A stretch of DNA of 64,000 nucleotides, from positions 1,196,112 to 1,260,111 of the forward strand of contig MU053792.1 in NCBI GenBank assembly GCA_013239625.1, given 5' to 3'. Source of the DNA: Lama guanicoe. Taxonomy: Eukaryota. The position numbers and the translations under genes were made by a program. The notes below the pieces were generated by a model. It was not told the origin of the DNA. It worked only from the letters and a program-made list of their open reading frames with translations, and did not search any database. Below are positions 1 through 64,000 of this stretch, one piece after another (within the stretch, counting starts at the first letter, position 1; each line of letters begins with the position of its first letter).

Positions 1-59
1 TGAGAAGCAGAGATTCCCGCGTGCCTGAACCCCTGTCATCCAGAGAGCAGAGGTTCCCC

Positions 60-1135
60 CAGACAGAAGGGGAGAACGTACTTTCAGATCATATATCTGA
101 TAAGGGGTTAACACCCAAAACATAAAGAACTCCTACAACTCAACAGCAAAAAACAAGCCATCTGGTTGAAAAAATGGAAAGAGGAGCTGCATAGACGCTT
201 TTCCAAAGAAGACACACAGATGGCCAACAGGTACATGAAAAGGTGCTCAACATCCCTCATCATCAGCGAAATGCAAATCAAACCCACAGGGAGCTATCCC
301 CTCCCACCCGTCAGGACGGCTGCCATCAAAATACGAGCGCTAACAAGTGCTGGCGGGGCTGTGGAGAAAAGGGAAATCTGCACACTGTTGGTGGGAATGC
401 AAATGGTGCCGTCACTGTGGAAAACGATATGGAGGCTCCTCAAAAGTTTTTAAGTAGAACCCCCGTATGATCCAGCAACTCCACTCCTGGGAGTATATCC
501 AAAGGAAATGAAATCACATGTCAAAGAGACAACTGGACCCGCGTGTTCACTGCAGCATTATTTACAATAACCAAGTTATTGAAACAACCTAAGGGTCCAT
601 CAGCAGATGAATGGATACAGAAAATGCGATCTATATAATGGAATCTTATTCAGACATTAAAAAAAAAGAAATCCTGCCATTTGTGACAACTTGGATGGAC
701 CTTGAGGGTATTGTGCTAAGTGAAACAAATCAGACAGAGAAAGACAAACACCTATGATCTCATTTATATGTGGAATCCGAAAAATAAACCAAACCCATGG
801 AAATGGAGAACAAGTTGGTGGTTGCCAGAGGTGAGGGTGGGGCTGATTGAAATCCGTGAAGATAATCAAAAGGTGCAGACTTCCAATTAGGAGATAAGCA
901 AGCCCTGGGGACATAATGCACAGCAAGGTGACTGGAGTTAACAGCACTGTGCTGTGCATTTGAAAGTTGTTAAGAGAGTCCATCTTAAAAATTCTCATCC
1001 CAAGAAAAATAATGTGTAACTATGGGTGGTGACGGATGTCAACTAAACTTCCTGCGGTGACCATTTCACAGTATGCACAGCATTACGCTGCACGCCTAAG
1101 ACTAACAACACTGTGTGACAGTTGTACATCAATAA
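60..1135 (+). mobile_element. Old L1 (L1MA/MB-like) 3' fragment: ORF2 C-terminus plus 3' UTR
   Basis: ORF 166..453 ([37 protein letters not shown]) resembles the L1 ORF2 C-terminus. It is followed by typical L1 3' motifs (gatccagcaactccactcctggg; gatgaatggatacagaaaatg). Confidence 0.93.
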
Positions 1136-1194
1136 CACACATCTAAGGAAGCGAGGTGGGAGCCCGGACTACCTGCTGCAGAAGCTGCCTCCGC

Positions 1195-1300
1195 CCTCCA
1201 ACAGCAGCGGGCGGTGGTTGTGACAGGGGCTGTCGGTCCCTCAAAGCCTAGACTGTTTACTGTCTGGACCTTCACAGGGAGAGTGCGCAGACCCTGCCCT
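1195..1300. mobile_element. MER58-like hAT DNA transposon fragment
   Basis: aaagcctagactgtttactgtctggaccttcacaggga resembles the MER58 terminus. Confidence 0.6.
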
Positions 1301-2914
1301 GGAAGACAGTGGTCATGGCAGCGACAACGGCCTGTCTGGGTGCAGGCTCAGCCCAGAGAGCCCTGTGCTCTGCTGTCGCCCCATGTAACCCCTCCACACC
1401 CTCAGAGGGAGAGGCTTCAATGTTCCCATTTTACACATGAGAAAACTGAGGCTTGTTTGCTTTGAATAACTGACCGAGTGGTGAGGGAAGCACTGAACCC
1501 CAGTGTTCTGATTTCATAGCCACATCTCAACCCTGATTTTTACAAGGCAGGGGTCCAGGCACTGGGGACCCTCCACCTTCCACACTTGTAGTCGTGCTCC
1601 AGGGCCGCCATCCCCAAGGTGGCTGGGTGAACACATTTAATCCACTTACTCTGCACCCGCTCAGCCCTCGGCTGCCACTCTGCTGTTGCTGCCTGACACC
1701 AGCTGAGGTTTTAGGTGAATCATCACCCCCTGCCCACCTGCCTGCCCTGCCGCGGGGGGCAGGCCCCTCCTAGCCTGGGCATTCTAAATCCTTAGCGCAC
1801 ACATCTGCAGAACTGCATCAAAAGAGCGCTGCTCACCTGTGTCAAGGTGTTGACAAGGGGAAGGGAGGGGGAGTTGGGGTGGCCTCTTATACCAAAAGTG
1901 GCACATGAAAGGGACATGTTTATGTCCATAATGAGACTCAATTTGAAGCTAAGAACTTGGTCCCAGAAAGGAGTAAAGGCTGAGAGACTACAGGGCTGCT
2001 GAGAAAGGGGCTTGACTATTTGATTGCAAATTTTTAATTTAATTAAAAGATCAGCCCCCTGGATGATAACAATTTGCCCCTAAGGCCAGAATTGGCCACC
2101 TGAGCCCTGGGTACCCCTCAGTTCCAGGATGTAATCATCTGAGCAGGGGGGCCTTAACTTGGGGGGCTGTCCTCTCAGTCATGGGTGCACCTGCCCACGT
2201 GTGCACCCATGGACTGCAGTGCCCACGGGTCAGGGTGCTCCTCACGCCTGGCCAAGGAGGCCCAGGTCACAAGGAAGGAATGACAGTCTGTGGGATCACA
2301 TGTGTGCCCCCGCAGGGGAGATTGTTGTATAAGGAAGAGCCCACCCTACCCCCTCCTCCCCACCCTCACATCCAGGAGGGGTGCTGGAGGGAGCAGGACT
2401 CCTGAGCCCCTAGGCTTAGCAAGCACCCTGGCTGAGGGTGGGGAGGCTGCCCACTCGAAGTCACAGATCAGATGGTGGATTGGGGTCCCACCCCCACAGC
2501 TCACCAGTGAGCCTCTCTAGTCTGTTTTCTCCTCTGTAAACTGAAACCCAGTCACCCTCACCCTCAGACGTGGGGGCAGCCTGTGTAAATTACAACACAA
2601 AGCCCTGGGCTGTTTCAGGTGCCCTGGGGTGTCCAGCCCCGAGGCCGGGCAGGTGGGAGAAGAGAGGTGTGGGTTAGCAGGTGGGACAGCAGTGCTGAGA
2701 CCTGGCTGAGTGTGTGCACTCTAATATCCAGGACCTGGGAGCTGCCACTAGCAAACCCATTCCCTGAGGCCATGTTTACTCTCACTTGTCAGCTACAATC
2801 CCGTTTGCACAGAGGCTTCTGGAGTCTATCAGCCACATCATTGCCTGTCACCACACTGTTGCAGTCCCAGGGTCCCCATTTAGCCAGCTTGAAGGGATAG
2901 TCAGATTCCCTTTT

Positions 2915-3320
2915 TAACCAGTGACAGAAAACCAAAGCGGCTTAAAGAAGCAAATAAGGCAGGAAAGAATGACTTACCTAACTGAGATGTCCACGGGGAG
3001 ACAGCTTCAGGCAGGGCTGTACCTGGTGCTCAGTGACATCAGCAGAAGTTGTCCTTCCCCACTTCTGAGATCTGCCACTGGTGTCATCTTCACATGGCTC
3101 TGCCTTTATGAGAGCAAGATGGCCACCAACTGCCACAGGCTGACATCAGGTCCCTTCAACTCCCAACTGAAATAGAACTTCTCCACCCCCAGGTTTCCAG
3201 CACCAAAGCCTGACCATGGAGCCTGACAGGGCTGGTGCCCAGCTCTGAGCCAATCACAGTGGCCAGGGAGGATGGAACACACTGACTGGCCAGACTGGGG
3301 CCATGTGGCCAACCTCTCCA
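2915..3320 (-). mobile_element. Old MaLR LTR (MLT1J/K-like)
   Basis: Motifs gtgacagaaaacc...ggcttaaa, cttcaggcagggctg and gagccaatcacagtggccaggga. Confidence 0.6.
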
Positions 3321-3348
3321 GAAAACTTGTGATCTGTTCACCTGTTTC

Positions 3349-3821
3349 TGTAACTTAGCAGACCCTGGGGGGCCTTCCAGAATCAGACTCCCTTCCCCCA
3401 TCCTCTGCTGCAGCTCCTCTGAAGCACCCAGGTAATATTATCTCATGTCTATTTCCTGAGCTTTTCAGATGCTTAAAGCCACCACCAAGGGAAGAAATTA
3501 ACACTTGACGATTGAGGGTGCATTGCCTCCAGTCCTTCTGGTACCTGGGGGTTGATGGTGTTGATCGCCCTGTTCCCTCCACATCAACCAATCAGAGGAT
3601 TGTGCACAAGCTGATCACCTACCCTGTGACTCACCCTCCCTTACCTGGCCTTTAAGTATGCTTTGCTGAAATTCTTTGGGGAGTTCGGGATATTCTTAGG
3701 CATAAGCCACCCCGTCCTCTTTGCCCGGCCCTGCAATAAACCTTTCTCTGCTCCAAACTTCGATGTTTCAGTTTGCTTGGTCTCGTGGTGTGGCAGGCAC
3801 ATGAACTTGCCCTTAGTAACA
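3349..3821 (+). mobile_element. Solo ERV LTR
   Basis: TG...CA ends (tgtaac at 3349, gtaaca at 3821), TATA-like tttaagta near 3651 and AATAAA at 3735 followed by a U5-like tract. Confidence 0.75.
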
Positions 3822-4059
3822 CTCCCTCTGCCTGGAACCTCTTCTGCCACCTGTGCACATTACGTGCCCTTCCTCACATCTTTTCAGCTTTATTCTTTCA
3901 GGAGTATTTACTGAGAGCGGTTTACGTGCCAGACACTGTTCTAGGTATGGATGGTTGGATCCAGCATCTCTCTGATCATCACTGAGGTGGAGCATCATTT
4001 CATGAATTCATTGTCTGTTTTATTGGAAAAAATAGATACATAAATGTAGGGAGTCCGAA

Positions 4060-4570
4060 TCTCTCAGGCATAAACCCAAATACTAGACATAGATACTTAA
4101 ACTAGCAGGGGAATGGTGCATAACTTCCCAACTCCGTCAATTTTGGCTGCACATAATGACATCCTTTCAAAAAGCACGTGCAGAAGAGGCTGGGAAATGG
4201 ACTCACTTCATAGAGGAGGCATCTGAAAAACGTGCCTCAGCCAGCTGAGCAAGGGCGACAGCAACAGTAACGCCACCTTTAGGGCGCGTGCCCTGAGTTT
4301 TACTTAGACATGGCAGCCAAATGTGATGGGGCATTCTGAACGGGATCTTAGAAGAGAAAATGGTAAAACTAAGAAAATCTGAAAAAAGCATGGATTGTAG
4401 TGAATAATAATATATCATCATTAGTTCACTAATTGTAACAATGAGCATAATAATACGAGATGGCAATAAGACAGAAAACTGATCTGGACTACCTGGGAAA
4501 TCCTACACTATCTTTGAAAAGTTTCTATAAATCTGAAACAAGTTAAAATAAAACTTATATTAAACATTTT
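4060..4570 (+). mobile_element. Ancient L1 (L1MC-like) 3' UTR fragment
   Basis: gggcattctgaacgggatcttagaa... ending in ctatctttgaaaagtttctataaatctgaaa...taaaataaaa. Confidence 0.6.
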
Positions 4571-6423
4571 TATATTTTAGAATATATTATTTTAAAATTA
4601 CCCTACAAGAAATTACTATGACTTTTACCTGTCACCTCCTTCTATTTTGTTTTTTCTAAAGATAGGACTTATGACACAGAATAAATAACCTAGAATAATA
4701 CATACATAATTTCCAATCACATTTATTTCACAGTTTTCATATTAAATACTAATGCACGTGTTTGTTTATGATGTAGGCTGTTCTTTGGAGGGTTTTTCTT
4801 TCTTTTTTCTTTGGTTGTTGTTTTACTGGTATAGCTGTGTCCTAAGTTCACTCTAAGAAGTTTGTCATCATAAATGTATATTAGGATTCAGGCTTCAGTG
4901 AGTTTATTTAATTTCATGGCTGACCATATTCAAAATACTGGATTGTTTAAAAATAATAATAATAATATTAATAATGCTCCAATGTGACTGGCTCACTTAT
5001 TCCAAGAATGCTTGTTTTTATTTTGTTTCCATGATTACATTTCCGCACTAACAGAACAAAATCAAACATTTGCAACTGAAACATTCAAATTAGAAGAATG
5101 AGAACAGAACTTCTGACCAGAAAGATTCAGTATTTTCCCTTGGTGTTTTCTAGTCAGAATTGTTTTAAAAATATCTAAACTAATCAACTTCTAAGTGATA
5201 GTTAACAGAAAGTGACAAATGCAGAGAATCAAACAGCAATCTTGCAAGTGATTTTACTTGTTGCTATATTTTGTCCCAGAAATAAGTTACTTCTTAGAAT
5301 AATTAGTCCAAGATCAAACCCTGAAATGCCTTTCAGTGTAGTCAAACTTGCATGTTATTATAATGTTCATATAGCTAATGATACAGGTAAAGATAAAAAA
5401 GTGATCTCTCTTCTGTGTTTAATGCAATTCAAAAGAAACATCCAACAGTCTTAAGAAATTAGGTTAGACCTGAAATACAGGTGGGAAAATTAGCAATAAT
5501 TAGCCAGTAATTTTCCTTGCCTTCTCAGTGTACAAGAGTAGTAGCCCATGGTAAACAGATATGTAACATGACAAGGTACCATCATGTTAAGAACACTTTC
5601 ATCACCACAGAAAGACAGGTTTATTGACTGCAATGAAATGAAAGAAAAAATGGATATGATGTACCATAGGTAATTACTGGTCAATTGGAAAAAGATAAAA
5701 TTGATATAAAAATGCTCGTCATCACAGATACTATAAACGAGTGACTAAGACAGTTGCTTAGAGGAAGAAGCTAGCTTTCCTCAGTTGTGTATGATTATGC
5801 CAAATGGGTGCTTGTTCAGCTCATAATTTTAAGACAAAAAAGTTCCACTTCTATAAATTAAAACATAATCTTTAAATTATTGCACAGTGGATATATTTTG
5901 TGAATTAAGTGAGTAGATGGAGTATTTTCATGTCTGTTCTAAAAAGCACTCTAAATACATATAAGAATATTCAATGGTCATGAAGATGAAATGCAGTCGG
6001 CCACCATCCCAGGCAAACCCACAGGTATGTACGTGTATGTATGTATAACATATAGTAGTAAGTAATACACAAAAGAATATGAAATACACTATTATCATAA
6101 TATAGCAGATAAAATAAAATTAGAAAATAAACTGCTGAAAAAATAAGCATGTTGGTGCAAATAGATGACAAAGCAGTTATGATGGGATGCTATTGTGAAC
6201 CCAGGGGACACGTTAACAAAGCTCTCCAACAGCAAATTCTGACTCTGTGCAAAGATAGCTGCTTCTTCGAAGGCCTCCCCCTCCTTGCTTACAACCAAAG
6301 TGAGAAGCTGGAAATAGAGGGTGTAAATAAGGCATAGGAATGTACTTCCTGATTCAGAAAATAAACTAAATGGAAATCTAAAGATACAAGCACTGAAAAT
6401 TCTATAAAATATCAATTCTCCAG

Positions 6424-7800
6424 GGTGGGGAAACTGCAGCTCCTAGCACGGGGGGTGGGGTGGGCGGTGGGGCTGAGTGGGCGCTGTGCAGGGGGTGGCT
6501 GCGAGGCGCCCTGTCGCAGGGCAGATCCTGGGGGTGGAGGTGGGCGAGGACCTGATGCTTCTCTTCCCTGCCCCCGTTTGTGTTTCCTCGCAGATCGGCC
6601 CGTCCCAGGGGGAGCTGCGGCCACCCCCGCGCCGGAGGAGGGTGGGGAGGTCGTTCCCTCGCCTCCTCCGGGCGGCGGGAAGGAGGCGGGGGCAGCCAGG
6701 GCTGGGGCGGGTGGCCTGCGGTGGGAGCCCGGCCGGCCCCGCTGGGACTCTGAGGACAGGTGCCTGCCAGACCGCGGGCCAGCGGCCGCACCACAGGCTT
6801 CCTGGAGGAGGAGAAGGCGACGCGGGGGAAGATGCGCGCCAAGCAGAACACCCTCCCGCACCCCCCACCCCCGCCCTCCACGCTGGGGGCACCGGTGGCG
6901 CAGCCGGGAAGCTCCCCGCGGCTCCGGGCACCTCGGCTGCGGGGGCCAACGAGCTCAGTAACAACCTCCCGGGTGGCGCCGCCGACCCTGCCGCCCGGCC
7001 CCGGGCCGTGAACTGCGCGGTGGGCCCGGGGCCGCAGAGCAGCGCCGCCCCGGCCAGGGCAGCCGGAGGACCAGTCCCCCGCCGCCGCCGCCGCTTAGCG
7101 GGCAGCGCCGCCCCGGGCGACGAGGAGGAGCGGGACAGCGCCCCGGAGAAGGGCAAGAGCACAGGCCCCAGCGCCAGGAAAGGCGAAGGGCAGACGGAGA
7201 CGAGGAAGCTGCGGGAGGAGCGGCGCTCCGGGTCTGGTAAGCATCCCCGCTGGGCAGAGTGCTTAGAGGAACCTGAAGGTGATGAAGCTGGGCAGACACA
7301 GTGGAAACGAGAAGATGCAATTACACCCCAGAACACGGTGCAGAAGGAGGCTCTAAGCTTATTAGATCCACGTAGTTCCTACCTGTTACACTTAGAGGCA
7401 GATCTAAAAACACAACCATTACCTCTGAAGATGTCTCCAGTATAGATACCCCCGAATAGACAGAAGTGGGTTCAGCAGGTAACAACAGGATGCACATGCT
7501 TAGTGGTAAGAGAAAGGCAAGAAAACTTAAAACTTGTGAGACTAATGCAAGATAAAGAGGAAGTGATCGGAAAACTCAAAGAGGAAACTGACTTGTTAAA
7601 TAGAGACCTTGTTAAATAGATGACATAGAAGATGAACAACTAAAGCAGGAGAATAAAACTCTTTTGAAAGTTGTTGGGCAGCTAGCAAGGGAGAAGATTC
7701 ATGGCTCAGTGTGGGAAAAAAATTTAAAAACTACTGATCGAATGTTGTGGTTAATGCTAGGCCAATATTCCTCTGCAAGTATCTGTATTTATTTCTAGAA
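6424..7800 (+). pseudogene. PAWR: PAWR (Par-4) processed pseudogene
   Basis: Colinear peptides match recalled PAWR: TTGFLEEEKATRGKMRAKQN, ANELSNNLPGG, PEKGKSTGPSARKGEGQTETRKLREERRS, AECLEEPEGDEAGQTQWKREDAITPQNTVQKEALSLLDPRSSYLL, VVRERQENLKLVRLMQDKEEVIGKLKEE and EQLKQENKTLLKVVGQL. There are no introns in the CDS. ATG has become CTG at 6750, and there are frameshifts, an internal deletion and a short duplication near 7592-7620. The 3' boundary is approximate, and no poly(A) or TSD was identified. Confidence 0.93.
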
Positions 7801-10529
7801 AGTAAATTTCTAGACAGTGCTGCCCACTGTCACGGTGGTGTTCCAGGCTCAGGCAGTGCCTTTGGCTGTGAGGTGCTGTCTCCCTGGGGTGGTTTACCCT
7901 TAGGTGTGGGGCAGGAATACTGGTGTTGCCTAGCTTCCCAACCACACTTTGGATGTTGTGCAAACATTGTTAATATTCAGCCTTGAAATGTATTAGTGTA
8001 CTGATTGTCAATAAAAGAAGTATTTTAAATTTTCTACTTAATCCATTAGTAAGTAAAGGAATATTTCGATTCCTTTTTAAGATTATACCAGCTATTAAGG
8101 CTTTTAAAGATCAAGCTCTTTTAAAATGTTTCCTCTATTTCGGTTTATCAGGAACATTTCCAACAATAACCTTTTACATAATGGTACCTGGTGCAGATAC
8201 AGGGGCCTGACAATTCAGGCAAAGCAGGTCATGTGCAGTCCTCTCTCCCAGGCTTAAAATGTATGTGTGTATCACATATAGATTTTTACACTAAAGATTG
8301 AAAAATAAAGTAGGATGTGCTACAATCTGTTTCCCTTTAAAATTTATAACTAACATTGAGATTTTAAAAAGGTTACTTAGATACATGTGCACTACCTTAA
8401 AAAAACTTTGGCTGTTGTCAGTAAAGTGCGAGTATTTGTGCCCATTCAGGAATAATATTTCTTATATCTCCTGAGAATTTGTGGCATAATATATATCCAA
8501 TATCCAAAGTTCTAATGCATTTATGATGTTATTTTCAAAATATTAAGTTTATTATCTTTAAAATGAACATGACTTGCCTCCTGCATTTCTGACCTGAATT
8601 AACTTGGGAATCACTGAAGAAATCATCTCTATTTCATCTTTCTAGAATTGTTATTAATTTTACTGCACTACAATTACCTTTAGAGAAGAAGAGGAAGGCT
8701 TTAGGTGGGTATTTCCAAGGGAATTTACTAAATATAATAGATGAGCACTGTCATGCTTGTTTAAGTAGTTTAAAACATAGAAAATTAAATATCAGGGGCA
8801 GATACATGAAACAATGTATTCTTAAGGTTAAAAAACCTACTTCAGTTACATGTGGTTTATGTTTTCTGGGTTAATTTGGATTTTTATAACTAGAAATTAA
8901 AATGCAAGTTTTGAGTCCATCAATACTTTGTTGAAAACAATGCAAATCAATGTAATAGCATGTTCATATGTCCAACACCAGAAGCTAAGATAGGAAGGAA
9001 CGTGGGTTTGATAATCTGATGTCATAGACAATATTCATGTGTACATTGAGTGTCATCTTTTTTGTGGGGTTTTTGATCTTGACTCAGTGCCTAGTAAGTT
9101 CCATGCCGTGTTGGCACTTTTTAATAACTATTCTTGATGTTGTTAATAACCTGTTACAAGATTCAGGCATATATATACATATTTTTTAACCTCCCAAATA
9201 TTTTATTTATTAATTTATTTGAATACGATAAGTTTGGTATATAACATGTGAATGTAAGGTGTATAGTGTGTTATTTTGATATATGTATTTATTACAATAT
9301 AGTTGTCAGGCACATATTTGCATCTTGCAATATAAAAAAAACCAAACACATCAGCTTTTCATTGGGGGGAATGTATTAAATGAGAAGGAGCTAGCATTAA
9401 AATAACATGTTAAAGTCTGGTCACACATTGTCTCATTGTGTCTGAACCATTCCTAATACGTAACAGTAACTTGACTTCTTTTGCATTGGAACTATGCTCT
9501 CATAAATAAAGGACCCTCTCATTGATTAGGACTGTCACTTGTATGCCTTACCTGAGAACTAGTGACACTTTTTGGTGGTTGTTTCAATAGGCTGAAAACA
9601 TGGTACTAATAGGCAGCAAACAGTTTACTCATCATGTGCATGAAAAAAGGCACTTTCCCCCATGCTGTTTTCTCCAAGTTGGCTGTTTCATTCTCAGTAT
9701 AAAGACTTGAACCATCGCCCAAGAAAACCTGACCCCATATTGTTTTTTTTTATTTTTGTTTTACTGAGCTAGAGTCTCAAGTGTGTTAAAGTTGTCTCTC
9801 CATACCCCACCCAAAAAAAGTAATTACATATGAGTATGTGAGAGAAATATGGTTGAGGGGGTTATATTAAATTTTCATGCTTACTCTTTCAGTAAGTAAC
9901 TGGGTAGACAATTATAGATATGATAGAAGCTTTAAAAAAATGCTCATGGATCAGCCCTTCTGTCTAGCAGTGTGTAGTGTGTGTCAGTGCTGTCTTAAGA
10001 GTGCTGACTTAAGTACAATTAGCCAGTCTAATCTGAATACTTCATTCAAAAGTACTTTGTGTATTAACTATGCAGCCGTTGTACTTTGGGTCTGGTTAAT
10101 GGGGACTACTGAGTTTGCTGCAGCACTTACTGACTGGCGATGAAAGCTCTGATGCATGTTGGGAAATGTCTTACAGTTCACATGAGGCCTTCCGCTATTC
10201 TCTTAAACTCCTTGCTTGGTTCCCTCTTGGCCTTTATTGGGGCCAGCAATTACCCGTTCTCTTGTGTGTTTGGTTTTGTCTTTCCCCATTAGATCGTCTC
10301 TGATGACAGGGAGTGGATGCTTGTAGCTCATTCACCAACGTCTCTCCAGTTTCTCCCTGGCCTCTTTTCAATATTCAGTAAACATTGCATACGTGCATAA
10401 ATAAATTAAATATTTAATGTCCAAAAAAGGAAGGCCAAAGCAGTGCAATCTGGAGCTAAATGGGACCTAACAGACCTGAATTTGAATCTCAACTTTAGTA
10501 TTAACTAGCTTAATGCTAAGGGTCTTTTT

Positions 10530-10705
10530 GGGGGGGGGTGATGAGAACTTTTAAGATCCAATCTCTTATCAACTTTTAAATATGCAGTACGGTTTATTAA
10601 CTATAGTCACCAGGCTATACACCTCACATCCCCTAGGACTTATTTATTTTATAACTAGAAGCTCGTACCTTCTGACCACCTTCACACATTTTGGCCACCC
10701 CCGTA
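10530..10705 (-). mobile_element. L1MA-like 3' UTR fragment
   Basis: ttattaactatagtcaccagg...ggacttatttattttataact, the reverse complement of motifs in the L1 at about 830-1000. Confidence 0.75.
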
Positions 10706-12149
10706 TCACTATATCGTGAGATACTTTGATAGGCCTTGGGTGACAACTAAATTTTAGGGAACACAGATCATGTTAAAGAGGTGTATTTTTTGATAGCAAA
10801 ACTCTTGATGAATTAAAGTTCCTGAAGAAATTTTTTTTTCCTACAGCCAAAAGACCAAAATTGTCAATGAGTCACTCACAGCTTATTTCAAGAACTTTTA
10901 ACATTCCTATCACATCGGTAAGTGACATATCCCCTTCCCAATGGCCATGTGGTGGCAGACACTGGTTCTGGGTGGGGTGAACGTGGTGAGTGCCAAATGA
11001 GGTCATACTTGTTCCTTCTGGGTCACTGAGCTTCTCTGCCTCTGTCTTAGTTTTCACAACTATAAAACAAAAGAAGTCACACTTGTGTGAAGTGTTTCTG
11101 AGTGCTTCTTTAAGGACAAATTGAGATCATGGATGTGAAGGCATGTTATATTTTTAAAATATTATATGAGTAAAACATCATCTCCCAACCTTAACTAGAA
11201 AAACAAGTGAGGAAAAAATGTGAATACAATGAAGAGAACTTGAGAAAGTTCCAGCATGCTTTATTAGTGCCAAGGTTAGCCCCCATTCTCCCACAAACAA
11301 AAATGGTGGGGGAGGGGCGAATTGGAAAATGACTGTGAAAGGAGACAGCAGAAAGATTGTTTTGTAAAATCTGAAGCACACGGGCTGCATTTTCAAGCCC
11401 GATTTGTAAAAGGATGGGCAGTGCTGGTGAAACGTAGAGGGCTTAGCTCTCCTTTAGATTAGAGGCGGGAGAGATGCGAAGCGGCCCAGCACCAGCACCT
11501 GGTGAGAGAGGCTGTCACCTCTCAAATAAGAGAAAGGGGAAAGTCAGCCAGCACTGTAGTCACCTGCTCCCTAGTCTCTTCCTTCTTCCACATGCTCTCC
11601 CAATTCCATCACAAACTGTGCTTAATTGATTGTGTTGCTTTTTAGTTATAAAATTCAGCCCCTCCGAGAACCCCTCCCGTAGACAGGGATTGGGGGAGGA
11701 GGAGTGGGGGGAGGGAAGCCAGAACTTAGTCCATACCCCAGTGACTGCACACTGGAGGCACGTCGCTGTGCAACACAGCCCGGGAGCCGCTTTGTTTATC
11801 AGTGAACTTCCTACTGTGGCCCTGAGATGTAGGTCAGGCTCATTGGAAATAACCAGCCGCGGATCACATGCCGTCTTTATTATATTTCGAGACTGGGTGC
11901 TCTGCTGATTCCTGCACACTGGAGTGCGTCTGCGCTGCAGGAGGGACGCAGGTAGAGTCCCCCATCTATCTTCCTGAGGCTTTCCGGGGTGCTTTCCCAT
12001 CCCCTCAGCCCTCCCTCCTCACCACCATCTCCCCTGCCGTCTTGGCCTCCAGCCTCTCTGTTTAACCAGTGCCTATCCCTCTCTCTCCCGGCTCTGCACC
12101 GCAGAAGAAGACACAGAGGGCTCCTCTTAATAGCTGGGGAGGGCTTGGC

Positions 12150-15100
12150 CTGCAAGAAGAAAGAACTCGCGTATTCCGCTCCCCTCCCCTCTGCGGCTGC
12201 CTCCTGCCACTCAGGAGGTACGACATGTGGCGTGGTCCAATGAGGGCTCTCTCACAGGACCTACGCCAGTGGGCGATGGGCGGAGGCGGGACGCGCTCCG
12301 CTCTTATATCTCCAGTTCAGGCTGCTGGTGTGAACCAGTTTGGGAGCAAACGAAGGACGGAAGGCGGAGGCACTACGGCTCTCCGCTCTTATGTCCCAGT
12401 TCAGGCCGCTGGGGTGAGCCGGCCTGGGCGCGAACGAGGGACGGCTGGCGGAGGCGGGGCGGCTCTCTGCTCCTACGTATCCAGTTCAGGACGCTGAGGT
12501 GAGCCGGCGTTGGCGCGAACGAGGGACGGCGGGCGGAGGCGACACGTCTCTCCGCTCCTGCGTTCCTAGTTGAGGCCACTGGTGTGAGCCGGCCTGGGCG
12601 GGAACGAGGGACGGCAGGCGGAGACTGTACGGTTCTCCACTCCTGGTATCCACGTTCTGGTGAGCTGGTCTCTGCGCGCGCGGGGGAAGGCGGGCGGAGG
12701 CTGGACGGCTCTCCGCTCCTGCGTCTCCAGGCGGCTGAGGTGAGCCGGTCTGTGCGCGAGCGAGGGGCGGAGGCGGGAGGGATCTCCGCTCCTGCGTCTT
12801 CAGGCCGCTGCTGTGAGCCGACCTGGGCGCGAACGAGGGACGGCGGGCGGAGGCGGGAAGGCTCTCGGCTCCTGCGTCTCTAGTTGAGGCCGCTGGTGTG
12901 AGCCGGCCTGGGCGCGAACGAGGGACGGCGGGCGGAGACTGTACGGTTCTCCATTCCTGGTATCCACGTTCTGGTGAGCTGGTCTCTGCGCGCGCGAGGG
13001 ACGGCGGGCGGAGGTTGGACGGCTCTCCGCTCCTGCGTATCCAGGCCGCTGAGGTGAGCCGGTCTGTGCGCGAGCGAGGGACGGCGGGCGGAGGCGGCAC
13101 GGCTTTCCGCTCCTGTGTCTCCAGTTCAGGCCGCTTGAGTGAGCCGGCCTGGGCGCGAACCAGGGACGGCGGGCGGAGCCGGCACGGCTTTCCGCTCCTG
13201 CTTCTCCAACTCAGGCCGCTGGTGTGAGCCGGCCTGGCCGAGGTCGTGGTGGGGCCGGCGTGGGCGGGACGACTCCCGCTCCGGCGTCTGCATTTGGGGC
13301 CGCTGGTGTGAGTCGGCCTGGGCGCGAACGAGGGACGGCGGGTGGAGACTGGACGGCTCTCCACTCCTCCGTATCCACGTACTGGTGAGCCGGTCTGTGC
13401 GCGATCGAGGGAGGGCGGGCGGAGGCGGGACGGCTATCCGCTCCTGCGTCTCCAGTTTAGGCCGCTGGAGTGAGCCGGCCTGGGCGCGAACAAGGGACGG
13501 CGGGCGGAGGCGGCACGGCTCTCGGCTCCTGCGTCTCTAGTTGAGGCCGCTGGTGTGAGCCGGCCTGGGCGTGAACGAGGGACGGCGGGCGGAGACTGGA
13601 CGGTTCTCCACTCCTGGTATCCACGTTCTAGTGAGCTGGTCTGTGCGCGCGCGAGGGACGGCGGGCGGAGGTTGGACGGCTCTCCGCTCCTGCGTCTCCA
13701 GTTTAGGCCGCTGGAGTGAGCCGGCCTGGGCGCGAACGAGGGACGGCGGGTGGAGACTGGACGGCTCTCCACTCCTCCGTATCCACGTACTGGTGAGCCG
13801 GTCTGTGCGCGATCGAGGGAGGGCGGGCGGAGGCGGGACGGCTATCCGCTCCTGCGTCTCCAGTTTAGGCCGCTGGAGTGAGCCGGCCTGGGCGCGAACA
13901 AGGGACGGCGGGCGGAGGCGGCACGGCTCTCGGCTCCTGCGTCTCTAGTTGAGGCCGCTGGTGTGAGCCGGCCTGGGCGTGAACGAGGGACGGCGGGCGG
14001 AGACTGGACGGTTCTCCACTCCTGGTATCCACGTTCTAGTGAGCTGGTCTGTGCGCGCGCGAGGGACGGCGGGCGGAGGTTGGACGGCTCTCCGCTCCTG
14101 CGTATCCAGGCCGCTGAGGTGAGCCGGTCTGTGCGCGAGTGAGGGACGGCGGGCGGAGGCGGCACGGCTCTCCGCTCCTGCGTCTCCAGTTCAGGCCGCT
14201 GCTGTGAGCCGACCTGGGCGCGAACGAGGGACGGCGGGCGGAGCCTGCACGGCTTTCCGCTTCTGCGTCTCCATTTCAGGCCGCTGGAGTGAGCCGGCCT
14301 GGGCGCGAACCAGGGGCCGCGGGCGGGGCCGGCACGGCTTTCCGCTCCTGCTTCTCCAACTCAGGCCGCTGGTGTGAGCCGGCCTGGCCGAGGTCGTTGG
14401 GGGGGCCGGCGTGGGCGGGACGGCTCCCGCTCCGGCGTCTGCATTTGGGGCCGCTGGTGTGAGTCGGCCTGGGCGCGAACGAGGGACGGCGGGCGGAGAC
14501 TGTACGGTTCTCCACTCCTGGTATCCACGTTCTGGTGAGCTGGTCTGAGCGCGTGCGAGGGTAGGCGGGCGGAGGCTGCACGGCTCTCCGCTCCTGCGTC
14601 TCCAGGCCGCTGAGGTGATCCGTTCTGTGTGCGAGCGAGGGACGGCGGACGGAGGCGGGAGGGCTCTCCGCTCCGGCGTCTCCCGTGGAGGTCGCTGGTG
14701 TGAGGCGGCCTGGGCGCGAACCAGGGACCGCGGGCGGAAGCTGGACGGCTCTCCGCTTCTGCGAATGCAGTTGTGGCGGCTGAAGTGAGCCGGCCTGGGC
14801 TTGAACGAGGGACGGCGGGCGGAGACTGGACGGCTCTCCACTTCTCTGTATCCACGTTCTGGTGAGCCGGTCTGTGCGCGATCGAGGGATGGCGGGCGGA
14901 GGCTGGACGGCTATCCGCTCCTGCGTCTCCAGTTCAGGCCGCTGGGTGAGCCTTCGTGATCGCGTACGTGGACGTCGTTCGGTGCTGCCCGGGGGCCCTT
15001 GTCGCGCATCCCTACAGCAGTGCCAGGCGCGCTTTGCTGTCCCGTAGAGAGCGCCGGGCCCTGTCTGCGGAGGGCGCCCGAGAGGTGCTGTCTGTCGACC

Positions 15101-15330
15101 TCATTCGTTGCGTGTAAACCCCGCGCCTTGCTTTCAAAGGTCTGAGGTCTGCGCTGTGGAAGAGAAGGAATACTTGCCGCAGCTGATTTCAGCGAAAAAG
15201 CCTGGATCCATCGTTTGAGCAGCTCTGCGCCTTTTGGCTGAAGGTAGGACTGGCCCTCTGAGGTGGGCAGGCCGCTGGCCCCCTCTTAAGCGCGTCGTGG
15301 TTCGTGAAGCCACGGTGGGGAGGACCCCTG
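12150..15330 (+). promoter_or_regulatory. CpG island and candidate promoter spanning the array
   Basis: Very high CpG density, CCAAT at 12237 and a GGGCGG box in most monomers. CpG-rich unique sequence continues to about 15330, with a donor-like AAG|GTAGG at 15243. Confidence 0.6.
12278..14952. repeat. CpG-rich tandem array, about 33 monomers of 73-85 bp with higher-order structure
   Basis: Consensus is approximately gtgagccggcctgggcgcgaacgagggacggcgggcggaggcggcacggctctccgctcctgcgtctccagttcaggccgctggt. GTGAG-like anchors recur at 12414, 12499, 12584, 12660, 12740, 12813, 12898 ... 14862, 14946. Confidence 0.97.
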
Positions 15331-16399
15331 TCTCCTTGGCGTAAACTGTCCCTGAAGATGCTCCAGAGCCGAGGACAGAGCCCGATGTCTGAATGGCAGA
15401 TGCTGCCACCCTGCCCTCCACATCTGAAATTGGCAAGACCAAACCTGGTAGATGTAAGGGCAGTGGAGATGTGCCCTGTTAGGTTCACTGATGGAGGAAC
15501 CTAACAGTGACAGGGTTATTTTCACTCCGCAGAGGCAAGGGAGATCAGTTTGGAGTGAACCCTGATAAATGTAGTGTTTTAAGAGCTTCTTAGTTATAAA
15601 TCAGCATTTCTTTTCCTTTTCCTTCTTATTTTTCTGTCTCTTGTTTTTTTCTTCCTTCCTAGTGATTTTAATATCCGTTAGTTTAATTACAGTCTTTCGT
15701 ATGAAAAGTCTTGGGAGAAACCTAGATTAAAAGATGCAGGTTCATTTGTGAATAGGGAAATGGCTAAAGTGCTTATCAGTTTATTTGAAGTGTGGTGAAT
15801 GGGGGCCCTGGGAGATCTGGTTCCTGGGACCCTGGGAGATCTGGTTCCTGGGGTCGCTCTACAATTGATCAGCTGTTTGACCAAGTGTGCATTTTCTTTT
15901 GTGTACCTGTATTGTTAAAAGAAATTTCATTCCCCGGGGAACATGTCTGTTGCTTTCTTTTGAAAGGTTGTTTAAACACATACGAATAATCTCTCTTGAC
16001 ACTTGCTCTCCATTGTTTCCTCCAAGGTCCTGGTAACATTAGTCTGCACCAACTGCCTCACTTTCTCAGTTTCCGTTTCCGTGACCCTTCAGTCTGGCTT
16101 CTGTCCTCATCATTGCCCTGAAACCAGAGACTCGAGTGGGCATGTGTCCTAATGGCCAGGTCCAAGGCTGCCAAGCGCTCCACCTGGTTTTCCTCTTGTC
16201 TGTTTCTCACCAGCCCTCAGCATCCTGTCTCTCTCCTCCCCACCACAGCACACACACGCTGTCATTGTGATTCATTCAGGATCAAAGTCTGCCTGTGTCA
16301 CATCTTTTATAATATTCAGTTGGGCAGCTGTCTCTGACACCAGCAGAGGGGAGGGGCCCCACCTTGGTACGTCCAGGGGAGGTGAAAGTCCAGGCTACC

Positions 16400-17100
16400 C
16401 CAATGCGTGCCTTGACACTTCTCTTGGCAGGAGACAGGGAAGCACCTTTTTGCTGCTCCCCGTGTGGTCTTAGAGACCCCAGGAGGGGTGGGGAGGAAAG
16501 TTCCAGCAGGAGTGGCGCCTCCTCTGACACCAGCATGGCTTGGGAGAAGGATGCTTCGGTGCTGCTCCTGGGGGTGGACCTCCTGCATCTCCATGTGGCC
16601 TCCGTCATCACTGGGGTGGACGTTAAGCCCCTGTGCCCACTCAGCCCTCCTGACTGGAAAGGGTACCTCTGTGCAGCTGGGTGAGGTTGGAAGTTTGGGC
16701 TCCTCTAACCTGGCTTGACAGGGGTGAGCGAACATGAGACACTGTCTTTTGTTTTCAGTTTGGTTTTCTGTATTGTTTGGTTGGGGAAACATGCTCTTCT
16801 CTCAAAGTTGTCTGTCTTGCTAGGTGCCCTCTTTCTAGGCCTGTGGCGAGAGAGAGTAGACTTTTCTTGAGACTCCATTTTTGTCTGTTTCTATTGATGC
16901 TTCTGGGTAGCCAGCTTTTCCGGTACCCACGTTGGCATATAAGAAGCACAAGAAAAAAACAGGGAAACCACTGCCATGCCATTCCTGGGTCTCGTGGTTC
17001 CCAGCCAGCCTGCTTTCTTCTTTCCACCGTTCAAAAAGTCTTCTATGTTTATCTTATATATAGTATCCAGTCCCTCTTCTTTTGTGTGTGTTAATTTTTC
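16400..17100 (-). mobile_element. Ancient L1 5'-region fragment
   Basis: agaaaaaaacagggaaaccactgccatg...cccagccagcctgctttcttctttccacc resembles antisense old L1M 5' ends. Confidence 0.5.
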
Positions 17101-17643
17101 TTTATAAAATTTTCTTGTGAACACAGGTTAGGTCTTTTACATTAATATTTCATTAACTAATGTAAGAATGAGCATGACTAGGATAGATCCACCTGGGTAA
17201 TGGGCACAATAACTGATGACATTTCTTGGTTTCTCTTAAGTGTACAGTCTAGATTGAGGCTCTTTGTTTCCACAGTGGCTGTAGAAGAGAAGGGAGTTTT
17301 AGATGTACTTTCCAGAAACCCTTGGAAGTGACTACAGTGTCACCAGCTTTTCTTGTGCTCTTGTATGTTTGAACACATGACTTGTTCTATTTTTAAGAAA
17401 TTTAGCTTAATTGGAATTATATGTTGACACCAGTTGGTTTTTTTAAAGCTACAAACATTGTAAGACAATATATAAATAGATTGTATTATGATCCTTTTCT
17501 TACAGAAGTGGTGAATTTCAATAAAATAAGCTCACTATAAAATAATTTTTTAAAAAAATTATATAGAGTCTTGGTTAATAGCTGATCTTCCAACGAATAT
17601 TAGCAAATACCCACTCATGTTATATCACATTCCTTTTCTCAAG

Positions 17644-17945
17644 TGTGACCCGCACGACAGGCCAATAAATCGGGAGGCGAGGTGTTGGGGCAAGGAATAA
17701 TTACTTTATTCAGAAAGCTGGCAGACCAAGAGGATGGCATAGTAATGTCTTGGAGAACCATCCTCAAGTCAGAATACAGGCTCTTTTTATACTAAAAAGG
17801 GGAGGGGTGTGATTGGTTGTTGGAAACTTCTTGGTGCTTTACAAAAGGTGCAGAGCTGACAAGACTAAGCCTAGAAAGCAGGGCACAGGGTTAAAACTAA
17901 CAGAAAAGATTGAATGTGGAGTTAGATTTATTCTCCTCTGTTACA
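17644..17945 (-). mobile_element. Internally deleted solo ERV LTR (same family as 30126, 31289 and 63682)
   Basis: Shares gacaggccaataaat...ggggcaaggaataat.actttatt and aaaaggtgcag...caagactaagcctag with the other copies. Confidence 0.85.
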
Positions 17946-18689
17946 TGATGACAGTACTGATGAGGAAGGAGTGTCCAATCTGGAGTCCTCTTGGGTCTCT
18001 CCCTGGTGACTTCTGCACTCAAGGCTGCCTCTTTCTGAGCAGAGAGCCCTCTGTTGTCTCTAAAGAACACAAGGCCTCATGTGCCTTGAAATTGTTCATC
18101 AGAGGCATAACGAGAAATGGAGGGATACAGAGCCATTAGCCCCTTGAATTCACTAGGATGGATGTAAGTACCCATAGTTCATCAGCTACCCTGTCAACCT
18201 GAGGACACAGTGAAGGCCCTGGGGTAGCAGGAGTCACATCACCTTACATCTGGGTAGTAAGAACCTAATGAGAACCACTTGCCAGCAACAGCCCTAGATG
18301 TTGGATGCACAAACAGAACTCTACTGAGAAGAGCATGATGGATCCTCCAACTTCCTATAGGCAAAGGTCATGCTCCCAGTAGCTCAAAAATGTTACACCT
18401 CTTTACCATGTAATTTCCTATAATTGACAAGATTTTAAAACATGCATGGACAAAGGCCAAATCCTCATAGCAGTTGGTTAACAAGTGCTTTGAAAATTAA
18501 TTGGGAAATCTCACTGTCATCTAATACTTGATAAATTGTTACCTGTTCTGAGTAAAATCTATGGAGATTTAAAAGGAAGAAAAAAAATCAAGGGATTTCA
18601 AAATGTTAAGAAAGGATTTGGATGATTTCAAACACTAGTTTCCATGTGACCAGTGTTTCCCTGGGGGCAGGTGGAAGTTATTAAAATCT

Positions 18690-19328
18690 CTTGACTATTC
18701 CAACAGCTCCCTGGCTGGTTTCCACACTTGTCCTCCTCCTGTTTTCAATGTAGTAGCCATAGTGTAATTTTAAAAAATAAAGTCAGATTAAGTTACTTTC
18801 CTCCTCAAAACCCCATCACACTTTGGTGTCCTATCACACGATCTCAGATTCTTGCCACAGCCCGTATACGTCTACAAACAGGTAGTTCCCTTGCAAACTC
18901 ACCTGCAACATTCTTTCCTACTCACTGTGTTCCAGCCACATTTGCGGTGCCTTTAACACACCCAGAACACTCCACTCTCAGGGCATTTGCACCTGCTATT
19001 CTCTCTGCTTGGTAATCTCTTCCCCCAGATAAAGATGTGCTTACCCCCCCCTTACTTTTTAGGGTATTTACCCCAAATCAGCTTCTTAAAGAGAAAGATG
19101 CTGACCAATGGCCTTGTAAGAACACCCTGCAGTCATTCTATCCTCTGATTTTGCTTTATTTCTTTCAAAGCGCTATGACTACCTGATATTACATAATGTA
19201 TTTGCTTTGCTTAGTTGCTGTCTCCCTAAAATAGAATAAATGTTCTGTAAGCTCAAGAAATGTAGGTTTCCAGTGTAAGGAATAATGCCGTAATAGCCAC
19301 TCAACAAATATTTATTGAATAAGTGAAC
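18690..19328 (+). mobile_element. L2 3' fragment
   Basis: ctcagggcatttgcacctgct and the terminal cactcaacaaatatttattgaataagtgaa. Confidence 0.75.
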
Positions 19329-20715
19329 TTTATTTTAGACATTGTTATATATATTTATGTGATGGGATCTTGTTTGTTACTTGGCTTATAAATTTTCAGC
19401 CAGGTGTGCAGTGGGTAGACATTAAGAGCATAACACCTACACCCCATCAAATTAATTCTGAGTGTCAAAAGTGGCAAGCCCACTTGCAGACTGTTTTCTA
19501 GAATTCAAACCGTGCTGGTCTCTGTCATGAGATCAATAAAGAACTGAAAAAGTATTTTCACACACAGATTGTCCATTGAGAGAGAATCTAATTATGTCAT
19601 TTGTTAGAAAAGCATGCACCAGAGGCTGCATTTAATACTTAATGGTAGAATCCAAACCAGAGAATACTTGGGAAAGATCATTCATCTTGGACTTTAAAAT
19701 AAATCATTTAATATCTTTTAGTGGAATATTTCCTTCTTACTTACATTTTTCCTCAATTAATATAAACAAAATACATTTTTCCAACAACGTGATAGTGTAG
19801 ATAGAGCAAAGTCTTTGAAGATTTACAGATACCATATCGGGGCACCGACTCCAGCACTTATGGGTTGTATGTTTCCATTTTTAATTTCAGTCTCAGTTTT
19901 ATATCTGTCAGATGGTGGTTAACATACCCACATTGCAGTGTAGGTGGGAGGAGTTATTAAATTAATCTATAAAGGATGTCGCCTAGTACCTGGCACACGG
20001 CAGGTGCTAAACAATTTCCTTCCCCTTGGTTTTCACACCCCTCACCTTTCTCAGTGGTTAAATCAAAACCTTGTGGAGAAAGTACGGCCAGATTTACCCA
20101 GATTTTTTTCTTAAACTCTAGAATAATTACTGCATTTGTTGGAATGAAATGAGAGTTGTGTATACCTCAATAGATAGAATCCTTTGTTTTAATATTTGTA
20201 AGAAACTTGACAGGTTGACATCAATCTTTTTTTCCCTCCTCCATCCTTGCAAACACAGCACTTTCTGTGGCTTTGGAGCTGATGTTACAGAACGAGTTGA
20301 TATATTGGACACATTTCACCATAGCCAGACAAATATAATTTTGATGAACTTATCTTGGCTAGTCTGTCATCTCTGCTTACTGCTAGAACTTGAAATCCAA
20401 GCACATGCCATTCTATTGTAGGCTTCCAAGAGATTCAAGGGATTATATTTAATTACAGAGAACATAATTATCAGTGTTTTTGTTGTTGTCTTAGTCTGTT
20501 GATTTTATCAGATATCTTGGATCAATCGGTTCATCTACAAATTTGAACATATCAAAACTTGATCTTTGTTAATAAAATGAAATCTGTCTAATAAGTATGA
20601 AATCAGTTGTTTCCTTTCTTCTGCAAAACCAGTATCTGCTTATAGTGCATTAAAACTAAACTAGAATAGTTTGAATGTATATCAACAAAAAAACGCAGTA
20701 ACGATTCCTCTAGCC

Positions 20716-20766
20716 TGTGTATGTGTATATGTGTGTGTGTATGTGTGTGCATATACATACGTATAT
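20716..20766. repeat. (TG/TA)n microsatellite
   Basis: Directly visible. Confidence 0.85.
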
Positions 20767-20939
20767 TTGATTATCTGGTGACGTAAGACAAGAACAGGTA
20801 GTGAAGGGATTATTATTCTTATGCCCATTATAGAAATGAAAAAATCAAGGTTAAAAAATTCAACTAAATTATCCAAAGTTGTTACCCAGTGCAAACTCGT
20901 TCTGCACCCAGCAAAGGTGCCCTCAGGGCACAAGGGCAG

Positions 20940-22660
20940 CAGCAGTGGCTGCAAGGAGAAGAGGGCTGCCTTAGGTGAGCTGGTGGTTTTGCTTCCCCTG
21001 CCGGGTGGCCTGGCCTGTGGGTGGGCTCTGCAGTCCCAGGTCGTGAGACACACCTGTCCCACTCAGCCTGCTGGGGAGAGGGGCAGAGCGGTCAGGGTGG
21101 GGAGCTGCTGCCTCTGGGAGCTGGTCCATTTCTCCTCTCCCCCGTGGTCTCGCCTGGGGGCAGCCTTGGACTCCAGGTCAGCTTGCTCCTGGGAGACGGG
21201 CGCGGTGCAGTAAGGGCGGCTGCGGCGGTCTCTGCTCCAGGTGAGCCGATCAGTTTACTCCCCTCTTCAGCGAAGCCTGACCTGCGGGCGGCCTCTGATG
21301 CCTAATTCGCCAGGCCCGCCTCCAGGTCAGCGTGTCCCATCAAGGTAGGCCCGGTGCGGTGCGTTCAGGGTGCGGGGGTGGCGAGGCGGCGTCCGCGGCG
21401 GTAGGGGGCCTGCCGAGGTGGAGCGGGTCCATTTACTCCCATCTCTCCCGTGGCTTGGCCAGGGGAGCGCTCTATGTTGCCCCAGGTGCCATGACACACC
21501 TGTCCCTGCCTGCGTGATCCTGGGAGGCGGGCCGGGGCTTTTGGGGTGGCGGCAAGGAGAGTGGGGCTGCCCTGGCGAGCTGGTCCTATTTCTTCTGTCC
21601 TCCGTGGCGTGGCCTGTCCTGGGGACGGCGTCTGCCGCCCGTGATTCGCCTAAGTGTCCGACGCCAGGTCAGTTTTCTCCTGGGAGAAGAGCGTGGTGTA
21701 GTAAGGGCTGCGGAGGTGGGCGCCCCAGGGGAGCCGTTTGGTTTACTCCCCTGTCCCAGGAAGCCTGGCCTGGGGGCGTCCTCTGCTGCATATTTCGCCA
21801 GGGCTGTCTGCAGGTCAGCCTGTCCCAGCGAGGTGGGCTCGGTACGTTCAGGGTATGGAGTGGCTGTTAGTGTCCGCGGCGGTAGGGGACCTGCTGATTG
21901 GCAGCGGGTCCATTTGGTCCCATCTCTCCTGTGGCTTGGCCATGGGAGCCGTCTCTGTTTCCCCAGGTGCCATGACACATGTGTCACTGCCAGCCTGATC
22001 CGGGTAGTCGGGCTCGGTGCTTTTGGGGCTGTGGTGTTGGCGGCGGCAGGGCGAGTGGGGCTGCCTTGGCGAGGTGGTCCCATTTCTTCTTCTCTGCACC
22101 TTGGTGTGTCCTAAGGGCGGCCTTTCCTGCCCAAGATTCGCCTGACACTCTCCTCCTGGTCAGGTTGCTGCAGGGAGGCGGGTGAGGTGCGTTCAGTGGT
22201 CAGAGAGGGGAAGGGGCTGCCCCTGGCGAGCTGGTGGATTAGCTCCCATCTCCCTGGCAGCCTGGCCAGAGGGCGGCCTCTTCTGCCCCTCATTTGCTGG
22301 TTGCCCTTCTCCAGGTCTTACTGTGGGCAGTGGGGTGGTGGCGGGGGTATGGGAGCGTGCAGGGTGAGCTGGTGGATTAGCTCCTGTCTTCCCTGTGGCT
22401 TGGCCTGGGGGTGGCTTCTGTTGCCCCAGGTCAAAAGACAGATTCTCTGACAGCCTCACCACCAGACTCAGGGCACGTTGCCCTTAGGGGGCTGCCCCTG
22501 GCAGTCGTTCAGTTTGTTCCCATCTCCCCTGCAGCCTGGCACAGGGGCAACCTTTGCTGCCCCAAGTTCACAGGATGCCCAGTCTCCAGTTTACCTGCAT
22601 TTGGGAGGCCTGCGAGGTTTAGTCAGCCCAAGGTGTGGGCTCTCCCCAGGGGAGGGGCAG
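20940..22660. repeat. Degenerate GC/CpG-rich tandem repeat, about 4 units of 445-480 bp with internal subrepeats
   Basis: cccaggt...gacaca-like anchors at about 21036, 21481, 21962 and 22425. gggctgcc(c/t)tggcgag-like motifs at about 20962, 21564, 22058, 22214 and 22488. Confidence 0.8.
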
Positions 22661-24514
22661 AACTCTCTTGGTCTCTTTTGTCTTTATTCTTCAGCAAAGG
22701 GGTCAATGGAACCTGTTCATCACCTTGAGAAAGTGTAGCCTGTGTCGTGAAAGAGCTGCTGGACAGGGTGGTTTCTAGGTTGGTTTTCACATCAGCTGAT
22801 GCTCCAGGCAGGCAGGAAGGCTGTTACTCAGAGCTTCTTAGCCTGGACTAGGGGGATGTTCCCACCATCCTCACCGTGCTTTTTCTAAATGTGTTACTCC
22901 CCCTCTTTTTCCTAGGTGACATTTTAGGTTATTGGGTCACAGATTGCTGGCACACTCATCCCTGTTCTCAAACATCTTTTAAAGTTTGGTGAAGTGACAA
23001 GTAGTGGAAGAAGAGTTACTGATAAGGTAAGACCACTTAAATTTGCATTAAAGCCGCATTCTGTCCGTCTTTCTCAAATGATTTTTCTCTGATTCTAAAC
23101 CCACAGTCTAGTGAGTGTTGTCCTCCTGTGTAAGTCATTGATCTTCAAATCATATTTGTTGAGTGGGCGACAAGATTTGTTCATCAGGCTTATCCCTGAA
23201 AGGAGAAACTGAGGCTTTGAAGCAGAATTCCTTGTCTGATGTCACCCAGGCAGTCATAATAGGAGATAGATCTGATATAAAAGTCCCTCAGCTGCCTGAA
23301 CTGCAAAGCTTCTGGGATTACTGATCCCTGAAATGTAGGTGATTCTTGATAATAATTTGGAGGTTAGTTAACATGATCAGGTTTTTCCAGTCCTGTAAAT
23401 GGGTTCCGTGGCCTCAGCCCTGGTAGAACTTGGTCATAAGGGCCGTGTTGCAAGGAGTGGGTGGCAAGGCAGAGGTGTAAGAGCTGGAATCACTGAGATT
23501 CCACACTCGCCAAACACAGACTCTAGAGCCTAATTGTTGTCAGGTTCTGCTGTGGATTTGAGAGTGTGTTGAGACATGATTCTTGCCACTGCCTGGGTGG
23601 AAGTAACTTTTATATAAACCTGGAAAGGATGGTAATGAAAGTAGATGGGCTGTTACATTACTCAGTTTACCCAGGCTCACTCTTCCAGGCACTTGTGGGA
23701 CTAATGGAGAGTTGTGTTACTCACTCATTCACTGATTTATTACCCCTGAATTGATCTTTGTCCCACAGTTAATGAAACAAGGAATCAGGAACCTGAGTTT
23801 TGTCCCCTCTCCTATCACTGATTGTATCGATCAGTCGGGTGACCTGCGTATGCATTTGTGAAATGGTGTGGTACTTCTTGCCCTATGGGACTGCGCTGAT
23901 CAGTTTTGAGAATCAGGTGAGATACGTGAATAGGACAGTGCTTTGACAAACATGAGACCTCTTTATATTGTCACCTGGGAACTTCTCTCTCCATAGTTAG
24001 CTCTGTATTATTTTTGTTGTTGTATTTTATCCAGTGTTACTAAAAGTTTTACTTTAAAGGGATCCAAATTAGCTCTGTTCACTTGTTTCCAGATCTGAAA
24101 GCTTCAGTTTTAAGAGTATCTGTTTGATTTTTCTTAAAAATACATTCTAGTATATATCTCATGTGAAAATCTTTATCCTGTTAGCTATTTCCCCATCATT
24201 TTGTTATTTTCTTGAATGTATTAAAAGTAACTATTTTATAGCCTTTATTGTTAACTCTGATGCCTACATCACCTGTGGGTTTGGATCTATTGTCTAGTGT
24301 TTCTTATTCTCATAGTGTCAGTCATGTAGTCTTGACATGTTGCATGTCTAGAAATTCTTTATTACATGGCAGACATTGTGAGTGAAAAATCCATATGTTG
24401 TCTTCTGTGAGAGGTTTTCTACCTTCCTGTTAGGCAGATAGGGTGAGGGACTGATCATCTCAATCCAGTCAGGCGCTGAGGTGGGTCAGGACTGAGGTGC
24501 CTTTTTTCTTCAAA

Positions 24515-26035
24515 CAGCTTTGAGGTATACTTGGCAGAATAATTTTTACATATTTAAAGTGTACAACTTAAAACATTTTGACATAAGTGTATCCCCGAGA
24601 AACCATGACCACACTCGGGACAGTGAACATACCTATCACGCACAAAACTTCTCTCCTGCCTTTTGTTGTCCCTCCCTCCCTCCCCATCTCTTCCCCTGGA
24701 AACCATTGATCTGTTTTCTATCACAACATATTGGTTTGCATTTTCAAGATTCTTGTATGGATGGATTCATGCAGTATCTACTCTATGTTGCCTGACTTCT
24801 TTCATTATTTTTCTTATAGCAGAGTATTGTTTAGTGTTGAGTTTTTTCTGAATAGTTCATTGTGAGCAGTGTTTGGCTAGACCATCATTTGTTTCTCCAT
24901 TTACTTCTTGATGGATGCATGGGTCATTTACAATACAATGTTGGCTATTATAAATAAAAGTGCAGTGAATATTTGGTTACAAGTCTTTGTATGGACATAT
25001 GCTTTTATTTTCTAAAGCACCAGATGAGGAATGTCTGGGTCATATGGTAGATAGGTGTTTACCTTTTTTTAAGAAACTGCTAAACAGTTTTCCGAAATGA
25101 TTGTATTATTGTAAATTCCTCGTGGTGTGTATCAGTTCTGGTTGCTCTACTTCCTTGGCAGCACTTTGTGAGGTAAGTCTTTATAATCATATTCATTCTA
25201 GTATGTATGTGTACTGGTATCTCACTGTGGTTTTTAAAAGCATTTCTCTAATGACTAATAGCATCTTTAATCAGCATCTTTTCATATGCTTATTATCCAT
25301 CTGGGAATCTTTAATGAAGTGTGTTTTCAGGTCTGGCTCATTGTCATTCGGTTTATTATTGAATTTTGAGAGTTCTTTATTCCGGATCAGATGCAAAGAG
25401 AGATCTTTGTATCTGATCACCTTTATCAGATATATGATCTGCAAATAGTTTCTGTTTCTGTCTGGCTTGTCTTTTCACTTGCTCAGCAGTGTTTAAGAAG
25501 ACTTTGAAGTCTTCATTTTGATAAAGTTTACTGTATCAGTTTCTTTTTTAAATAGATTATACTTTTGGTGTCATAGCAAAGAAATATTTGCCAAACCCAA
25601 GGTCATAAAGTTTAAGCCTATGCTTTTTTTCTCTTAGATGTTTTATAGTTTTAGATTTTCTATTAAGATTTATGATCCACTTTGAGTTAATTTTTGTGTA
25701 TGTGGTGAGGTATGGATCAAAGTTCTTTTTTTTTTTTTTGCATATGGGTATCTAATTGTTCCAGCACTGCTTGTTGAAAAGACCCCTTTTCACTGCATCC
25801 TTATTGAGAATTAATTTCCTATGTAAGTGTTGGTTTAGTTCTGAACATTCTATTCCATTCCATTATTCTGTTTTCCTGTTTTCCACCAATGCCATACTTT
25901 CCGATTACTGTAGCTTTATTAAAAAAAAGTCTAAAAAAATCAGGTAGTGTCAGTCTTCCAAGTTTGTTCAAAGTTGTTTTGGATATTTGGGATCCTTCGC
26001 ATTTTTATATAAATTTTAGGATCAGATTTTAAGTT
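24515..26035 (-). mobile_element. Old L1 (L1MB/MC-like) 3' portion
   Basis: cagctttgaggtata... start, then antisense ORF2 motifs (tatgatccactttgagttaatttttgt; ttgttccagcactgcttgttgaaaagac). Confidence 0.9.
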
Positions 26036-27678
26036 CTCTTCCTTACATCCTGTTCTGCCAAAATTCCACCCATTTCTTTGTCCATCTCTAAAGCCACATT
26101 TTCTGAAGAAGTCTCTAGATCCCAGGTGAAAGGAATTTCTCTTTCGTTTGTGCTCCATTCACATGTCATAATATTTGATTGCATTTAGTCATATTTGGCT
26201 GAAACCTCTCAAGATTAGGAATCTTGACTTGTCCCTTTGCTGAGAAAACTAGTTCTATGCTTTGCAGGAGTGAGCCCTGCAGTAAGAGGTATCTGCAGCA
26301 CACATCTAGCTCATTGCTTGCATGTTGTCAAGGAATCCTGCAGATTTAGAATTGTTTATTGATTGTTGTGTCCAAGACGGCTCAGTCTTTATTATTTCTG
26401 TTGCTCCTGCTGCACTGTCAAAGAGCAATGGGCTAATTATTTTCCAAATATCAAAACAAACTGTAATTGACTTGTGATGCTAATTATGTGCTGCTGTGTC
26501 TTAACAACCCGCTTAGTGTTCACACACCCCTTCACTCAAGCAACTTTTGGGAGAATGTCGTATCCTTAGAGATAGCAATGCTGTCTTTGGCAACCTGAGC
26601 AGCAGTATCTGAACTCACTCCTGCTGTATTTCCAGTGTCCCCTCTAGCCCTCTTCCTGCCCTCCACGGGGGACCTGCAGTTCTGCCCTCTAAAAGCTTGT
26701 TGTTTCTCAGGAAGACTTTTCATATGAAATATAATCATGTCCTTCCTGTGGGGACATTCAGTCCAGAGACCTGACAGCAGAGGAAAATGTTTAGTCTGCT
26801 TTTGGTAGGCCCTAAACTGTTCCATACTTACTAGAAGCAAATCCAATGAAAAAACTGTGTTGGCATCTAACAAATCAGCATAAATGTCTGATGAGGAAGA
26901 TCAGCTTCCCCATCCCACTCAGGCGTCATGTTGATGTGACTCTCACCTTGGCTAACATTTTCTCCTGTGAGCAACGTAAGGTTCAAGATGTTAGGAATGG
27001 CTTTTTGTTTTTCTTCCTTAGTCTTTCCACATTCATTGTGTCTGGCGAGATTATATAATCCTGTTTATTTCCAGACCAGCACTAATCTTTTTTAAAGGAT
27101 CACATGTTTAAAAGGCCAGTGGGCAATTTGTTAGAAGATAGAAATCCTCTTAGATTTTGGTCCTAAAGTCAAATTTTGGTTAGTGGTGAATGAAAATTCC
27201 CCTTAAAATTTTAAATACAGTGATATAAAAATTTAAAAGTAATTAAATATTAGTCGATTTCATTAAACACTGTATCACTTATTCACCTTTAAGCCTGTTT
27301 CTGTGGCAATTTTGCAATGATTCCCTCTCTTTACTGATTCCCTCTTTATCAGAGTCCTTGAGAGGCCCTGTCATCACTGTCAGGATCATCAGCACCATCA
27401 TGCAACTGATTCCTCTGGAAGAGTCTAGGGAAGTCTAGGAAAATAGAGATGGATGGGGATACGTGTAGGTGAGTGTGTGCGTATACCGTAAGAACAGTTA
27501 TCAAATGTTAGATGCACAATATCCATTCCGTTTAGAGAAGAATGTGGCCATGAAATCCTGATGTGGTGAACAAAGGAAGTGGTGGGAACAGGATGGTCAA
27601 TGGAAAGGAGGAGAAAGTGAGCAAAGCTGGGAGCATAGATCCTCAGCTAGGAGATCACGTTGGTGTGAATGACAGGAG

Positions 27679-28442
27679 TGTGGTGGCAGAATAATGTGCC
27701 CCCCCCGCGGGGTAGCCACCTATGACATGTTACTGTACACGGCCAAAGGGATGACACATATTTTAGGATAAAAATCTTAGAGGACTTCTGTCTTCTAAAT
27801 TGTCTACTAGTTAGCCTTTTAAACCGATGATACATTATTAAAGATTAGTGCCGGGCCACAAATAAACAGGAGTCATATAATCTCACCAGATGTCCTGAAT
27901 GTGGAAAGACTTAAGAAAGAAAAACAAAAAGCCGTTCACAAGTGTCTTGAACCTTTAATTGCTCATGAGAGGAAACATTACCCATGGTGAGTGTCACAGC
28001 CACATACATAATGCCTGAGTGGGGTAGGAAAAGGGGATCCTGATATGAGAAAATAGGGAGAGTAGCCTGGATTGCCCAGGTGGGCCCAGTGTAATCACAG
28101 GGGTCCTTAAAAGCAGAGGACATTTCCCAGTTGAGCTTAGGGTCAGAGGGAGGTGTAGCCATGGAGCACAAGTTCAGAAAGGCTGCTGGCCATGAAGATG
28201 GAGGAAGTCATGGGGCACAAGCTAAGGAAGGTGGATGACCTCTGGAAACTGGAAAAAAACAAGGAAACACTCTCTTCTAGACCCTCCAGAAGGCAGGCAG
28301 GCACCCTGCTGGTACCTTGAATTATCCCAATGAGAACTGTGTTGGACCCCTGACCTCCACAGCTATAAGGTGATAAATCCTTGCTGGTTTAAGCCATTAA
28401 GTTTCTGGAAATTTGTAATAGTAGTAATAGAAAAGTAACATA
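27679..28442 (+). mobile_element. MLT1 (MaLR) LTR interrupted by an insert of about 270 bp (about 27783-28051)
   Basis: tgtggtggcagaataatg start, cctggattgcccaggtgggcccagtgtaatcacagggtcctta, and terminal ttgctggtttaagccattaagtttctggaaatttgt. Confidence 0.8.
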
Positions 28443-28761
28443 GGGAGGGGGTGTGTAAGGGATTAAAGGTCTGGGATGGGGTGTGGAGGGGATTCTGACA
28501 TTCAACACCTAAAACAAATGAGGTGAAGTGGGAAGATGGTATCCTCAAGCCAAGTTTTAGGGAGAACTATGTGGCAGACTGGAATGAGGAGAGCATTGGA
28601 GTAGAGGAATCAATGAAACCTCTACCAGGAAAATGAGTAAAATGTCACAGGGCTTCAGTGGTAGTGGATGTAGGAAAGGAAAAGGGCGCAGAGAGAGATA
28701 AGCGTTAATTTGAAGGAATTAGTATAGGTTGGATGACAGCAAGCTGGGGAAAGTTAGCCGA

Positions 28762-29116
28762 TGTGTGGACTGAATGGGTCCCCTTGAAATCCATATGTTG
28801 AAACCGGATCTCCCAGTGTGATGGTATTGGGAGGTGGGGCCTTTGGGAGGTGATTAGTAGGATAAAATGAGGTCATGAGAGTAGAGCCCTCATGAATGGG
28901 ATTAGCGCCCTTATAACGGGCCCCAGAAACTTGCCTCTCTCTGCTCTCAGCCCCATGAAGATAGTGCGAAGACAGCCATCTTCAAGCCATGAAGCCAGTT
29001 GTCTCCCAGATACCTTCATCTTGAACATCTCAGCCTCCAAAACTTGAGGAATATGCTGGTTGTTTAAGCTGCCTGACCCATGGTAACTTGTTACAGCATC
29101 CCAGACTGACTAAGGC
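28762..29116 (+). mobile_element. MLT1A-like MaLR LTR
   Basis: tgtgatggtattgggaggtggggcctttgggaggtgattag, catgaatgggattagcgcccttata, and a gactaagg end. Confidence 0.85.
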
Positions 29117-30125
29117 AGTGGAGAATGCCTCCAAGTTTGGAACTGATTGCCTGGAGAATGCTTAAACTCAGGGGAGTGGGTGGCACATAGGTTAACTCAT
29201 TTAATCCTGCCAGCACAGTAGGAGGTAGAGTCTACATATTCCTCAGTATTTAAAAGGTAAGGAAGAAGAGGCACAAATCAGTTAAGAAAAATAGAAGAAG
29301 AATTTGTCCACGATTCACACAGAAACCCTCAGAGGTAGAGTGAGAATTTATACTCAGGCAGGCTGGCCCCAGAGCCCCTGCTTTTTAACTATGAAATCAG
29401 ATCACCTTGCTTATGTGGATCAATTTTTTTCAACTGTGATATTAGGGTACTGTGCCCAGTAACTTATAATTTCAAAATACCTCACTATAAGGGAATCGTT
29501 AGTCACGGGCATTACAAACCACAGAAAGGCAGACATACAAAAATAACTCTTTAGGGCAAGAAACCCACTAATGTTTCTAAACATCATACATACTGAGCCT
29601 TTGAAGTAAAATGTTTATTTATAATTCTGCCTGGGTACAGAATAACTTCATTATTCTGCATGTGGCTGATGGCTCCCAAAAGAGGACAGCACAGGCCTAG
29701 AGAACTTAAATGACTTGCCCAGCCTCGCCCAGGAAGCTCGTGGTGGGATCAGTGCTACAATCTGGAAGTTTTCCGTCCTATCCAGCAAGTCCCTCATGGG
29801 GGCTTAGAAGCTTCTCCTTTGGTGCCCAGCTGTCTGTCCCTGCTTAAGACATCTTGTCAGGTGTCCCAGCCTGCTCCTGAACAGCAGCCAGTATCCACTC
29901 CTGCTCCTTTCTGACCAGGTAATACCTCTTAGCAGCTTCCATTGCCTCTTGGCATCAGTTCTTACCTGGAAGGGTAGTGGCTAGATGGAAATGTGTCCAC
30001 ATGAGCAGAGTGACAGACTTTTCATAAACATAGCAGGAGTGGGCAAGAGAAGGAAAAGTCAGGAAGAAAGACCAGTGGAAGCAAGTCATTAAATACACCA
30101 AATGGATACTTTCAAGGTATGTTTG

Positions 30126-30652
30126 TGTTTCTGAGTCCAAACTCATTCTTTTCCCTGCATGACAGGCCAGTAAATTGGGAGACCAGGTTTTGGGGCAAGT
30201 AATGGTGACTTTATTTGGAAAGCCAGCTGACCAAGAAGATGGTCAACTAATGTACTGGAGAAGCATCTTACCCAAGTTAAAATTCAGGCTCCTTTTATAT
30301 TAAAAAGGGGCAGGGGGTGTGCTTGGTTGTTGCAAACTTCTTGGTGTAGGAGTTCTTTGTTGTTAGAATCCTTTGTTCTTGCAGCTGTCCACCTGGGTCA
30401 GATCCCTGTAAACCTCCAACAAACATGTTATTTTCCATTCTGCAGCTTCTTATCTTTATATGAATGGAACAGTGTTAATATTCTTAAAGCTCAGAGCCTT
30501 GAGAATATGCTCTCCTGTATATTTCAGACTCTAGGCAACATTGTTTTACAAAAGGTGCAGAACCAGCAAGACTAAGCCTAGGAGACAGAGCACAGGGTTA
30601 AAGTCAAAGGAACAGATATAATGTCGAGTCCGATTTGTTCTTTTCTATTACA
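30126..30652 (-). mobile_element. Solo ERV LTR
   Basis: TG...CA termini. Reverse-complement match to 31289-31802. Confidence 0.88.
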
Positions 30653-31288
30653 GTGGTGCCATGGAGAAGGCAGTTTGGGCAGCTTTTTATGGGGCCTTGG
30701 AGCCTTTGTGTCTTGGCCTCTGGGTGCCTTTATTGAAAACCCTTTCTAGCTGTCTGGCCTGCTGGAAATTCACTCCACGTGTTTTGCCTTGAAGATGTGT
30801 TCTGTTTATAGCATTTCTACTCCTTGGGAAACAACTCAATAAAACTCAATTGGTTTTCCACCAGCCCTGTGCAGGTGTGAGGGATAGCATGTTGTTACTT
30901 TATTAAAAACAAATAATAAAAGAAGTCATAAAACAGCACTGGGCACATAGTAGAGAGTCAAATGCTTCCCAGCTTAAAGCAAAAGTGATGGCTCAGTGTT
31001 TTCATGGATGCTGTATTTGCTGAACTAGTTAGTCCTTCCCTCCATTAACTTTTTTTTAACTGGAAAAAAATACATATGGTAAAAAAAATTAAATCAGAGC
31101 ACAAAACTACACAAGGGAAAGGTTTCCCTCATCTGTTCACTCAGCCTTCCCTGGAGATGCCACTGTTTACAACCTTTGTGTGCTTTTCGAAATATGCTAT
31201 GCACATTCCAATCTATGTGTGTAAATTCCTTTAAAGTTTTACTTATTTTTAACCTAAAGGGATTTAAATCCTCAAGTGGCTTCTGCCC

Positions 31289-31802
31289 CGTAATAGAAAA
31301 GTACAAATGTGACTCCATATTACATCTGTTCCTTTGACTTTAACCCTGTGCTTTGTCTCCCAGGCTTAGTCTTTCTGGTTCTGCACCTTTTGTAAAACAG
31401 TGTTGCCTAGAGCCTGAAATATACAGGAGAGCCTATTCTCAAGGCTATGAGCTTTAAGGATATTAATACTGTTCCATTCATATAAAGATAACAAGCTGCA
31501 GAATGGAAAATAACATTTGTTTCCTTGGAGATTTACAAGAATCTGTCCCAGGTGGAGAGCTGCAAGAACAAATGATTCTAACAAAGAACTTCCTACACCA
31601 AGAAGTTTGCAACAACTAAGCATACCCCCTGACCCTTTTTAGTATAAAAGGAGCCTGAAATCTGACTTGGGGAAGATGCTTCTCAAGGACATTAGTTTGC
31701 CATCTAGGTCTGCAGAAATTTGCTATTCCATGCCTCAACACCTGGTCTCTGGATTTATTGGCCTGTCCTGTGGTGAGCAGAATGAGTTTGGACTCTGTAA
31801 CA
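31289..31802 (+). mobile_element. Solo ERV LTR
   Basis: cgtaatagaaaag...ggactctgtaaca, with TATA-like tataaaa at about 31643. Inverted relative of 30126-30652. Confidence 0.88.
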
Positions 31803-32089
31803 CTCCTATCTGCCTAGCAAGCTGGGTGCTGGAATTGAGGACAGCTCTCCAAACCCAGGGACCTACTGTGGGACCTTGAAGGGCCCCCTATCGCAGAGAG
31901 TGGTTTATCCAGGAGGGATGGGGACTATGCACCAACACTCAGGCAGTCTGCTCTGTCTGGGGCTCTGATCTTATACTTCCTCTCCCGCCCACCCACCACC
32001 TGAGATAGTGCAGCTAAGGCAGAGATCGTCCCTGCGTCAGTTTCCCATCCTGTAAGAGGGCAATTTATACTGTACCCAAGGTGGTTTTG

Positions 32090-33250
32090 AGCGACAACGC
32101 CTGCGGGTGCTAAGTTCTCAGAGTGACAGGAAACTCAGCTCTCCGCGGGGATAGCAGGTGTGATCCCCGTAGAGGTTCTGCAGGGGCCTAGGCTGGGGGG
32201 CTTGACCAGGGAGGTGAAATTTGAGCTGCGGGCCTTGAGAGGTTAGAGAGGGGCGCGGAGGCAGGACTGGCGCCTCCTTTGGGGTGCCCCTGAAGGTAAA
32301 GCTTTTTTCCTCTATCTCACCTACTCTCCTTCCTCCAGATCCCTCCCTACTCCCTCCTACTTCTGTCCACCTCTCTGCCTCTACTTTCCCCCCTCTTCCG
32401 CTCCCAACTTCTCCCTCCCTCGCTTCCCCAGCGTGTCTCTTCTGCGCATGCGCACGGTCAGTGCGGGCTGGACCGCGGGTCCGAAGCGCCAGCTCCGAGC
32501 CGGCATCGGCCGCAGAGGCTGCTCGGTCCGCCGCCCGCCTGGCCGTTGGCTCCTGCCCCGGGCCGGGGCCTCCGGCTGTGGAGTTGTAAGGTAGGGGGAC
32601 TCCGGCGAAGAGGGTCCGCGTATCACAGCCCGCGAGGGCGCACGTGAGCGCGCGTCCAGCTGAGGGGCTCGCGCCAGCCTCCTCTGCCCGCACCGCCTGC
32701 CCCAGCGCCCCGGCCACACCTGTCCAGGGCGCTCGCCTGCCGGGGACCGGCCACCCCCCGTTCCCGGCCCGGCCCGCAGCTGCCGCCGCGTCTCGCCCTA
32801 GCCGGGCTTCCCTCAGTCCGCGGCCGGCGTCCCCTTCCCCTCTCCCGCCCGCGAGTCCTCTCCTCCCGGGTTTCCTCTCCTCGGCCGCCGACCCGTCCCC
32901 GCCCCTGGGTCGGCTGTGTCCGGGACCGGTGGGGTCTGCGGACCCGGGCGGGGGCTGGGACTGGCCTTCGAGCGGGGCTGCAGCCCGCGCCCCCCGCCGC
33001 TTTCCCTGCCCCCCAACCCCGGGGCTGCCCTCCTCTCCCTTTCCCGCTCCTCGAGGTCCAGCTCTGCGGTGTGGGCGCTGCTCCCCGGGCTGAGAGCCTC
33101 TGGCTGTAAAGCCCAGCTTCTCCTGGCGGAGCCTTAGAAAGAGAGCGTGCATTGGTCTTCTCCCTCAGTGTTTCTGCCCCAGGTAAGTACCTTTGAACAC
33201 TTTCGGGTGTTAGGATAGGGGTGCTCGTTGATGTCACGTGTTTTTATAGC
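32090..33250 (+). promoter_or_regulatory. CpG-island promoter, probable 5' end of the TRAPPC9-derived unit
   Basis: CpG-dense. Palindromic NRF1 site TGCGCATGCGCA at 32443-32454, E-box CACGTG at 32641, GC boxes, and donors AAG|GTAGGG (32590/1) and CAG|GTAAGT (33182/3). Confidence 0.75.
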
Positions 33251-34199
33251 GAGAGGGATTACAGTGTTGAAAGCAGGGCTTGGTTCAGTTATAAATGAGC
33301 TGAAGGCGGGAGGCTGTGACATCCTCCATCCTCCCCCCCCTCCCAGGTGTAACCCGTGACCGTCGTTTTTAAAAAGATAGTTACAGTTCCTAACTAGTCC
33401 AGCCCAGCTAGTGTGTGTTAACAGGAACAGCACTACCAGGGGCATTTTGGAGACCCAGGGACATTGCAGTCCTCAAGATCTGGAAAATTTTTGTTTGGTT
33501 TTCTTTTTCTTAAATTGTGGGGCTGACTAGTAGTATAGAGGGAAAAACAGTTGTCAAGGACTATTTTTTTTTCATGTAACAGCTTTATTGTGATACTGTT
33601 CACACACCATGAAGTCCAGCCATTTAAATGGTACAATTCAGTGGCTTTTAGTATATTCACAGTGGTGTAACCGTTATTATTCCAGAATGTTTTCATTGCT
33701 TCAGAAAAACAGTGGAAATGAATGACCTATCCACTCCTCCCCAGCGGTGGTTCTAAAGAAATTTCTTGGCTGTTCCTGACCATAAGTTAATTTGTTACAT
33801 TCCGTGAAAAATCTGGTAGGAATTCTAATCAGAATTGCATTGAATCTATATCAGAATGGGGAGAATTAATGTTTTTATGACATTAACTTTTTCTACCCAT
33901 GAATATATCTGGGACCCTATCTTCATCTCTCTCGAGTCTGGCCGATGGGAGGTGCGCAGTAATTGTTGGGTCTGTGAATGATGAGATTATATATATGGTT
34001 AGTTGCAACTGTAGCCTTTCACAAAAGAGGAAAAACCTCAGTGAAGCTACGTGACTCCTCGATGGTCAGAGTGACAGCCAATGCTGGAGTGATCCAGTGG
34101 ACTTGGTGCTTGTAACCAGAGTTCTCTGCCACCTACAGCTAATGGGATTACAATGTTCTTTATTTTTTTTTTATGGCGTTGCTTTTACTTACTTTTAAA

Positions 34200-34490
34200 A
34201 TTCTTATTTTTGATTGAAGTGTAGTCAGTTTACAATGTTAGTTTCAGGTGTACAGCAGCGATTCAGTTACATATATGCTTATGTACATATATATATTTCA
34301 GGCTGTTTTTATTACATTTCATTATAAGAAATTGAATATAGTTCCGTGTGCTACACAGCAGGCCCTTGTTTATTTATTTTATATATATTAATGTGTATGT
34401 GTTAATCTCAAACTCCTAATCTGTCCCTGCCCCCTTTCCTGCCTGCTAACCACAGTTTGCTTTCTATGTCCATGAGTCTGTTTCTACAAG
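34200..34490 (-). mobile_element. L1 3' UTR fragment
   Basis: ttgaagtgtagtcagtttacaatgttagtttcaggtgtacagc...ttgaatatagttcc. Confidence 0.8.
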
Positions 34491-36699
34491 CGCCGTCTTT
34501 GCTAGTAATACATGCTGGTTGGCTGCTTTCAGTTTCAGTAATTCCATCTTATCTGTGGGCGTTTTTCTCCTGGTGGGCCTGCATGTGGTTTGCACACGTG
34601 GTAATAGAGATCTGTATTTGGGAGAACTCCGGGCCTCTTGTAGTGCCTGGCACGCAGCGCCCGCTGAGCTCATGCTTGAACTGGGAAAAACCATAGTAAA
34701 GGTTGGAATTTGCACTATGGTTCAGACTAGTGGGTTTCTGTAACTTATGTTTAGCCCACCTTAATGTTGGCTGCACCCATACTAGGTAATTTGGTGGAAC
34801 TGCATGGTGTGGCGATGTAGAGACAGGGCCTTGTCTGCTTCTTCTTCCTTTTTTCTAACACTCATTCTCCTGGGCCTCCCAGATCCTCCCCTAGCAGTGC
34901 CCAGGGCTGGCTTGGTGCTGTGCTGAGGCAATATTTGTTATTAAGGCCCTTTCCTCATCTCTTCTGCGCTTCCATTTCCTTCTCTGCACAATGAGGGCTC
35001 AGACTAGATAAGTGCTTTTCAGTTTCTTTTAAACCCATGTCTCCTTTTGAGAAACAGAAAACCCAAATCTCTCCTCCCATCCCAACCCTTCAGATTTTGA
35101 TACGTCCTCCAAGGGGTGACATAGCTCTTTGTGGAAAGTTGATGTGATTTTGGTTCTTTCCAGGTGGTGCAGAAAAGACTCTTCAGAGATTTATTGTACG
35201 GAGGGGGCAGGAGGGGAGCAGTATGTCACACTTTCTAGTGTGAGAGCATTGAAGCAGGGGCTTAGGTTTAATTACAGCCTCTGACATGGCCTCTCTCTAA
35301 TCTTGCACAATGTGATAAACCTGTTTTCCGCAGTTTCTTCATGTGTCAACTTGGGGTGACATTATTTTAGGGTTTTTGTGAGACAATATACACATAAGCC
35401 ATTTGTGTCTCAGTAGAAACATGACCTGTTAGGGAGTCAGGGATTTTTTTTTTTTTTAAAATCTTGTCCATACATAGCACTCTGTTCTATGTGTATTTGA
35501 AGTTCCTGGAGGATGCGAATTGAGTCTAAAGTCCATCATAGGACAGGTGGCCCTGGGTCTGCGTGTCCTAGATTGCCCCCTCCTCCCCAGTCCTCCTCCT
35601 CTCAGTCCAGGATGAAGTTCCCCATTAGAAGTACACACAGGTCTTGTGGAAACAGCTTTTAATTTTATTTAACTGGGGAGGGCTGCTGTCATGATTTCCG
35701 TGGTCAGGTTTTGGTAACATGAAGGCTATGCAGTTGGGGGTTCCTATTTAAGAAAAAGAAAACAAAATTATAAATACAAAATTAGACCTGGGCTGTGGCA
35801 GGGGCTCTTGGAAGTGGGGACCATTAACTTTGTTAGCTTCAGGTGCAGTGGCCTCTGGCCACGAGGACCCATCCTCGTGCTCTGAAGTTGGAGGGACCAG
35901 TGGGTTCACTGGGAATGTTTACTGAGTGTGTCTCATGGGGTGGGCGTTGTCCTGTTTGCACTGTGTGTTCCTTATTTGAGACAGTGAGCTCATTTAATCT
36001 CAACAGCCTCTTTAAAAAATTAGACTTTTTATTTTGAGATACAGTGTAGATTCCCATGCAGTTGTAAGTGGTAATAGGGAGAGAGCTTATGGACTCTTTG
36101 CCCGATTTTCTTTAATGATACCATCTTGCAAAGTTGTGCTACAATTCATTATTAACTCACTAACCTTTTGAGGTTTGTGTTATTACCCTCATTTCTGTTC
36201 ATGATTAAACGGGGGCTTAGAGAAGCACACAGGCCTGCCCAGGTCACCAACATGGTTAGTGCAGAGTCAAGGGTGGAACGTGGGCTTGGGATTTCCAGGC
36301 AGTACCATTATGATGGTCTGAGGCAGGGAGCAGCATTCACTTTGCTTGTTTATTCATTCATTCAACAAACATTTATTGAGTAACCTCCGTGGGTCAGATG
36401 CTTTCATAGGGTTATCTAATTCTTCAGCAGTACTGGGAATCAGGTAATGTTTTCTTTTTTTTATCTGAGAAAATTAGCTCTGAGAGGTTATAAAACCCCC
36501 CAAAGGAAACACAACTCATAAAAGAGGGATAGTAAATGTGTACAGTTCCCCCTTTTTATGCAGGTGGTACTGTAGGCATTTTGCATTTGCAAACTTCCTT
36601 AATCCAGATATATTCTTTTAAGGGAAGTTTTTTTTTAATTGAAGTATAGTCAAGTTTACAGTTGGTCAATTGCAAGGTGGTTTTTTTAATTTTGAATTT

Positions 36700-36849
36700 T
36701 TTAAAAAAATTATTTTTTGACGAGGAGGTAATAAGGCTTATTTGTTTATTTATTTCACTTTTTTTTTTTAATAAAGGCACTGGGGATTGAACCCAGGACC
36801 TCGTGCATGCCAAGCGTGTGCTCTACCACTGAACTGTACCCTCCTCCCC
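36700..36849 (-). mobile_element. tRNA-derived SINE (camelid Vic-1-like)
   Basis: ctggggattgaacccaggacctcgtgcatgccaagcgtgtgctctaccactgaact is an antisense tRNA-like head with A and B boxes, plus a T-rich tail. Confidence 0.85.
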
Positions 36850-37078
36850 AAGGCATGTTTTCTTATCGCCATTATTTTGCAGCTTAGGAGCTCAAGTAGA
36901 TTGGAGTTCAAATCCAGATCTTCTGATCCCACTGTGGTTCTTTTCAGTATATTCTGCTGAGGGGTGGGGAAGCAGTTCCTTTGTTTATTCCTTTATTCAG
37001 CATTTTTGAGCACTGACTTTGCATCAGGGCCTGGCTAGGTGTTGGAAACAGAAAACAAGAAATGACCCTTTTCTGCAG

Positions 37079-37463
37079 CGGATGGAAGCCTAGACCAAGA
37101 GCTACCTCAAGGTCTTGGGGCTTGCGTCACCAACACTGACTGCTTCTTGGCCAAGAACTGGCCGCAGACCTTTGAGAAGCTCTATGTGCAGAGGAGCTGT
37201 GTGACACCATGCTCTATGACTTTCAGCTCTTTGTCTTTGGGCTTCATGGGGAGGTGGCTGAGCAGCTGCGCACCAACATGGCCTTCAAACTACGAGGACT
37301 GCGGGACGGTGGAGAAGAGGGTCGAGGACTTCACTGAGTCACTCTTCATTGTGCTCGAGTTCAAGTGCCTGGATGGGGCCACCAACAAGTCTGGGGACAA
37401 GATCTGCCTCCTCTGCATCCCATTTAAGAAGGAGGACTTGGTGGGACTGGACACAGACAGCAG
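37079..37463 (+). pseudogene. TRAPPC9: TRAPPC9 first coding exon (exon 2) remnant, 5' part lost
   Basis: Frame-corrected: KVLGL/[111 protein letters not shown]. Recalled human: [119 protein letters not shown]. Homology starts at about 37103, and the donor is CAG|GTAAGT. Confidence 0.95.
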
Positions 37464-37699
37464 GTAAGTATCTGGAGGCCCGGCCACCCTGGCTGTGTGC
37501 CAGGTTGCTTACCTACGTCCAGAAAGGGATCGGCAAGAAGGGGGGCTGTCTTGTAGCCAAGGGGGGAGGGAGGTGCAGCCCGCCGGTTTTCAGACGTTTA
37601 AAAATGAACCCGCCTTTGATTCAGAGAGATCCTTTTAGGGTTAGTGTGGACACTTAACTCCCCCTTTTCATCTAGGACCCCTGGTGGGACCCCTGGAGT

Positions 37700-38005
37700 T
37701 GCTGTCCAATAGAGTAGCTACAGCCACTGATGCTGGGAGCGCTGGGGAGGAGGCTGGTCTGAGCTGAGATGTGCTATAGGTCAAATGCACATCAGACCCT
37801 GAGACTTGTCTAGAAAAAAAAATATAAACTATCTTGTTACTTTCTATATTGATTACATGTCAGAATGATAGTACTTTACATACAGTAGATAAGTAGGATT
37901 TGTTCTTAAAATCATTTTCAAATGTTTGGGTTTTTTTACCTTTTTAAATGTGGCAACTGGAAAACTTTCTTTGCGTGGCTCGCGTTTCATTCCTGTTGGA
38001 CAGCC
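37700..38005. mobile_element. MER33-like hAT-Charlie MITE
   Basis: Inverted termini gctgtccaatag / ctgttggacagc, with internal tatattgattacatgt. Confidence 0.8.
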
Positions 38006-38629
38006 TGTCCTGGGGCAGTCTCGTCCCTTTGATGTATAGGTGAGGCACTGAATCCTGAGAGCTGGGGGTGGAGCCTGTGTCTCCTCTCCTGCCTCCCAGG
38101 CCCCTCTTCCCTCTAAAATACAGGATGAGGGAGAACTGGTTGAGCTGCTTGCAGTGGGGAGTCTTCTCAGGTGACTCCCTCACCCTGATTCCTGCCACTC
38201 TCCCCCACAGCCCTGCATGGCAGTCCTGCCGAAGCAAGCATGCACTTTGCTCAGAAACGTGCTGAATTTCCTTGTGCCTCCGTTTGTTGGCTTTTTTTTA
38301 AAAGCACATCTTGCCCTTTGCTTAAATGCCATCCCTGCTAGTCACCTCTTACACTCATTCTTCCAGACCTTGTCCATATGTTGCTGCTGAGTGGATGAAC
38401 AGAATATAGTATCTCCATGTAGTGGAGTATTACTCAGACATAAGAATGAATGAAAAAGAAAAAAATGTAAGGGGAAAATGAGAAAGGCCACTTGCTCTGG
38501 GAAGTCCACCCTGACTGCTCAACCCACCCTTTTCCTTAGGAAACCCCACCCCTTGTACTCTTCTCTATTTGATAGTACTTACCACCTTCTACTAAACTAT
38601 AACCTTTAAAAAAAAAAGAGATGCTAATA

Positions 38630-38966
38630 CCCCTTCAACATGGAGGAGCCTTTTTAACAGCATGTTAAATAAAAGGAACCAGACACAAAAGGCCACATAT
38701 TGTTGATTGCAGTGATCTGAAATGCCCAGAATAGGCACATGCAGAGGCAGAGAGCAGGTGATGGTTGCGAGGGGCTGGCTGGAGGGGGAATGAGGAGTGA
38801 CTGCTTATGGACAAGGGGTTTCTTTTGGGGTGATGGAGTGAGTGTTCTAGAAGTAGGTGGTGGTTAGGGCCGCACAACCGAGTATACAGAAAGCTGCTGA
38901 ATCGTACCCCTTTAAGCAGGTGAGTTTTATGGTATGTGAATTATATCTCAATTGAAAAAAAAAAAC
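38630..38966 (+). mobile_element. L1MB-like 3' UTR
   Basis: aaccagacacaaaaggccacatattgt...tttatggtatgtgaattatatctcaat followed by an A tail. Confidence 0.85.
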
Positions 38967-39599
38967 CCTCAGTCAAAGGACAGCCTCTCCTGGGTCTGTC
39001 AGAGTCTCCCTCTGTGCTGGAGCTGCCTGTGACATGATTTTCTCCTGCAGGGACTGTCTCTTGGAGGTGGGAGCAGGAGGCATGGTCTATGTGTCTCCAT
39101 CATCTGGGATGTTGTAGATGTTCCCTAAATGCTTGTTAATAAATGCTGTGGGAGTAAGGACTAAAATAGGGCCCTTTCCTGGAAGAAGCTGACAGCTCAG
39201 AGAGCCTGCCAGCCACTTAACGATAAATACGGGTCAGAATGAAGTAATGAAGTTTTAACAACACGCTGCAGTACACACTAAGTAGAAGAGATTCTTGAAT
39301 GGACTTAAATTTCCTAATCTGGCTTCTTAAAAGAGGAGAGAGAAATAAAAGTGGGAAAGAGAAGAAATCAATGCAAGAGAAAAGAGAAAACAGGTAAAAA
39401 AAAAAAATTAAGCCAGATGAGAAAGGGAAATGATGGGAGCTTGAGTTCATTGTATTGAAAGAGAAGTCTGTAAATTCTTGTGACTGATGGGTGGAGGGTA
39501 GCTGTGAGATGGGGCACTTCTCCAGGATGAGAACCCACCCGGGCCCCTGACCCACATGGTGGTGATGGGCCTGCAGAGGACGGTGCCCTGTGCTCTTGG

Positions 39600-40100
39600 C
39601 GTCTCACCTTCAGTCCATCGGAAATGCACAGTGGAGCTTCCCGGGGGCTCCACGACGTGTGACACCACAACAGACGGAGCGCAGAAGCGGCCTTGGGGAC
39701 GTGGCTCACTTGTTTTGAGCCAGACAGGAAGGAAATTTGTAGAACTGTAAAACGATGCCACTCTTCTGGCATTTTGTTTTGGAAAATAGTTATCCTTTCT
39801 AAAAGTTTAACATGTAATGGGCTTACTATTATTTTAATAGGAATGAATACATACATTTTAAAATCCTTCTCTGTTTTTCTTTTTCTTTTTTTAATGGAGG
39901 TACTGGGATTGAACCCAGGACCTCTTGCATGCTAAGCATGCGCTCTATCCCTGAGCCATTACCCTCTCCCTTAGTTTTATTTTTGAATATAGTAAGTATC
40001 TGTAGGTGTAACCTGCACACACACACAAAAGCACTCTTTGAGATCCTCAGTGATTTCTGAGTGTCAGAGAGTTCTAAGACCAAAAAGTTGGAGGCCCGTG
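39600..40100. mobile_element. hAT-Charlie DNA transposon fragment interrupted by a SINE
   Basis: cacagtggagcttcc...tgtaaaacgatgccactcttct, and ctaagaccaaaaagttggag near the end. Confidence 0.6.
39875..39970 (-). mobile_element. tRNA-derived SINE (Vic-1-like)
   Basis: ggaggtactgggattgaacccaggacctcttgcatgctaagcatgcgctctatccctgagc. Confidence 0.85.
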
Positions 40101-40713
40101 GAGCTAATGAATACAGATGAAGACTAGCACAGCTTGTCAGGCGTGTGGCTGCATAAGGTTAGCCCGGTGGAACTGCCAGTGAGAGGAGAGCAAAAGATTG
40201 CAGTCACTAACTGTGGCCGCCTTTGAGAAGGAGGCAGGCCAGTTAGGTATTTATTCCAGGTGGGGCAGATGCATTTAGGGTGAAGGAGCTGGAAAGGTAT
40301 TCTGGTCCTGCTTCAGGTGGTATTATTTTAAAAGTGTCATTCCAGGCCCTTCCTGCTCCATCCCTCATCCCTCTGCAGTGTCAGCATCTGGCCCAGAGCC
40401 TGCTGCACAGTGCGCACTGGACTCTTGGTTAAATGAAGGACTGGATGGCCTGTTTCACGTGTGGGCTCAGTCCCTCAGTGGAACCCTGAGCATCGTGAGA
40501 TTCTTTGGTGTTGCCAGCCTTGACACGGGCATGCAGAGCAGAAAAGGTGGCATGTTCCTGCTTGTAACAAAACCAGAGATCTGTGGGTTTGATCTTTGAC
40601 GGGAAAATTGGCATTTCCACGTAATCAGACTGTCTAGATCGTTCTTAGTCTCCGCAGTCTTAGCTGAGGATGGCCCCTAACTTTGTTCATTGTACTTTCA
40701 TTTTAACGTCCAG

Positions 40714-40843
40714 CTGCCCCTGAGAGGTTGCGTTTGGCCTCTGTCATCTGTCAACTATCCTGCTGGGACTGGTGGCCAAGCTGGAGCTCGGAGGTTACAG
40801 GGCAGCTCACTTCCTGCTGAGTTAGCCAACAGACATCGCCCAG
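40714..40843 (+). pseudogene. TRAPPC9: TRAPPC9 exon 4 remnant
   Basis: Flanked by cag| and |gtaagc. YPAGTGGQAGARRLQGSSLPAELANRHRP versus recalled [29 protein letters not shown], with a +1 frameshift near 40755. Confidence 0.93.
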
Positions 40844-43004
40844 GTAAGCTCTGCCTGTGCCTCTGTCGTGGGCTTGTTGGCAGTCCTTCAGCAAGCAGGG
40901 GCAATTTATTACTGTCCCCCCTGAGTTAAGTTTGACTAATGTTTAAATAAAGTATAAAATCAGTTGGGTCAAGAATCCTACATGAGACATGTTCTTCTGA
41001 TTTTACTGATATGCATTGATTTTATTGAGTCTTATTGAATGATATTAATGGATTAGAATGATTGGTTCATTTGTGGGACAGGTGCGTAGCATTTCATGGT
41101 AGACCGACCTTGACGTTCTGGGTCCTTTTCATAATTCCTGTGTATTTGGTGAAGTTAATCCCAGACGTCAGTTTTAACAGCTAATTCAGGGCCTGGGGGC
41201 TGTTTCTTTTTTTTCTGGTTAACGAAGTTCTCTTACTGAGTGAAGTTAGATTTAGTTATGTTCGTTACCAGCTGCAGAGAGTAAAAATCTTTGGAGGAGC
41301 TGACCCACAAGTGATCGCTGAATAACTTTGACTCTTTGGGCCCCTAATGAATGAAGTCGCCTTAAATGGTTTAGGACGTAGCTGTCATACCACACAGGTC
41401 GCAAAGGTAATAACAGAATGCGGAGATCCAGGCAGGACACAGGGCTGCCAGGTGTTGTTTGATACATGAGGTTTTTTTTTTTTTTTTTAATAGATTTTTC
41501 CCTCCAAAGAGAAAGCCTATGGTAGTAGATGTGTATTAGATGAGGAAATGCCTTAAATTTCCTTTTCCCTGATTTATACCATCCCCCACCATCAACAAGT
41601 TGTGCAGAGACCACTTTTATAAACCATCAGGGCAGCCGCGCGGTCAGAACCTGAGTGCACTCTTTGTAGATCTGCTTAGATGAATCTGATGGTTCTTGAA
41701 GACAGTTCATCATTCTTCCTCAGACCGTTCTAGTGTTTTCAGTGGGGTCTTGGCTACTGGAGAGGGAAGTAAAGCAGGCTGAGAAGTGATAGAGGAAATC
41801 AGGTCTAGAATGTCTCTGCTCCCCCTTCCCTGGGCTTGATTCTGACCTGAGGTCCCTCCTGTCAGTGTTTATCCCTTGTTGTCGTCCCTGCTGTCCTTGG
41901 AGGAGGTTCTAGCTTTCTAAGTCCTGCGGTCCTCTGCTCTCTCTGGGAGTGCCTGTTGTTGGGGGCGGCTTTATTTTCTTCTCATCCTGCAATGTGAAGA
42001 GTCATCATGTGCTGAGGTCATTCTACTCCTGTGAGTGGTGAGGCTCAGAGACTGCAGAGTCATGTTTCTTTTTTCCCCCTTGCTGAGTGTAGGCAAAAAC
42101 GGTCTACACCTGAGAAAGTGCTCCATCTGCAGAAATGTCTTTCAGTTTTGCAGAGTGTAAAAACCTTGAGGGCTTTTTAATCGTTGAGGGCAGTCTGGGG
42201 GGGGAACAGCCCGCGAAGCCTGGGTGAGACCGGGAAGAGCCGTGCCTCCCTCCCAGACATGGGTGGGGATTTCACCACCGTTCAGGCAGTGAAGGGCCCA
42301 GACCCGTGAGCGGAGTTGACAATCGTGAATATTTATGTGTATCTGCTGCTTCATCTTGGATATTAATTTCAAGCTGAGTCAGTTTGTGGCGGCAGCCTCA
42401 TCCTACAACAGGAATTTATAGTATCTGCTCTTTGAGGTGAAGACCTGACAGACTTGATTATTTAACAGTCTATCTTGAATTGATATCTCAGATTCCTTTG
42501 TCAATAGCAAAACAGCAGAAATACAGACATCCTTTAATGCCGATGTGACCTGCAGCAGGTTTAGTCTCTGTGCCTCAGTGGCCTTATCTGCGTGAGGAGA
42601 AGATGATAACAGTGCTTCTCTCAGATAGTGAGGGGGGAAGTGAGAAACACAAATGGAGGGCTCACATGAGATGCTCATGAATGACCGAATTTAGTGCTCT
42701 CCGCCTGGTGAGGCCTCAGGGGCAGAGATGTCAGAACAGAGCAGTCGTAGCCGGAGCTCGATCCGTGATGGCAGCTGTTATGATCAGTATCACCACTGTG
42801 GGTTATCAGGTAGTTTTAAGACTTGGTAATATGAACTCATGAATAATGTTAAAAGACTAGACATCTCAGATCCGGTTTACATAGTTCTCAAGATTTCCTT
42901 TGAGAAAAGGATGTTTTTTTCCCCAACTTAAATCTGAGTTGAGTCTGCAAAAGAATTCGGTAGTCCTCCATCTTTGTGCTTTAATTCTCCATTTCTTCAA
43001 AAAA

Positions 43005-43093
43005 AAGTTTTTAAATGGAGGTACTGGGGACTGAACTGAGGGCCTCATGCATGCTAAGCACGTGCTCTCCCAACTGAGGTGTAATCTCCCCCC
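43005..43093 (-). mobile_element. tRNA-derived SINE (Vic-1-like)
   Basis: ggaggtactggggactgaactgagggcctcatgcatgctaagcacgtgctct. Confidence 0.8.
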
Positions 43094-45014
43094 TAATCTT
43101 TCTTAACTTTACTTTCTTAGTATTCAGAGGTTAGAGGCCTCTTACTCTTTTTCTGGAGACTTGTCCATGAACCTGGAAGTCTATAATTAATCGACAAAAC
43201 TTGGTTTATTAAAACAGTCAATAGAACATTCTGCAGTCCATGCAAAGGAAATGCTCATTGACTTAAAATATTTCTCCTTTATGGTGATTTGTACTTTTTG
43301 GTCTAGCTTAATTTATTAACAGCCATCCTCATCATCATAATGACTAAGTTTGCTCTGAGTGAGTGGGAAGCTACCAAAGGCTAAAATGCTTTCCTTATGT
43401 TTTACTTCATAGCAGGGGTTCGAGGGTAGGTGTCAGTGTCTACTTTCTTGCAGCTGAGGGATTGAGAGATGGGGCAGCTTGTCCCAAATCACATGCAGCT
43501 GGTGGTGGCAGGCTCAGGGCTGGAGCCCAGGCTGCATAGGATGCATTCTCAATTGCTCCTCTAATCAGCTTCCCATTGAGTGGTTTCCCAAACTCCTGTG
43601 AGCCAATAAATGACTGATTTTAGTGATCTCAGCCTGATGAGGCCTTCAGAGGAGACACCAGTGAGAATGTGAGACAGAGTGGCATAAATTAAAATTGTAT
43701 ATTTTCACAAATGTTTTATTCTCAGCTAATGACTTAAAAATTAGTATTTTTTATTCTAGTGTTCTGTAAGCACTAAAAACAAAATACTAAAAATGATTAT
43801 AATACAAAACAGAAGTGGGCTTTGAAAGTCCAGCCACTGCTAATGACTCATTGCTTGTTTTTCTCTAGTGGTACTTACTGAGAGAAAAGTTTACAAAGAC
43901 TGAATTGATTTTATGTAGTCTTAGTATGGAAGAAAAGGTTGTCAGTGAATATTGAAAGTAAAATCTTTACTCTTCTTTAATGATAATGATATGTAAGTTG
44001 TTCTTCATGGCTTAAGTGCATTTTCTCATTTGTGAAATCTGAGTAATGCCGTTTACCGTCCGACTGTGAGAGTTAGATGCCTTGTATACAAAGCACCCAA
44101 GAGGTGCTCAATAAAAATGTGCTGTCACAGTGACAGTTTAGAAGGATCAACTCTGAATACTAAAGAGGGTGGCTTATTTCTGGTGCATATTCAATATGTA
44201 TATATATGAATATATGAATATATGAATATGACTTAAAGTAACAAGGATTCAGTTTTTTTAAGTGCAGTATGAAGTTTTGATGAAATCAGTGTCATTCTAG
44301 TAACATAGGGACTAGTTAAATTGCCTTAAGCAGACGACCTTGAAGATTATTTACACAGAATGTGTATTTTTACAATGTGTGTTTTGCCATGTAACTATTC
44401 TAGATTAAATTCATAGGAATCTGACCAGAACCATTAAGTTTAGAAAAATCAACATTGATTCTTTTCAGGGAATAAGCTTATCTCTTTTGTGATTGAAGAA
44501 AATTTTGATTTTTTTCTGCATTCTTAATATGTTTTAAAATATCAAAACATTGATTTGATATGTCACTTTTTAAATAGAATAAAGCTCATGCTGTTCTAAT
44601 ATGTAAATAAATGTTTTTGCATTTCAACAAAATTGTATGATTTCCTGACTCTTTGGGAAGTATTTTGGAAGACACTTAGATTACCTACTGTTGGAAAAAT
44701 GCAGAAGTGACTTCTATGAATATAGGCCTAGTACAGATCTGTTGGTTTTTGACAGAGTGCAAGACATGAGGACTAGGAGAGCTTTGCTGCTGATTGCCAG
44801 GACAGATCCCGGGTCTCAGTCTCCCCTCCTATAAAGTGAAGAGGCTGGACTGGATTCTTTCCTCTTCTAAGATGAGTTTCCAGGAGCCTTTGTCTTTTGT
44901 TTATATTCAGGAGTATTAACAATTTCAAATTAAATACTGAATACCACTCTCTTCCCCGAAGCAGAATTCAGTATGTGATAGATAAGCTTTCAGTTATCTG
45001 ATTCTTGTTTCTTT

Positions 45015-45640
45015 CTTTTTAAAATTTTATTGAATTACAGTTACTTTACAATGTTGTGTGAATATCCAGTGTAGAGCAAAATTTTTTAGTTATACATGAA
45101 CATACATAGATTCATTGTTGCATTCTTTTTCACCATGAGCTACCAGAAGATCTTGTATCTATTTCCCTGTGCTATACAGTATAATCTTGTTTATCTATTC
45201 CATATATACCTGTCAGTATCTACAAATTTCGAACTCCCCATCTGTCCCTTTCCACCTGCTGTCCCCCCTGGCAACCACAGGTTTGTATTCTATGTCTGTG
45301 TGTTTCTGTTTGTATTTATGTTCATTTGTCCTTTTCTTTTTTAAATGCCACATATGAGTGATCTCATGGTATTTTTCTTTCTCTTTCTGGGTTACTCCAC
45401 TTAGAATGACATTCTCCAGGAGCATCCATGTTGCTGCAAATGGCGTTATGTTGTCGGTTTTTATGGCTGAGTAGTATTCCATTGTATAAATATACCACTT
45501 CTTTATCCAGTCACCTGTTGATGGACATTTAGGCTGTTCCCATGTCTTGGCTATTGTAAATAATGCTGCTATGAACATTGGGGTGCAGGTGTCATCCTGA
45601 AGTAGGGTTCCTTCTGGACATAAGCCCAAGAGCAGGATTC
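45015..45640 (-). mobile_element. Young L1 3' fragment (same family as 59064-60367)
   Basis: ORF 45213..45629(-) [31 protein letters not shown] is the L1 ORF2 C-terminus. High similarity to 59080-59680. Confidence 0.95.
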
Positions 45641-47099
45641 TACAGGCAGTCTTTGTGTTGCATGTTTCCTGGCAACCTGGAAAGCCTTTTTAGCCATAGG
45701 TGGTGCCGTTGCACCTTCTTACAGTCTGAATGTTCCTGTTTGTAAAAGAAGGCTTAGACGACGTTATATTTTGATTCCTTTGTTTAATGCTTCAGGATAG
45801 CACGATGTCCGTTATGTCTGTCTACCTGGAAAAATTATTCTGTCATCTTGCTGTGAACATTTCAGACTTGCTGTGCAAACAATGGCAAAATTGGACTTTT
45901 CTTCCAGTGTTAGAAACCAGTGAGGCAGAATTTTATAAAACGGCTAGAAGCGGCCTCTGGAGCGCCTTAAAGCTGAAAAGTGTACTGAGTTCCCTGAGTA
46001 TTGACCCCGCCGCTGTGTGTTAATTGGTGGTAGGAGATTTGGTACATAATATACGAAGGAGTTTTTTGACTTGGGTTTGCGTGCACGCGCTGCCACTGAG
46101 CCACGTGACCCTGAGTCAGTTCGTTCTGAGTTTTTCCCTCATCTGTGAGATGGGGACACTCATATCTGCTTTGTAGAATTGTGAGAATTAGAAATTATGT
46201 AGTGTTTAGCACAGTGGGTATCTCAAGAGGGCTCATAAACTTCAGCTCCTGTTTTGTGTGAAGCCATCATTTTATAATCTTTAGCAATTGCTAAGAAACA
46301 GGAAAATAAGAAAAGCTGGTTTTATGATGAAAGATATTTGAGAAGTTTCCATAGTTCCTATACCCATAATTTAGCATCAGCAGAGTCAGGACCGTTACAC
46401 AGTCACCCTGAACCAACGTTAAGCCACAGAATGTTTTGTTAGTTCATATATGTTGGGGCTTAAGGGGATCCAATACTTATATACATGTTTTCTCCTGCAG
46501 CCAACTGAGAGATGACACAGAAGAGCAGGCAGGTGATAAATGTCTCCTTTATTACTGATAGAGCCACGTTCTCCATGAAATTCAGGGATGTGGGAGAGTG
46601 GGTATCATGATACTGTGTCCCAGAAGTAGAGACTCACCTTGTCCTATGTAGCTCTGGGCCACAGTGAGCCTTCCCTTGAGAGGATCTGCCCCATCATGCA
46701 CAGGGCTGTCCTGCCATGGAGCTGAGCATCCTGGCTGCTTCCCAAGGGTGGCCAACACTGGAGGGAAAGGAAGGGTTTCACATGCCCTGCTTGTCTCCCT
46801 GGACTCACACCTCACTCTGTTAGTGTGACGAGGGCTAGCTGTGGGCCAGGGGTCAGGGGTGTGAGGGGAGAAGCACTCTCCATGGCCCAGAGGAGTGGGA
46901 GGAGGCATCCCCTCCCGCAGTTTAAACAGGTGGTGGTGGGATGGAAGAGAAGGGTGCTCCCCAAGAGTTTATAAAAGGAGAAATAAGGATTTCCTTTGGG
47001 ACTTGGACTAGCCAGGAAACACAAGATGATTAGAAGGGAGACTTGTAAGTCACTTTCATATTAAGTTAACATTTGTTGACCAAAAATGTGCTACATTCT

Positions 47100-47295
47100 T
47101 TTCTGAGCGTTTGTATTACAGAAACGAATCCTTCACTCTTCAGAACAAGTGAGTAAGGAAGGTTTGATTGTTATCCCAGGTTTACAGATGTAGGAATTGA
47201 GGCACAGAGGGTAAGTAAGTTGGCCAAGGTCACAGAGCTAGTAAGTGGCAGAGCTGGGATTTAAACCCTGGCTGTCTGGTTTTCAGGTTCCCAGA
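47100..47295 (-). mobile_element. MIR SINE (one of many MIR fragments in the window)
   Basis: tttacagatgtaggaattgaggcacagagggtaagtaagttggccaaggtcacagagctagtaagtggcagagctgggattt. Confidence 0.85.
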
Positions 47296-48724
47296 AATGG
47301 GCTTTGGGTGTTTGGAGGTATCTGCGTACCTGGTGGATCTCTGTACCTCTGTGCATCAGTTAGCCCAGAAAGGACAGGGGAAGGAGCATTACACAGGTGC
47401 TCACAGTCGTGTCTCGGCCTCTGTCCACGAAGAGTGCACCATGATTAGCATTGTTTTCCAGGCAGCAGGTCTGTTCGTATAACAGAAATTTAGCCCATTG
47501 AGTTAATCAAGAAACCCTTCCTGCTCTGCTTCTGTCCACGCTTGCCATGTGACTGCCTGCCCGTGACTGGGCCGTTGAGAAAATGTACTGATGGTTGAAC
47601 TCTGATATTTCAGTCTGGTTCATAGTTTCATGTCTCCTGTTACATTAATAAGTTAAACTTCTGGTTTTCTTGCATCAGTCTCTCATAAGTTTGGTTAATG
47701 TGAAACCAGTCCATGGGAGCCCAGGGGTGCTGATGGTATAATTTCTGAGCATGTTGTGGCACTTCTATCCGTGCACACCTGGCTGGAGGATGTACCCCTT
47801 CCTCACTGATTTCTCTCGACAGCAGCGTCCTCTCCCACCCCCGGATGTGAGGCTGGGAGCTCTCTGAGTAGGCCAGTCAGAGACCAAGTCCACCAATCAG
47901 AAAATGAAGTACCTAGAAGTGGGTTTAATAGAAGAAAAGGGCGTCCAGGTAGTCTGATGGGCTGTTCAAGTCCGTTTGGTGAAAAGCTGTCCGTTTGGTG
48001 AAAAGCTGTCCACTTTGTGGTTGAGCTGCTGCTTCGCTGTTGAGAAGACTGGATTAGATGAAGGGAGTTTAAAAGGCAGAAAGGGGTAATTTCAGGTGGT
48101 ACATCCACACCGGTGAGAAGTGATGGATGACCCGCCTGTGTGAGGCATAGACAGAGTCTCACAAACTTCATCAAACAGCTTTAAAAACTCTGCCATCTGA
48201 GAGCACTTCATATGGGGTCCAGTTCATCACTGGTCGCGCTGAGAGGGCAAGTAACTGATGATGGCAGAAAGGACACGGAGGCATCAAAAAGGTCTCAGTC
48301 ATGTTCCCTGTTTAAAGGATATGGCACAGTGTAACACATTTGAGGCAGTTTTTCACTGAAATTTTGAGTGTTTTCTGGGAATTCTCAGTCCCCAGGGTTC
48401 CATGCAGCTGGGTGTCCCCTCAGTGCAGCTCTGTCAGCGCTTGCCCTGGGCTGACGCGGTGTCACGGGGAGCAGGACGGTCAGCGACCCTGGCTCCTCCG
48501 AGCTCCGTCTCCTCATCCGCAGAGCCGGGTTTCTCATCCGTGTCTACTTAGTAGGGTTGCTGAGAATCACACGTGATGGTGTCAGGTCTGATTTGTGGTT
48601 GTCCCTGTGTTTGGCATGTAGTCAGTATTTGATAGAAAACAATTGTTTTTTATTATAATCTTGGCTCCTAGATTGCAGTGGTTTTTAGTCTGCATTTATT
48701 TTTTATAATTATTTTTTATAAGCA

Positions 48725-48819
48725 CTTATTTTTATTTATTTTTTTGGAGGTACTGGGGATTGAAGCCAGGACCTTGTGCATGCTAAGCAGCTGTTCTACC
48801 ACTGAGCTATACCCTCTCC
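48725..48819 (-). mobile_element. tRNA-derived SINE (Vic-1-like)
   Basis: ggaggtactggggattgaagccaggaccttgtgcatgctaagc...ctaccactgagctataccct. Confidence 0.85.
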
Positions 48820-49699
48820 TTGTCTGCACTTAGAAGTGGACATTGCAATACACAAAATAGCTCTTAAGCACCATCATGGGACCTAGTCTTGTATAGACAA
48901 TTGAACACGTATGCTACTTCAGTAAGAATAAATGTTGTTGGGACATATCATTCTGAATCTGTTAACGTGTTTAAAAATGATCGTAGCTAGTGATAAACAC
49001 GAGTCTTGGGTCCAGTACTTCTTAGGGTCTGTTTGGCCATCATGGGAAATTACATTCTACAGAGAAGGCTAATTGGGTCTCTTGATTTTGGATGGTTCAG
49101 CAGATGATCAAGGCTTTTAAAAGCTCCTTGATAATAATGAAGTTGACTGTTTCATATTTTAAACTAACTACCAAGTTATCTTCCAAAAGTTGGAAGTCGT
49201 TAGCTTGTGAAGTGCCCAGTAATTCAGTGTGTCTGTGTGTCTATGTCTGTGAACGTGTGTGTGTGTGTGATTTCAGGAAGGTGGAAATAAGTTCCACGTA
49301 GCCTCCTGGTACCTTTCTCCTCCAGTTCAGGGTGTAGGCATATATTTACATGAATAAATTGATATTCTTTTGTCATTTAGCGTATTGGTGGGAATAAGAG
49401 GCTCTCATACTTATTTCAGAAGTGTTGGCGAGCATGAGCTTAGAAAGTGGGAGGGGAAAGGCAGGGAGGCACTTCACACTTTGTGCAGGATGTGAGAAAC
49501 AGTAGCTTTTCTTTTCTCTTTCCTTCTAAAGCAAACTGGCACTGAATTGTAACATACTATTTACTCAGAATTGCTTTTCTGATCAGATACAAGTGCCTCA
49601 GATTTTCAAGGCAACGTGAATGATGAAATGTGTTTTAGCAGTTATCTTCAAAAGTAGTTTTATTTTTCAAGTAAATGACTGGCCTGTTCTTTCTTCCAG

Positions 49700-49726
49700 C
49701 GGTACAAGAAGTTCTCATTGATCCAG
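49700..49726 (+). pseudogene. TRAPPC9: TRAPPC9 27-nt microexon (exon 5)
   Basis: ttctttcttccag|cggtacaagaagttctcattgatccag|gtacgt encodes (A)VQEVLIDP(G) versus recalled (G)AQEVLIDP(G). Confidence 0.92.
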
Positions 49727-51779
49727 GTACGTGATCTATGTGTTTAGTTTCTTTGGGTTATTTTTTAAGTGCTTGTATCATTGTGGTTTGAATGAATGTT
49801 TAAAATTTCTGGATTTTGATGTTTAGAACATGCTGATTTATCAGAACTGTTAAAAACCTGATTGTTGTTTGGTCCTTGTTTGGTGGGGCACCCTATTGAT
49901 TTATGTTGTCTGTTAAAGAGGGAAATTCTTCCTCTAGCCTGCGGATCATTAAGTGAATGGTTTGCAGTGTGCCTTTAAAATTCTTGAATGCATTTAGCAT
50001 GCTTGTCCAGTAAATTTTGAGTTGACTCATAGTAATGACTTTGCTCTGATTCCATGGCTTTTGCTCCTCTCCACGTGAATTTGAATTCTCTGTTGCATTT
50101 CGTATACGTGTTCTTAATGGGGGAAGAAATTTTGCTTTTTTAAGAGAGGTGGGTTTTCTTATGCCCTCTGAATGCCTTCTGTAATTAATACAGCAAAAAT
50201 CTCTTATTGCAGTGCTTAATTATCTCATAATGAGCTCTGTTACTTTTTGGCTTAATCAGAAATGACAAAGAGTGATAATAAAATACAAAAACCTTCCTTC
50301 CTTTGAAGAATAGAAATCAGGTGGTCAGGCTCATGCATGCTTTGTGCCTGACACACTTACTTTCATGTCATTGTGTATCATGATTCTGAGACAGAGTTGC
50401 TTCAGGTTTGTAGATTTTTGTTTTAACATTTGTGTTGAATTCTTTCTCTAGGTTGATGTTTCCTGTTGGGTTTGTGGAAAGTGTAGAGGAAGGGAAACAA
50501 ATGCTTTGTTTTGTTTTCTGGAGGCCTGAGTTGCTGATGAGAAAAGAGTTGAGCATGAGCTGAGGAACAGAGTGACACTCCCTCTCCTCCTGGCTGAAAT
50601 TGATGAACAACGAAATCAATTAAGTGTATTGGTATTTGACCAATAGAAGTCAGAGAGCCCAGACTGGCTAGTTATGCCCAATGGAAAGTACTGAATTCAC
50701 CTGCAGGAGAATTAGGTGCTTTACCAAGTAGAAGCAGCTTAGAGCAATCAGAAAAATCAGTCCTGTGATGAGATATAAAAAGAATATAGTATCTTTTATT
50801 TCTGAAACGTTCCTACGTTAGGTTGTGTAGAGCTAAAATTAAGTTTCAAGAACCAGGAGTTAAAGAGTGTGGGTGGTTCTGTGGGATCGTTACTCAGGGA
50901 GGTGTCTAGACCCTGCTGGAGGGGTTGAAGCTGGCAGGAAAGGACCCAGAGCCAGGGTTTGTCATCCCAGGGTGTCCTCCATAATGGTTCCAGCTGAGAA
51001 GGATGCAGGCTTGATCTCTCCTACCTGAGGGAGAGCGAGGGGAGAATTGAGATCTGCTCCCCCGTGGTCCCTTCCTTCCCCAGGGCCACTCCAGTTCACC
51101 TGCAGCCTTCTGGCCTCTGCTCACAGGGCCTCTGTCCTGGGACTGACTGCAGCCTTTTCTTCCCTTGTCAACATTTCCTGTGCCTTTCAGAAGTTGGTGT
51201 CTTCTCTGCAATTCAACCCTGGCAGATGGTGATGGTGGTCAGTGTGCTGGTGGGCAGTCAGCTGGGGACTCCCAGGAGCCATGCTGATTCTCCTGAGTCT
51301 CTCATTTGGGGTTATAGAACTGCCGAGCACCAGAGGAAGCCCGTTCATGTGAGGTCAGCACAGCATCGCATCACTTTCATTTTATTTTTGAATTTTCAGT
51401 GGAGGAATTATTTGTAGCAAACTGTTCCAGATTTTCTGCCGCCTGATTTCCTTACCACTGTCTCCTTGTTGGCTCCGGTGCTTGTTTTAAGAACCAGGTT
51501 TCTTCTCTGGTCATTTCTAGCAGCTGGGCTTGCCCAATCCTTGATCTGCATTTGAAGCAATGCTTTTCTTTTTCGTGATGTCCAACTGGTTTTCCTTGTC
51601 GTTTCTGAGTATTTCGTGTACACTCGGCAACTGTTTCAAGTGAAATGCCCTTGTCCAGTTTCAGTTAACTCACATTTGCTGATCTGCTGCTTTCATGCTG
51701 AGGGCAGTTTCTTCTTCCTGTAATAAAAGTTAGCAATTAGCATTTACTATGGGAAGGTACTGGCCCGAGGTGCTTTTGT

Positions 51780-52822
51780 TCTTAACAGTTTTAATGCAAT
51801 TAACCCATTAAAATGTACAGCGGTTTTTACTCTATGCCCAGAATTGTGCATCCCCATCAATCTTAGCACATTTTCATCCCCTCAACAGGAAGCCCCGTAC
51901 CCATAAGCAGTCATTCCCATCTTCCCCATCCTCCCCCAGCCCCAGGCAGCCACTCTTCTCTCTCTCAGGATTTGCCTGTGCTGGACATTTCATGTAAATC
52001 AAGTCATTTCATGTAAATGGAACCGTCTATTGTGACTGACTGCTTTCATACTGAGTAACATTTTCAAGGTTTGTCCACGTTGTGGCCTGGGTCAGTACTC
52101 TATGCTTTGCTATTGCTGAATAATATTCCACTGTATGGCTGGGCCCCAGTGTTTACCCATTCATCAGGTGATAGACATTTGGGTTGTTTCTGCTTTTTGG
52201 CTGTGATGACTAATGGCGCCGTGAACATTCCTGTAGGAGTTTTTACGTGGACATATGTTTTCAGTTCTCTTACGTGTGTGCCCAGGAAGCAGAATTGCTG
52301 GGTCATTCAGAAACCAAATGTTCAACTCTCTGAGGACCCACCAGGTTGTTTTCCAAAGTGGCCACGCTGTGTTACATCCTCACCAGCAAGGGCTGTGAGC
52401 TCCGCTTCCTGTGTGTCCTCATTAGTGCTTGTTACTGTTTTTTTTGTATTATAACCTATTGTAGTGAGTGTAAAGCGGTTTCTCCTTGTGGTTTTGATTT
52501 GATTTCCCTTACAGCTAATGACACCATGCATCTTTTCCTTGTGCTTATTGGCCATTAGTTTATTTTACTTGAAAAACATCTTTTCAGATCCTTTATTCAT
52601 TTTTTAATTGAGTTGTGTTTTTATTTTTGAGTTGTAGGAGTTTTTTTTTTTTTTATCTTGGAGATACAAATTCCTTATGAGATAAATGCTTTGAAAAAAT
52701 TTTCTCCTGTGTATTTTTTCACTTTCTGGTTGGTGTCCTTTGAAGCAAAGTTTTAAATTTTGATGAACTCCAGTTTATCTCTGTTTTCTTTGTTCTTTGT
52801 GCTTTTGGGGTCATATCTAAGA
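51780..52822 (-). mobile_element. Old L1 (L1MB-like) 3' portion
   Basis: Minus-strand ORFs 52100..52306 and 52322..52555 resemble the L1 ORF2 C-terminus. cccagcccaggcagccact is a 3' UTR motif. Confidence 0.9.
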
Positions 52823-55800
52823 CCTGAGATATTTTATATAAACTTTCTATATAAAATAACTGAATTCTTAGGACTGTTCTAGGAGACGGGTGCTGCTGTT
52901 GTCCCCAGTCTATGGATGAGGAGGCTGAGATGCAGAAAAGCTCACTGACTTCTCAGGGGCACAGCTACTTGGTGGTGCTGTGAGAGTTCAGGCCCACAGG
53001 TTTGTCCCCAGCATCTGTGCTTGTCACCACCACACTCTACTCCTTCCCGGGGTTATTAATGAAAAAGCCTTTACTTTTTTGATTTCTTGTTAGTTTTTTT
53101 CTCATTGGGGATCTCATCTCCTCATTGTCCTTGCAGAACGCAGTGTAGGTTTATTTTAGGTCTCATGTAGGCAGAAGCACTGCTGTCAGTTTAACTTCTG
53201 TATTACTCACTCTCCAGTGATGGTTGTTACTAATTGACCTAATCAAGTCATGCTTAACTCTTCCCTGCTCATGACACTAAAAACAGAGTCATGACTTACA
53301 GAATGCTCAAAGAAGAAATTGATTTTATTTTGCTAACCAATCAAATAAAAACCCCAGTGTTGACACAGATTATAAGCCCTCCAGAATAGGGTCACTGTCT
53401 TCCTTGTGTTTCATTTGTTTGGTCACAGTGTCTGGATAGTGCCTTGCTGTCCAGCAGTTTAGTTAGAATACGGTGCTCGTGAATCATTGTAAGAACAGAA
53501 TTTTGGCAACAGACTCTGTTGTTCATTTCACAAGGGGAAAGATAATATAGAAATCCTGCTCAGATCTATTTTAGAATTAAGCTTGGGATTTTGAGAGTTC
53601 AAGAAACCATACAAAGATACTTTCACTAATTTTAGATCTGAGACACATTATGGTTACATACCATATCTTACCAACTTACCAACTTATCAACTAGATATGA
53701 CAAGAGAAGTGTATTGATTATTTGTTTTTGTTAAAATATTCTACCTGGGATAAAGTAATCAGGGCCTATAAATGAACAAAATATAAGTTTGTATTTCTTT
53801 GCAACATGGGAGCAGACTTCATGTATTTATATATTACATATGTGTGTGTGATTTGATCTGTTTTTCAGAGTGTTTTTATAGTTTTTCAGCAGTGTTCTAA
53901 CTTTAGAATTCTTTTAAAAAATCACCCCTGTGTCTAGTGCAGTTTGCACTGTGTATCCTGCCTTATGCATGGGATCCCACTGTCCCCTCAGTGAGGAATC
54001 TCCTCTCTTACTGAGTTAGTAGCAGAGCTACAGGGACTGGGGTTTCTAGTCCTTTGCTGTCCATGTGTTTGAAGTTGACTGTCAATCACGATTTTCCCTT
54101 TCTTGGATTTTCATTGTTCAATTAGAGTTTTTGAAAATAACTATTAATATGTTGCACTAGCCTCCCTAGAAACTTGATGTGTTTGTGCTTTTCAGTTTTC
54201 ATTGTATGGAAAATGTAAATGCACTCGTGTTTTTAAGTAGTCCTTTTTCACTAGGCATTTGTTTACCTCTTTATAGTTAAAAATTTTTTTTCCAATGAAT
54301 GCATCAGTGTGCATGTTTTAAAAGATACCTTACCTTTTATTTTTCTTATTGTAAAAGTTATATTCATTGTGGAGAATTTAGGAAATAAGGATAAACACAA
54401 TAAATAAGTTAAAAATGACCTGTAATCTCCTCACCTAGAGATACAGTTGTTAGGTTTGAAATTGAGAATTCCAAGTCCTCTCACGTTGTTCTTCTTTTTC
54501 AAGTACGTTTTGGTTACTGAGACCCTCGAATTCCCATATGAATTGTAGCAGCAGCTAGTCAGTTACTGCAGAGGAGCCCGCTGGGATTGTGATCGAGAGA
54601 CCACGTTGAATGCACGGATCACTCTGGGGAGCACTGACATCCCAAGAGCACTGTCTTCTGATCCAGGAACGTGCGTGGTGTGTCTGTCCAGGTATTTAGA
54701 TCTTTAATTGTTTCAACAATGCTTTTAGTTTACAGAGTATTATTTTACACTTTTTTTGCCTTTATACTGAGGACAAGTGTGCAAGGTACTGGGGTCAGAA
54801 GTTACTTGTATTTGAGCCCCGCTACTTGCTGCCACCATGGTCGCTGTGCTCTTGCTTTGCCCTCTGTACAATCTTGCACAAAATAGGACCTCAGTAACTC
54901 TCTCGAATGAATGGTTATATGATTGTTGGATGGTGCTTGAGAGCCCTTGCAATGATGTCTTTTTTCCAGCCTTTCCCCACTTCTTCTTAACTATGCCCTT
55001 TCTCTTCCTTTCCTCCAGCCTGGGTTTCAGCCTGCCTGTGGCGTTGATTTTTCTTGTCTGTAGACTCTTCCTTTCACTGGTTCACGGTAATGTTACATGT
55101 GGGCTGTGGAAACTTGCTAGATGTCAAGAAAGAGCAAAGCCATTGCATGCTAGCATTTTTAGAGTGTGGTAATCTTTTATCGATTGAAATTAAATCAGGC
55201 TGACCCCCTGAGCCCTCCCCTGAGCTCTTTTCGCCTTCTACAGGTGATACTGCTCTGGTTGCTGCATGTGCCCTTCCCCCAGACATGGTTTTGGAGTTGA
55301 GTAAGTCACCATCAGTGGAGCCCTCTCTTTAAAAGATGGAGAGAACATTTGCTCCTTCTCCCTGGTTGGGGACTTGGATGAGATGAGGTATCAGATAAAG
55401 AATGGAGCCTCACCTCATTCTGACCGCCGGTCTTTCCGTCCCTTTCCCCAAGGGAAAAGAGTACAGTTCAACAGTATAAATACTAATTGTGAGCTAATGA
55501 GAGAAAGACAACTGACCATTTATTAAATATCCTTTCACACCAGAAACAAATGTATTAACACACATGAAAAGCACACAAAGCACGGTAGTACTGTGGTTAC
55601 AAACCTGGGTCCAAGTTCGAGTCTCGATCTGGAGTGACCAGTGCTGTGAGCTGGAGAACTAGCAGGTCTACTTAGCCTCTCCCGGACTTGTTTTCTATCC
55701 TGCAGAGACGGGCTTGCTAGGCGTCCCCCCCCCCGTAGCAGTGCTGTGGGGTGTAAATGACGCACATGGGCAGCCCGAGCACAGCTGCTCGTTCCTCGTA

Positions 55801-56721
55801 AGTGCAGGATCGCATAGCTTTTGCGGTGACGACTTTATGACCGCCCCGTGTAGACTCTCAGTGCTCCAAAGGGGTGCCTTGTGGTTTGGGGATGGGATTC
55901 TCACTTCTGTAAATACCCAAGGATTGTGTTATTGGGCCCTGCTGATTTGAATCTACTCTTTACAAAGTATATAATGTAAATTTTTTTTCAAACATGCATG
56001 CTTTTTATTATTTATAGTTCTGCCCTCTCATCTCTTGGTGTGACTTTTCATGGAATCCAGGAAACAGTCCTAAGCCACCTGCCTCTTCACACTTCTCCGT
56101 GGTGGTTTTCTACCCTGACTAGAGGAGGGTTTTGCATGGGAAATTTTCTTTGTTCCCCTTTTCTTGGAGTCACCGTCTCTCTACCCATTTCTCACCTGTC
56201 CATCTGTCCATTTATCTACCCACTCATTCTTGTGACTTGTTCCAAAAAGCATTCCAGTCAGCTTACAGAATAACAGATACCAAATAAGCAGGTGAGAAAA
56301 TGGGGTCAAGTTCAGATGGTGAGGCTAGGAGGCGAGCCTGTGTGAGGGTTGCAGGTGTGAGATAAATGCCTCTGCCCTGTGACTTACAAGATCGACAGCA
56401 AGAGTGTGCCTGAGGCTCCCAGCAGACACAGGGAAGCAGGGTTTGTGGGAGATACTCACTGGCTGTGAAATAAATAAGTGGCTTAGGAGAAGCCCAGCCT
56501 TTCCCGCTACTAAGGCTTAGGAGAAAATTTTGAGTGTCTTCCAAAATCAGAGTATTTCATCTTTTCTTTTGTCAGAGTTCTGCGTATAGTTGGTTACATT
56601 CTATACCTGGAAATTTCTCCAAAACTGCTTTCCACGTGAGTCCCATGGCTCGGGAATGGGGTGGTTCTGCTCATTGACGGGTGTTGGCCAGAAACAGAAA
56701 ATGACAGCCTCAAAGGAGCCT

Positions 56722-56905
56722 GGGATTTGTCAGTCATGTTTTGTCAGTGCTGTAGATGTCAGAAAATGCTTTCACAGTTTCTCTCCATCTGAGGCGGCAC
56801 CGTGCTCTCTTACCAAGGGATTTGTCTGTTTTGTCAGTGCTGTAGATTTCAGAAAATGCTTTCACAGTTTCTCTCCATCTGAGGCGGCACCGTGCTCTCT
56901 TACCA
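56722..56905. repeat. Tandem duplication, 90-bp period, 2 copies
   Basis: tgttttgtcagtgctgtagat[g/t]tcagaaaatgctttcacagtttctctccatctgaggcggcaccgtgctctcttacca occurs at 56737 and 56827. Confidence 0.95.
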
Positions 56906-57259
56906 GCATCAGGAGCTCAGGGCCACGGGATGGTGCGGGCTGACTGCACTGCTGTCAAGACAGCTGAGCTAGTCACTGCAGGCGTGGTGCTTTCACGTAG
57001 TGCATTTCATGTTCTTTAATAGAAAGTTTCAACCGGGAGTTAATTAACTGAGTTGATTAACATTTAATGAATATGATGCTTTGTTGAAAAGACAGTTATA
57101 GGCAGAAAATAAGCTGTGAAGACTTTAAAAACGGTTTTATTACTGAAATTTCAGTAGGGAAGATACACAGTTTATCTTATTTGTGCCTCTCTTTTAAAGT
57201 AACAAAGAAAAAGACAGAAAAAGCAGAGGATGATTTCTGTTCTTCCTCTCGGCTTGCAG

Positions 57260-57386
57260 GTGCCCCTTCATCCAGTGGCATCCATCCAGACACCAGCACT
57301 GACACTGGCCGTGCTCAGAACTAGAACTGCCTCAGCCCTGAAGACACAACTGACAAATAGAAGGGGACCATGCCCTGTGACAGCAG
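57260..57386 (+). pseudogene. TRAPPC9: TRAPPC9 exon 6 remnant
   Basis: After ttgcag| it reads GAPSSSGIHPDTSTDTGRAQN*NCLSPEDTTDK*KG versus recalled [34 protein letters not shown]. Two stops, one made by a 6-bp duplication (agaact). Weak donor gtgccc. Confidence 0.9.
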
Positions 57387-59063
57387 GTGCCCTCACTTTG
57401 TGGGTCCTTATGTGACTGCGCGGTGTTAATCAGGATCGCCCGTTGTGTGACGCTGCTGCGGTGTCTCCTAGTGACTTGTTTCTGTGAGTACTCATGTATT
57501 ATCCTCCAATGCGTGGTACTACACACCTAAAAATGCTTTTTTCAGATGAAAAGTAATGTGTATTTAATAAGTCTGAAAAAGGGGGCAAAAGAGGCTATCC
57601 TGGCCCCGCTACTCAGAGATAATAATTAACATTTTAACGTTTATCTTTGGTTCTTTTCCTCAGTGTGTATCACCTCTGTCATAAAAACCAGCAAGGACTC
57701 TGTGCCTGTTTACTGTGTGGAGACCTCCAGTTCCATTTGGCTTGTTACGTGTTTTTCTATGATATTTAGTCTCCCCGGCATGATTTTTAATGACCAGTAT
57801 AGCATTCTGTCTTGTGGAGGCATCATTCTTTTTACGTAAGAGTTAAATAAATTTTTAAATTCCAAGTATACTTAGCTGAAATACTGCAAAGAGAACTGCA
57901 GTGGTACAGAAGAGCGGTATCAAGGGAAAAATGAAAGGCCCCTACCTCATCCTCCCCTTACTTCCTGAGATAAAAGTTGTTGACAATGTGGTGTATGTAT
58001 TCCATGACCTTTATGCCCATGACAAATGCATATATACACATATATATGAGAAATCTATGTATACGTGTGTGTATATATGTTTTATTGAAAGATGAGACCA
58101 TACTATATGTTTTTCTGCAGCTCGCTTTGTTCACTCAGGTGTATATCATAAGACGTCCTCCCACTCCAGACCTGCCCGGTCCTTTCAGATAGAGTGGAGG
58201 GGTCTCCTGATGTGTGGGTGTGGCCTCTTGTGCACGGACACCTTTGGTGGGAGAGTGCTGTGGACAAGGCCCTGGACCATGCCGAAACGCCGGCTCTCTC
58301 AGAGCCCGCAGCTTGCCGTGATTTACCGCATCATTGTCTTGATGGTGGGCACTTAGGTTTTCTCCATTTTCCACTGTCAGAAAGGATATTTGACGGACAT
58401 CCTTCTGTATAGACATTCCTGTGATCTTGTATGAGTATTTCTTTAGTTAAGGCTTCTGGAAATTTAGTCCCTGGATGTGACATTTACACTCATCACAGGT
58501 TCCTTTCAAGTGACTCTAGAAATTCCTTCTCCAGTGGGGAATGAAAAGATGTAGAATTACTTATGTAACCAATTCTCTTATCGCTGGATATAATTTCACT
58601 TCAGCTTTTCTTCCTGCCATTTTAAACAGTGCTGTGTAAATGCCCTGATGGGTACATCTTTTTGGACTGATTTTTTTTTTAAGGAAACAGTTCCTAGAAG
58701 TGGAGTTGAGTCAGTGTGTATGTACGTTTTTCAGAGTTCGCATAGCCATTGACGTGTCATCCAAAAAGGTCGCTCACAGCTTGTTCTCCCACAGATGGAC
58801 ACTAGATAGTAGATCCATTTAAAATATTTGCCAGTATGATGAGCAAAAGTACGTTTTCATTGTTTTAGTTTGCATTTGATGACCATTGAGGTATTGAGCA
58901 TTTTTCTCATGTTAGCCATTTGCCTTTTTTAAAATGAGTGGTCCTTTTTGTCCTTCGCACAAATTTAGGTGAGGGAGCATCTTGTTGCTTTGTGACAGCT
59001 CTTTGTATGTTATGAACATTAGCTTCTTGTCTGTCATCGACATGCATCACAGAGCTTTTTCTT

Positions 59064-60367
59064 CTTTTTTTTTTACTTTTTTTTATTGATTTATAATCGC
59101 TTTACAATGTGTCAAATTCCAGTGTAGAGCACAATTTTTCAATTATACATGAACATATATACATTCATTGTCACATTCCTTTCTCTGTGAGCTACCATAA
59201 GATCTTATATATATTTCCCTGTGCTATACAGTATATCTTGTTTATCTATTCTACAATTTTGAAATCCCAGTGTATCTCTTGCCACTCCCCACCCCCTTGG
59301 CAACCACAAGTCTGTATTCTATGTCTATGAGTCTATTTCTGTTCTGTATTTATGCTTTTTTTTTCTTTTTTTTTTTTTTTTTAGATTCCACATATGAGCA
59401 ATCTCATATGGTATTTTTCTTTCTCTTTCTGGCTTGCTTCACTTAGAATGACATTTTCCAGGAGCATCTATGTTGCTGCAAATGGCGTTATGTTGTCAGT
59501 TTTTATGGCTGAGTAGTATTCCATTGTATAAATACACCACATCTTTATCCAGTCACCTGTTGATGGACATTTAGGCTGTTTCCATGTCTTGGCTGTTGTA
59601 AATAATGCTGCTATGAACATTGGGGTGCAGGTGTCATCCTGAAGTAGGGTTCCTTCTGGATATTAGCCCAGGAGTGGGATTCCTGGGTTGTATGGTAAAT
59701 TTATTCCTAGTCTTTTGAGGACTCTCCATACTGTTTTCCACAGTGGCTGTACCAACCTGCATTCCCACCAGCAGTGTAGGAGGGTTCCCTTTTCTCCACA
59801 GCCTCTCCATCATTTGTTATTTGTGAACTTTTGAATGATGGCCATTCTGACTGGTGTGAGGTGATACCTCATTGTAGTTTTGATTTGCATTTCTCTGATA
59901 ATTAGTGATACTGAGCATTTTTTCATGTGTCTATTGGTCATTTGTATTTCTTGGAGAATTGCTTGTTTGGGTCTTCTGCCCATTTTTGTATTGGGTTGTT
60001 TATTTTCTTCTTATTGAGTTGTATGAGCTGCTTATATATTCTGGAGATCAAGCCTTTGTCATTTTCATTTGTAAAAATTTTCTCCCATTCCGTAGGTTTT
60101 CTTCTTGTTTTACTTCTGGTTTCCTTTGCTCTGCAGAAGCTTGTAAGTTTCATTAGGTCCCATTTGCTTATTCTTGCTTTTATTTCTATTGCTTGGGTAG
60201 ACTGTTCTAGGAGAACATTTTTGAGATGTATGTCAGATAATGTTTTGCCTGTATTTTCCTCTAGGAAGTTTATTATATCTTGTCTTATGTTTAAGTCTTT
60301 GATCCATCTTGAGTTCATTTTTGTGTATGGTGTAAGGGAGTGTTCTAGCTTCATTGTTTTACATGCA
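59064..60367 (-). mobile_element. Young 5'-truncated L1 with 16-bp TSD, nested in an older L1
   Basis: ORF 59938..60468(-) contains CKTMKLEHSLTPYTKMNSRWIKDLNIR (ORF2). There is a poly(T) tail and TSD cacagagctttttctt at 59048-59063 and 60368-60383. Confidence 0.96.
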
Positions 60368-62290
60368 CACAGAGCTTTTTCTTGCCATTGCTTGCCTTTC
60401 ATTTTGTCACGAGGTTTCTCATTTTGGTTGTGGCCAAAAATATTCTTAATACAGTAAATCTTTTCCATATGGGTTTTATCCTTGGCTTTATTCTTGGAAA
60501 TACCTTCTTACAATGGAAAAGAAAACTTTTCTGTAGGCTTTTGTATTCTCTAAAGTGGAGATGACAATAGTACTTGTGACAGGTTAAGTTGAGTTAATAC
60601 GAGCAAAGAGCTATATTTGCTGCTACTAGTATTTTTTAATTCTTGCATCATTATCTAATTTATCTTGTGGTCATTATGGTAGGAATAGAATGTATCTTTT
60701 CCAGGTGATTCTCTTGAGTGTCCCAGCACAATTTATTAAATTCATACTTTCTCTCTGAATTGCATTCCCACCTGTTCCAAGTACTTACATGTACTAGAGC
60801 CTCTTTCTGAGCTCATGGCTCCTGTCAACCTATCCTTTCTTACTCCAGCACTGTATCTTACGTATTATAAACATTTATTTAATATGTAACAGTGTGATTC
60901 TTTTTTCCTCTTTCTTTTTTCTTCCATCCCAAATTTTCTTGGCTAGTATTATGACTTTATTATTCCTGAATAATTCTGAAATATTTTGTTCAAGTTAAAA
61001 AAAATCAGATTGGAGTTGTCATGGGAATTTTTAATAAGTTTTGAATTACTTTTAGGAGAACTTACATCTCTACAGAACTGCTCTCCTCCGAGCAGTGTGT
61101 TGCTGTCGCTACATTGAAACCTCTGATTTTACCCCTCAGTGCAGTCCTGTAGTTTTCTCCATTTAGAACATGGGCATTGTTTTTGAATTTATTCCAGGTC
61201 ATTGTTTGTTTTTGTTAATTTTGTAAGTGAGAATTTTTTGCTGTAATACTTTTTAACTGCTTAAAACTGACACATAGAAAGGCAGATTGGTTTTGTAAAT
61301 ACTTATTTTGTAACTGGTCATTTAAAAATTGTAAGTATTAATTAAGTACTTCACCCAGAGCCCTTTTCTGTTTTTAAAAATTTGGTTCCAAGATGGTCAA
61401 ACTGATCGTAGCTAAGTAGCACAGATGGGGAGACAGCTGGAGAGAGGGGGTGCGGCTTCTGTACAGACTGAGCAGGTTTGTGGCTGCCTTTGGACAGGAA
61501 AAGCCCTGAAAGAGGTTGTTAGACCAGGGCTGGCTTTGAATGCACTTGAAGGCCAGCTCTCCTGCCTTCAAGGTGAAGCCCAGGGGGCTTGGCAGGCAGA
61601 TGCCACATCACTGGTCCAGCCTGATCAAGGTCAATGGCTGCACAGAGCACCCTGTCGGTGAGAACTGGAGACGATCGCCATGGGAAATGCTCGATGGCAG
61701 GAGCACAGCGGGGGAGTGGGGAGCCTGTGTGTTAAGGGCTTTCCAGGCCTGGGAGTGGGAAGAGCAGACTCTGCATCTGGAGCTGAGTTTGAATCCATCC
61801 TCTCCTGTTTACTGATCCTCTGACTTTTGTCAGGTTATATGGCCTCTTTGAACTCCTGTTTTCTTGTCTCTCAAAATAGGGGAATTACGGCCTGCTGCTA
61901 GTGTTTAATCAGGTAAATGATTTGTGTCTATAAAATGTCACGTACAGTGACAGGCTCATTTGTACTGCTCAGTAAGAAATGGGCTCTTGTTTCTTCTGCA
62001 ATTCAGTGCTCGACAGGACATCGGGGGAAAGCCAGTTCCTAATTTGTATGTGATGCAAATAGGAACAAAATTAATGTCTTGCCTTTCCCTAGCAGTATTC
62101 TTATTCCTTTGCTTCAATTACCTCTTTCCTCCTTTCCTTTCCCCTTCTACCTCCTCCACCAAAAGAAGCTGAGACTTTCTCAGAACACTTGATTCAAATT
62201 GGTTTTAAGGTTGGCTCAACCCCATGAAATGACAGTGGCATAAACAATATCTGTACACATCCCAGACTTGATCTTGATTGTATTTGATTT

Positions 62291-62331
62291 ACACACACAC
62301 ACACACACCCACCCACCCACCCACCCACCCA
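62291..62331. repeat. (CA)n(CCCA)n microsatellite
   Basis: Directly visible. Confidence 0.9.
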
Positions 62332-63681
62332 GGCTACCTCCCACTTGCTGAGGGAGAAGGACCACCTTTTCTGAGTTTTCATTCACTGAGCGTGAGAGCA
62401 AAGCCTCTTTAGCAGACTTTTGCCTGGCTTCATGCGTGGTTTTTTATTGGATTTCTGCTGTGGCCAAAGAAATATTCTCCTAGTAGAAGAGAGGAAGTCG
62501 AGACATAGACATTCTGAGATATTGGTGTCATCATATTTGAGTTGGAAGGAACTTAAGACAGCATAGGGTCATAACTTTTTATGGGTGAGAATCCATGATG
62601 GTGTAACTTGGACTAGAACCTGGGTCTTCTGTCATCATGTCCACACGGATGAAGAGGCAACTGGGTAGGTGATTGCAGGGGCCCTTCTTGCTTGAGTTCC
62701 AGGGTCTTGCTAGTTTTCATTGCTCAACTGCTTTTAGTTTATGTCCATGTGGCCTCTCATGGGAAGGTCACTCTGTCTTGATAGATTGAGTTTCTAATCA
62801 GCAAAAAGCTCTGGACCCACTCATATTTCCCAGAGATTTTCTGCTGACCTGCTGACACTTTATAAATGAGACCTAAGAAACTACTGGATATAAAATTCCT
62901 ATTATCACTTGCCCTCAAGTTCCATAGGTATGAGGTGCTGTCTCAGGCTGTCTTAAGGCTATATCTGAACAAAGATAGGGTCATAGGCTGTGCTGCTGGA
63001 CCCTCCCCAGTGGAATGGGATTCCCACCTTAGTGTTTAGAATCAGGCGGACCTGAGTTTTAGAATTGAATGAGCCAATCCCCTCATTTATTATTAAAATG
63101 CTGATCGCATGGTTCTGTGCTGGTGCCTGGGTAGCTGATTACTGAGGGACTCGGCAGTGAGAATGGGGGTGGGGCCCCCTGGATCATAGAGCTTATATTC
63201 CAGGATATGCTTGTAAAAGACTGGGTGTGCAGTGGGTTTTAGTAAATGTCCATTCCTTTCCTAATCCCCATTGATTATGTATCTTTATAGTAATATATGA
63301 ACAATTTTCTTATTGCAGTTTAAATCTCTTTGTAGTATTTAAAATATGTAGCTATAAACCAAAGTACATGAAATAAAATTATTTGACTTTTATTTTCCTT
63401 TCAATAAGCAAAACAAAACAATAGAAAAAAAAGTTTTGAAGGAGTAGAAATAATTTTATTTCCATGAAATCAAGTCCCTGTGTTAGTTTTTTTGGTTTTG
63501 TTGTTAAACAGTATATAAAATTGATTAAGATTTTTGACTTCAGTGTTGATAGTTAAGTAAGAATAGTTTCTTTTTGTGGTTGTCTTTGATGAATTATTTG
63601 CACCAGATCATAGATGATGTACATGTTACATATTGGAAACGAGGAAACAGTGAAGACATACTACCTCCAATGCAGTCATTT

Positions 63682-64000
63682 TGTTACCGAGTCTAAGCAC
63701 GGTTTGCTTGCCACATGACAGGCCAGTAAATCAGGAGATGAGGTGCTGGGGCAAGGAATAGTGACTTTATTTAGAAAGCTGGCAGACCCAGAAGATGGCA
63801 GACTGATGTCCTGGAGAATCATTTTCTCCAAGTCAGAATTAGGGGTCCTTTTATATTAAAAAGGGGAGGGGGTGTGGTTGGTTGTTATAAACTTGCTGTA
63901 GGAATTGTTTGTTCATGCAGCTGTCCCTGTGGGTCAGGTCATGGTGCCCCAGTAAAACCTCCAACGAAAGAAATGTTATTTGCTATTCTGCAACTTACTA
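63682..64000 (-). mobile_element. ERV LTR (same family as 30126), runs off the window
   Basis: tgttaccgagtc...catgacaggccagtaaat...ggggcaaggaatagtgactttatt. Confidence 0.85.

Follow-up and report, generated by a model that had tools for sequence, protein, structure and literature searches.

In this study, we have examined a 64,000-nucleotide stretch of the guanaco (Lama guanicoe) genome, here called the window, and we consider it probable that independently acquired pieces of this camelid genome form a patchwork within it rather than one evolved system. The window holds two dead gene copies, one of PAWR and one of the front end of TRAPPC9, together with two repeat-built CpG islands, which is a known kind of duplication patchwork. 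What came together here would be an old PAWR retrocopy, the two repeat-built islands, which belong to a noncoding locus, and a copy of the camelid TRAPPC9 5' duplicon that diverged early. The islands would have remained unmethylated in spermatogonia, acting both as orphan promoters and as sites of default recombination. Because the islands would serve as such sites, GC-biased gene conversion could maintain them as GC-rich sequence and unequal exchange could expand the 85-bp array that one of them contains. Some noncoding + strand transcription would be likely at island 4 and might also start at islands 2 and 3, with no joint function.

Composition of the island cluster

A scan of the window detected four CpG islands within 27 kb, all of them islands by the Takai-Jones criteria and all facing the + strand: island 1 (6475-7394), island 2 (12096-15386), island 3 (21133-21807) and island 4 (32278-33093). 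Their observed/expected CpG ratios (o/e) range from 0.65 to 0.97, versus 0.39 for the whole window. CpG islands have a background density of about 1 per 100 kb, at which four islands in 27 kb give a Poisson P value of 1.8e-4, a figure to be read with the reservation that islands cluster and that the window was chosen for its island density. The first-pass annotation had assigned these islands to one retrocopy, two repeats and one pseudogene promoter, and had placed both pseudogenes on the + strand with no intact parental coding sequence; on each of these points it was correct.

Judged from its alignment, the PAWR copy (6424-7690, + strand) is an old processed pseudogene whose 5' part forms island 1. 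PAWR residues 1 to 338 align within its coding part (6750-7690), where the exons are joined and the introns absent; 231 of the 300 aligned codons are identical to those of Camelus ferus PAWR, and the reading frame is disabled by 12 frameshifts and 1 stop. The same shifted frames are carried by a C. ferus model (P0122; 99/116). A short intron-like 5' piece of the copy ends in an acceptor at 6593, and sequence resembling the PAWR 3' UTR probably extends beyond 7690. Around the copy, which is old, there was no convincing target-site duplication. A PDB sequence search with the PAWR frame returned only chance MHC matches, and a literature search yielded no published camel PAWR pseudogene.

Island 2 is built from an 85-bp tandem array (12278-14952, + strand) of 32.7 copies (x33), organized in higher-order blocks of about 400 bp and bordered by unique, promoter-like flanks. 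The repeated unit is of a GC-box plus GTGAG type, and the island contains 31 GGGCGG and 32 GTGAG motifs, although most of the donors are weak. One minus-strand frame had no protein relative among 7,835 candidates, and no exact match to the island was present in metagenome contigs. Island 3 lies inside a + strand repeat (20950-22600) of about 10 degenerate units of 130 to 180 bp, with blocks of about 490 bp that are 74% alike. It is an older, decaying repeat, along which the o/e falls from 0.67 to 0.51 to 0.18 towards the 3' end. A Logan protein (P0180) matches 21902-22236 at 58 to 66%, which places a diverged relative of island 3 elsewhere. A metagenome locus (L001) was rejected as a further relative; it does not match the window at the DNA level, and its CpG o/e is 1.38.

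The stretch from 14953 to 23100 was present in 5 of the 11 listed sequencing runs (0.59 to 0.70 of words, 2 studies), none of the five being listed as an RNA run, an observation with no bearing on expression. Pfam scans of stop-free frames gave 0/150 and 0/125 matches at E<=0.01, and a further scan gave sub-threshold matches only, in 3 of 12 frames; these scans are weak because known TRAPPC9 fragments were also missed. Searches against Rfam gave three tRNA-like matches and nothing else, which we interpret as SINEs.

The TRAPPC9 duplicate and its Camelus relatives

With its parental introns and promoter kept, the TRAPPC9 copy is, by its structure, an unprocessed duplicated pseudogene of the 5' part of the gene. 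Island 4 holds its promoter and presumed first exon (32278-33182, + strand), with a donor at 32590 and a strong downstream donor at 33182. The remnants that follow are all on the + strand and span 20 kb. The first coding exon (37097-37463, residues 72 to 195) has lost its start codon and first 71 codons and carries 3 frameshifts, with its donor intact; the next remnant (40714-40843) matches residues 257 to 287; a 27-nt micro-exon (49700-49726) has good splice sites; and the last remnant in the window (57260-57386, residues 296 to 335) has 2 stops and a decayed donor. The frame is thus disabled, while three of the remnant donors are still strong. Intron-side sequences match models from other mammals (P0059, P0066 and P0081), including a primate TRAPPC9 model beside the micro-exon (P0059 at 49623-49673). 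An exon for approximately residues 196 to 243 was not found in the window, and a PDB sequence search with the TRAPPC9 frame returned nothing.

Three RefSeq models in two Camelus species match the duplicate: LOC123615342 (P0080/P0178), LOC116662184 (P0094) and LOC116661562 (P0109/P0179); two of them are separate C. ferus loci. P0080, P0094, P0109 and P0178 match the island 4 region (32121-33482), and P0094 additionally matches 28174-28230. Like the window, these models combine the TRAPPC9 promoter, a truncated first coding exon, and intronic and upstream pieces, with 2 derived residues in common. However, they are 52 to 55/57 identical among themselves, whereas the window exon is only 44 to 45/57 identical to them and is 47/57 identical to porpoise TRAPPC9. 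Exon order, which is parental in the window, is different in two of the Camelus models, and one continues into a second promoter-like copy. On these comparisons, the window duplicate is an early-diverged relative of the multilocus Camelus models. A duplicon copy of this kind can mislead annotation and read mapping. No published TRAPPC9 duplication in camelids (camel, alpaca) was found in a literature search.

Germline methylation and possible transcription of the locus

The pattern of CpG substitution supports hypomethylation of islands 1 and 2 in the male germline. CpG decay amounted to 3/45 in the PAWR island versus 8/16 in the TRAPPC9 exon (P=0.00046), a methylated exon of similar divergence that lies 30 kb away and acts as an internal control. 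In the 85-bp array, the CpG substitution ratio was 0.96 (CI, 0.50 to 1.77), with no excess, and a fivefold excess was rejected (P=1e-8); the PAWR island has a small residual CpG excess (3/45 versus 0/94, P=0.03). Island 4 is likely to be hypomethylated as well; its o/e is 0.81, whereas its own TRAPPC9 exon has lost half of the testable CpG bases. The earlier suggestion of a germline-hypomethylated locus therefore stands, through CpG retention, at islands 1 and 2 as far as the male germline is concerned; it is likely to be right for island 4 and is right only in part for the decaying island 3. A pairwise CpG test on transposable element copies was set aside as a control, with 0 to 14 CpG per pair and ascertainment bias. 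No camelid gamete methylome was evident among the literature matches listed.

Within the PAWR island, W>S changes (13/69) exceeded S>W changes (4/100; P=0.003), also after CpG masking (8/64 versus 1/67, P=0.016); the difference from the 3' part of the same copy after masking was not significant (P=0.32). These substitution counts are small, were polarised from protein-level alignments and cover about 170 sites at one locus. Such a gain of G and C is as expected of GC-biased gene conversion, which in placentals has been described at hypomethylated regions (PMC11161765).

It was previously proposed that the region might be a lineage-specific imprinted domain, in which upstream transcription through downstream islands could set their methylation in the oocyte. 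In the form considered here, that transcription would start in an upstream island or LTR, and the downstream islands would be methylated on the maternal allele and unmethylated in sperm. We regard this as improbable. CpG-rich sequence with the substitution pattern of an unmethylated state in sperm is present at islands 1 and 2, as at maternal germline differentially methylated regions (DMRs), but it is not diagnostic: any unmethylated island would retain CpG likewise, and the pattern cannot tell ordinary islands from maternal imprints. Maternal imprinting control regions and unmethylated promoters do not differ in their rate of CpG loss (PMC2987832), so retention neither favours nor disfavours imprinting. 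A retrocopy island did become the RB1 imprint (PMC3839921); however, few copied islands are differentially methylated, with 5/104 intermediate (PMC4122923). ZFP57 motifs number 1, 5, 3 and 1 in islands 1 to 4, counts reached by 154, 61, 24 and 133 of 200 shuffles; the YY1 motif is absent, and the window has no intact gene to regulate. Tandem repeats in CpG islands, as in island 2, are common at DMRs and count in favour of imprinting. Its fullest form is decidedly improbable: the PAWR-retrocopy island and the amplified promoter would be open in the male germline as recombination hotspots, and oocyte transcription from them would methylate downstream islands, creating a new maternal imprint beside an early, unscrambled copy of a TRAPPC9 duplicon whose spread through the genomes of camelids came later. 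Should an imprint exist, the DMR would be specific to the lineage, and its origin could be dated.

The region had also been read as a piRNA precursor. We consider it very improbable that it is a small-RNA precursor, either a piRNA cluster or an oocyte source of endo-siRNA from an inverted LTR-like pair. The long inverted repeat claimed earlier is present (30125-31803); its arms (30125-30651 and 31290-31803) lie 638 nt apart and are 85% identical over 531 columns, with 69% in the outer 100 columns rising to 93 to 94% further in. It comprises two copies, in opposite orientation, of a dispersed and presumably LTR-like element, with more copies at 17649-17945 and 63714-63996. If transcribed, the two arms would form six paired stretches of at least 21 bp. 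A second, older inverted repeat has arms at 26906-27167 and 27762-28031 (76%). Self-comparison of 6424-57386 showed 9 of 10 SINE/L1 pieces to be antisense, as had been claimed, and a coding gene is absent, which would also suit such a precursor; but 7 of these 9 lie inside TRAPPC9-derived introns, one being common to a Camelus paralogue, and both pseudogenes are sense. Pachytene piRNA promoters are low in CpG and methylated (PMC9114089), a poor fit to islands that retain CpG at o/e values of 0.65 to 0.97. MYB motifs number 0, 1, 0 and 2, at or below shuffles. Neither a low-CpG methylated promoter nor, by motif counts, an A-MYB-driven one was found, and CpG-rich promoters that lack MYB enrichment argue against a pachytene piRNA cluster.

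A further alternative, possible but unlikely, is a regulated, biallelic, multipromoter long noncoding RNA (lncRNA) whose + strand transcript would begin at islands 2 and 3, include an exon at 22916-23026 and splice into the TRAPPC9 remnants, captured as the 3' portion of the RNA. This 111-nt candidate, directly 3' of island 3, has no long open reading frame and is the best orphan exon, with an acceptor of 8.6 bits and a donor of 7.2 bits on the splice matrix applied here. It alone passed a strict screen of 15400-32100, a count that 2 of 30 shuffles reached; the orphan exons claimed earlier are weaker than stated, only one being well formed. A loose screen of 22600-32100 gave 5 candidates on the + strand versus 0 on the - strand; this screen is insensitive, because it recovered only 1 of 4 known TRAPPC9 remnant exons. 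The 5-to-0 strand bias between islands 3 and 4 counts against the patchwork reading. An lncRNA would also accord with the + orientation of all the pieces, the strong remnant donors, the diverged island 3 relative elsewhere, and a Camelus paralogue that has at least 8 named isoforms and one model starting upstream of its island 4 homologue. Against it, the loose screen gave 0 + strand candidates between islands 2 and 3; retained splice sites are equally expected from inheritance; and the closest protein model to the window TRAPPC9 exon, among the best 120 of 302 listed, reaches 83%. The interval from island 1 to island 2 contains four AATAAA signals and that from island 2 to island 3 contains seven. 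Island 4 came with the duplicated TRAPPC9 block, and a single multipromoter locus was not borne out.

Comparison with known systems

The patchwork that we favour can be set against several known systems. In humans, about 75% of such copied islands carry methylation and about 15% lack it (PMC4122923). Because most copied human islands are methylated, the long escape of three or four same-strand islands from male-germline methylation would be an unusual fate; it counts against the patchwork and might reflect selection or an open domain common to the islands. Like the window, the PPP1R26P1 imprint in RB1 involves a retrocopy with a long-kept CpG island; in contrast to what the PAWR copy shows, PPP1R26P1 is intronic to an intact gene, has an island that arose from a methylated coding exon, and carries allelic methylation established by measurement (PMC3839921, PMC4122923).

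Pseudogene-rich duplicated blocks on alpaca chromosomes 11, 17 and 36 (PMC13751797) are likewise camelid, contain fragmented multicopy gene pieces among repeats and are explained by duplication followed by decay. Those blocks are multicopy and are reported to be absent from camel assemblies, whereas a single copy is seen in this window and TRAPPC9-derived models do exist in Camelus; TRAPPC9 and PAWR have 0 mentions in the main text and one text supplement of that report. The study of PRDM9-independent hotspots at hypomethylated regions (PMC11161765) does not contain the words camel and alpaca in its main text; the present case is one locus read from its substitution pattern. Like those hotspots, the PAWR island combines hypomethylation with a raised equilibrium GC content (0.82, or 0.89 with CpG masked), and on the reading favoured here the locus would be a clear local case of copied and amplified CpG islands that persist without a gene through sperm hypomethylation and GC-biased conversion.

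Origins of the four CpG islands

As the first-pass annotation had claimed, there are four CpG islands, all of which pass the Takai-Jones criteria and lie on the + strand: island 1 (6475-7394), island 2 (12096-15386), island 3 (21133-21807) and island 4 (32278-33093). CpG islands occur at about one per 100 kb; at that density, the Poisson P value for four in a window picked for its islands is 1.8e-4, and at a fourfold density it is 0.019.

Protein matches show that island 1 forms the 5' end of a PAWR copy, a processed pseudogene. The copy matched 57 proteins at E<=0.001, nearly every named one PAWR, and residues 1-338 of Camelus ferus PAWR map within 6750-7690, where 231 of 300 codons agree and the frame is broken by 12 frameshifts and 1 stop; no target-site duplication was found. 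The shifted frames are common to the C. ferus counterpart (99/116 columns; 9 mismatches in 108 aligned). The window is mammalian and, judged by the closest protein matches, those of the PAWR copy and the TRAPPC9 pieces to Camelus models, camelid; the 9 mismatches would suggest a South American camelid and not Camelus itself. A 296-codon, ATG-started frame (6555-7445, +) crosses the retrocopy, partly in the PAWR frame, and P0122, an ab initio model from C. ferus, follows it for 116 columns; long frames come easily in DNA of 72% GC. Eight of the 12 frameshifts fall within the first 168 residues (6750-7255), the stretch with G/C gain, and may stem from break repair or from slippage where the sequence is GC-rich. 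Across island 1 the T/A skew, computed with repeats left unmasked, changes from -0.08 (1-6423) to between +0.06 and +0.18 (7700-64000), which may be explained by L1 orientation.

Island 2 is an array of 32.7 copies of an 85-bp unit, with higher-order blocks. Nearly all units carry a GC box and GTGAG, and 12 of 32 GTGAG donors round to at least 3 bits. No parent was found by Pfam scan, protein relatives or metagenome contig matching. A CCAAT box and the first, most divergent unit occupy the left edge (12230-12310), which suggests that this edge was the original single promoter. Island 3, the older repeat, has about 10 degenerate units in blocks of 490 bp that are 74% alike. One unnamed Logan protein is nearer to the second block (58-66%) than to the first (37%); therefore, the block duplication is older than the split from the source of that protein.

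The promoter of a TRAPPC9 duplicate forms island 4. Remnants of this duplicate, all + strand and in parental order, lie at 37097-37463 (residues 72-195, without a start codon and with 3 frameshifts), 40714-40843, 49700-49726 and 57260-57386 (2 stops). With the best 120 of 302 proteins as queries, no remnant of residues ~196-243 was found. Since intron-side sequence resembles primate, donkey and pangolin models, the duplicate is an unprocessed copy. Three "uncharacterized" Camelus loci resemble its promoter and intronic pieces (33381, 39517-39761, 40378, 51189-51354 and 51887); one also covers 28174, upstream of the promoter, and two differ from the window in exon order. One isoform (P0178, C. 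bactrianus LOC123615342 isoform X2) joins a TRAPPC9 exon to a second promoter-like copy (matching 32334-32645), which implies that this locus holds copies in tandem. In a comparison of 57 residues, the window is identical to the Camelus loci at 44-45 and to porpoise TRAPPC9 at 47, and the Camelus loci agree among themselves at 52-55; two derived residues, one at a CpG-prone site, are common to the window and the Camelus loci. We read the duplicate as an early-diverged member of the family that these loci form. A recent 90-bp tandem duplication (56737-56905, 98-99%) lies in the last TRAPPC9-derived intron.

Germline methylation and GC-biased change

CpG decay was counted against parent proteins at amino-acid-changing positions, with codons beside indels dropped. 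CpG bases had decayed at 3/45 in the PAWR island versus 8/16 in the TRAPPC9 exon (P=0.00046), and non-CpG C/G transitions numbered 0/94 and 7/75, respectively; the 3/45 against 0/94 (P=0.03) leaves a small CpG excess in the PAWR island. In island 2, parsimony over 32 units, which are related to each other and were polarised by consensus, placed 17 changes of deamination type in the 22 CpG columns and 33 in the 41 remaining C/G columns, a ratio of 0.96 (CI 0.50-1.77) that rejects a fivefold excess. These substitution patterns argue that neither island was long methylated in the male germline. The proposed germline hypomethylation is thus supported for islands 1 and 2 there, but holds only in part for island 3, which is decaying (CpG o/e 0.67, 0.51 and 0.18 along its length); it is likely for island 4, which keeps a CpG o/e of 0.75-0.83, by a composition test only.

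Changes were polarised at residues that no fewer than 80% of 10 panel orthologues share (4, 7 and 6 ambiguous codons dropped). W>S changes exceeded S>W changes in the PAWR island (13/69 versus 4/100; equilibrium GC 0.82, P=0.003); the counts were 7/110 versus 5/88 in the PAWR 3' part and 4/89 versus 18/85 in the TRAPPC9 exon. The CpG-masked counts of the island were 8/64 versus 1/67 (P=0.016); they differed from those of the TRAPPC9 exon (P=0.024), though not significantly from those of the PAWR 3' part (P=0.32). The gain, in small counts, is consistent with gene conversion biased towards GC in a hypomethylated island, of the kind that PMC11161765 describes. We consider it fairly probable that the region is a patchwork of independent pieces, which hypomethylation and GC-biased conversion would keep.

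Exons, repeats and a proposed single transcript

One biallelic multi-promoter lncRNA would accord with the shared + orientation of the islands, with the only strong orphan exon candidate of the splice screen (22916-23026), and with the loose screen between islands 3 and 4 (five candidates on + versus none on -). However, the loose screen, which recovered one of four known TRAPPC9 remnant exons, returned no + strand candidate between islands 2 and 3, and AATAAA lies between all islands (4, 7 and 4 copies, in order). We regard such a transcript as unlikely, and the orphan + strand exons of the first-pass annotation come down to one strong candidate.

The long inverted repeat also noted there is present; it consists of an LTR-like element, dispersed elsewhere too, in two copies of opposite orientation. 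Its arms are 93-94% alike inside, 69% outside and 71-80% alike to other copies, as would be expected from conversion between arms or inverted duplication. Antisense transposons were likewise seen (9 of 10 SINE/L1 pieces, on our assumed L1 strand), but 7 lie inside TRAPPC9-derived introns, where such bias is ordinary. A second, older inverted repeat (76%) spans 26906-28031; two frames of its right arm translate to a decayed motif that we take to be zinc-finger-like, with no Pfam match in a stop-free frame scan. Self-comparison and Rfam gave four tRNA-derived SINE-like copies on the - strand (36751-36850, 39876-39970, 43008-43093 and 48735-48816), three of which score as tRNA in Rfam, so that mis-annotation is possible.

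Proposed imprinting and small RNAs, and known counterparts

ZFP57 and YY1 motifs were not enriched in the four islands. A retrocopy-born imprint has precedent (PMC3839921); however, of 104 copied islands in human introns, ~75% carried methylation, 15% lacked it and five were intermediate (PMC4122923). Keeping CpG for long is thus the rarer outcome, and islands that do so are more often plainly unmethylated than imprinted. Maternal ICRs lose CpG at a rate equal to that of unmethylated CpG-rich promoters (PMC2987832); CpG retention therefore does not decide the matter, and we hold a lineage-specific imprint to be improbable. Islands tied to retrocopies often serve as promoters (PMC4772013).

A small-RNA source appears more doubtful still. 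Pachytene piRNA promoters, as portrayed in the review PMC9114089, are low-CpG, methylated and A-MYB-driven, whereas the islands here seem the opposite in CpG and methylation pattern and have no excess of MYB motifs versus shuffles; the suggested piRNA-precursor locus thus fits poorly.

Literature searches on camelid TRAPPC9 and PAWR copies found no paper on this locus. The favored patchwork is of a kind already known, that of the pseudogene-rich duplicated blocks described in alpaca (PMC13751797).

Follow-up and report, generated by a model that had tools for sequence, protein, structure and literature searches.

A 33-unit GC-rich minisatellite derived from a KHDRBS2 promoter duplicate in the guanaco genome

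GC-rich variable number tandem repeats (VNTRs) are known from several human promoters, with units of 33 bp in TRIB3, 28 bp in TYMS, and 21 bp in XRCC5, and promoter-derived repeats include the 60/81-bp enhancers of Xenopus rDNA and the duplicated first exons of MAGEA4. In all of these, multiplied promoter elements tune output by copy number; they repeat factor-binding sites or lie far apart, whereas the unit described here is a whole predicted core promoter, repeated 33 times within a pseudogene. Mouse L1 5' untranslated regions (5'UTRs; L1Md A, Gf, and Tf) carry tandem monomers of about 200 bp, each with a start site, and by analogy the present array most likely works in the same way. CAGE peaks lie within mouse L1 monomers (PMC6454616), and the monomers add to promoter activity non-linearly (PMC9022269). 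Unlike these, the array lies outside a retrotransposon, at one locus, and has a host-gene promoter as its source, an 85-bp unit, and a donor-like site in every unit; neither an L1 body nor many genomic copies of the unit were found.

A minisatellite can also multiply a 5' splice-site sequence, a property that the array shares with the 37-bp VNTR in intron 7 of human F7, the copies of which are usable, the most upstream being chosen (Borensztajn et al. 2006, PMC1557585). The first F7 unit spans the authentic exon–intron boundary and the unit is without a promoter, whereas the site repeated here is cryptic and lies within a 5'UTR, the authentic donor being found about 300 bp behind the array, at 15244. 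Since the donor-like site is repeated together with a predicted start, every start would come with a first donor of its own.

Described camelid satellites include alpaca VpaSat01-13, with monomers of about 1.8–8.5 kb, mostly on many chromosomes; these satellites and the pseudogene-rich repeat blocks of alpaca resemble the present locus in being camelid, duplication-rich, and populated by many gene fragments (PMC13751797). The published unit size sets the array (85-bp unit, 2.7 kb, one locus) apart from a dispersed satellite of this type, and KHDRBS2, TRAPPC9, and PAWR, from which parts of the locus derive, were not found in the text and supplement examined of that paper. A tandem-repeat review covers repeat-initiated RNAs and repeat effects on splicing, and a unit of core promoter plus donor was not found in the part consulted (PMC13196383). 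Promoter VNTRs and monomeric promoters are known, as are VNTRs that multiply donors; for a 33-fold host-gene unit made of a whole predicted core promoter and a donor-like site we found no precedent, nor any report of this locus, in full-text searches of an open-access library.

Structure and origin of the array

We analysed a 64,000-nucleotide stretch of Lama guanicoe DNA, here called the window (GenBank assembly GCA_013239625.1, contig MU053792.1, positions 1,196,112 to 1,260,111). An earlier note, made from the letters of this stretch, had pointed to a tandem array of about 33 copies, which is present (table 1): Tandem Repeats Finder reported a period of 85, 32.7 copies, and 74% matches, together with higher-order periods of 326 and 411. 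Cutting the array at a GTGA anchor yielded 33 units with no double-length gap between anchors, so every unit has GTGA. The array is 70% GC with a CpG observed/expected ratio of 1.0, and 29 of the 33 units are distinct, at a mean pairwise identity of 80%. Its head-to-tail units in the 10–100 bp range, kilobase scale, single locus, interspersed variant units, and signs of recent turnover are those of a GC-rich minisatellite or VNTR.

Table 1. Features of the locus (positions within the window)
Feature	Position	Strand	Remarks
Broken PAWR-derived retrocopy, upstream neighbour	6555..10180	+	left limit from ORF start
Copy of KHDRBS2 upstream region	10182..12277	+	82-86% to C8364, 89% to C8194
Single CCAAT box	12237..12241	+	77 bp ahead of initiator-like A of first unit (12314)
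33-unit array (73-85 bp each): GC box, initiator-like site, cryptic donor-like GTGAG	12278..14952	+	
Youngest internal duplication	13314..14103	+	382 bp exact repeat at offset 408
Last unit	14892..14952	+	intact initiator-like site plus -1 G donor (TGG/GTGAGC at 14946)
Old KHDRBS2 5'UTR behind last unit	14953..15155	+	
Part of old KHDRBS2 5'UTR, hypermutated in window copy only	14953..15140	+	sense-strand G>T bias, fading within the following 350 bp
Dead KHDRBS2 exon 1 coding part	15156..15243	+	start codon lost, frameshifts, stop
Authentic KHDRBS2 exon-1 donor AAG/GTAGGA, intact	15244..15249	+	about 300 bp behind last unit
KHDRBS2 intron 1 remnant	15244..17594	+	internal deletion about 4.2 kb
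Second decayed GC-rich repeat with GGTGAG donors	20850..22600	+	part of many-copy duplicon
Candidate non-coding duplicon exon	22916..23026	+	acceptor and donor intact in window
TRAPPC9-like pseudogene	32100..37464	+	CpG island and frameshifted exon remnant of duplicon

The unit had been described as a GC box, an initiator-like tract, and GTGAGC. Its two ends hold up, with the GC box GGGCGG in 27 of the 33 units and GTGAGC in 28 (GTGAG in 31); the middle does not, the initiator-like consensus BBCABW occurring at the ancestral spacing in 13 units, CCAGTT in nine, and CTCCAGTTC in only four. Deletions of 5 and 8 bp in some units take out or displace the initiator-like site, and no deletion touches GTGA. 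Just three units, among them the last, combine an intact initiator-like site with a donor-like site preceded by G at -1. As had been noted, a single CCAAT box stands just ahead of the array, the only one within 12001–15300; it is also present in the KHDRBS2 parent and in one sister duplicate (C8194). The array has two sense ATGs, and there is one at 12391. A coding role was rejected: the four matches of a sense 129-aa frame were all to unrelated repeat proteins, and an antisense 315-aa frame had no relative among 8000 candidates. An Rfam search of the window returned three tRNA-like matches only (36772–48816), with no structured RNA at the array.

The unit and both of its flanks match three other contigs (C8364, C8180, and C8194), on which the flanks are colinear and the unit occurs once. 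A pattern search of the genome allowing two mismatches found 26 matches in the array, one on each of these contigs, and none for the control, and each single-copy paralogue shares 87–88% identity with the array consensus. In C8364 an intact start codon follows the unit at a distance of about 190–270 bp; exon 1 codes for the Qua1 start of a KHDRBS protein, and exon 2, a further 83 kb on, is 95% identical to named KHDRBS2 proteins. By this homology the source of the array unit is the predicted core promoter and 5'UTR start of the protein-coding gene KHDRBS2 (SLM-1), taken from a pseudogenised duplicate of its exon 1; the parent, unlike the array locus, carries the unit once and has kept its reading frame. 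The earlier view that a single-copy start unit had been multiplied is borne out, and the monomer is neither a dispersed satellite nor an L1 5'UTR unit, either of which would have spoken against that view; the supposed non-coding source gives way to a protein-coding gene.

With +1 placed by motif only, on the A of CCAGTT, the CCAAT box falls at -77 and the unit is predicted to span the core promoter and the start of the 5'UTR, from about -38 to +47. GTGAGC sits inside the parent 5'UTR as a weak cryptic site, and a cat gene model (P0049) has one unit-equivalent that is read straight through GTGAGC to the start codon. The proposal that the unit includes the exon-1 donor of the gene therefore fails, that donor being the one at 15244. 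The last GTGAG does run into CpG-rich unique DNA as had been observed, but this is ancestrally KHDRBS2 exon 1 and not an intron.

The colinear 5'-end homology and broken frame identify the window copy as a KHDRBS2 duplicate pseudogene, with no homology to the parent intron 1 seen past 17594. Lesions of its exon 1 coding part recur identically in both sister duplicates (C8180 and C8194); all three lack the start codon and carry frameshifts, and so descend from one dead duplicate. The hexamer CGGCGG occurs in C8194 at -56 and +28 relative to GT, 84 bp apart, and unit ends bounded by these 6 bp are explained by microhomology. The sister duplicates lie at C8194:208500 and C8180:135130, with a single promoter unit each. 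C6178:53349–54765 matches part of KHDRBS2 intron 1 only (86–92%), and C1724:1659031–1659147 has a Qua1 match in a 423-codon open frame without the intron of the three KHDRBS genes, possibly an intact retrocopy.

Genomic setting and candidate downstream exon

The upstream neighbour is recognizable as PAWR-derived by a match of 7446–7616 to the PAR-4 chain 5FIY (E 8.5e-13), and its 3' part (7818–10177) matches C8676 at 81–85% and C8194 at 88%. Its 5' part is CpG rich, with a 296-codon open frame (6555–7445), and its 3' end passes into the KHDRBS2 upstream region with no poly(A) tract in between, at a junction also found in C8194. Beyond the KHDRBS2 intron 1 remnant (about 17594) lies a junction with a camelid duplicon, the nearest copies of which are 94% alike and which matches about 40 scored contigs among 157–208 candidates. 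A 1.5-kb stretch of C8194, compared for adjacency to this duplicon, gave no match. The duplicon, with at least 40 copies, contains the 5' part of a TRAPPC9-like pseudogene (18168–37464 and beyond, at 49700, 54499–54690, and 57262), the exon remnants of which match several camelid 'TRAPPC9-like' gene models.

Within the duplicon is a second GC-rich repeat with an internal duplication of about 490 bp, and with units of about 145–157 bp in four paralogues (L069, L070, L073, and L075). It resembles the array in plan, and both stand upstream of the candidate exon. Kinship between this repeat and the 85-bp unit was rejected (best BLAST E 0.049, 12 loci). The acceptor that the earlier note had singled out at 22916 is present, and is the best of five pyrimidine-tract matches in a crude scan of 15245–23100. 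The exon that it would open has a mean identity of 93% among 12 copies, neighbouring 110-bp bins having 84–94%, and its AG is kept in 10 of the 12 copies and its GT in seven, so there is no clear constraint on this exon.

Several other repeats are scattered through the window. A dispersed repeat occurs at 17640–17945, 30125–30651, 31290–31803, and 63682–63996, two of its copies forming a 530-bp inverted pair (85% identity, 640 bp apart). Short tRNA-like repeats on the minus strand (36772–36843, 39895–39965, 43008–43091, and 48745–48816) are probably a tRNA-derived SINE, and small young tandem duplications are found at 15802–15852 (24 bp, 2.1 copies) and 56737–56905 (90 bp, 1.9 copies).

Retention and upgrade of the donor-like site

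In a tree built from all 33 units, none of 158 parsimony changes over 84 columns falls in GTGA. P is 0.0004 for this window taken singly; allowing for the best 4-base window at any position it becomes 0.036, or 0.003 if gaps count as states. Among 80 five-base windows GTGAG has changed least, but the motif was picked for testing because of its conserved look, and correction brings its P to 0.25, or 0.037 when gaps are included. In contrast, the bases at the three positions ahead of GT are the most variable of the unit. The ancestral T at -1 is now G in 13 units, A in eight, and still T in 12, and only the change to G improves pairing with U1. By pairing energy, a crude stand-in for a splice-site score, 12 units pair at -8.1 to -9.7 kcal/mol, near the authentic donor (-9.2), against -5.4 for the parent site. 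The -1 G gains trace to about four events, not 13. Together, the invariance of GTGA and these gains are suggestive of selection, short of proof, and they keep alive a donor role that may be secondary and acquired.

Motifs of the downstream core promoter (MTE/DPR) lie around +17 to +22, where GTGAG sits. A downstream element of this kind is disfavoured as the reason for the conservation because GTGA is kept in 20 units with broken initiator spacing. The idea that the GT has long been conserved in the parent gene was also rejected: camelid and cat have Val across the site, and a sheep-hybrid gene model has Ala, which would imply GC rather than GT in this one automatic model.

It is possible, though we think it unlikely, that the array is a selected cassette in which each unit is kept as a promoter plus a U1 site. 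A start in any unit would then meet a 5' splice site within 15–100 nt, U1 would shield Pol II from early termination, and short first exons would be spliced to a common downstream exon; given such shielding and splicing, camelid-specific non-coding RNA output would scale with unit number. The motif retention above fits this reading, as do deletions that spare GTGA yet remove or shift the initiator-like site, and the 12 units that approach authentic U1 pairing. The Restrictor complex is blocked by a strong 5' splice site even without splicing (PMC12211998), and the downstream duplicon too has an unrelated GC-rich repeat with GGTGAG donors followed by the same exon. Against the cassette stand the choice of the motif for its conserved look and its corrected P, the variability of the bases ahead of GT (the eight changes to A bringing no pairing gain), the 20 of 33 sites without a -1 G, the small number of gain events, and the rarity of units that join initiator and good donor. 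The target exon lacks clear constraint, having lost its GT in 5 of 12 copies, and the repeated donors of human F7 stay silent (PMC1557585). A stronger form of the same idea, a Pol II polymer of promoters and U1 sites in which a cryptic GT of the 5'UTR persisted and was improved repeatedly, with starts shielded and transcripts spliced onto duplicon RNA, is likewise a tentative proposition; it adds that very high germ-line activity would have rewritten a quarter of the bases behind the array, as G>T on one strand.

Mutational record and interpretation

CpG columns of the array have a mean of 2.46 changes, compared with 2.13 in other G/C columns, and their changes comprise 19 transitions and 19 transversions; there is therefore no methylation signature. 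The unique flank behind the array has a CpG observed/expected ratio of 1.14 and few CpG transitions. As far as sequence composition can tell, the constitutive methylation that the earlier note had set against its own proposal left no trace in the germ line.

The flank carries a second and more unusual record. In a four-way alignment of the window, the parent, and the two sister duplicates, 14952–15140 has 48 changes private to the window copy in 186 columns, the other copies having 6, 9, and 8. Private changes number 18 in 237 and then 19 in 357 columns further downstream, and 31 in 1068 and 13 in 248 upstream. The excess over the sister copy (48:6) exceeds that in distant flanks (50:27; P 0.002), where the window copy is about twice as diverged as the sister. 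On the sense strand of 14952–15140, 23 of 77 G changed to T and only 1 of 46 C to A (P 9e-5), and the flank changes include four adjacent GG>TT pairs. The same bias within the array is weak (28 vs 11, P 0.065), and the few upstream transversions run the other way (C>A 3 vs G>T 0, small numbers). Over 14953–15500, private changes reach 26% in the first 190 bp and fade over 500 bp. Selection for a U-rich intron start was considered as a cause and rejected: T rose from 12–15 to 43 and GGG fell from 8–11 to 3, yet only two TTT runs exist, and such selection is in any case not separable from mutation bias in the flank.

Our preferred reading, to which we give a probability of roughly 0.55, is that the locus is a GC-rich minisatellite of promoter origin that lacks methylation and probably undergoes germ-line transcription, its non-coding RNA running into the camelid duplicon, with no assigned function. 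A camelid segmental duplication took the KHDRBS2 promoter together with exon 1 and a portion of intron 1, and the copy lost its reading frame and was duplicated once more. In one descendant, as we propose, two CGGCGG microhomologies delimited an 84–85 bp piece that includes the GC box and the predicted start site and reaches 45 bases into the 5'UTR; this piece would have been duplicated in tandem, and unequal exchange would have amplified it into 33 variant units with higher-order blocks. We infer that the minisatellite remains an unmethylated CpG island from which Pol II most likely fires at several phased positions, as in mouse L1 monomers. The one-sided G>T scar that follows the last unit would then stem from strong germ-line transcription, during which the G-rich non-template strand is exposed. 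The transcripts would be non-coding and could be joined by splicing to the exon at 22916, either at the improved GTGAG sites or at 15244. Were the GTGAG donors in use, scanning of the F7 kind would couple every start to the next GT that can serve, and the resulting spliced non-coding RNAs would be almost identical. This course of events would require no benefit to the animal, and donor retention could reflect weak selection or chance.

The retained donor-like core and the one-strand mutation behind the array hint at a multi-start promoter that still works. Hypermutation at human start sites occurs only with testis expression (PMC13712754), and the start-site mutation hotspot is tied to R-loops and Pol II stalling (PMC12658150). 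However, the main human peak, at +25, comprises all mutation types, and loss of G peaks some 110 nt before the start (PMC13712754). By comparison, these human data do not predict the G>T spectrum of the flank and so count against a transcription scar, as does the weakness of the bias within the array. The restriction of an intact initiator-like site to 13 of 33 units argues against multiple starts, the roughly twofold divergence of the window copy in distant flanks counts against the preferred reading, and the invariance of GTGA is greater than its near-neutral terms would lead one to expect.

We consider it improbable that the array is simply dead, an unstable GC-rich VNTR in a silent pseudogene whose CpG richness comes from recent turnover and whose G>T burst arose by error-prone break repair at the array edge. 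Microhomology suffices for the unit ends, the 382-bp exact repeat attests very recent turnover, the GG>TT doublets suggest clustered events, all three duplicates have lost their coding capacity, and the region lies in a duplicon rich in pseudogenes, of the kind described in alpaca as shaped by genomic context (PMC13751797). Turnover, however, cannot reach the unique flank, which keeps its CpG richness, and the G>T bias is one-sided, following the direction of the gene and fading with distance, and the few upstream transversions are C>A instead. Very improbable is an artefact, namely an array over-expanded in assembly or G>T consensus errors in GC-rich DNA: the long exact repeat and very high GC content would favour it, but the 29 distinct units share variants in a tree-like manner, and six DNA runs from two studies contain 0.64–0.91 of 117 sampled words of 14870–16000 (five of them at least 0.71, three of these five from the second study), no RNA run being listed as containing them. 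Errors at the private G>T sites, which 37% of the 31-mers touch, would leave that 37% missing, so that a wholesale artefact is unlikely, and the ceiling of 0.81 expected if only 14952–15140 were wrong is clearly passed by the best run alone, perhaps the source of the assembly.

The locus has built-in controls in the same genome, namely the parent and two single-copy sister duplicates. A silent array would be an ordinary minisatellite beside a mutational scar that lacks an explanation. An active one would show a dead duplicate giving rise to a new chimeric transcription unit. It would also test directly whether a 5' splice site close to a promoter is under selection for the sake of transcription and not of splicing, and how much mutation start-site activity causes in the germ line. 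Should the polymer of promoters and U1 sites prove true, the guanaco would offer a natural dose-response test of start-site mutagenesis and U1-coupled transcription.

What the first reader, a model, noticed from the sequence alone, without database searches (positions are those of the whole stretch)
32400..57386. Old segmental duplicate of TRAPPC9 with a ruined frame but retained splice architecture
Seen: exons 2 (part), 4, 5 and 6 are in order over 20 kb with frameshifts, stops and many substitutions. Three canonical donors (GTAAGT, GTAAGC, GTACGT) and the acceptors remain. The start codon region and exon 3 (HYKKRCQGRMRK...) were not found by eye. Known: TRAPPC9 is a conserved gene neighbouring CHRAC1/AGO2 and an imprinted domain, and pseudogene-derived lncRNAs and piRNAs can regulate parent genes. 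Inference: an old duplicate repurposed as a non-coding transcription unit.
Basis: partly seen in the sequence, partly recalled or inferred. Interest (0 to 1): 0.75.

Follow-up and report, generated by a model that had tools for sequence, protein, structure and literature searches.

The report
Camelid TRAPPC9 front-end pseudogene copy
This is a broken, intron-containing copy of the front end of the trafficking gene TRAPPC9, one of many such copies in camel and alpaca genomes, and it keeps no more splice sites than chance decay would leave, so it is likely an ordinary relic rather than a repurposed regulatory RNA gene.

Summary
The relic is real. TRAPPC9 exons 2 (3' part), 4, 5 and 6 lie in order on the + strand, with four frameshifts and two stops aligned. 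The upstream CpG island is TRAPPC9's own promoter.

It is not a lone duplicate. Fifteen named Camelus and Vicugna models and further unnamed ones are decayed copies of the same piece. They share its frameshifts and its intron and flank DNA. The scan reported this family before on other camelid DNA.

'Retained splice architecture' is overstated. Three of ten native sites of exons 2-6 are deleted. At the measured decay (24 of 209 fixed non-CpG positions changed), the other seven stay intact by chance with P about 0.18. A spliced RNA could encode at most 85 aa and would be predicted to undergo nonsense-mediated decay.

The promoter island is still CpG-rich, so transcription is plausible, but I obtained no read-level evidence. 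I did not retrieve an intact camelid TRAPPC9. Five paper searches found no description of this family.

Verdict: most likely a neutrally decaying member of a camelid amplified pseudogene family. Interest is low.

The parts
27357..27422 (+). Upstream flank DNA shared with another family copy, so the duplicated unit reaches at least 5 kb upstream of the promoter
   Evidence: tblastn of P0398, 68% over 25 aa, E 4e-6
31290..31803 (+). LTR-like element just upstream of the promoter, sense to the relic; 85% identical to an inverted copy at 30125-30651
   Evidence: self-blastn; TATA-like motif at 31641; the LTR label is from sequence style (recalled)
32211..32241 (+). 3' end of TRAPPC9's upstream alternative first exon, with a GT donor at 32242
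   Evidence: 9 of 9 consecutive residues identical to human and chimpanzee isoforms P0195 and P0202; E 0.013-0.043 on its own; donor context
32400..33200 (+). TRAPPC9 promoter CpG island with the second first exon (donor 32591), an NRF1-type motif at 32444 and a further donor at 33183
   Evidence: GC 73%, CpG o/e 0.81; match to sheep P0150 N-terminal extension, E 8e-4; paralogue models P0388 and P0400 break at the 32591 position (read by eye); P0392 and P0398 matches end at 33182
37079..37463 (+). Exon 2 remnant (homology from about 37097, parent aa 72-195) behind a possible cryptic acceptor at 37079; three frameshifts; donor GTAAGT at 37464
   Evidence: 86 of 124 aligned columns identical to porpoise P0002; use of the cryptic acceptor is untested
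40714..40843 (+). Exon 4, 130 nt (parent 129 plus a 1-nt insertion), AG/GTAAGC
   Evidence: 33 of 44 columns identical
49700..49726 (+). Exon 5, 27 nt, AG/GTACGT
   Evidence: 7 of 7 residues identical
51229..56995 (+). Intron 5 stretches whose homologues are predicted as cryptic exons in gene models of other copies (51229-51348, 54499-54555, 56016-56144, 56891-56995)
   Evidence: tblastn 74-91% identity to P0375, P0384, P0392, P0124, P0133, P0381, P0094, P0401, P0402
57260..57386 (+). Exon 6, 127 nt, with a 6-nt duplication, stops at 57322 and 57358 and a weak donor GTGCCC
   Evidence: 20 of 33 columns identical
63680..64000 (-). LTR-like element in intron 6, antisense to the relic; a possible but untested source of antisense RNA
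   Evidence: 70-83% identical to the LTR copies at 17.6, 30.1 and 31.3 kb; TATA-like motif at 63857 and AATAAA at 63771 on the - strand

Best explanation
The stretch is a non-coding, intron-containing copy of the promoter and first exons of TRAPPC9 that belongs to a multi-copy family in camel and alpaca genomes and is likely decaying neutrally. Shown: order, introns, promoter island, lesions, and shared lesions and intron DNA with other camelid copies. Inferred history: (1) the 5' part of TRAPPC9 was duplicated at DNA level early in the camel lineage; (2) it was frameshifted in exon 2 (-1 near codon 104, shared by both sub-lineages); (3) it was then recopied many times, partly head-to-tail; (4) this copy belongs to the sub-lineage with a second, compensating -5 deletion and likely branched early, as it keeps four codons that four other members of that sub-lineage lost; (5) it then lost its start codon, exon 2 acceptor and exon 3 by deletion. 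The inherited CpG island likely stays unmethylated in the germ line and may fire, giving spliced RNA as a by-product that would be degraded by nonsense-mediated decay.
For: Decay: 24 of 209 non-CpG positions fixed by the protein are changed (11.5%, 95% CI 7.5-16.6%), 39 of 321 overall. Four frameshifts and two stops in the aligned exons. Family: 15 named short TRAPPC9-like models, all Camelus or Vicugna. Seven C. dromedarius models with KAB accessions lie on six scaffolds of 82 kb to 121 Mb (one assembly is inferred from the accession series). Shared lesions: P0001, P0094, P0121 and P0128 read the same shifted frame as the window; P0001 and P0094 have the same net -6 length; P0126 of the other sub-lineage reads across the -1 site without a gap. 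15 of 76 representative hits also match window intron or flank DNA between 27.4 and 57.7 kb (13; P0390 and P0395). Head-to-tail units: P0094, P0385 and P0401 run from one copy into the start of exon 2 of the next. Splice sites: P(14 of 14 GT/AG bases intact) = 0.18 (0.08-0.34) under the measured decay. Longest ATG frame in four hypothetical spliced forms: 85 aa, stopping 147 nt before the last junction. PMC13751797 reports multi-copy fragmentary pseudogene blocks of other genes in alpaca and ascribes them to genomic context rather than selection.
Against: The promoter island keeps CpG o/e 0.81 while exons 2, 4 and 6 are at 0.10-0.31, so the promoter region has been protected from methylation decay. 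All seven surviving native splice sites and both first-exon donors are intact (P 0.11, range 0.04-0.25, for 18 bases), which leans weakly towards constraint. RefSeq and other models show that sister copies are predicted as spliced transcripts; their RNA support is not visible here. No full-length camelid TRAPPC9 appeared in the rows shown (120 of 302, 120 of 704, at most 15 members per cluster), so the intact parent rests on recall and earlier scan notes. The 50-column tree does not resolve the window's place; sub-lineage assignment rests on shared indels read from gene models. No preceding unit's exons lie in the 32 kb upstream, so this copy is not inside a tight tandem array.
Confidence: 0.8

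Rival explanations
1. The copy was repurposed as a selected long non-coding RNA or piRNA source, driven by the inherited CpG promoter (sense) or by the antisense LTR-like element at 63.7 kb, and regulates TRAPPC9 or the other copies.
For: CpG island retained, with an NRF1-type motif at 32444. Seven of seven surviving native sites and both first-exon donors intact. A second perfect donor at 33183 matches an exon end in paralogue models. Antisense LTR-like element with TATA-like and AATAAA motifs.
Against: Splice-site survival is not beyond chance and three native sites are deleted. The GC-rich part of the PAWR retrocopy in the same window also keeps its CpGs (o/e 0.74), though that copy looks younger. 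Sense RNA cannot guide against the parent. A-MYB-type motifs occur 71 times across the window, so the few near the island are unremarkable. Rfam finds only three tRNA-derived SINEs. The abstract of PMC6461890 says reversed pseudogenes in primate piRNA clusters generally show no sign of selection.
Confidence: 0.12
2. The copy, or the family, makes a short new protein from the compensated exon 2 frame.
For: A 133-codon stop-free frame covers 37066-37464. Two frameshifts compensate in this sub-lineage. Many gene models exist for sister copies.
Against: This copy lacks the start codon region and has a private +2 insertion. Exon 2 splices out of frame to exon 4. The shared block is only 60-78% identical to sister copies (42% for P0128, which shifts frame) and 80% to the parent, where mammalian orthologues are 94-96% identical. 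No Pfam match.
Confidence: 0.03
3. This is the only TRAPPC9 locus (gene loss) or an assembly artefact.
For: No whole genome is held for the window, and no full-length camelid TRAPPC9 was displayed in my searches.
Against: Many divergent copies exist in four camelid species and share specific lesions with the window, which sequencing error cannot produce. An intact camelid TRAPPC9 is recalled from public annotation and named in earlier scan notes.
Confidence: 0.03

Closest known systems
TRAPPC9 (NIBP, TRAPPII subunit; Pfam PF08626 on the orthologues), the parent gene
   Same: Promoter island, two first-exon donors, and exons 2, 4, 5, 6 in order with introns.
   Different: No start codon, exon 2 acceptor or exon 3; frameshifts and stops; nothing beyond aa 336 inside the window.
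Camelid 'TRAPPC9-like' gene models (e.g. XP_064332687.1, XP_031526896.1, XP_072811238.1, EPY73609.1, KAB1251247.1)
   Same: Same gene piece, shared exon 2 frameshift(s), and shared intron and flank DNA.
   Different: This copy keeps four codons lost in P0001, P0094, P0121 and P0128, and has its own 5' deletion, +2 insertion and exon 6 duplication. No named model exceeds 78% identity over the shared block.
Pseudogene-rich repetitive blocks of alpaca chromosomes 11, 17 and 36 (NEK10-like, ATF5, FMN2-like, ABHD17A-like copies; PMC13751797)
   Same: Fragmentary multi-copy gene pieces in repeat-rich camelid DNA, explained by segmental duplication and decay.
   Different: Those blocks were not detected in camel assemblies, while TRAPPC9 copies occur in both Camelus and Vicugna. 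The paper's main text and its one held supplement do not name TRAPPC9.
Primate core duplicons (NPIP, GOLGA8, TBC1D3 families; recalled)
   Same: A lineage-specific, promoter-bearing gene fragment copied to many chromosomes and in tandem.
   Different: Those cores carry transcribed, often open and positively selected genes (recalled). Here the frame is ruined and transcription is not shown.

Membership tests
Unprocessed (duplicated) pseudogene | Homology to a functional gene with introns and exon order kept | tested here: met
Unprocessed (duplicated) pseudogene | Disabling lesions in the coding sequence | tested here: met
   start codon region and exon 3 absent; four frameshifts and two stops in the aligned exons
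Unprocessed (duplicated) pseudogene | An intact parent gene elsewhere in the same genome | tested here: inconclusive
   no genome held; no full-length camelid row displayed; recalled from public annotation and earlier scan notes
Camelid TRAPPC9 5' duplicate family | Shared derived lesions and shared non-coding DNA with other copies | tested here: met
Segmental duplication in the strict sense (at least 1 kb, at least 90% DNA identity) | DNA identity of 90% or more to another locus | not testable with these tools
   only proteins of other copies were available; intron stretches match at 60-91% amino-acid identity
Functional pseudogene-derived lncRNA | Splice sites or exons under purifying selection | tested here: not met
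   P 0.18 for survival by chance; three native sites deleted. The test has low power.
Functional pseudogene-derived lncRNA | Spliced transcript from this locus | tested here: inconclusive
piRNA cluster carrying an antisense pseudogene | Dense 26-31 nt testis small RNAs antisense to the parent mRNA | not testable with these tools
   no small-RNA data examined; the copy is sense to its own promoter
Core duplicon | Transcribed core shared by all copies and seeding interspersed duplications | tested here: inconclusive
   promoter and exon 2 recur in paralogue models on several scaffolds; breakpoints and expression not tested

The most novel reading that the evidence does not exclude
The TRAPPC9 promoter plus exon 2 is a camelid core duplicon whose active CpG island drove its spread over many chromosomes. 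This early-branching copy still makes a spliced germ-line RNA, and the antisense LTR-like element in intron 6 supplies antisense RNA or piRNAs that tune TRAPPC9 or silence the whole family.
Probability: 0.07. Interest if true: 0.55.

Novelty: new member of a known kind. Interest (0 to 1): 0.17.

Why it matters
As a single locus it is an ordinary dead duplicate. The family matters in two practical ways. It misleads annotation and GWAS gene assignment in camels and alpacas: a dromedary study lists 'TRAPPC9, POFUT2' for SNPs at Chr14:31.08 Mb (PMC10357240), which is likely a family copy. It is also an old, promoter-bearing duplicon shared by Camelus and Vicugna that my five paper searches did not find described. 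If the copies proved to be a transcribed core duplicon or piRNA source, they would be a non-primate parallel to primate core duplicons.

Tried and rejected
Pfam on the exon 2 frame and on family models gave no match, so Pfam is insensitive here. The negative flank scan (229 stop-free ORFs; two sub-threshold chance hits) therefore does not exclude CHRAC1, AGO2, KCNK9 or POFUT2 relics. It covered ORFs of at least 50-60 aa in 1-6.3, 7.2-12.1, 14.9-32.3 and 57.3-64 kb only.

PDB search with the exon 2 frame found nothing. Searches for exon 3, aa 1-75, the native exon 2 acceptor side and aa 337 onward gave only chance-level hits.

A 50-column tree of 21 rows (P0127 and P0132 left out) did not place the window.

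Run search: 7 RNA and 4 possibly-RNA runs hold small shares (0.06-0.20).

Searches for a full-length camelid TRAPPC9 showed none among the rows displayed. A loose residue pattern flagged 38 of 76 representative hits as family-like, but it likely includes false positives, so I count only the 15 that match window non-coding DNA.

The bacterial promoter scan is irrelevant to a mammal. The ESM Atlas and PDB gave nothing for the N-terminal part of the PAWR retrocopy.

Paper searches without a description of the family: TRAPPC9 + pseudogene + piRNA cluster, 0 papers; TRAPPC9 + camel + duplication, 2 unrelated; TRAPPC9 + Camelus, 4; TRAPPC9 + alpaca, 0; TRAPPC9 + pseudogene + copies, 12 unrelated by title. 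A camel testis piRNA search gave 1 unrelated paper.
Full report
Observation. The window is mammalian DNA of camelid type: its best protein relatives are Camelus and Vicugna models, and the intron SINEs are tRNA-derived (camelid attribution recalled). tblastn of horse, pig and bear TRAPPC9 finds three + strand hits in order at 37126-37464, 40753-40845 and 57259-57363. They score 124, 58 and 42 bits against at most 27.3 in 20 shuffles. A frameshift-aware alignment to porpoise TRAPPC9 gives exon 2 from about aa 72 (86 of 124 columns identical; +2, -1 and -5 indels), exon 4 (33 of 44; +1), exon 5 (7 of 7) and exon 6 (20 of 33; a 6-nt duplication). Exon 6 has stops at 57322 and 57358. Exons 4, 5 and 6 measure 130, 27 and 127 nt between AG and GT. 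Codons 1 to about 71, exon 3 and everything after aa 336 have no match above chance in the window. The copy may continue past the window end: only 6.6 kb follow exon 6, and sister models include exon 7 sequence (P0383, P0390).

Promoter. Nine consecutive residues at 32211-32237 equal the end of the upstream first exon of human and chimpanzee isoforms, followed by GT at 32242. Positions 32448-32564 match the N-terminal extension of a sheep model. Each match is weak alone (E 0.013-0.043 and 8e-4), but both lie where expected. Sister models also break at the positions of the 32591 and 33183 donors. The island is therefore TRAPPC9's own promoter, copied with the gene. It keeps CpG o/e 0.81, against 0.10-0.31 in exons 2, 4 and 6 and 0.39 for the window. 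This suggests germ-line hypomethylation, which does not by itself show function. The GC-rich part of a PAWR retrocopy in the same window keeps o/e 0.74, although that copy looks younger.

Family. Homologue searches returned 15 named short TRAPPC9-like models, all from C. dromedarius, C. bactrianus, C. ferus or V. pacos. Seven dromedary KAB models lie on six scaffolds. They form two sub-lineages, each present in Camelus and in Vicugna, so the spread predates that split (more than 11 million years by the abstract of PMC13751797). P0001, P0094, P0121 and P0128 read the same shifted frame in exon 2 as the window; P0001 and P0094 have the same net -6 length. P0126 of the other sub-lineage reads across the -1 site without a gap. 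The family therefore descends from an already frameshifted copy (inferred from gene models, not DNA). The window keeps four codons that the four models of its sub-lineage lost, so it likely branched early; a 50-column tree does not resolve this. Of 76 representative hits, 15 also match window intron or flank DNA from 27.4 to 57.7 kb. One includes a SINE with its flank (P0398 at 39905-40009). P0094, P0385 and P0401 run from one unit into exon 2 of the next, showing head-to-tail units elsewhere. No TRAPPC9 coding exon lies in the 32 kb upstream here. These models come from several assemblies, so they are not a copy number. Earlier scan notes give about 85 to several hundred copies per genome; I could not test that.

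Splice architecture. Of the ten native sites of exons 2-6, three are deleted. At positions fixed by residues invariant in porpoise, pig, horse and bear, 24 of 209 non-CpG positions are changed (11.5%, CI 7.5-16.6%; Jukes-Cantor 0.125). The chance that all 14 GT/AG bases of the other seven sites survive is 0.18 (0.08-0.34), or 0.11 (0.04-0.25) with the two first-exon donors added. In P0001 the exon 2 donor must read GC (deduced from its read-through translation). The data are thus compatible with neutral decay, with low power and a slight lean towards retention. Four hypothetical spliced forms give at most an 85-aa ATG frame that stops 147 nt before the last junction, a predicted nonsense-mediated decay target (established rule, recalled).

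Expression. No read-level evidence was obtained. Four runs of unstated kind from one study hold 32-39% of the sampled words, mild support that the DNA is not an artefact. Whether this copy is transcribed, in which tissue and on which strand remains open.

Parent gene. No full-length camelid TRAPPC9 was displayed in the rows shown (120 of 302, 120 of 704, at most 15 members per cluster). Its presence is recalled from public annotation and named in earlier scan notes for other camelid genomes. Gene loss is unlikely but was not excluded by my own calls.

Literature. PMC13751797 (abstract, passages, first part of Results, one held supplement) describes pseudogene-rich multi-copy blocks in alpaca and favours genomic context over selection. 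It does not name TRAPPC9 in the text I could search; its supplementary figures are not held and might. PMC6461890 (abstract only) reports little selection on pseudogenes in primate piRNA clusters. PMC10357240 (three passages) assigns Chr14 SNPs to 'TRAPPC9, POFUT2'. Five searches naming TRAPPC9 found no account of the family; the library lacks most subscription journals.

Verdict. A real unprocessed pseudogene and a member of an old camelid amplified family that this scan has already reported several times on other DNA. Neutral decay is the best reading (0.8). A selected regulatory RNA is possible but unsupported (0.12). Interest 0.17; new member of a known kind.

Noticed in passing
window 6450-7700 (+): Intronless, broken PAWR (Par-4) retrocopy: two C-terminal pieces match PDB 5fiy (E 8.5e-13 and 3.1e-5). 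Its GC-rich 5' part keeps CpG o/e 0.74.
   Followed up: partly
window 12278-14952: GC-rich tandem array, period 85 bp, about 33 copies, 74% matches, with higher-order periods of 326 and 411 bp and CpG o/e 1.0. The alpaca satellites tabulated in PMC13751797 have monomers of 2.3-8.5 kb; no sequence comparison was made.
   Followed up: partly
window 20950-22600: Decayed GC-rich repeat with about 74% identical internal copies. By eye a short stretch resembles the N-terminus of family model P0390, which would extend the shared unit to about 21 kb; not significant in tblastn.
   Followed up: partly
window 17650-17945, 30125-30651, 31290-31803, 63680-64000: Four copies of one LTR-like family, 70-85% identical; the pair at 30.1 and 31.3 kb is inverted and sits just upstream of the promoter.
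   Followed up: partly
window 54650-54690: A short stretch resembling the end of exon 5 and its donor flank, but without the GT.
   Followed up: no
window 36750-36848, 39877-39970, 43008-43091, 48726-48819: Four tRNA-derived SINEs, about 78-85% identical to each other. The one at 39.9 kb is shared with its flank by family model P0398.
   Followed up: partly
PMC10357240, Table 2: A dromedary GWAS names TRAPPC9 and POFUT2 for SNPs at Chr14:31.08 Mb. The two genes are unlinked in other mammals (recalled), so this is likely a pseudogene copy taken for the gene.
   Followed up: no
window 1-790, 45002-45640, 59062-60507: LINE-1 3' fragments (L1 label recalled).
   Followed up: no
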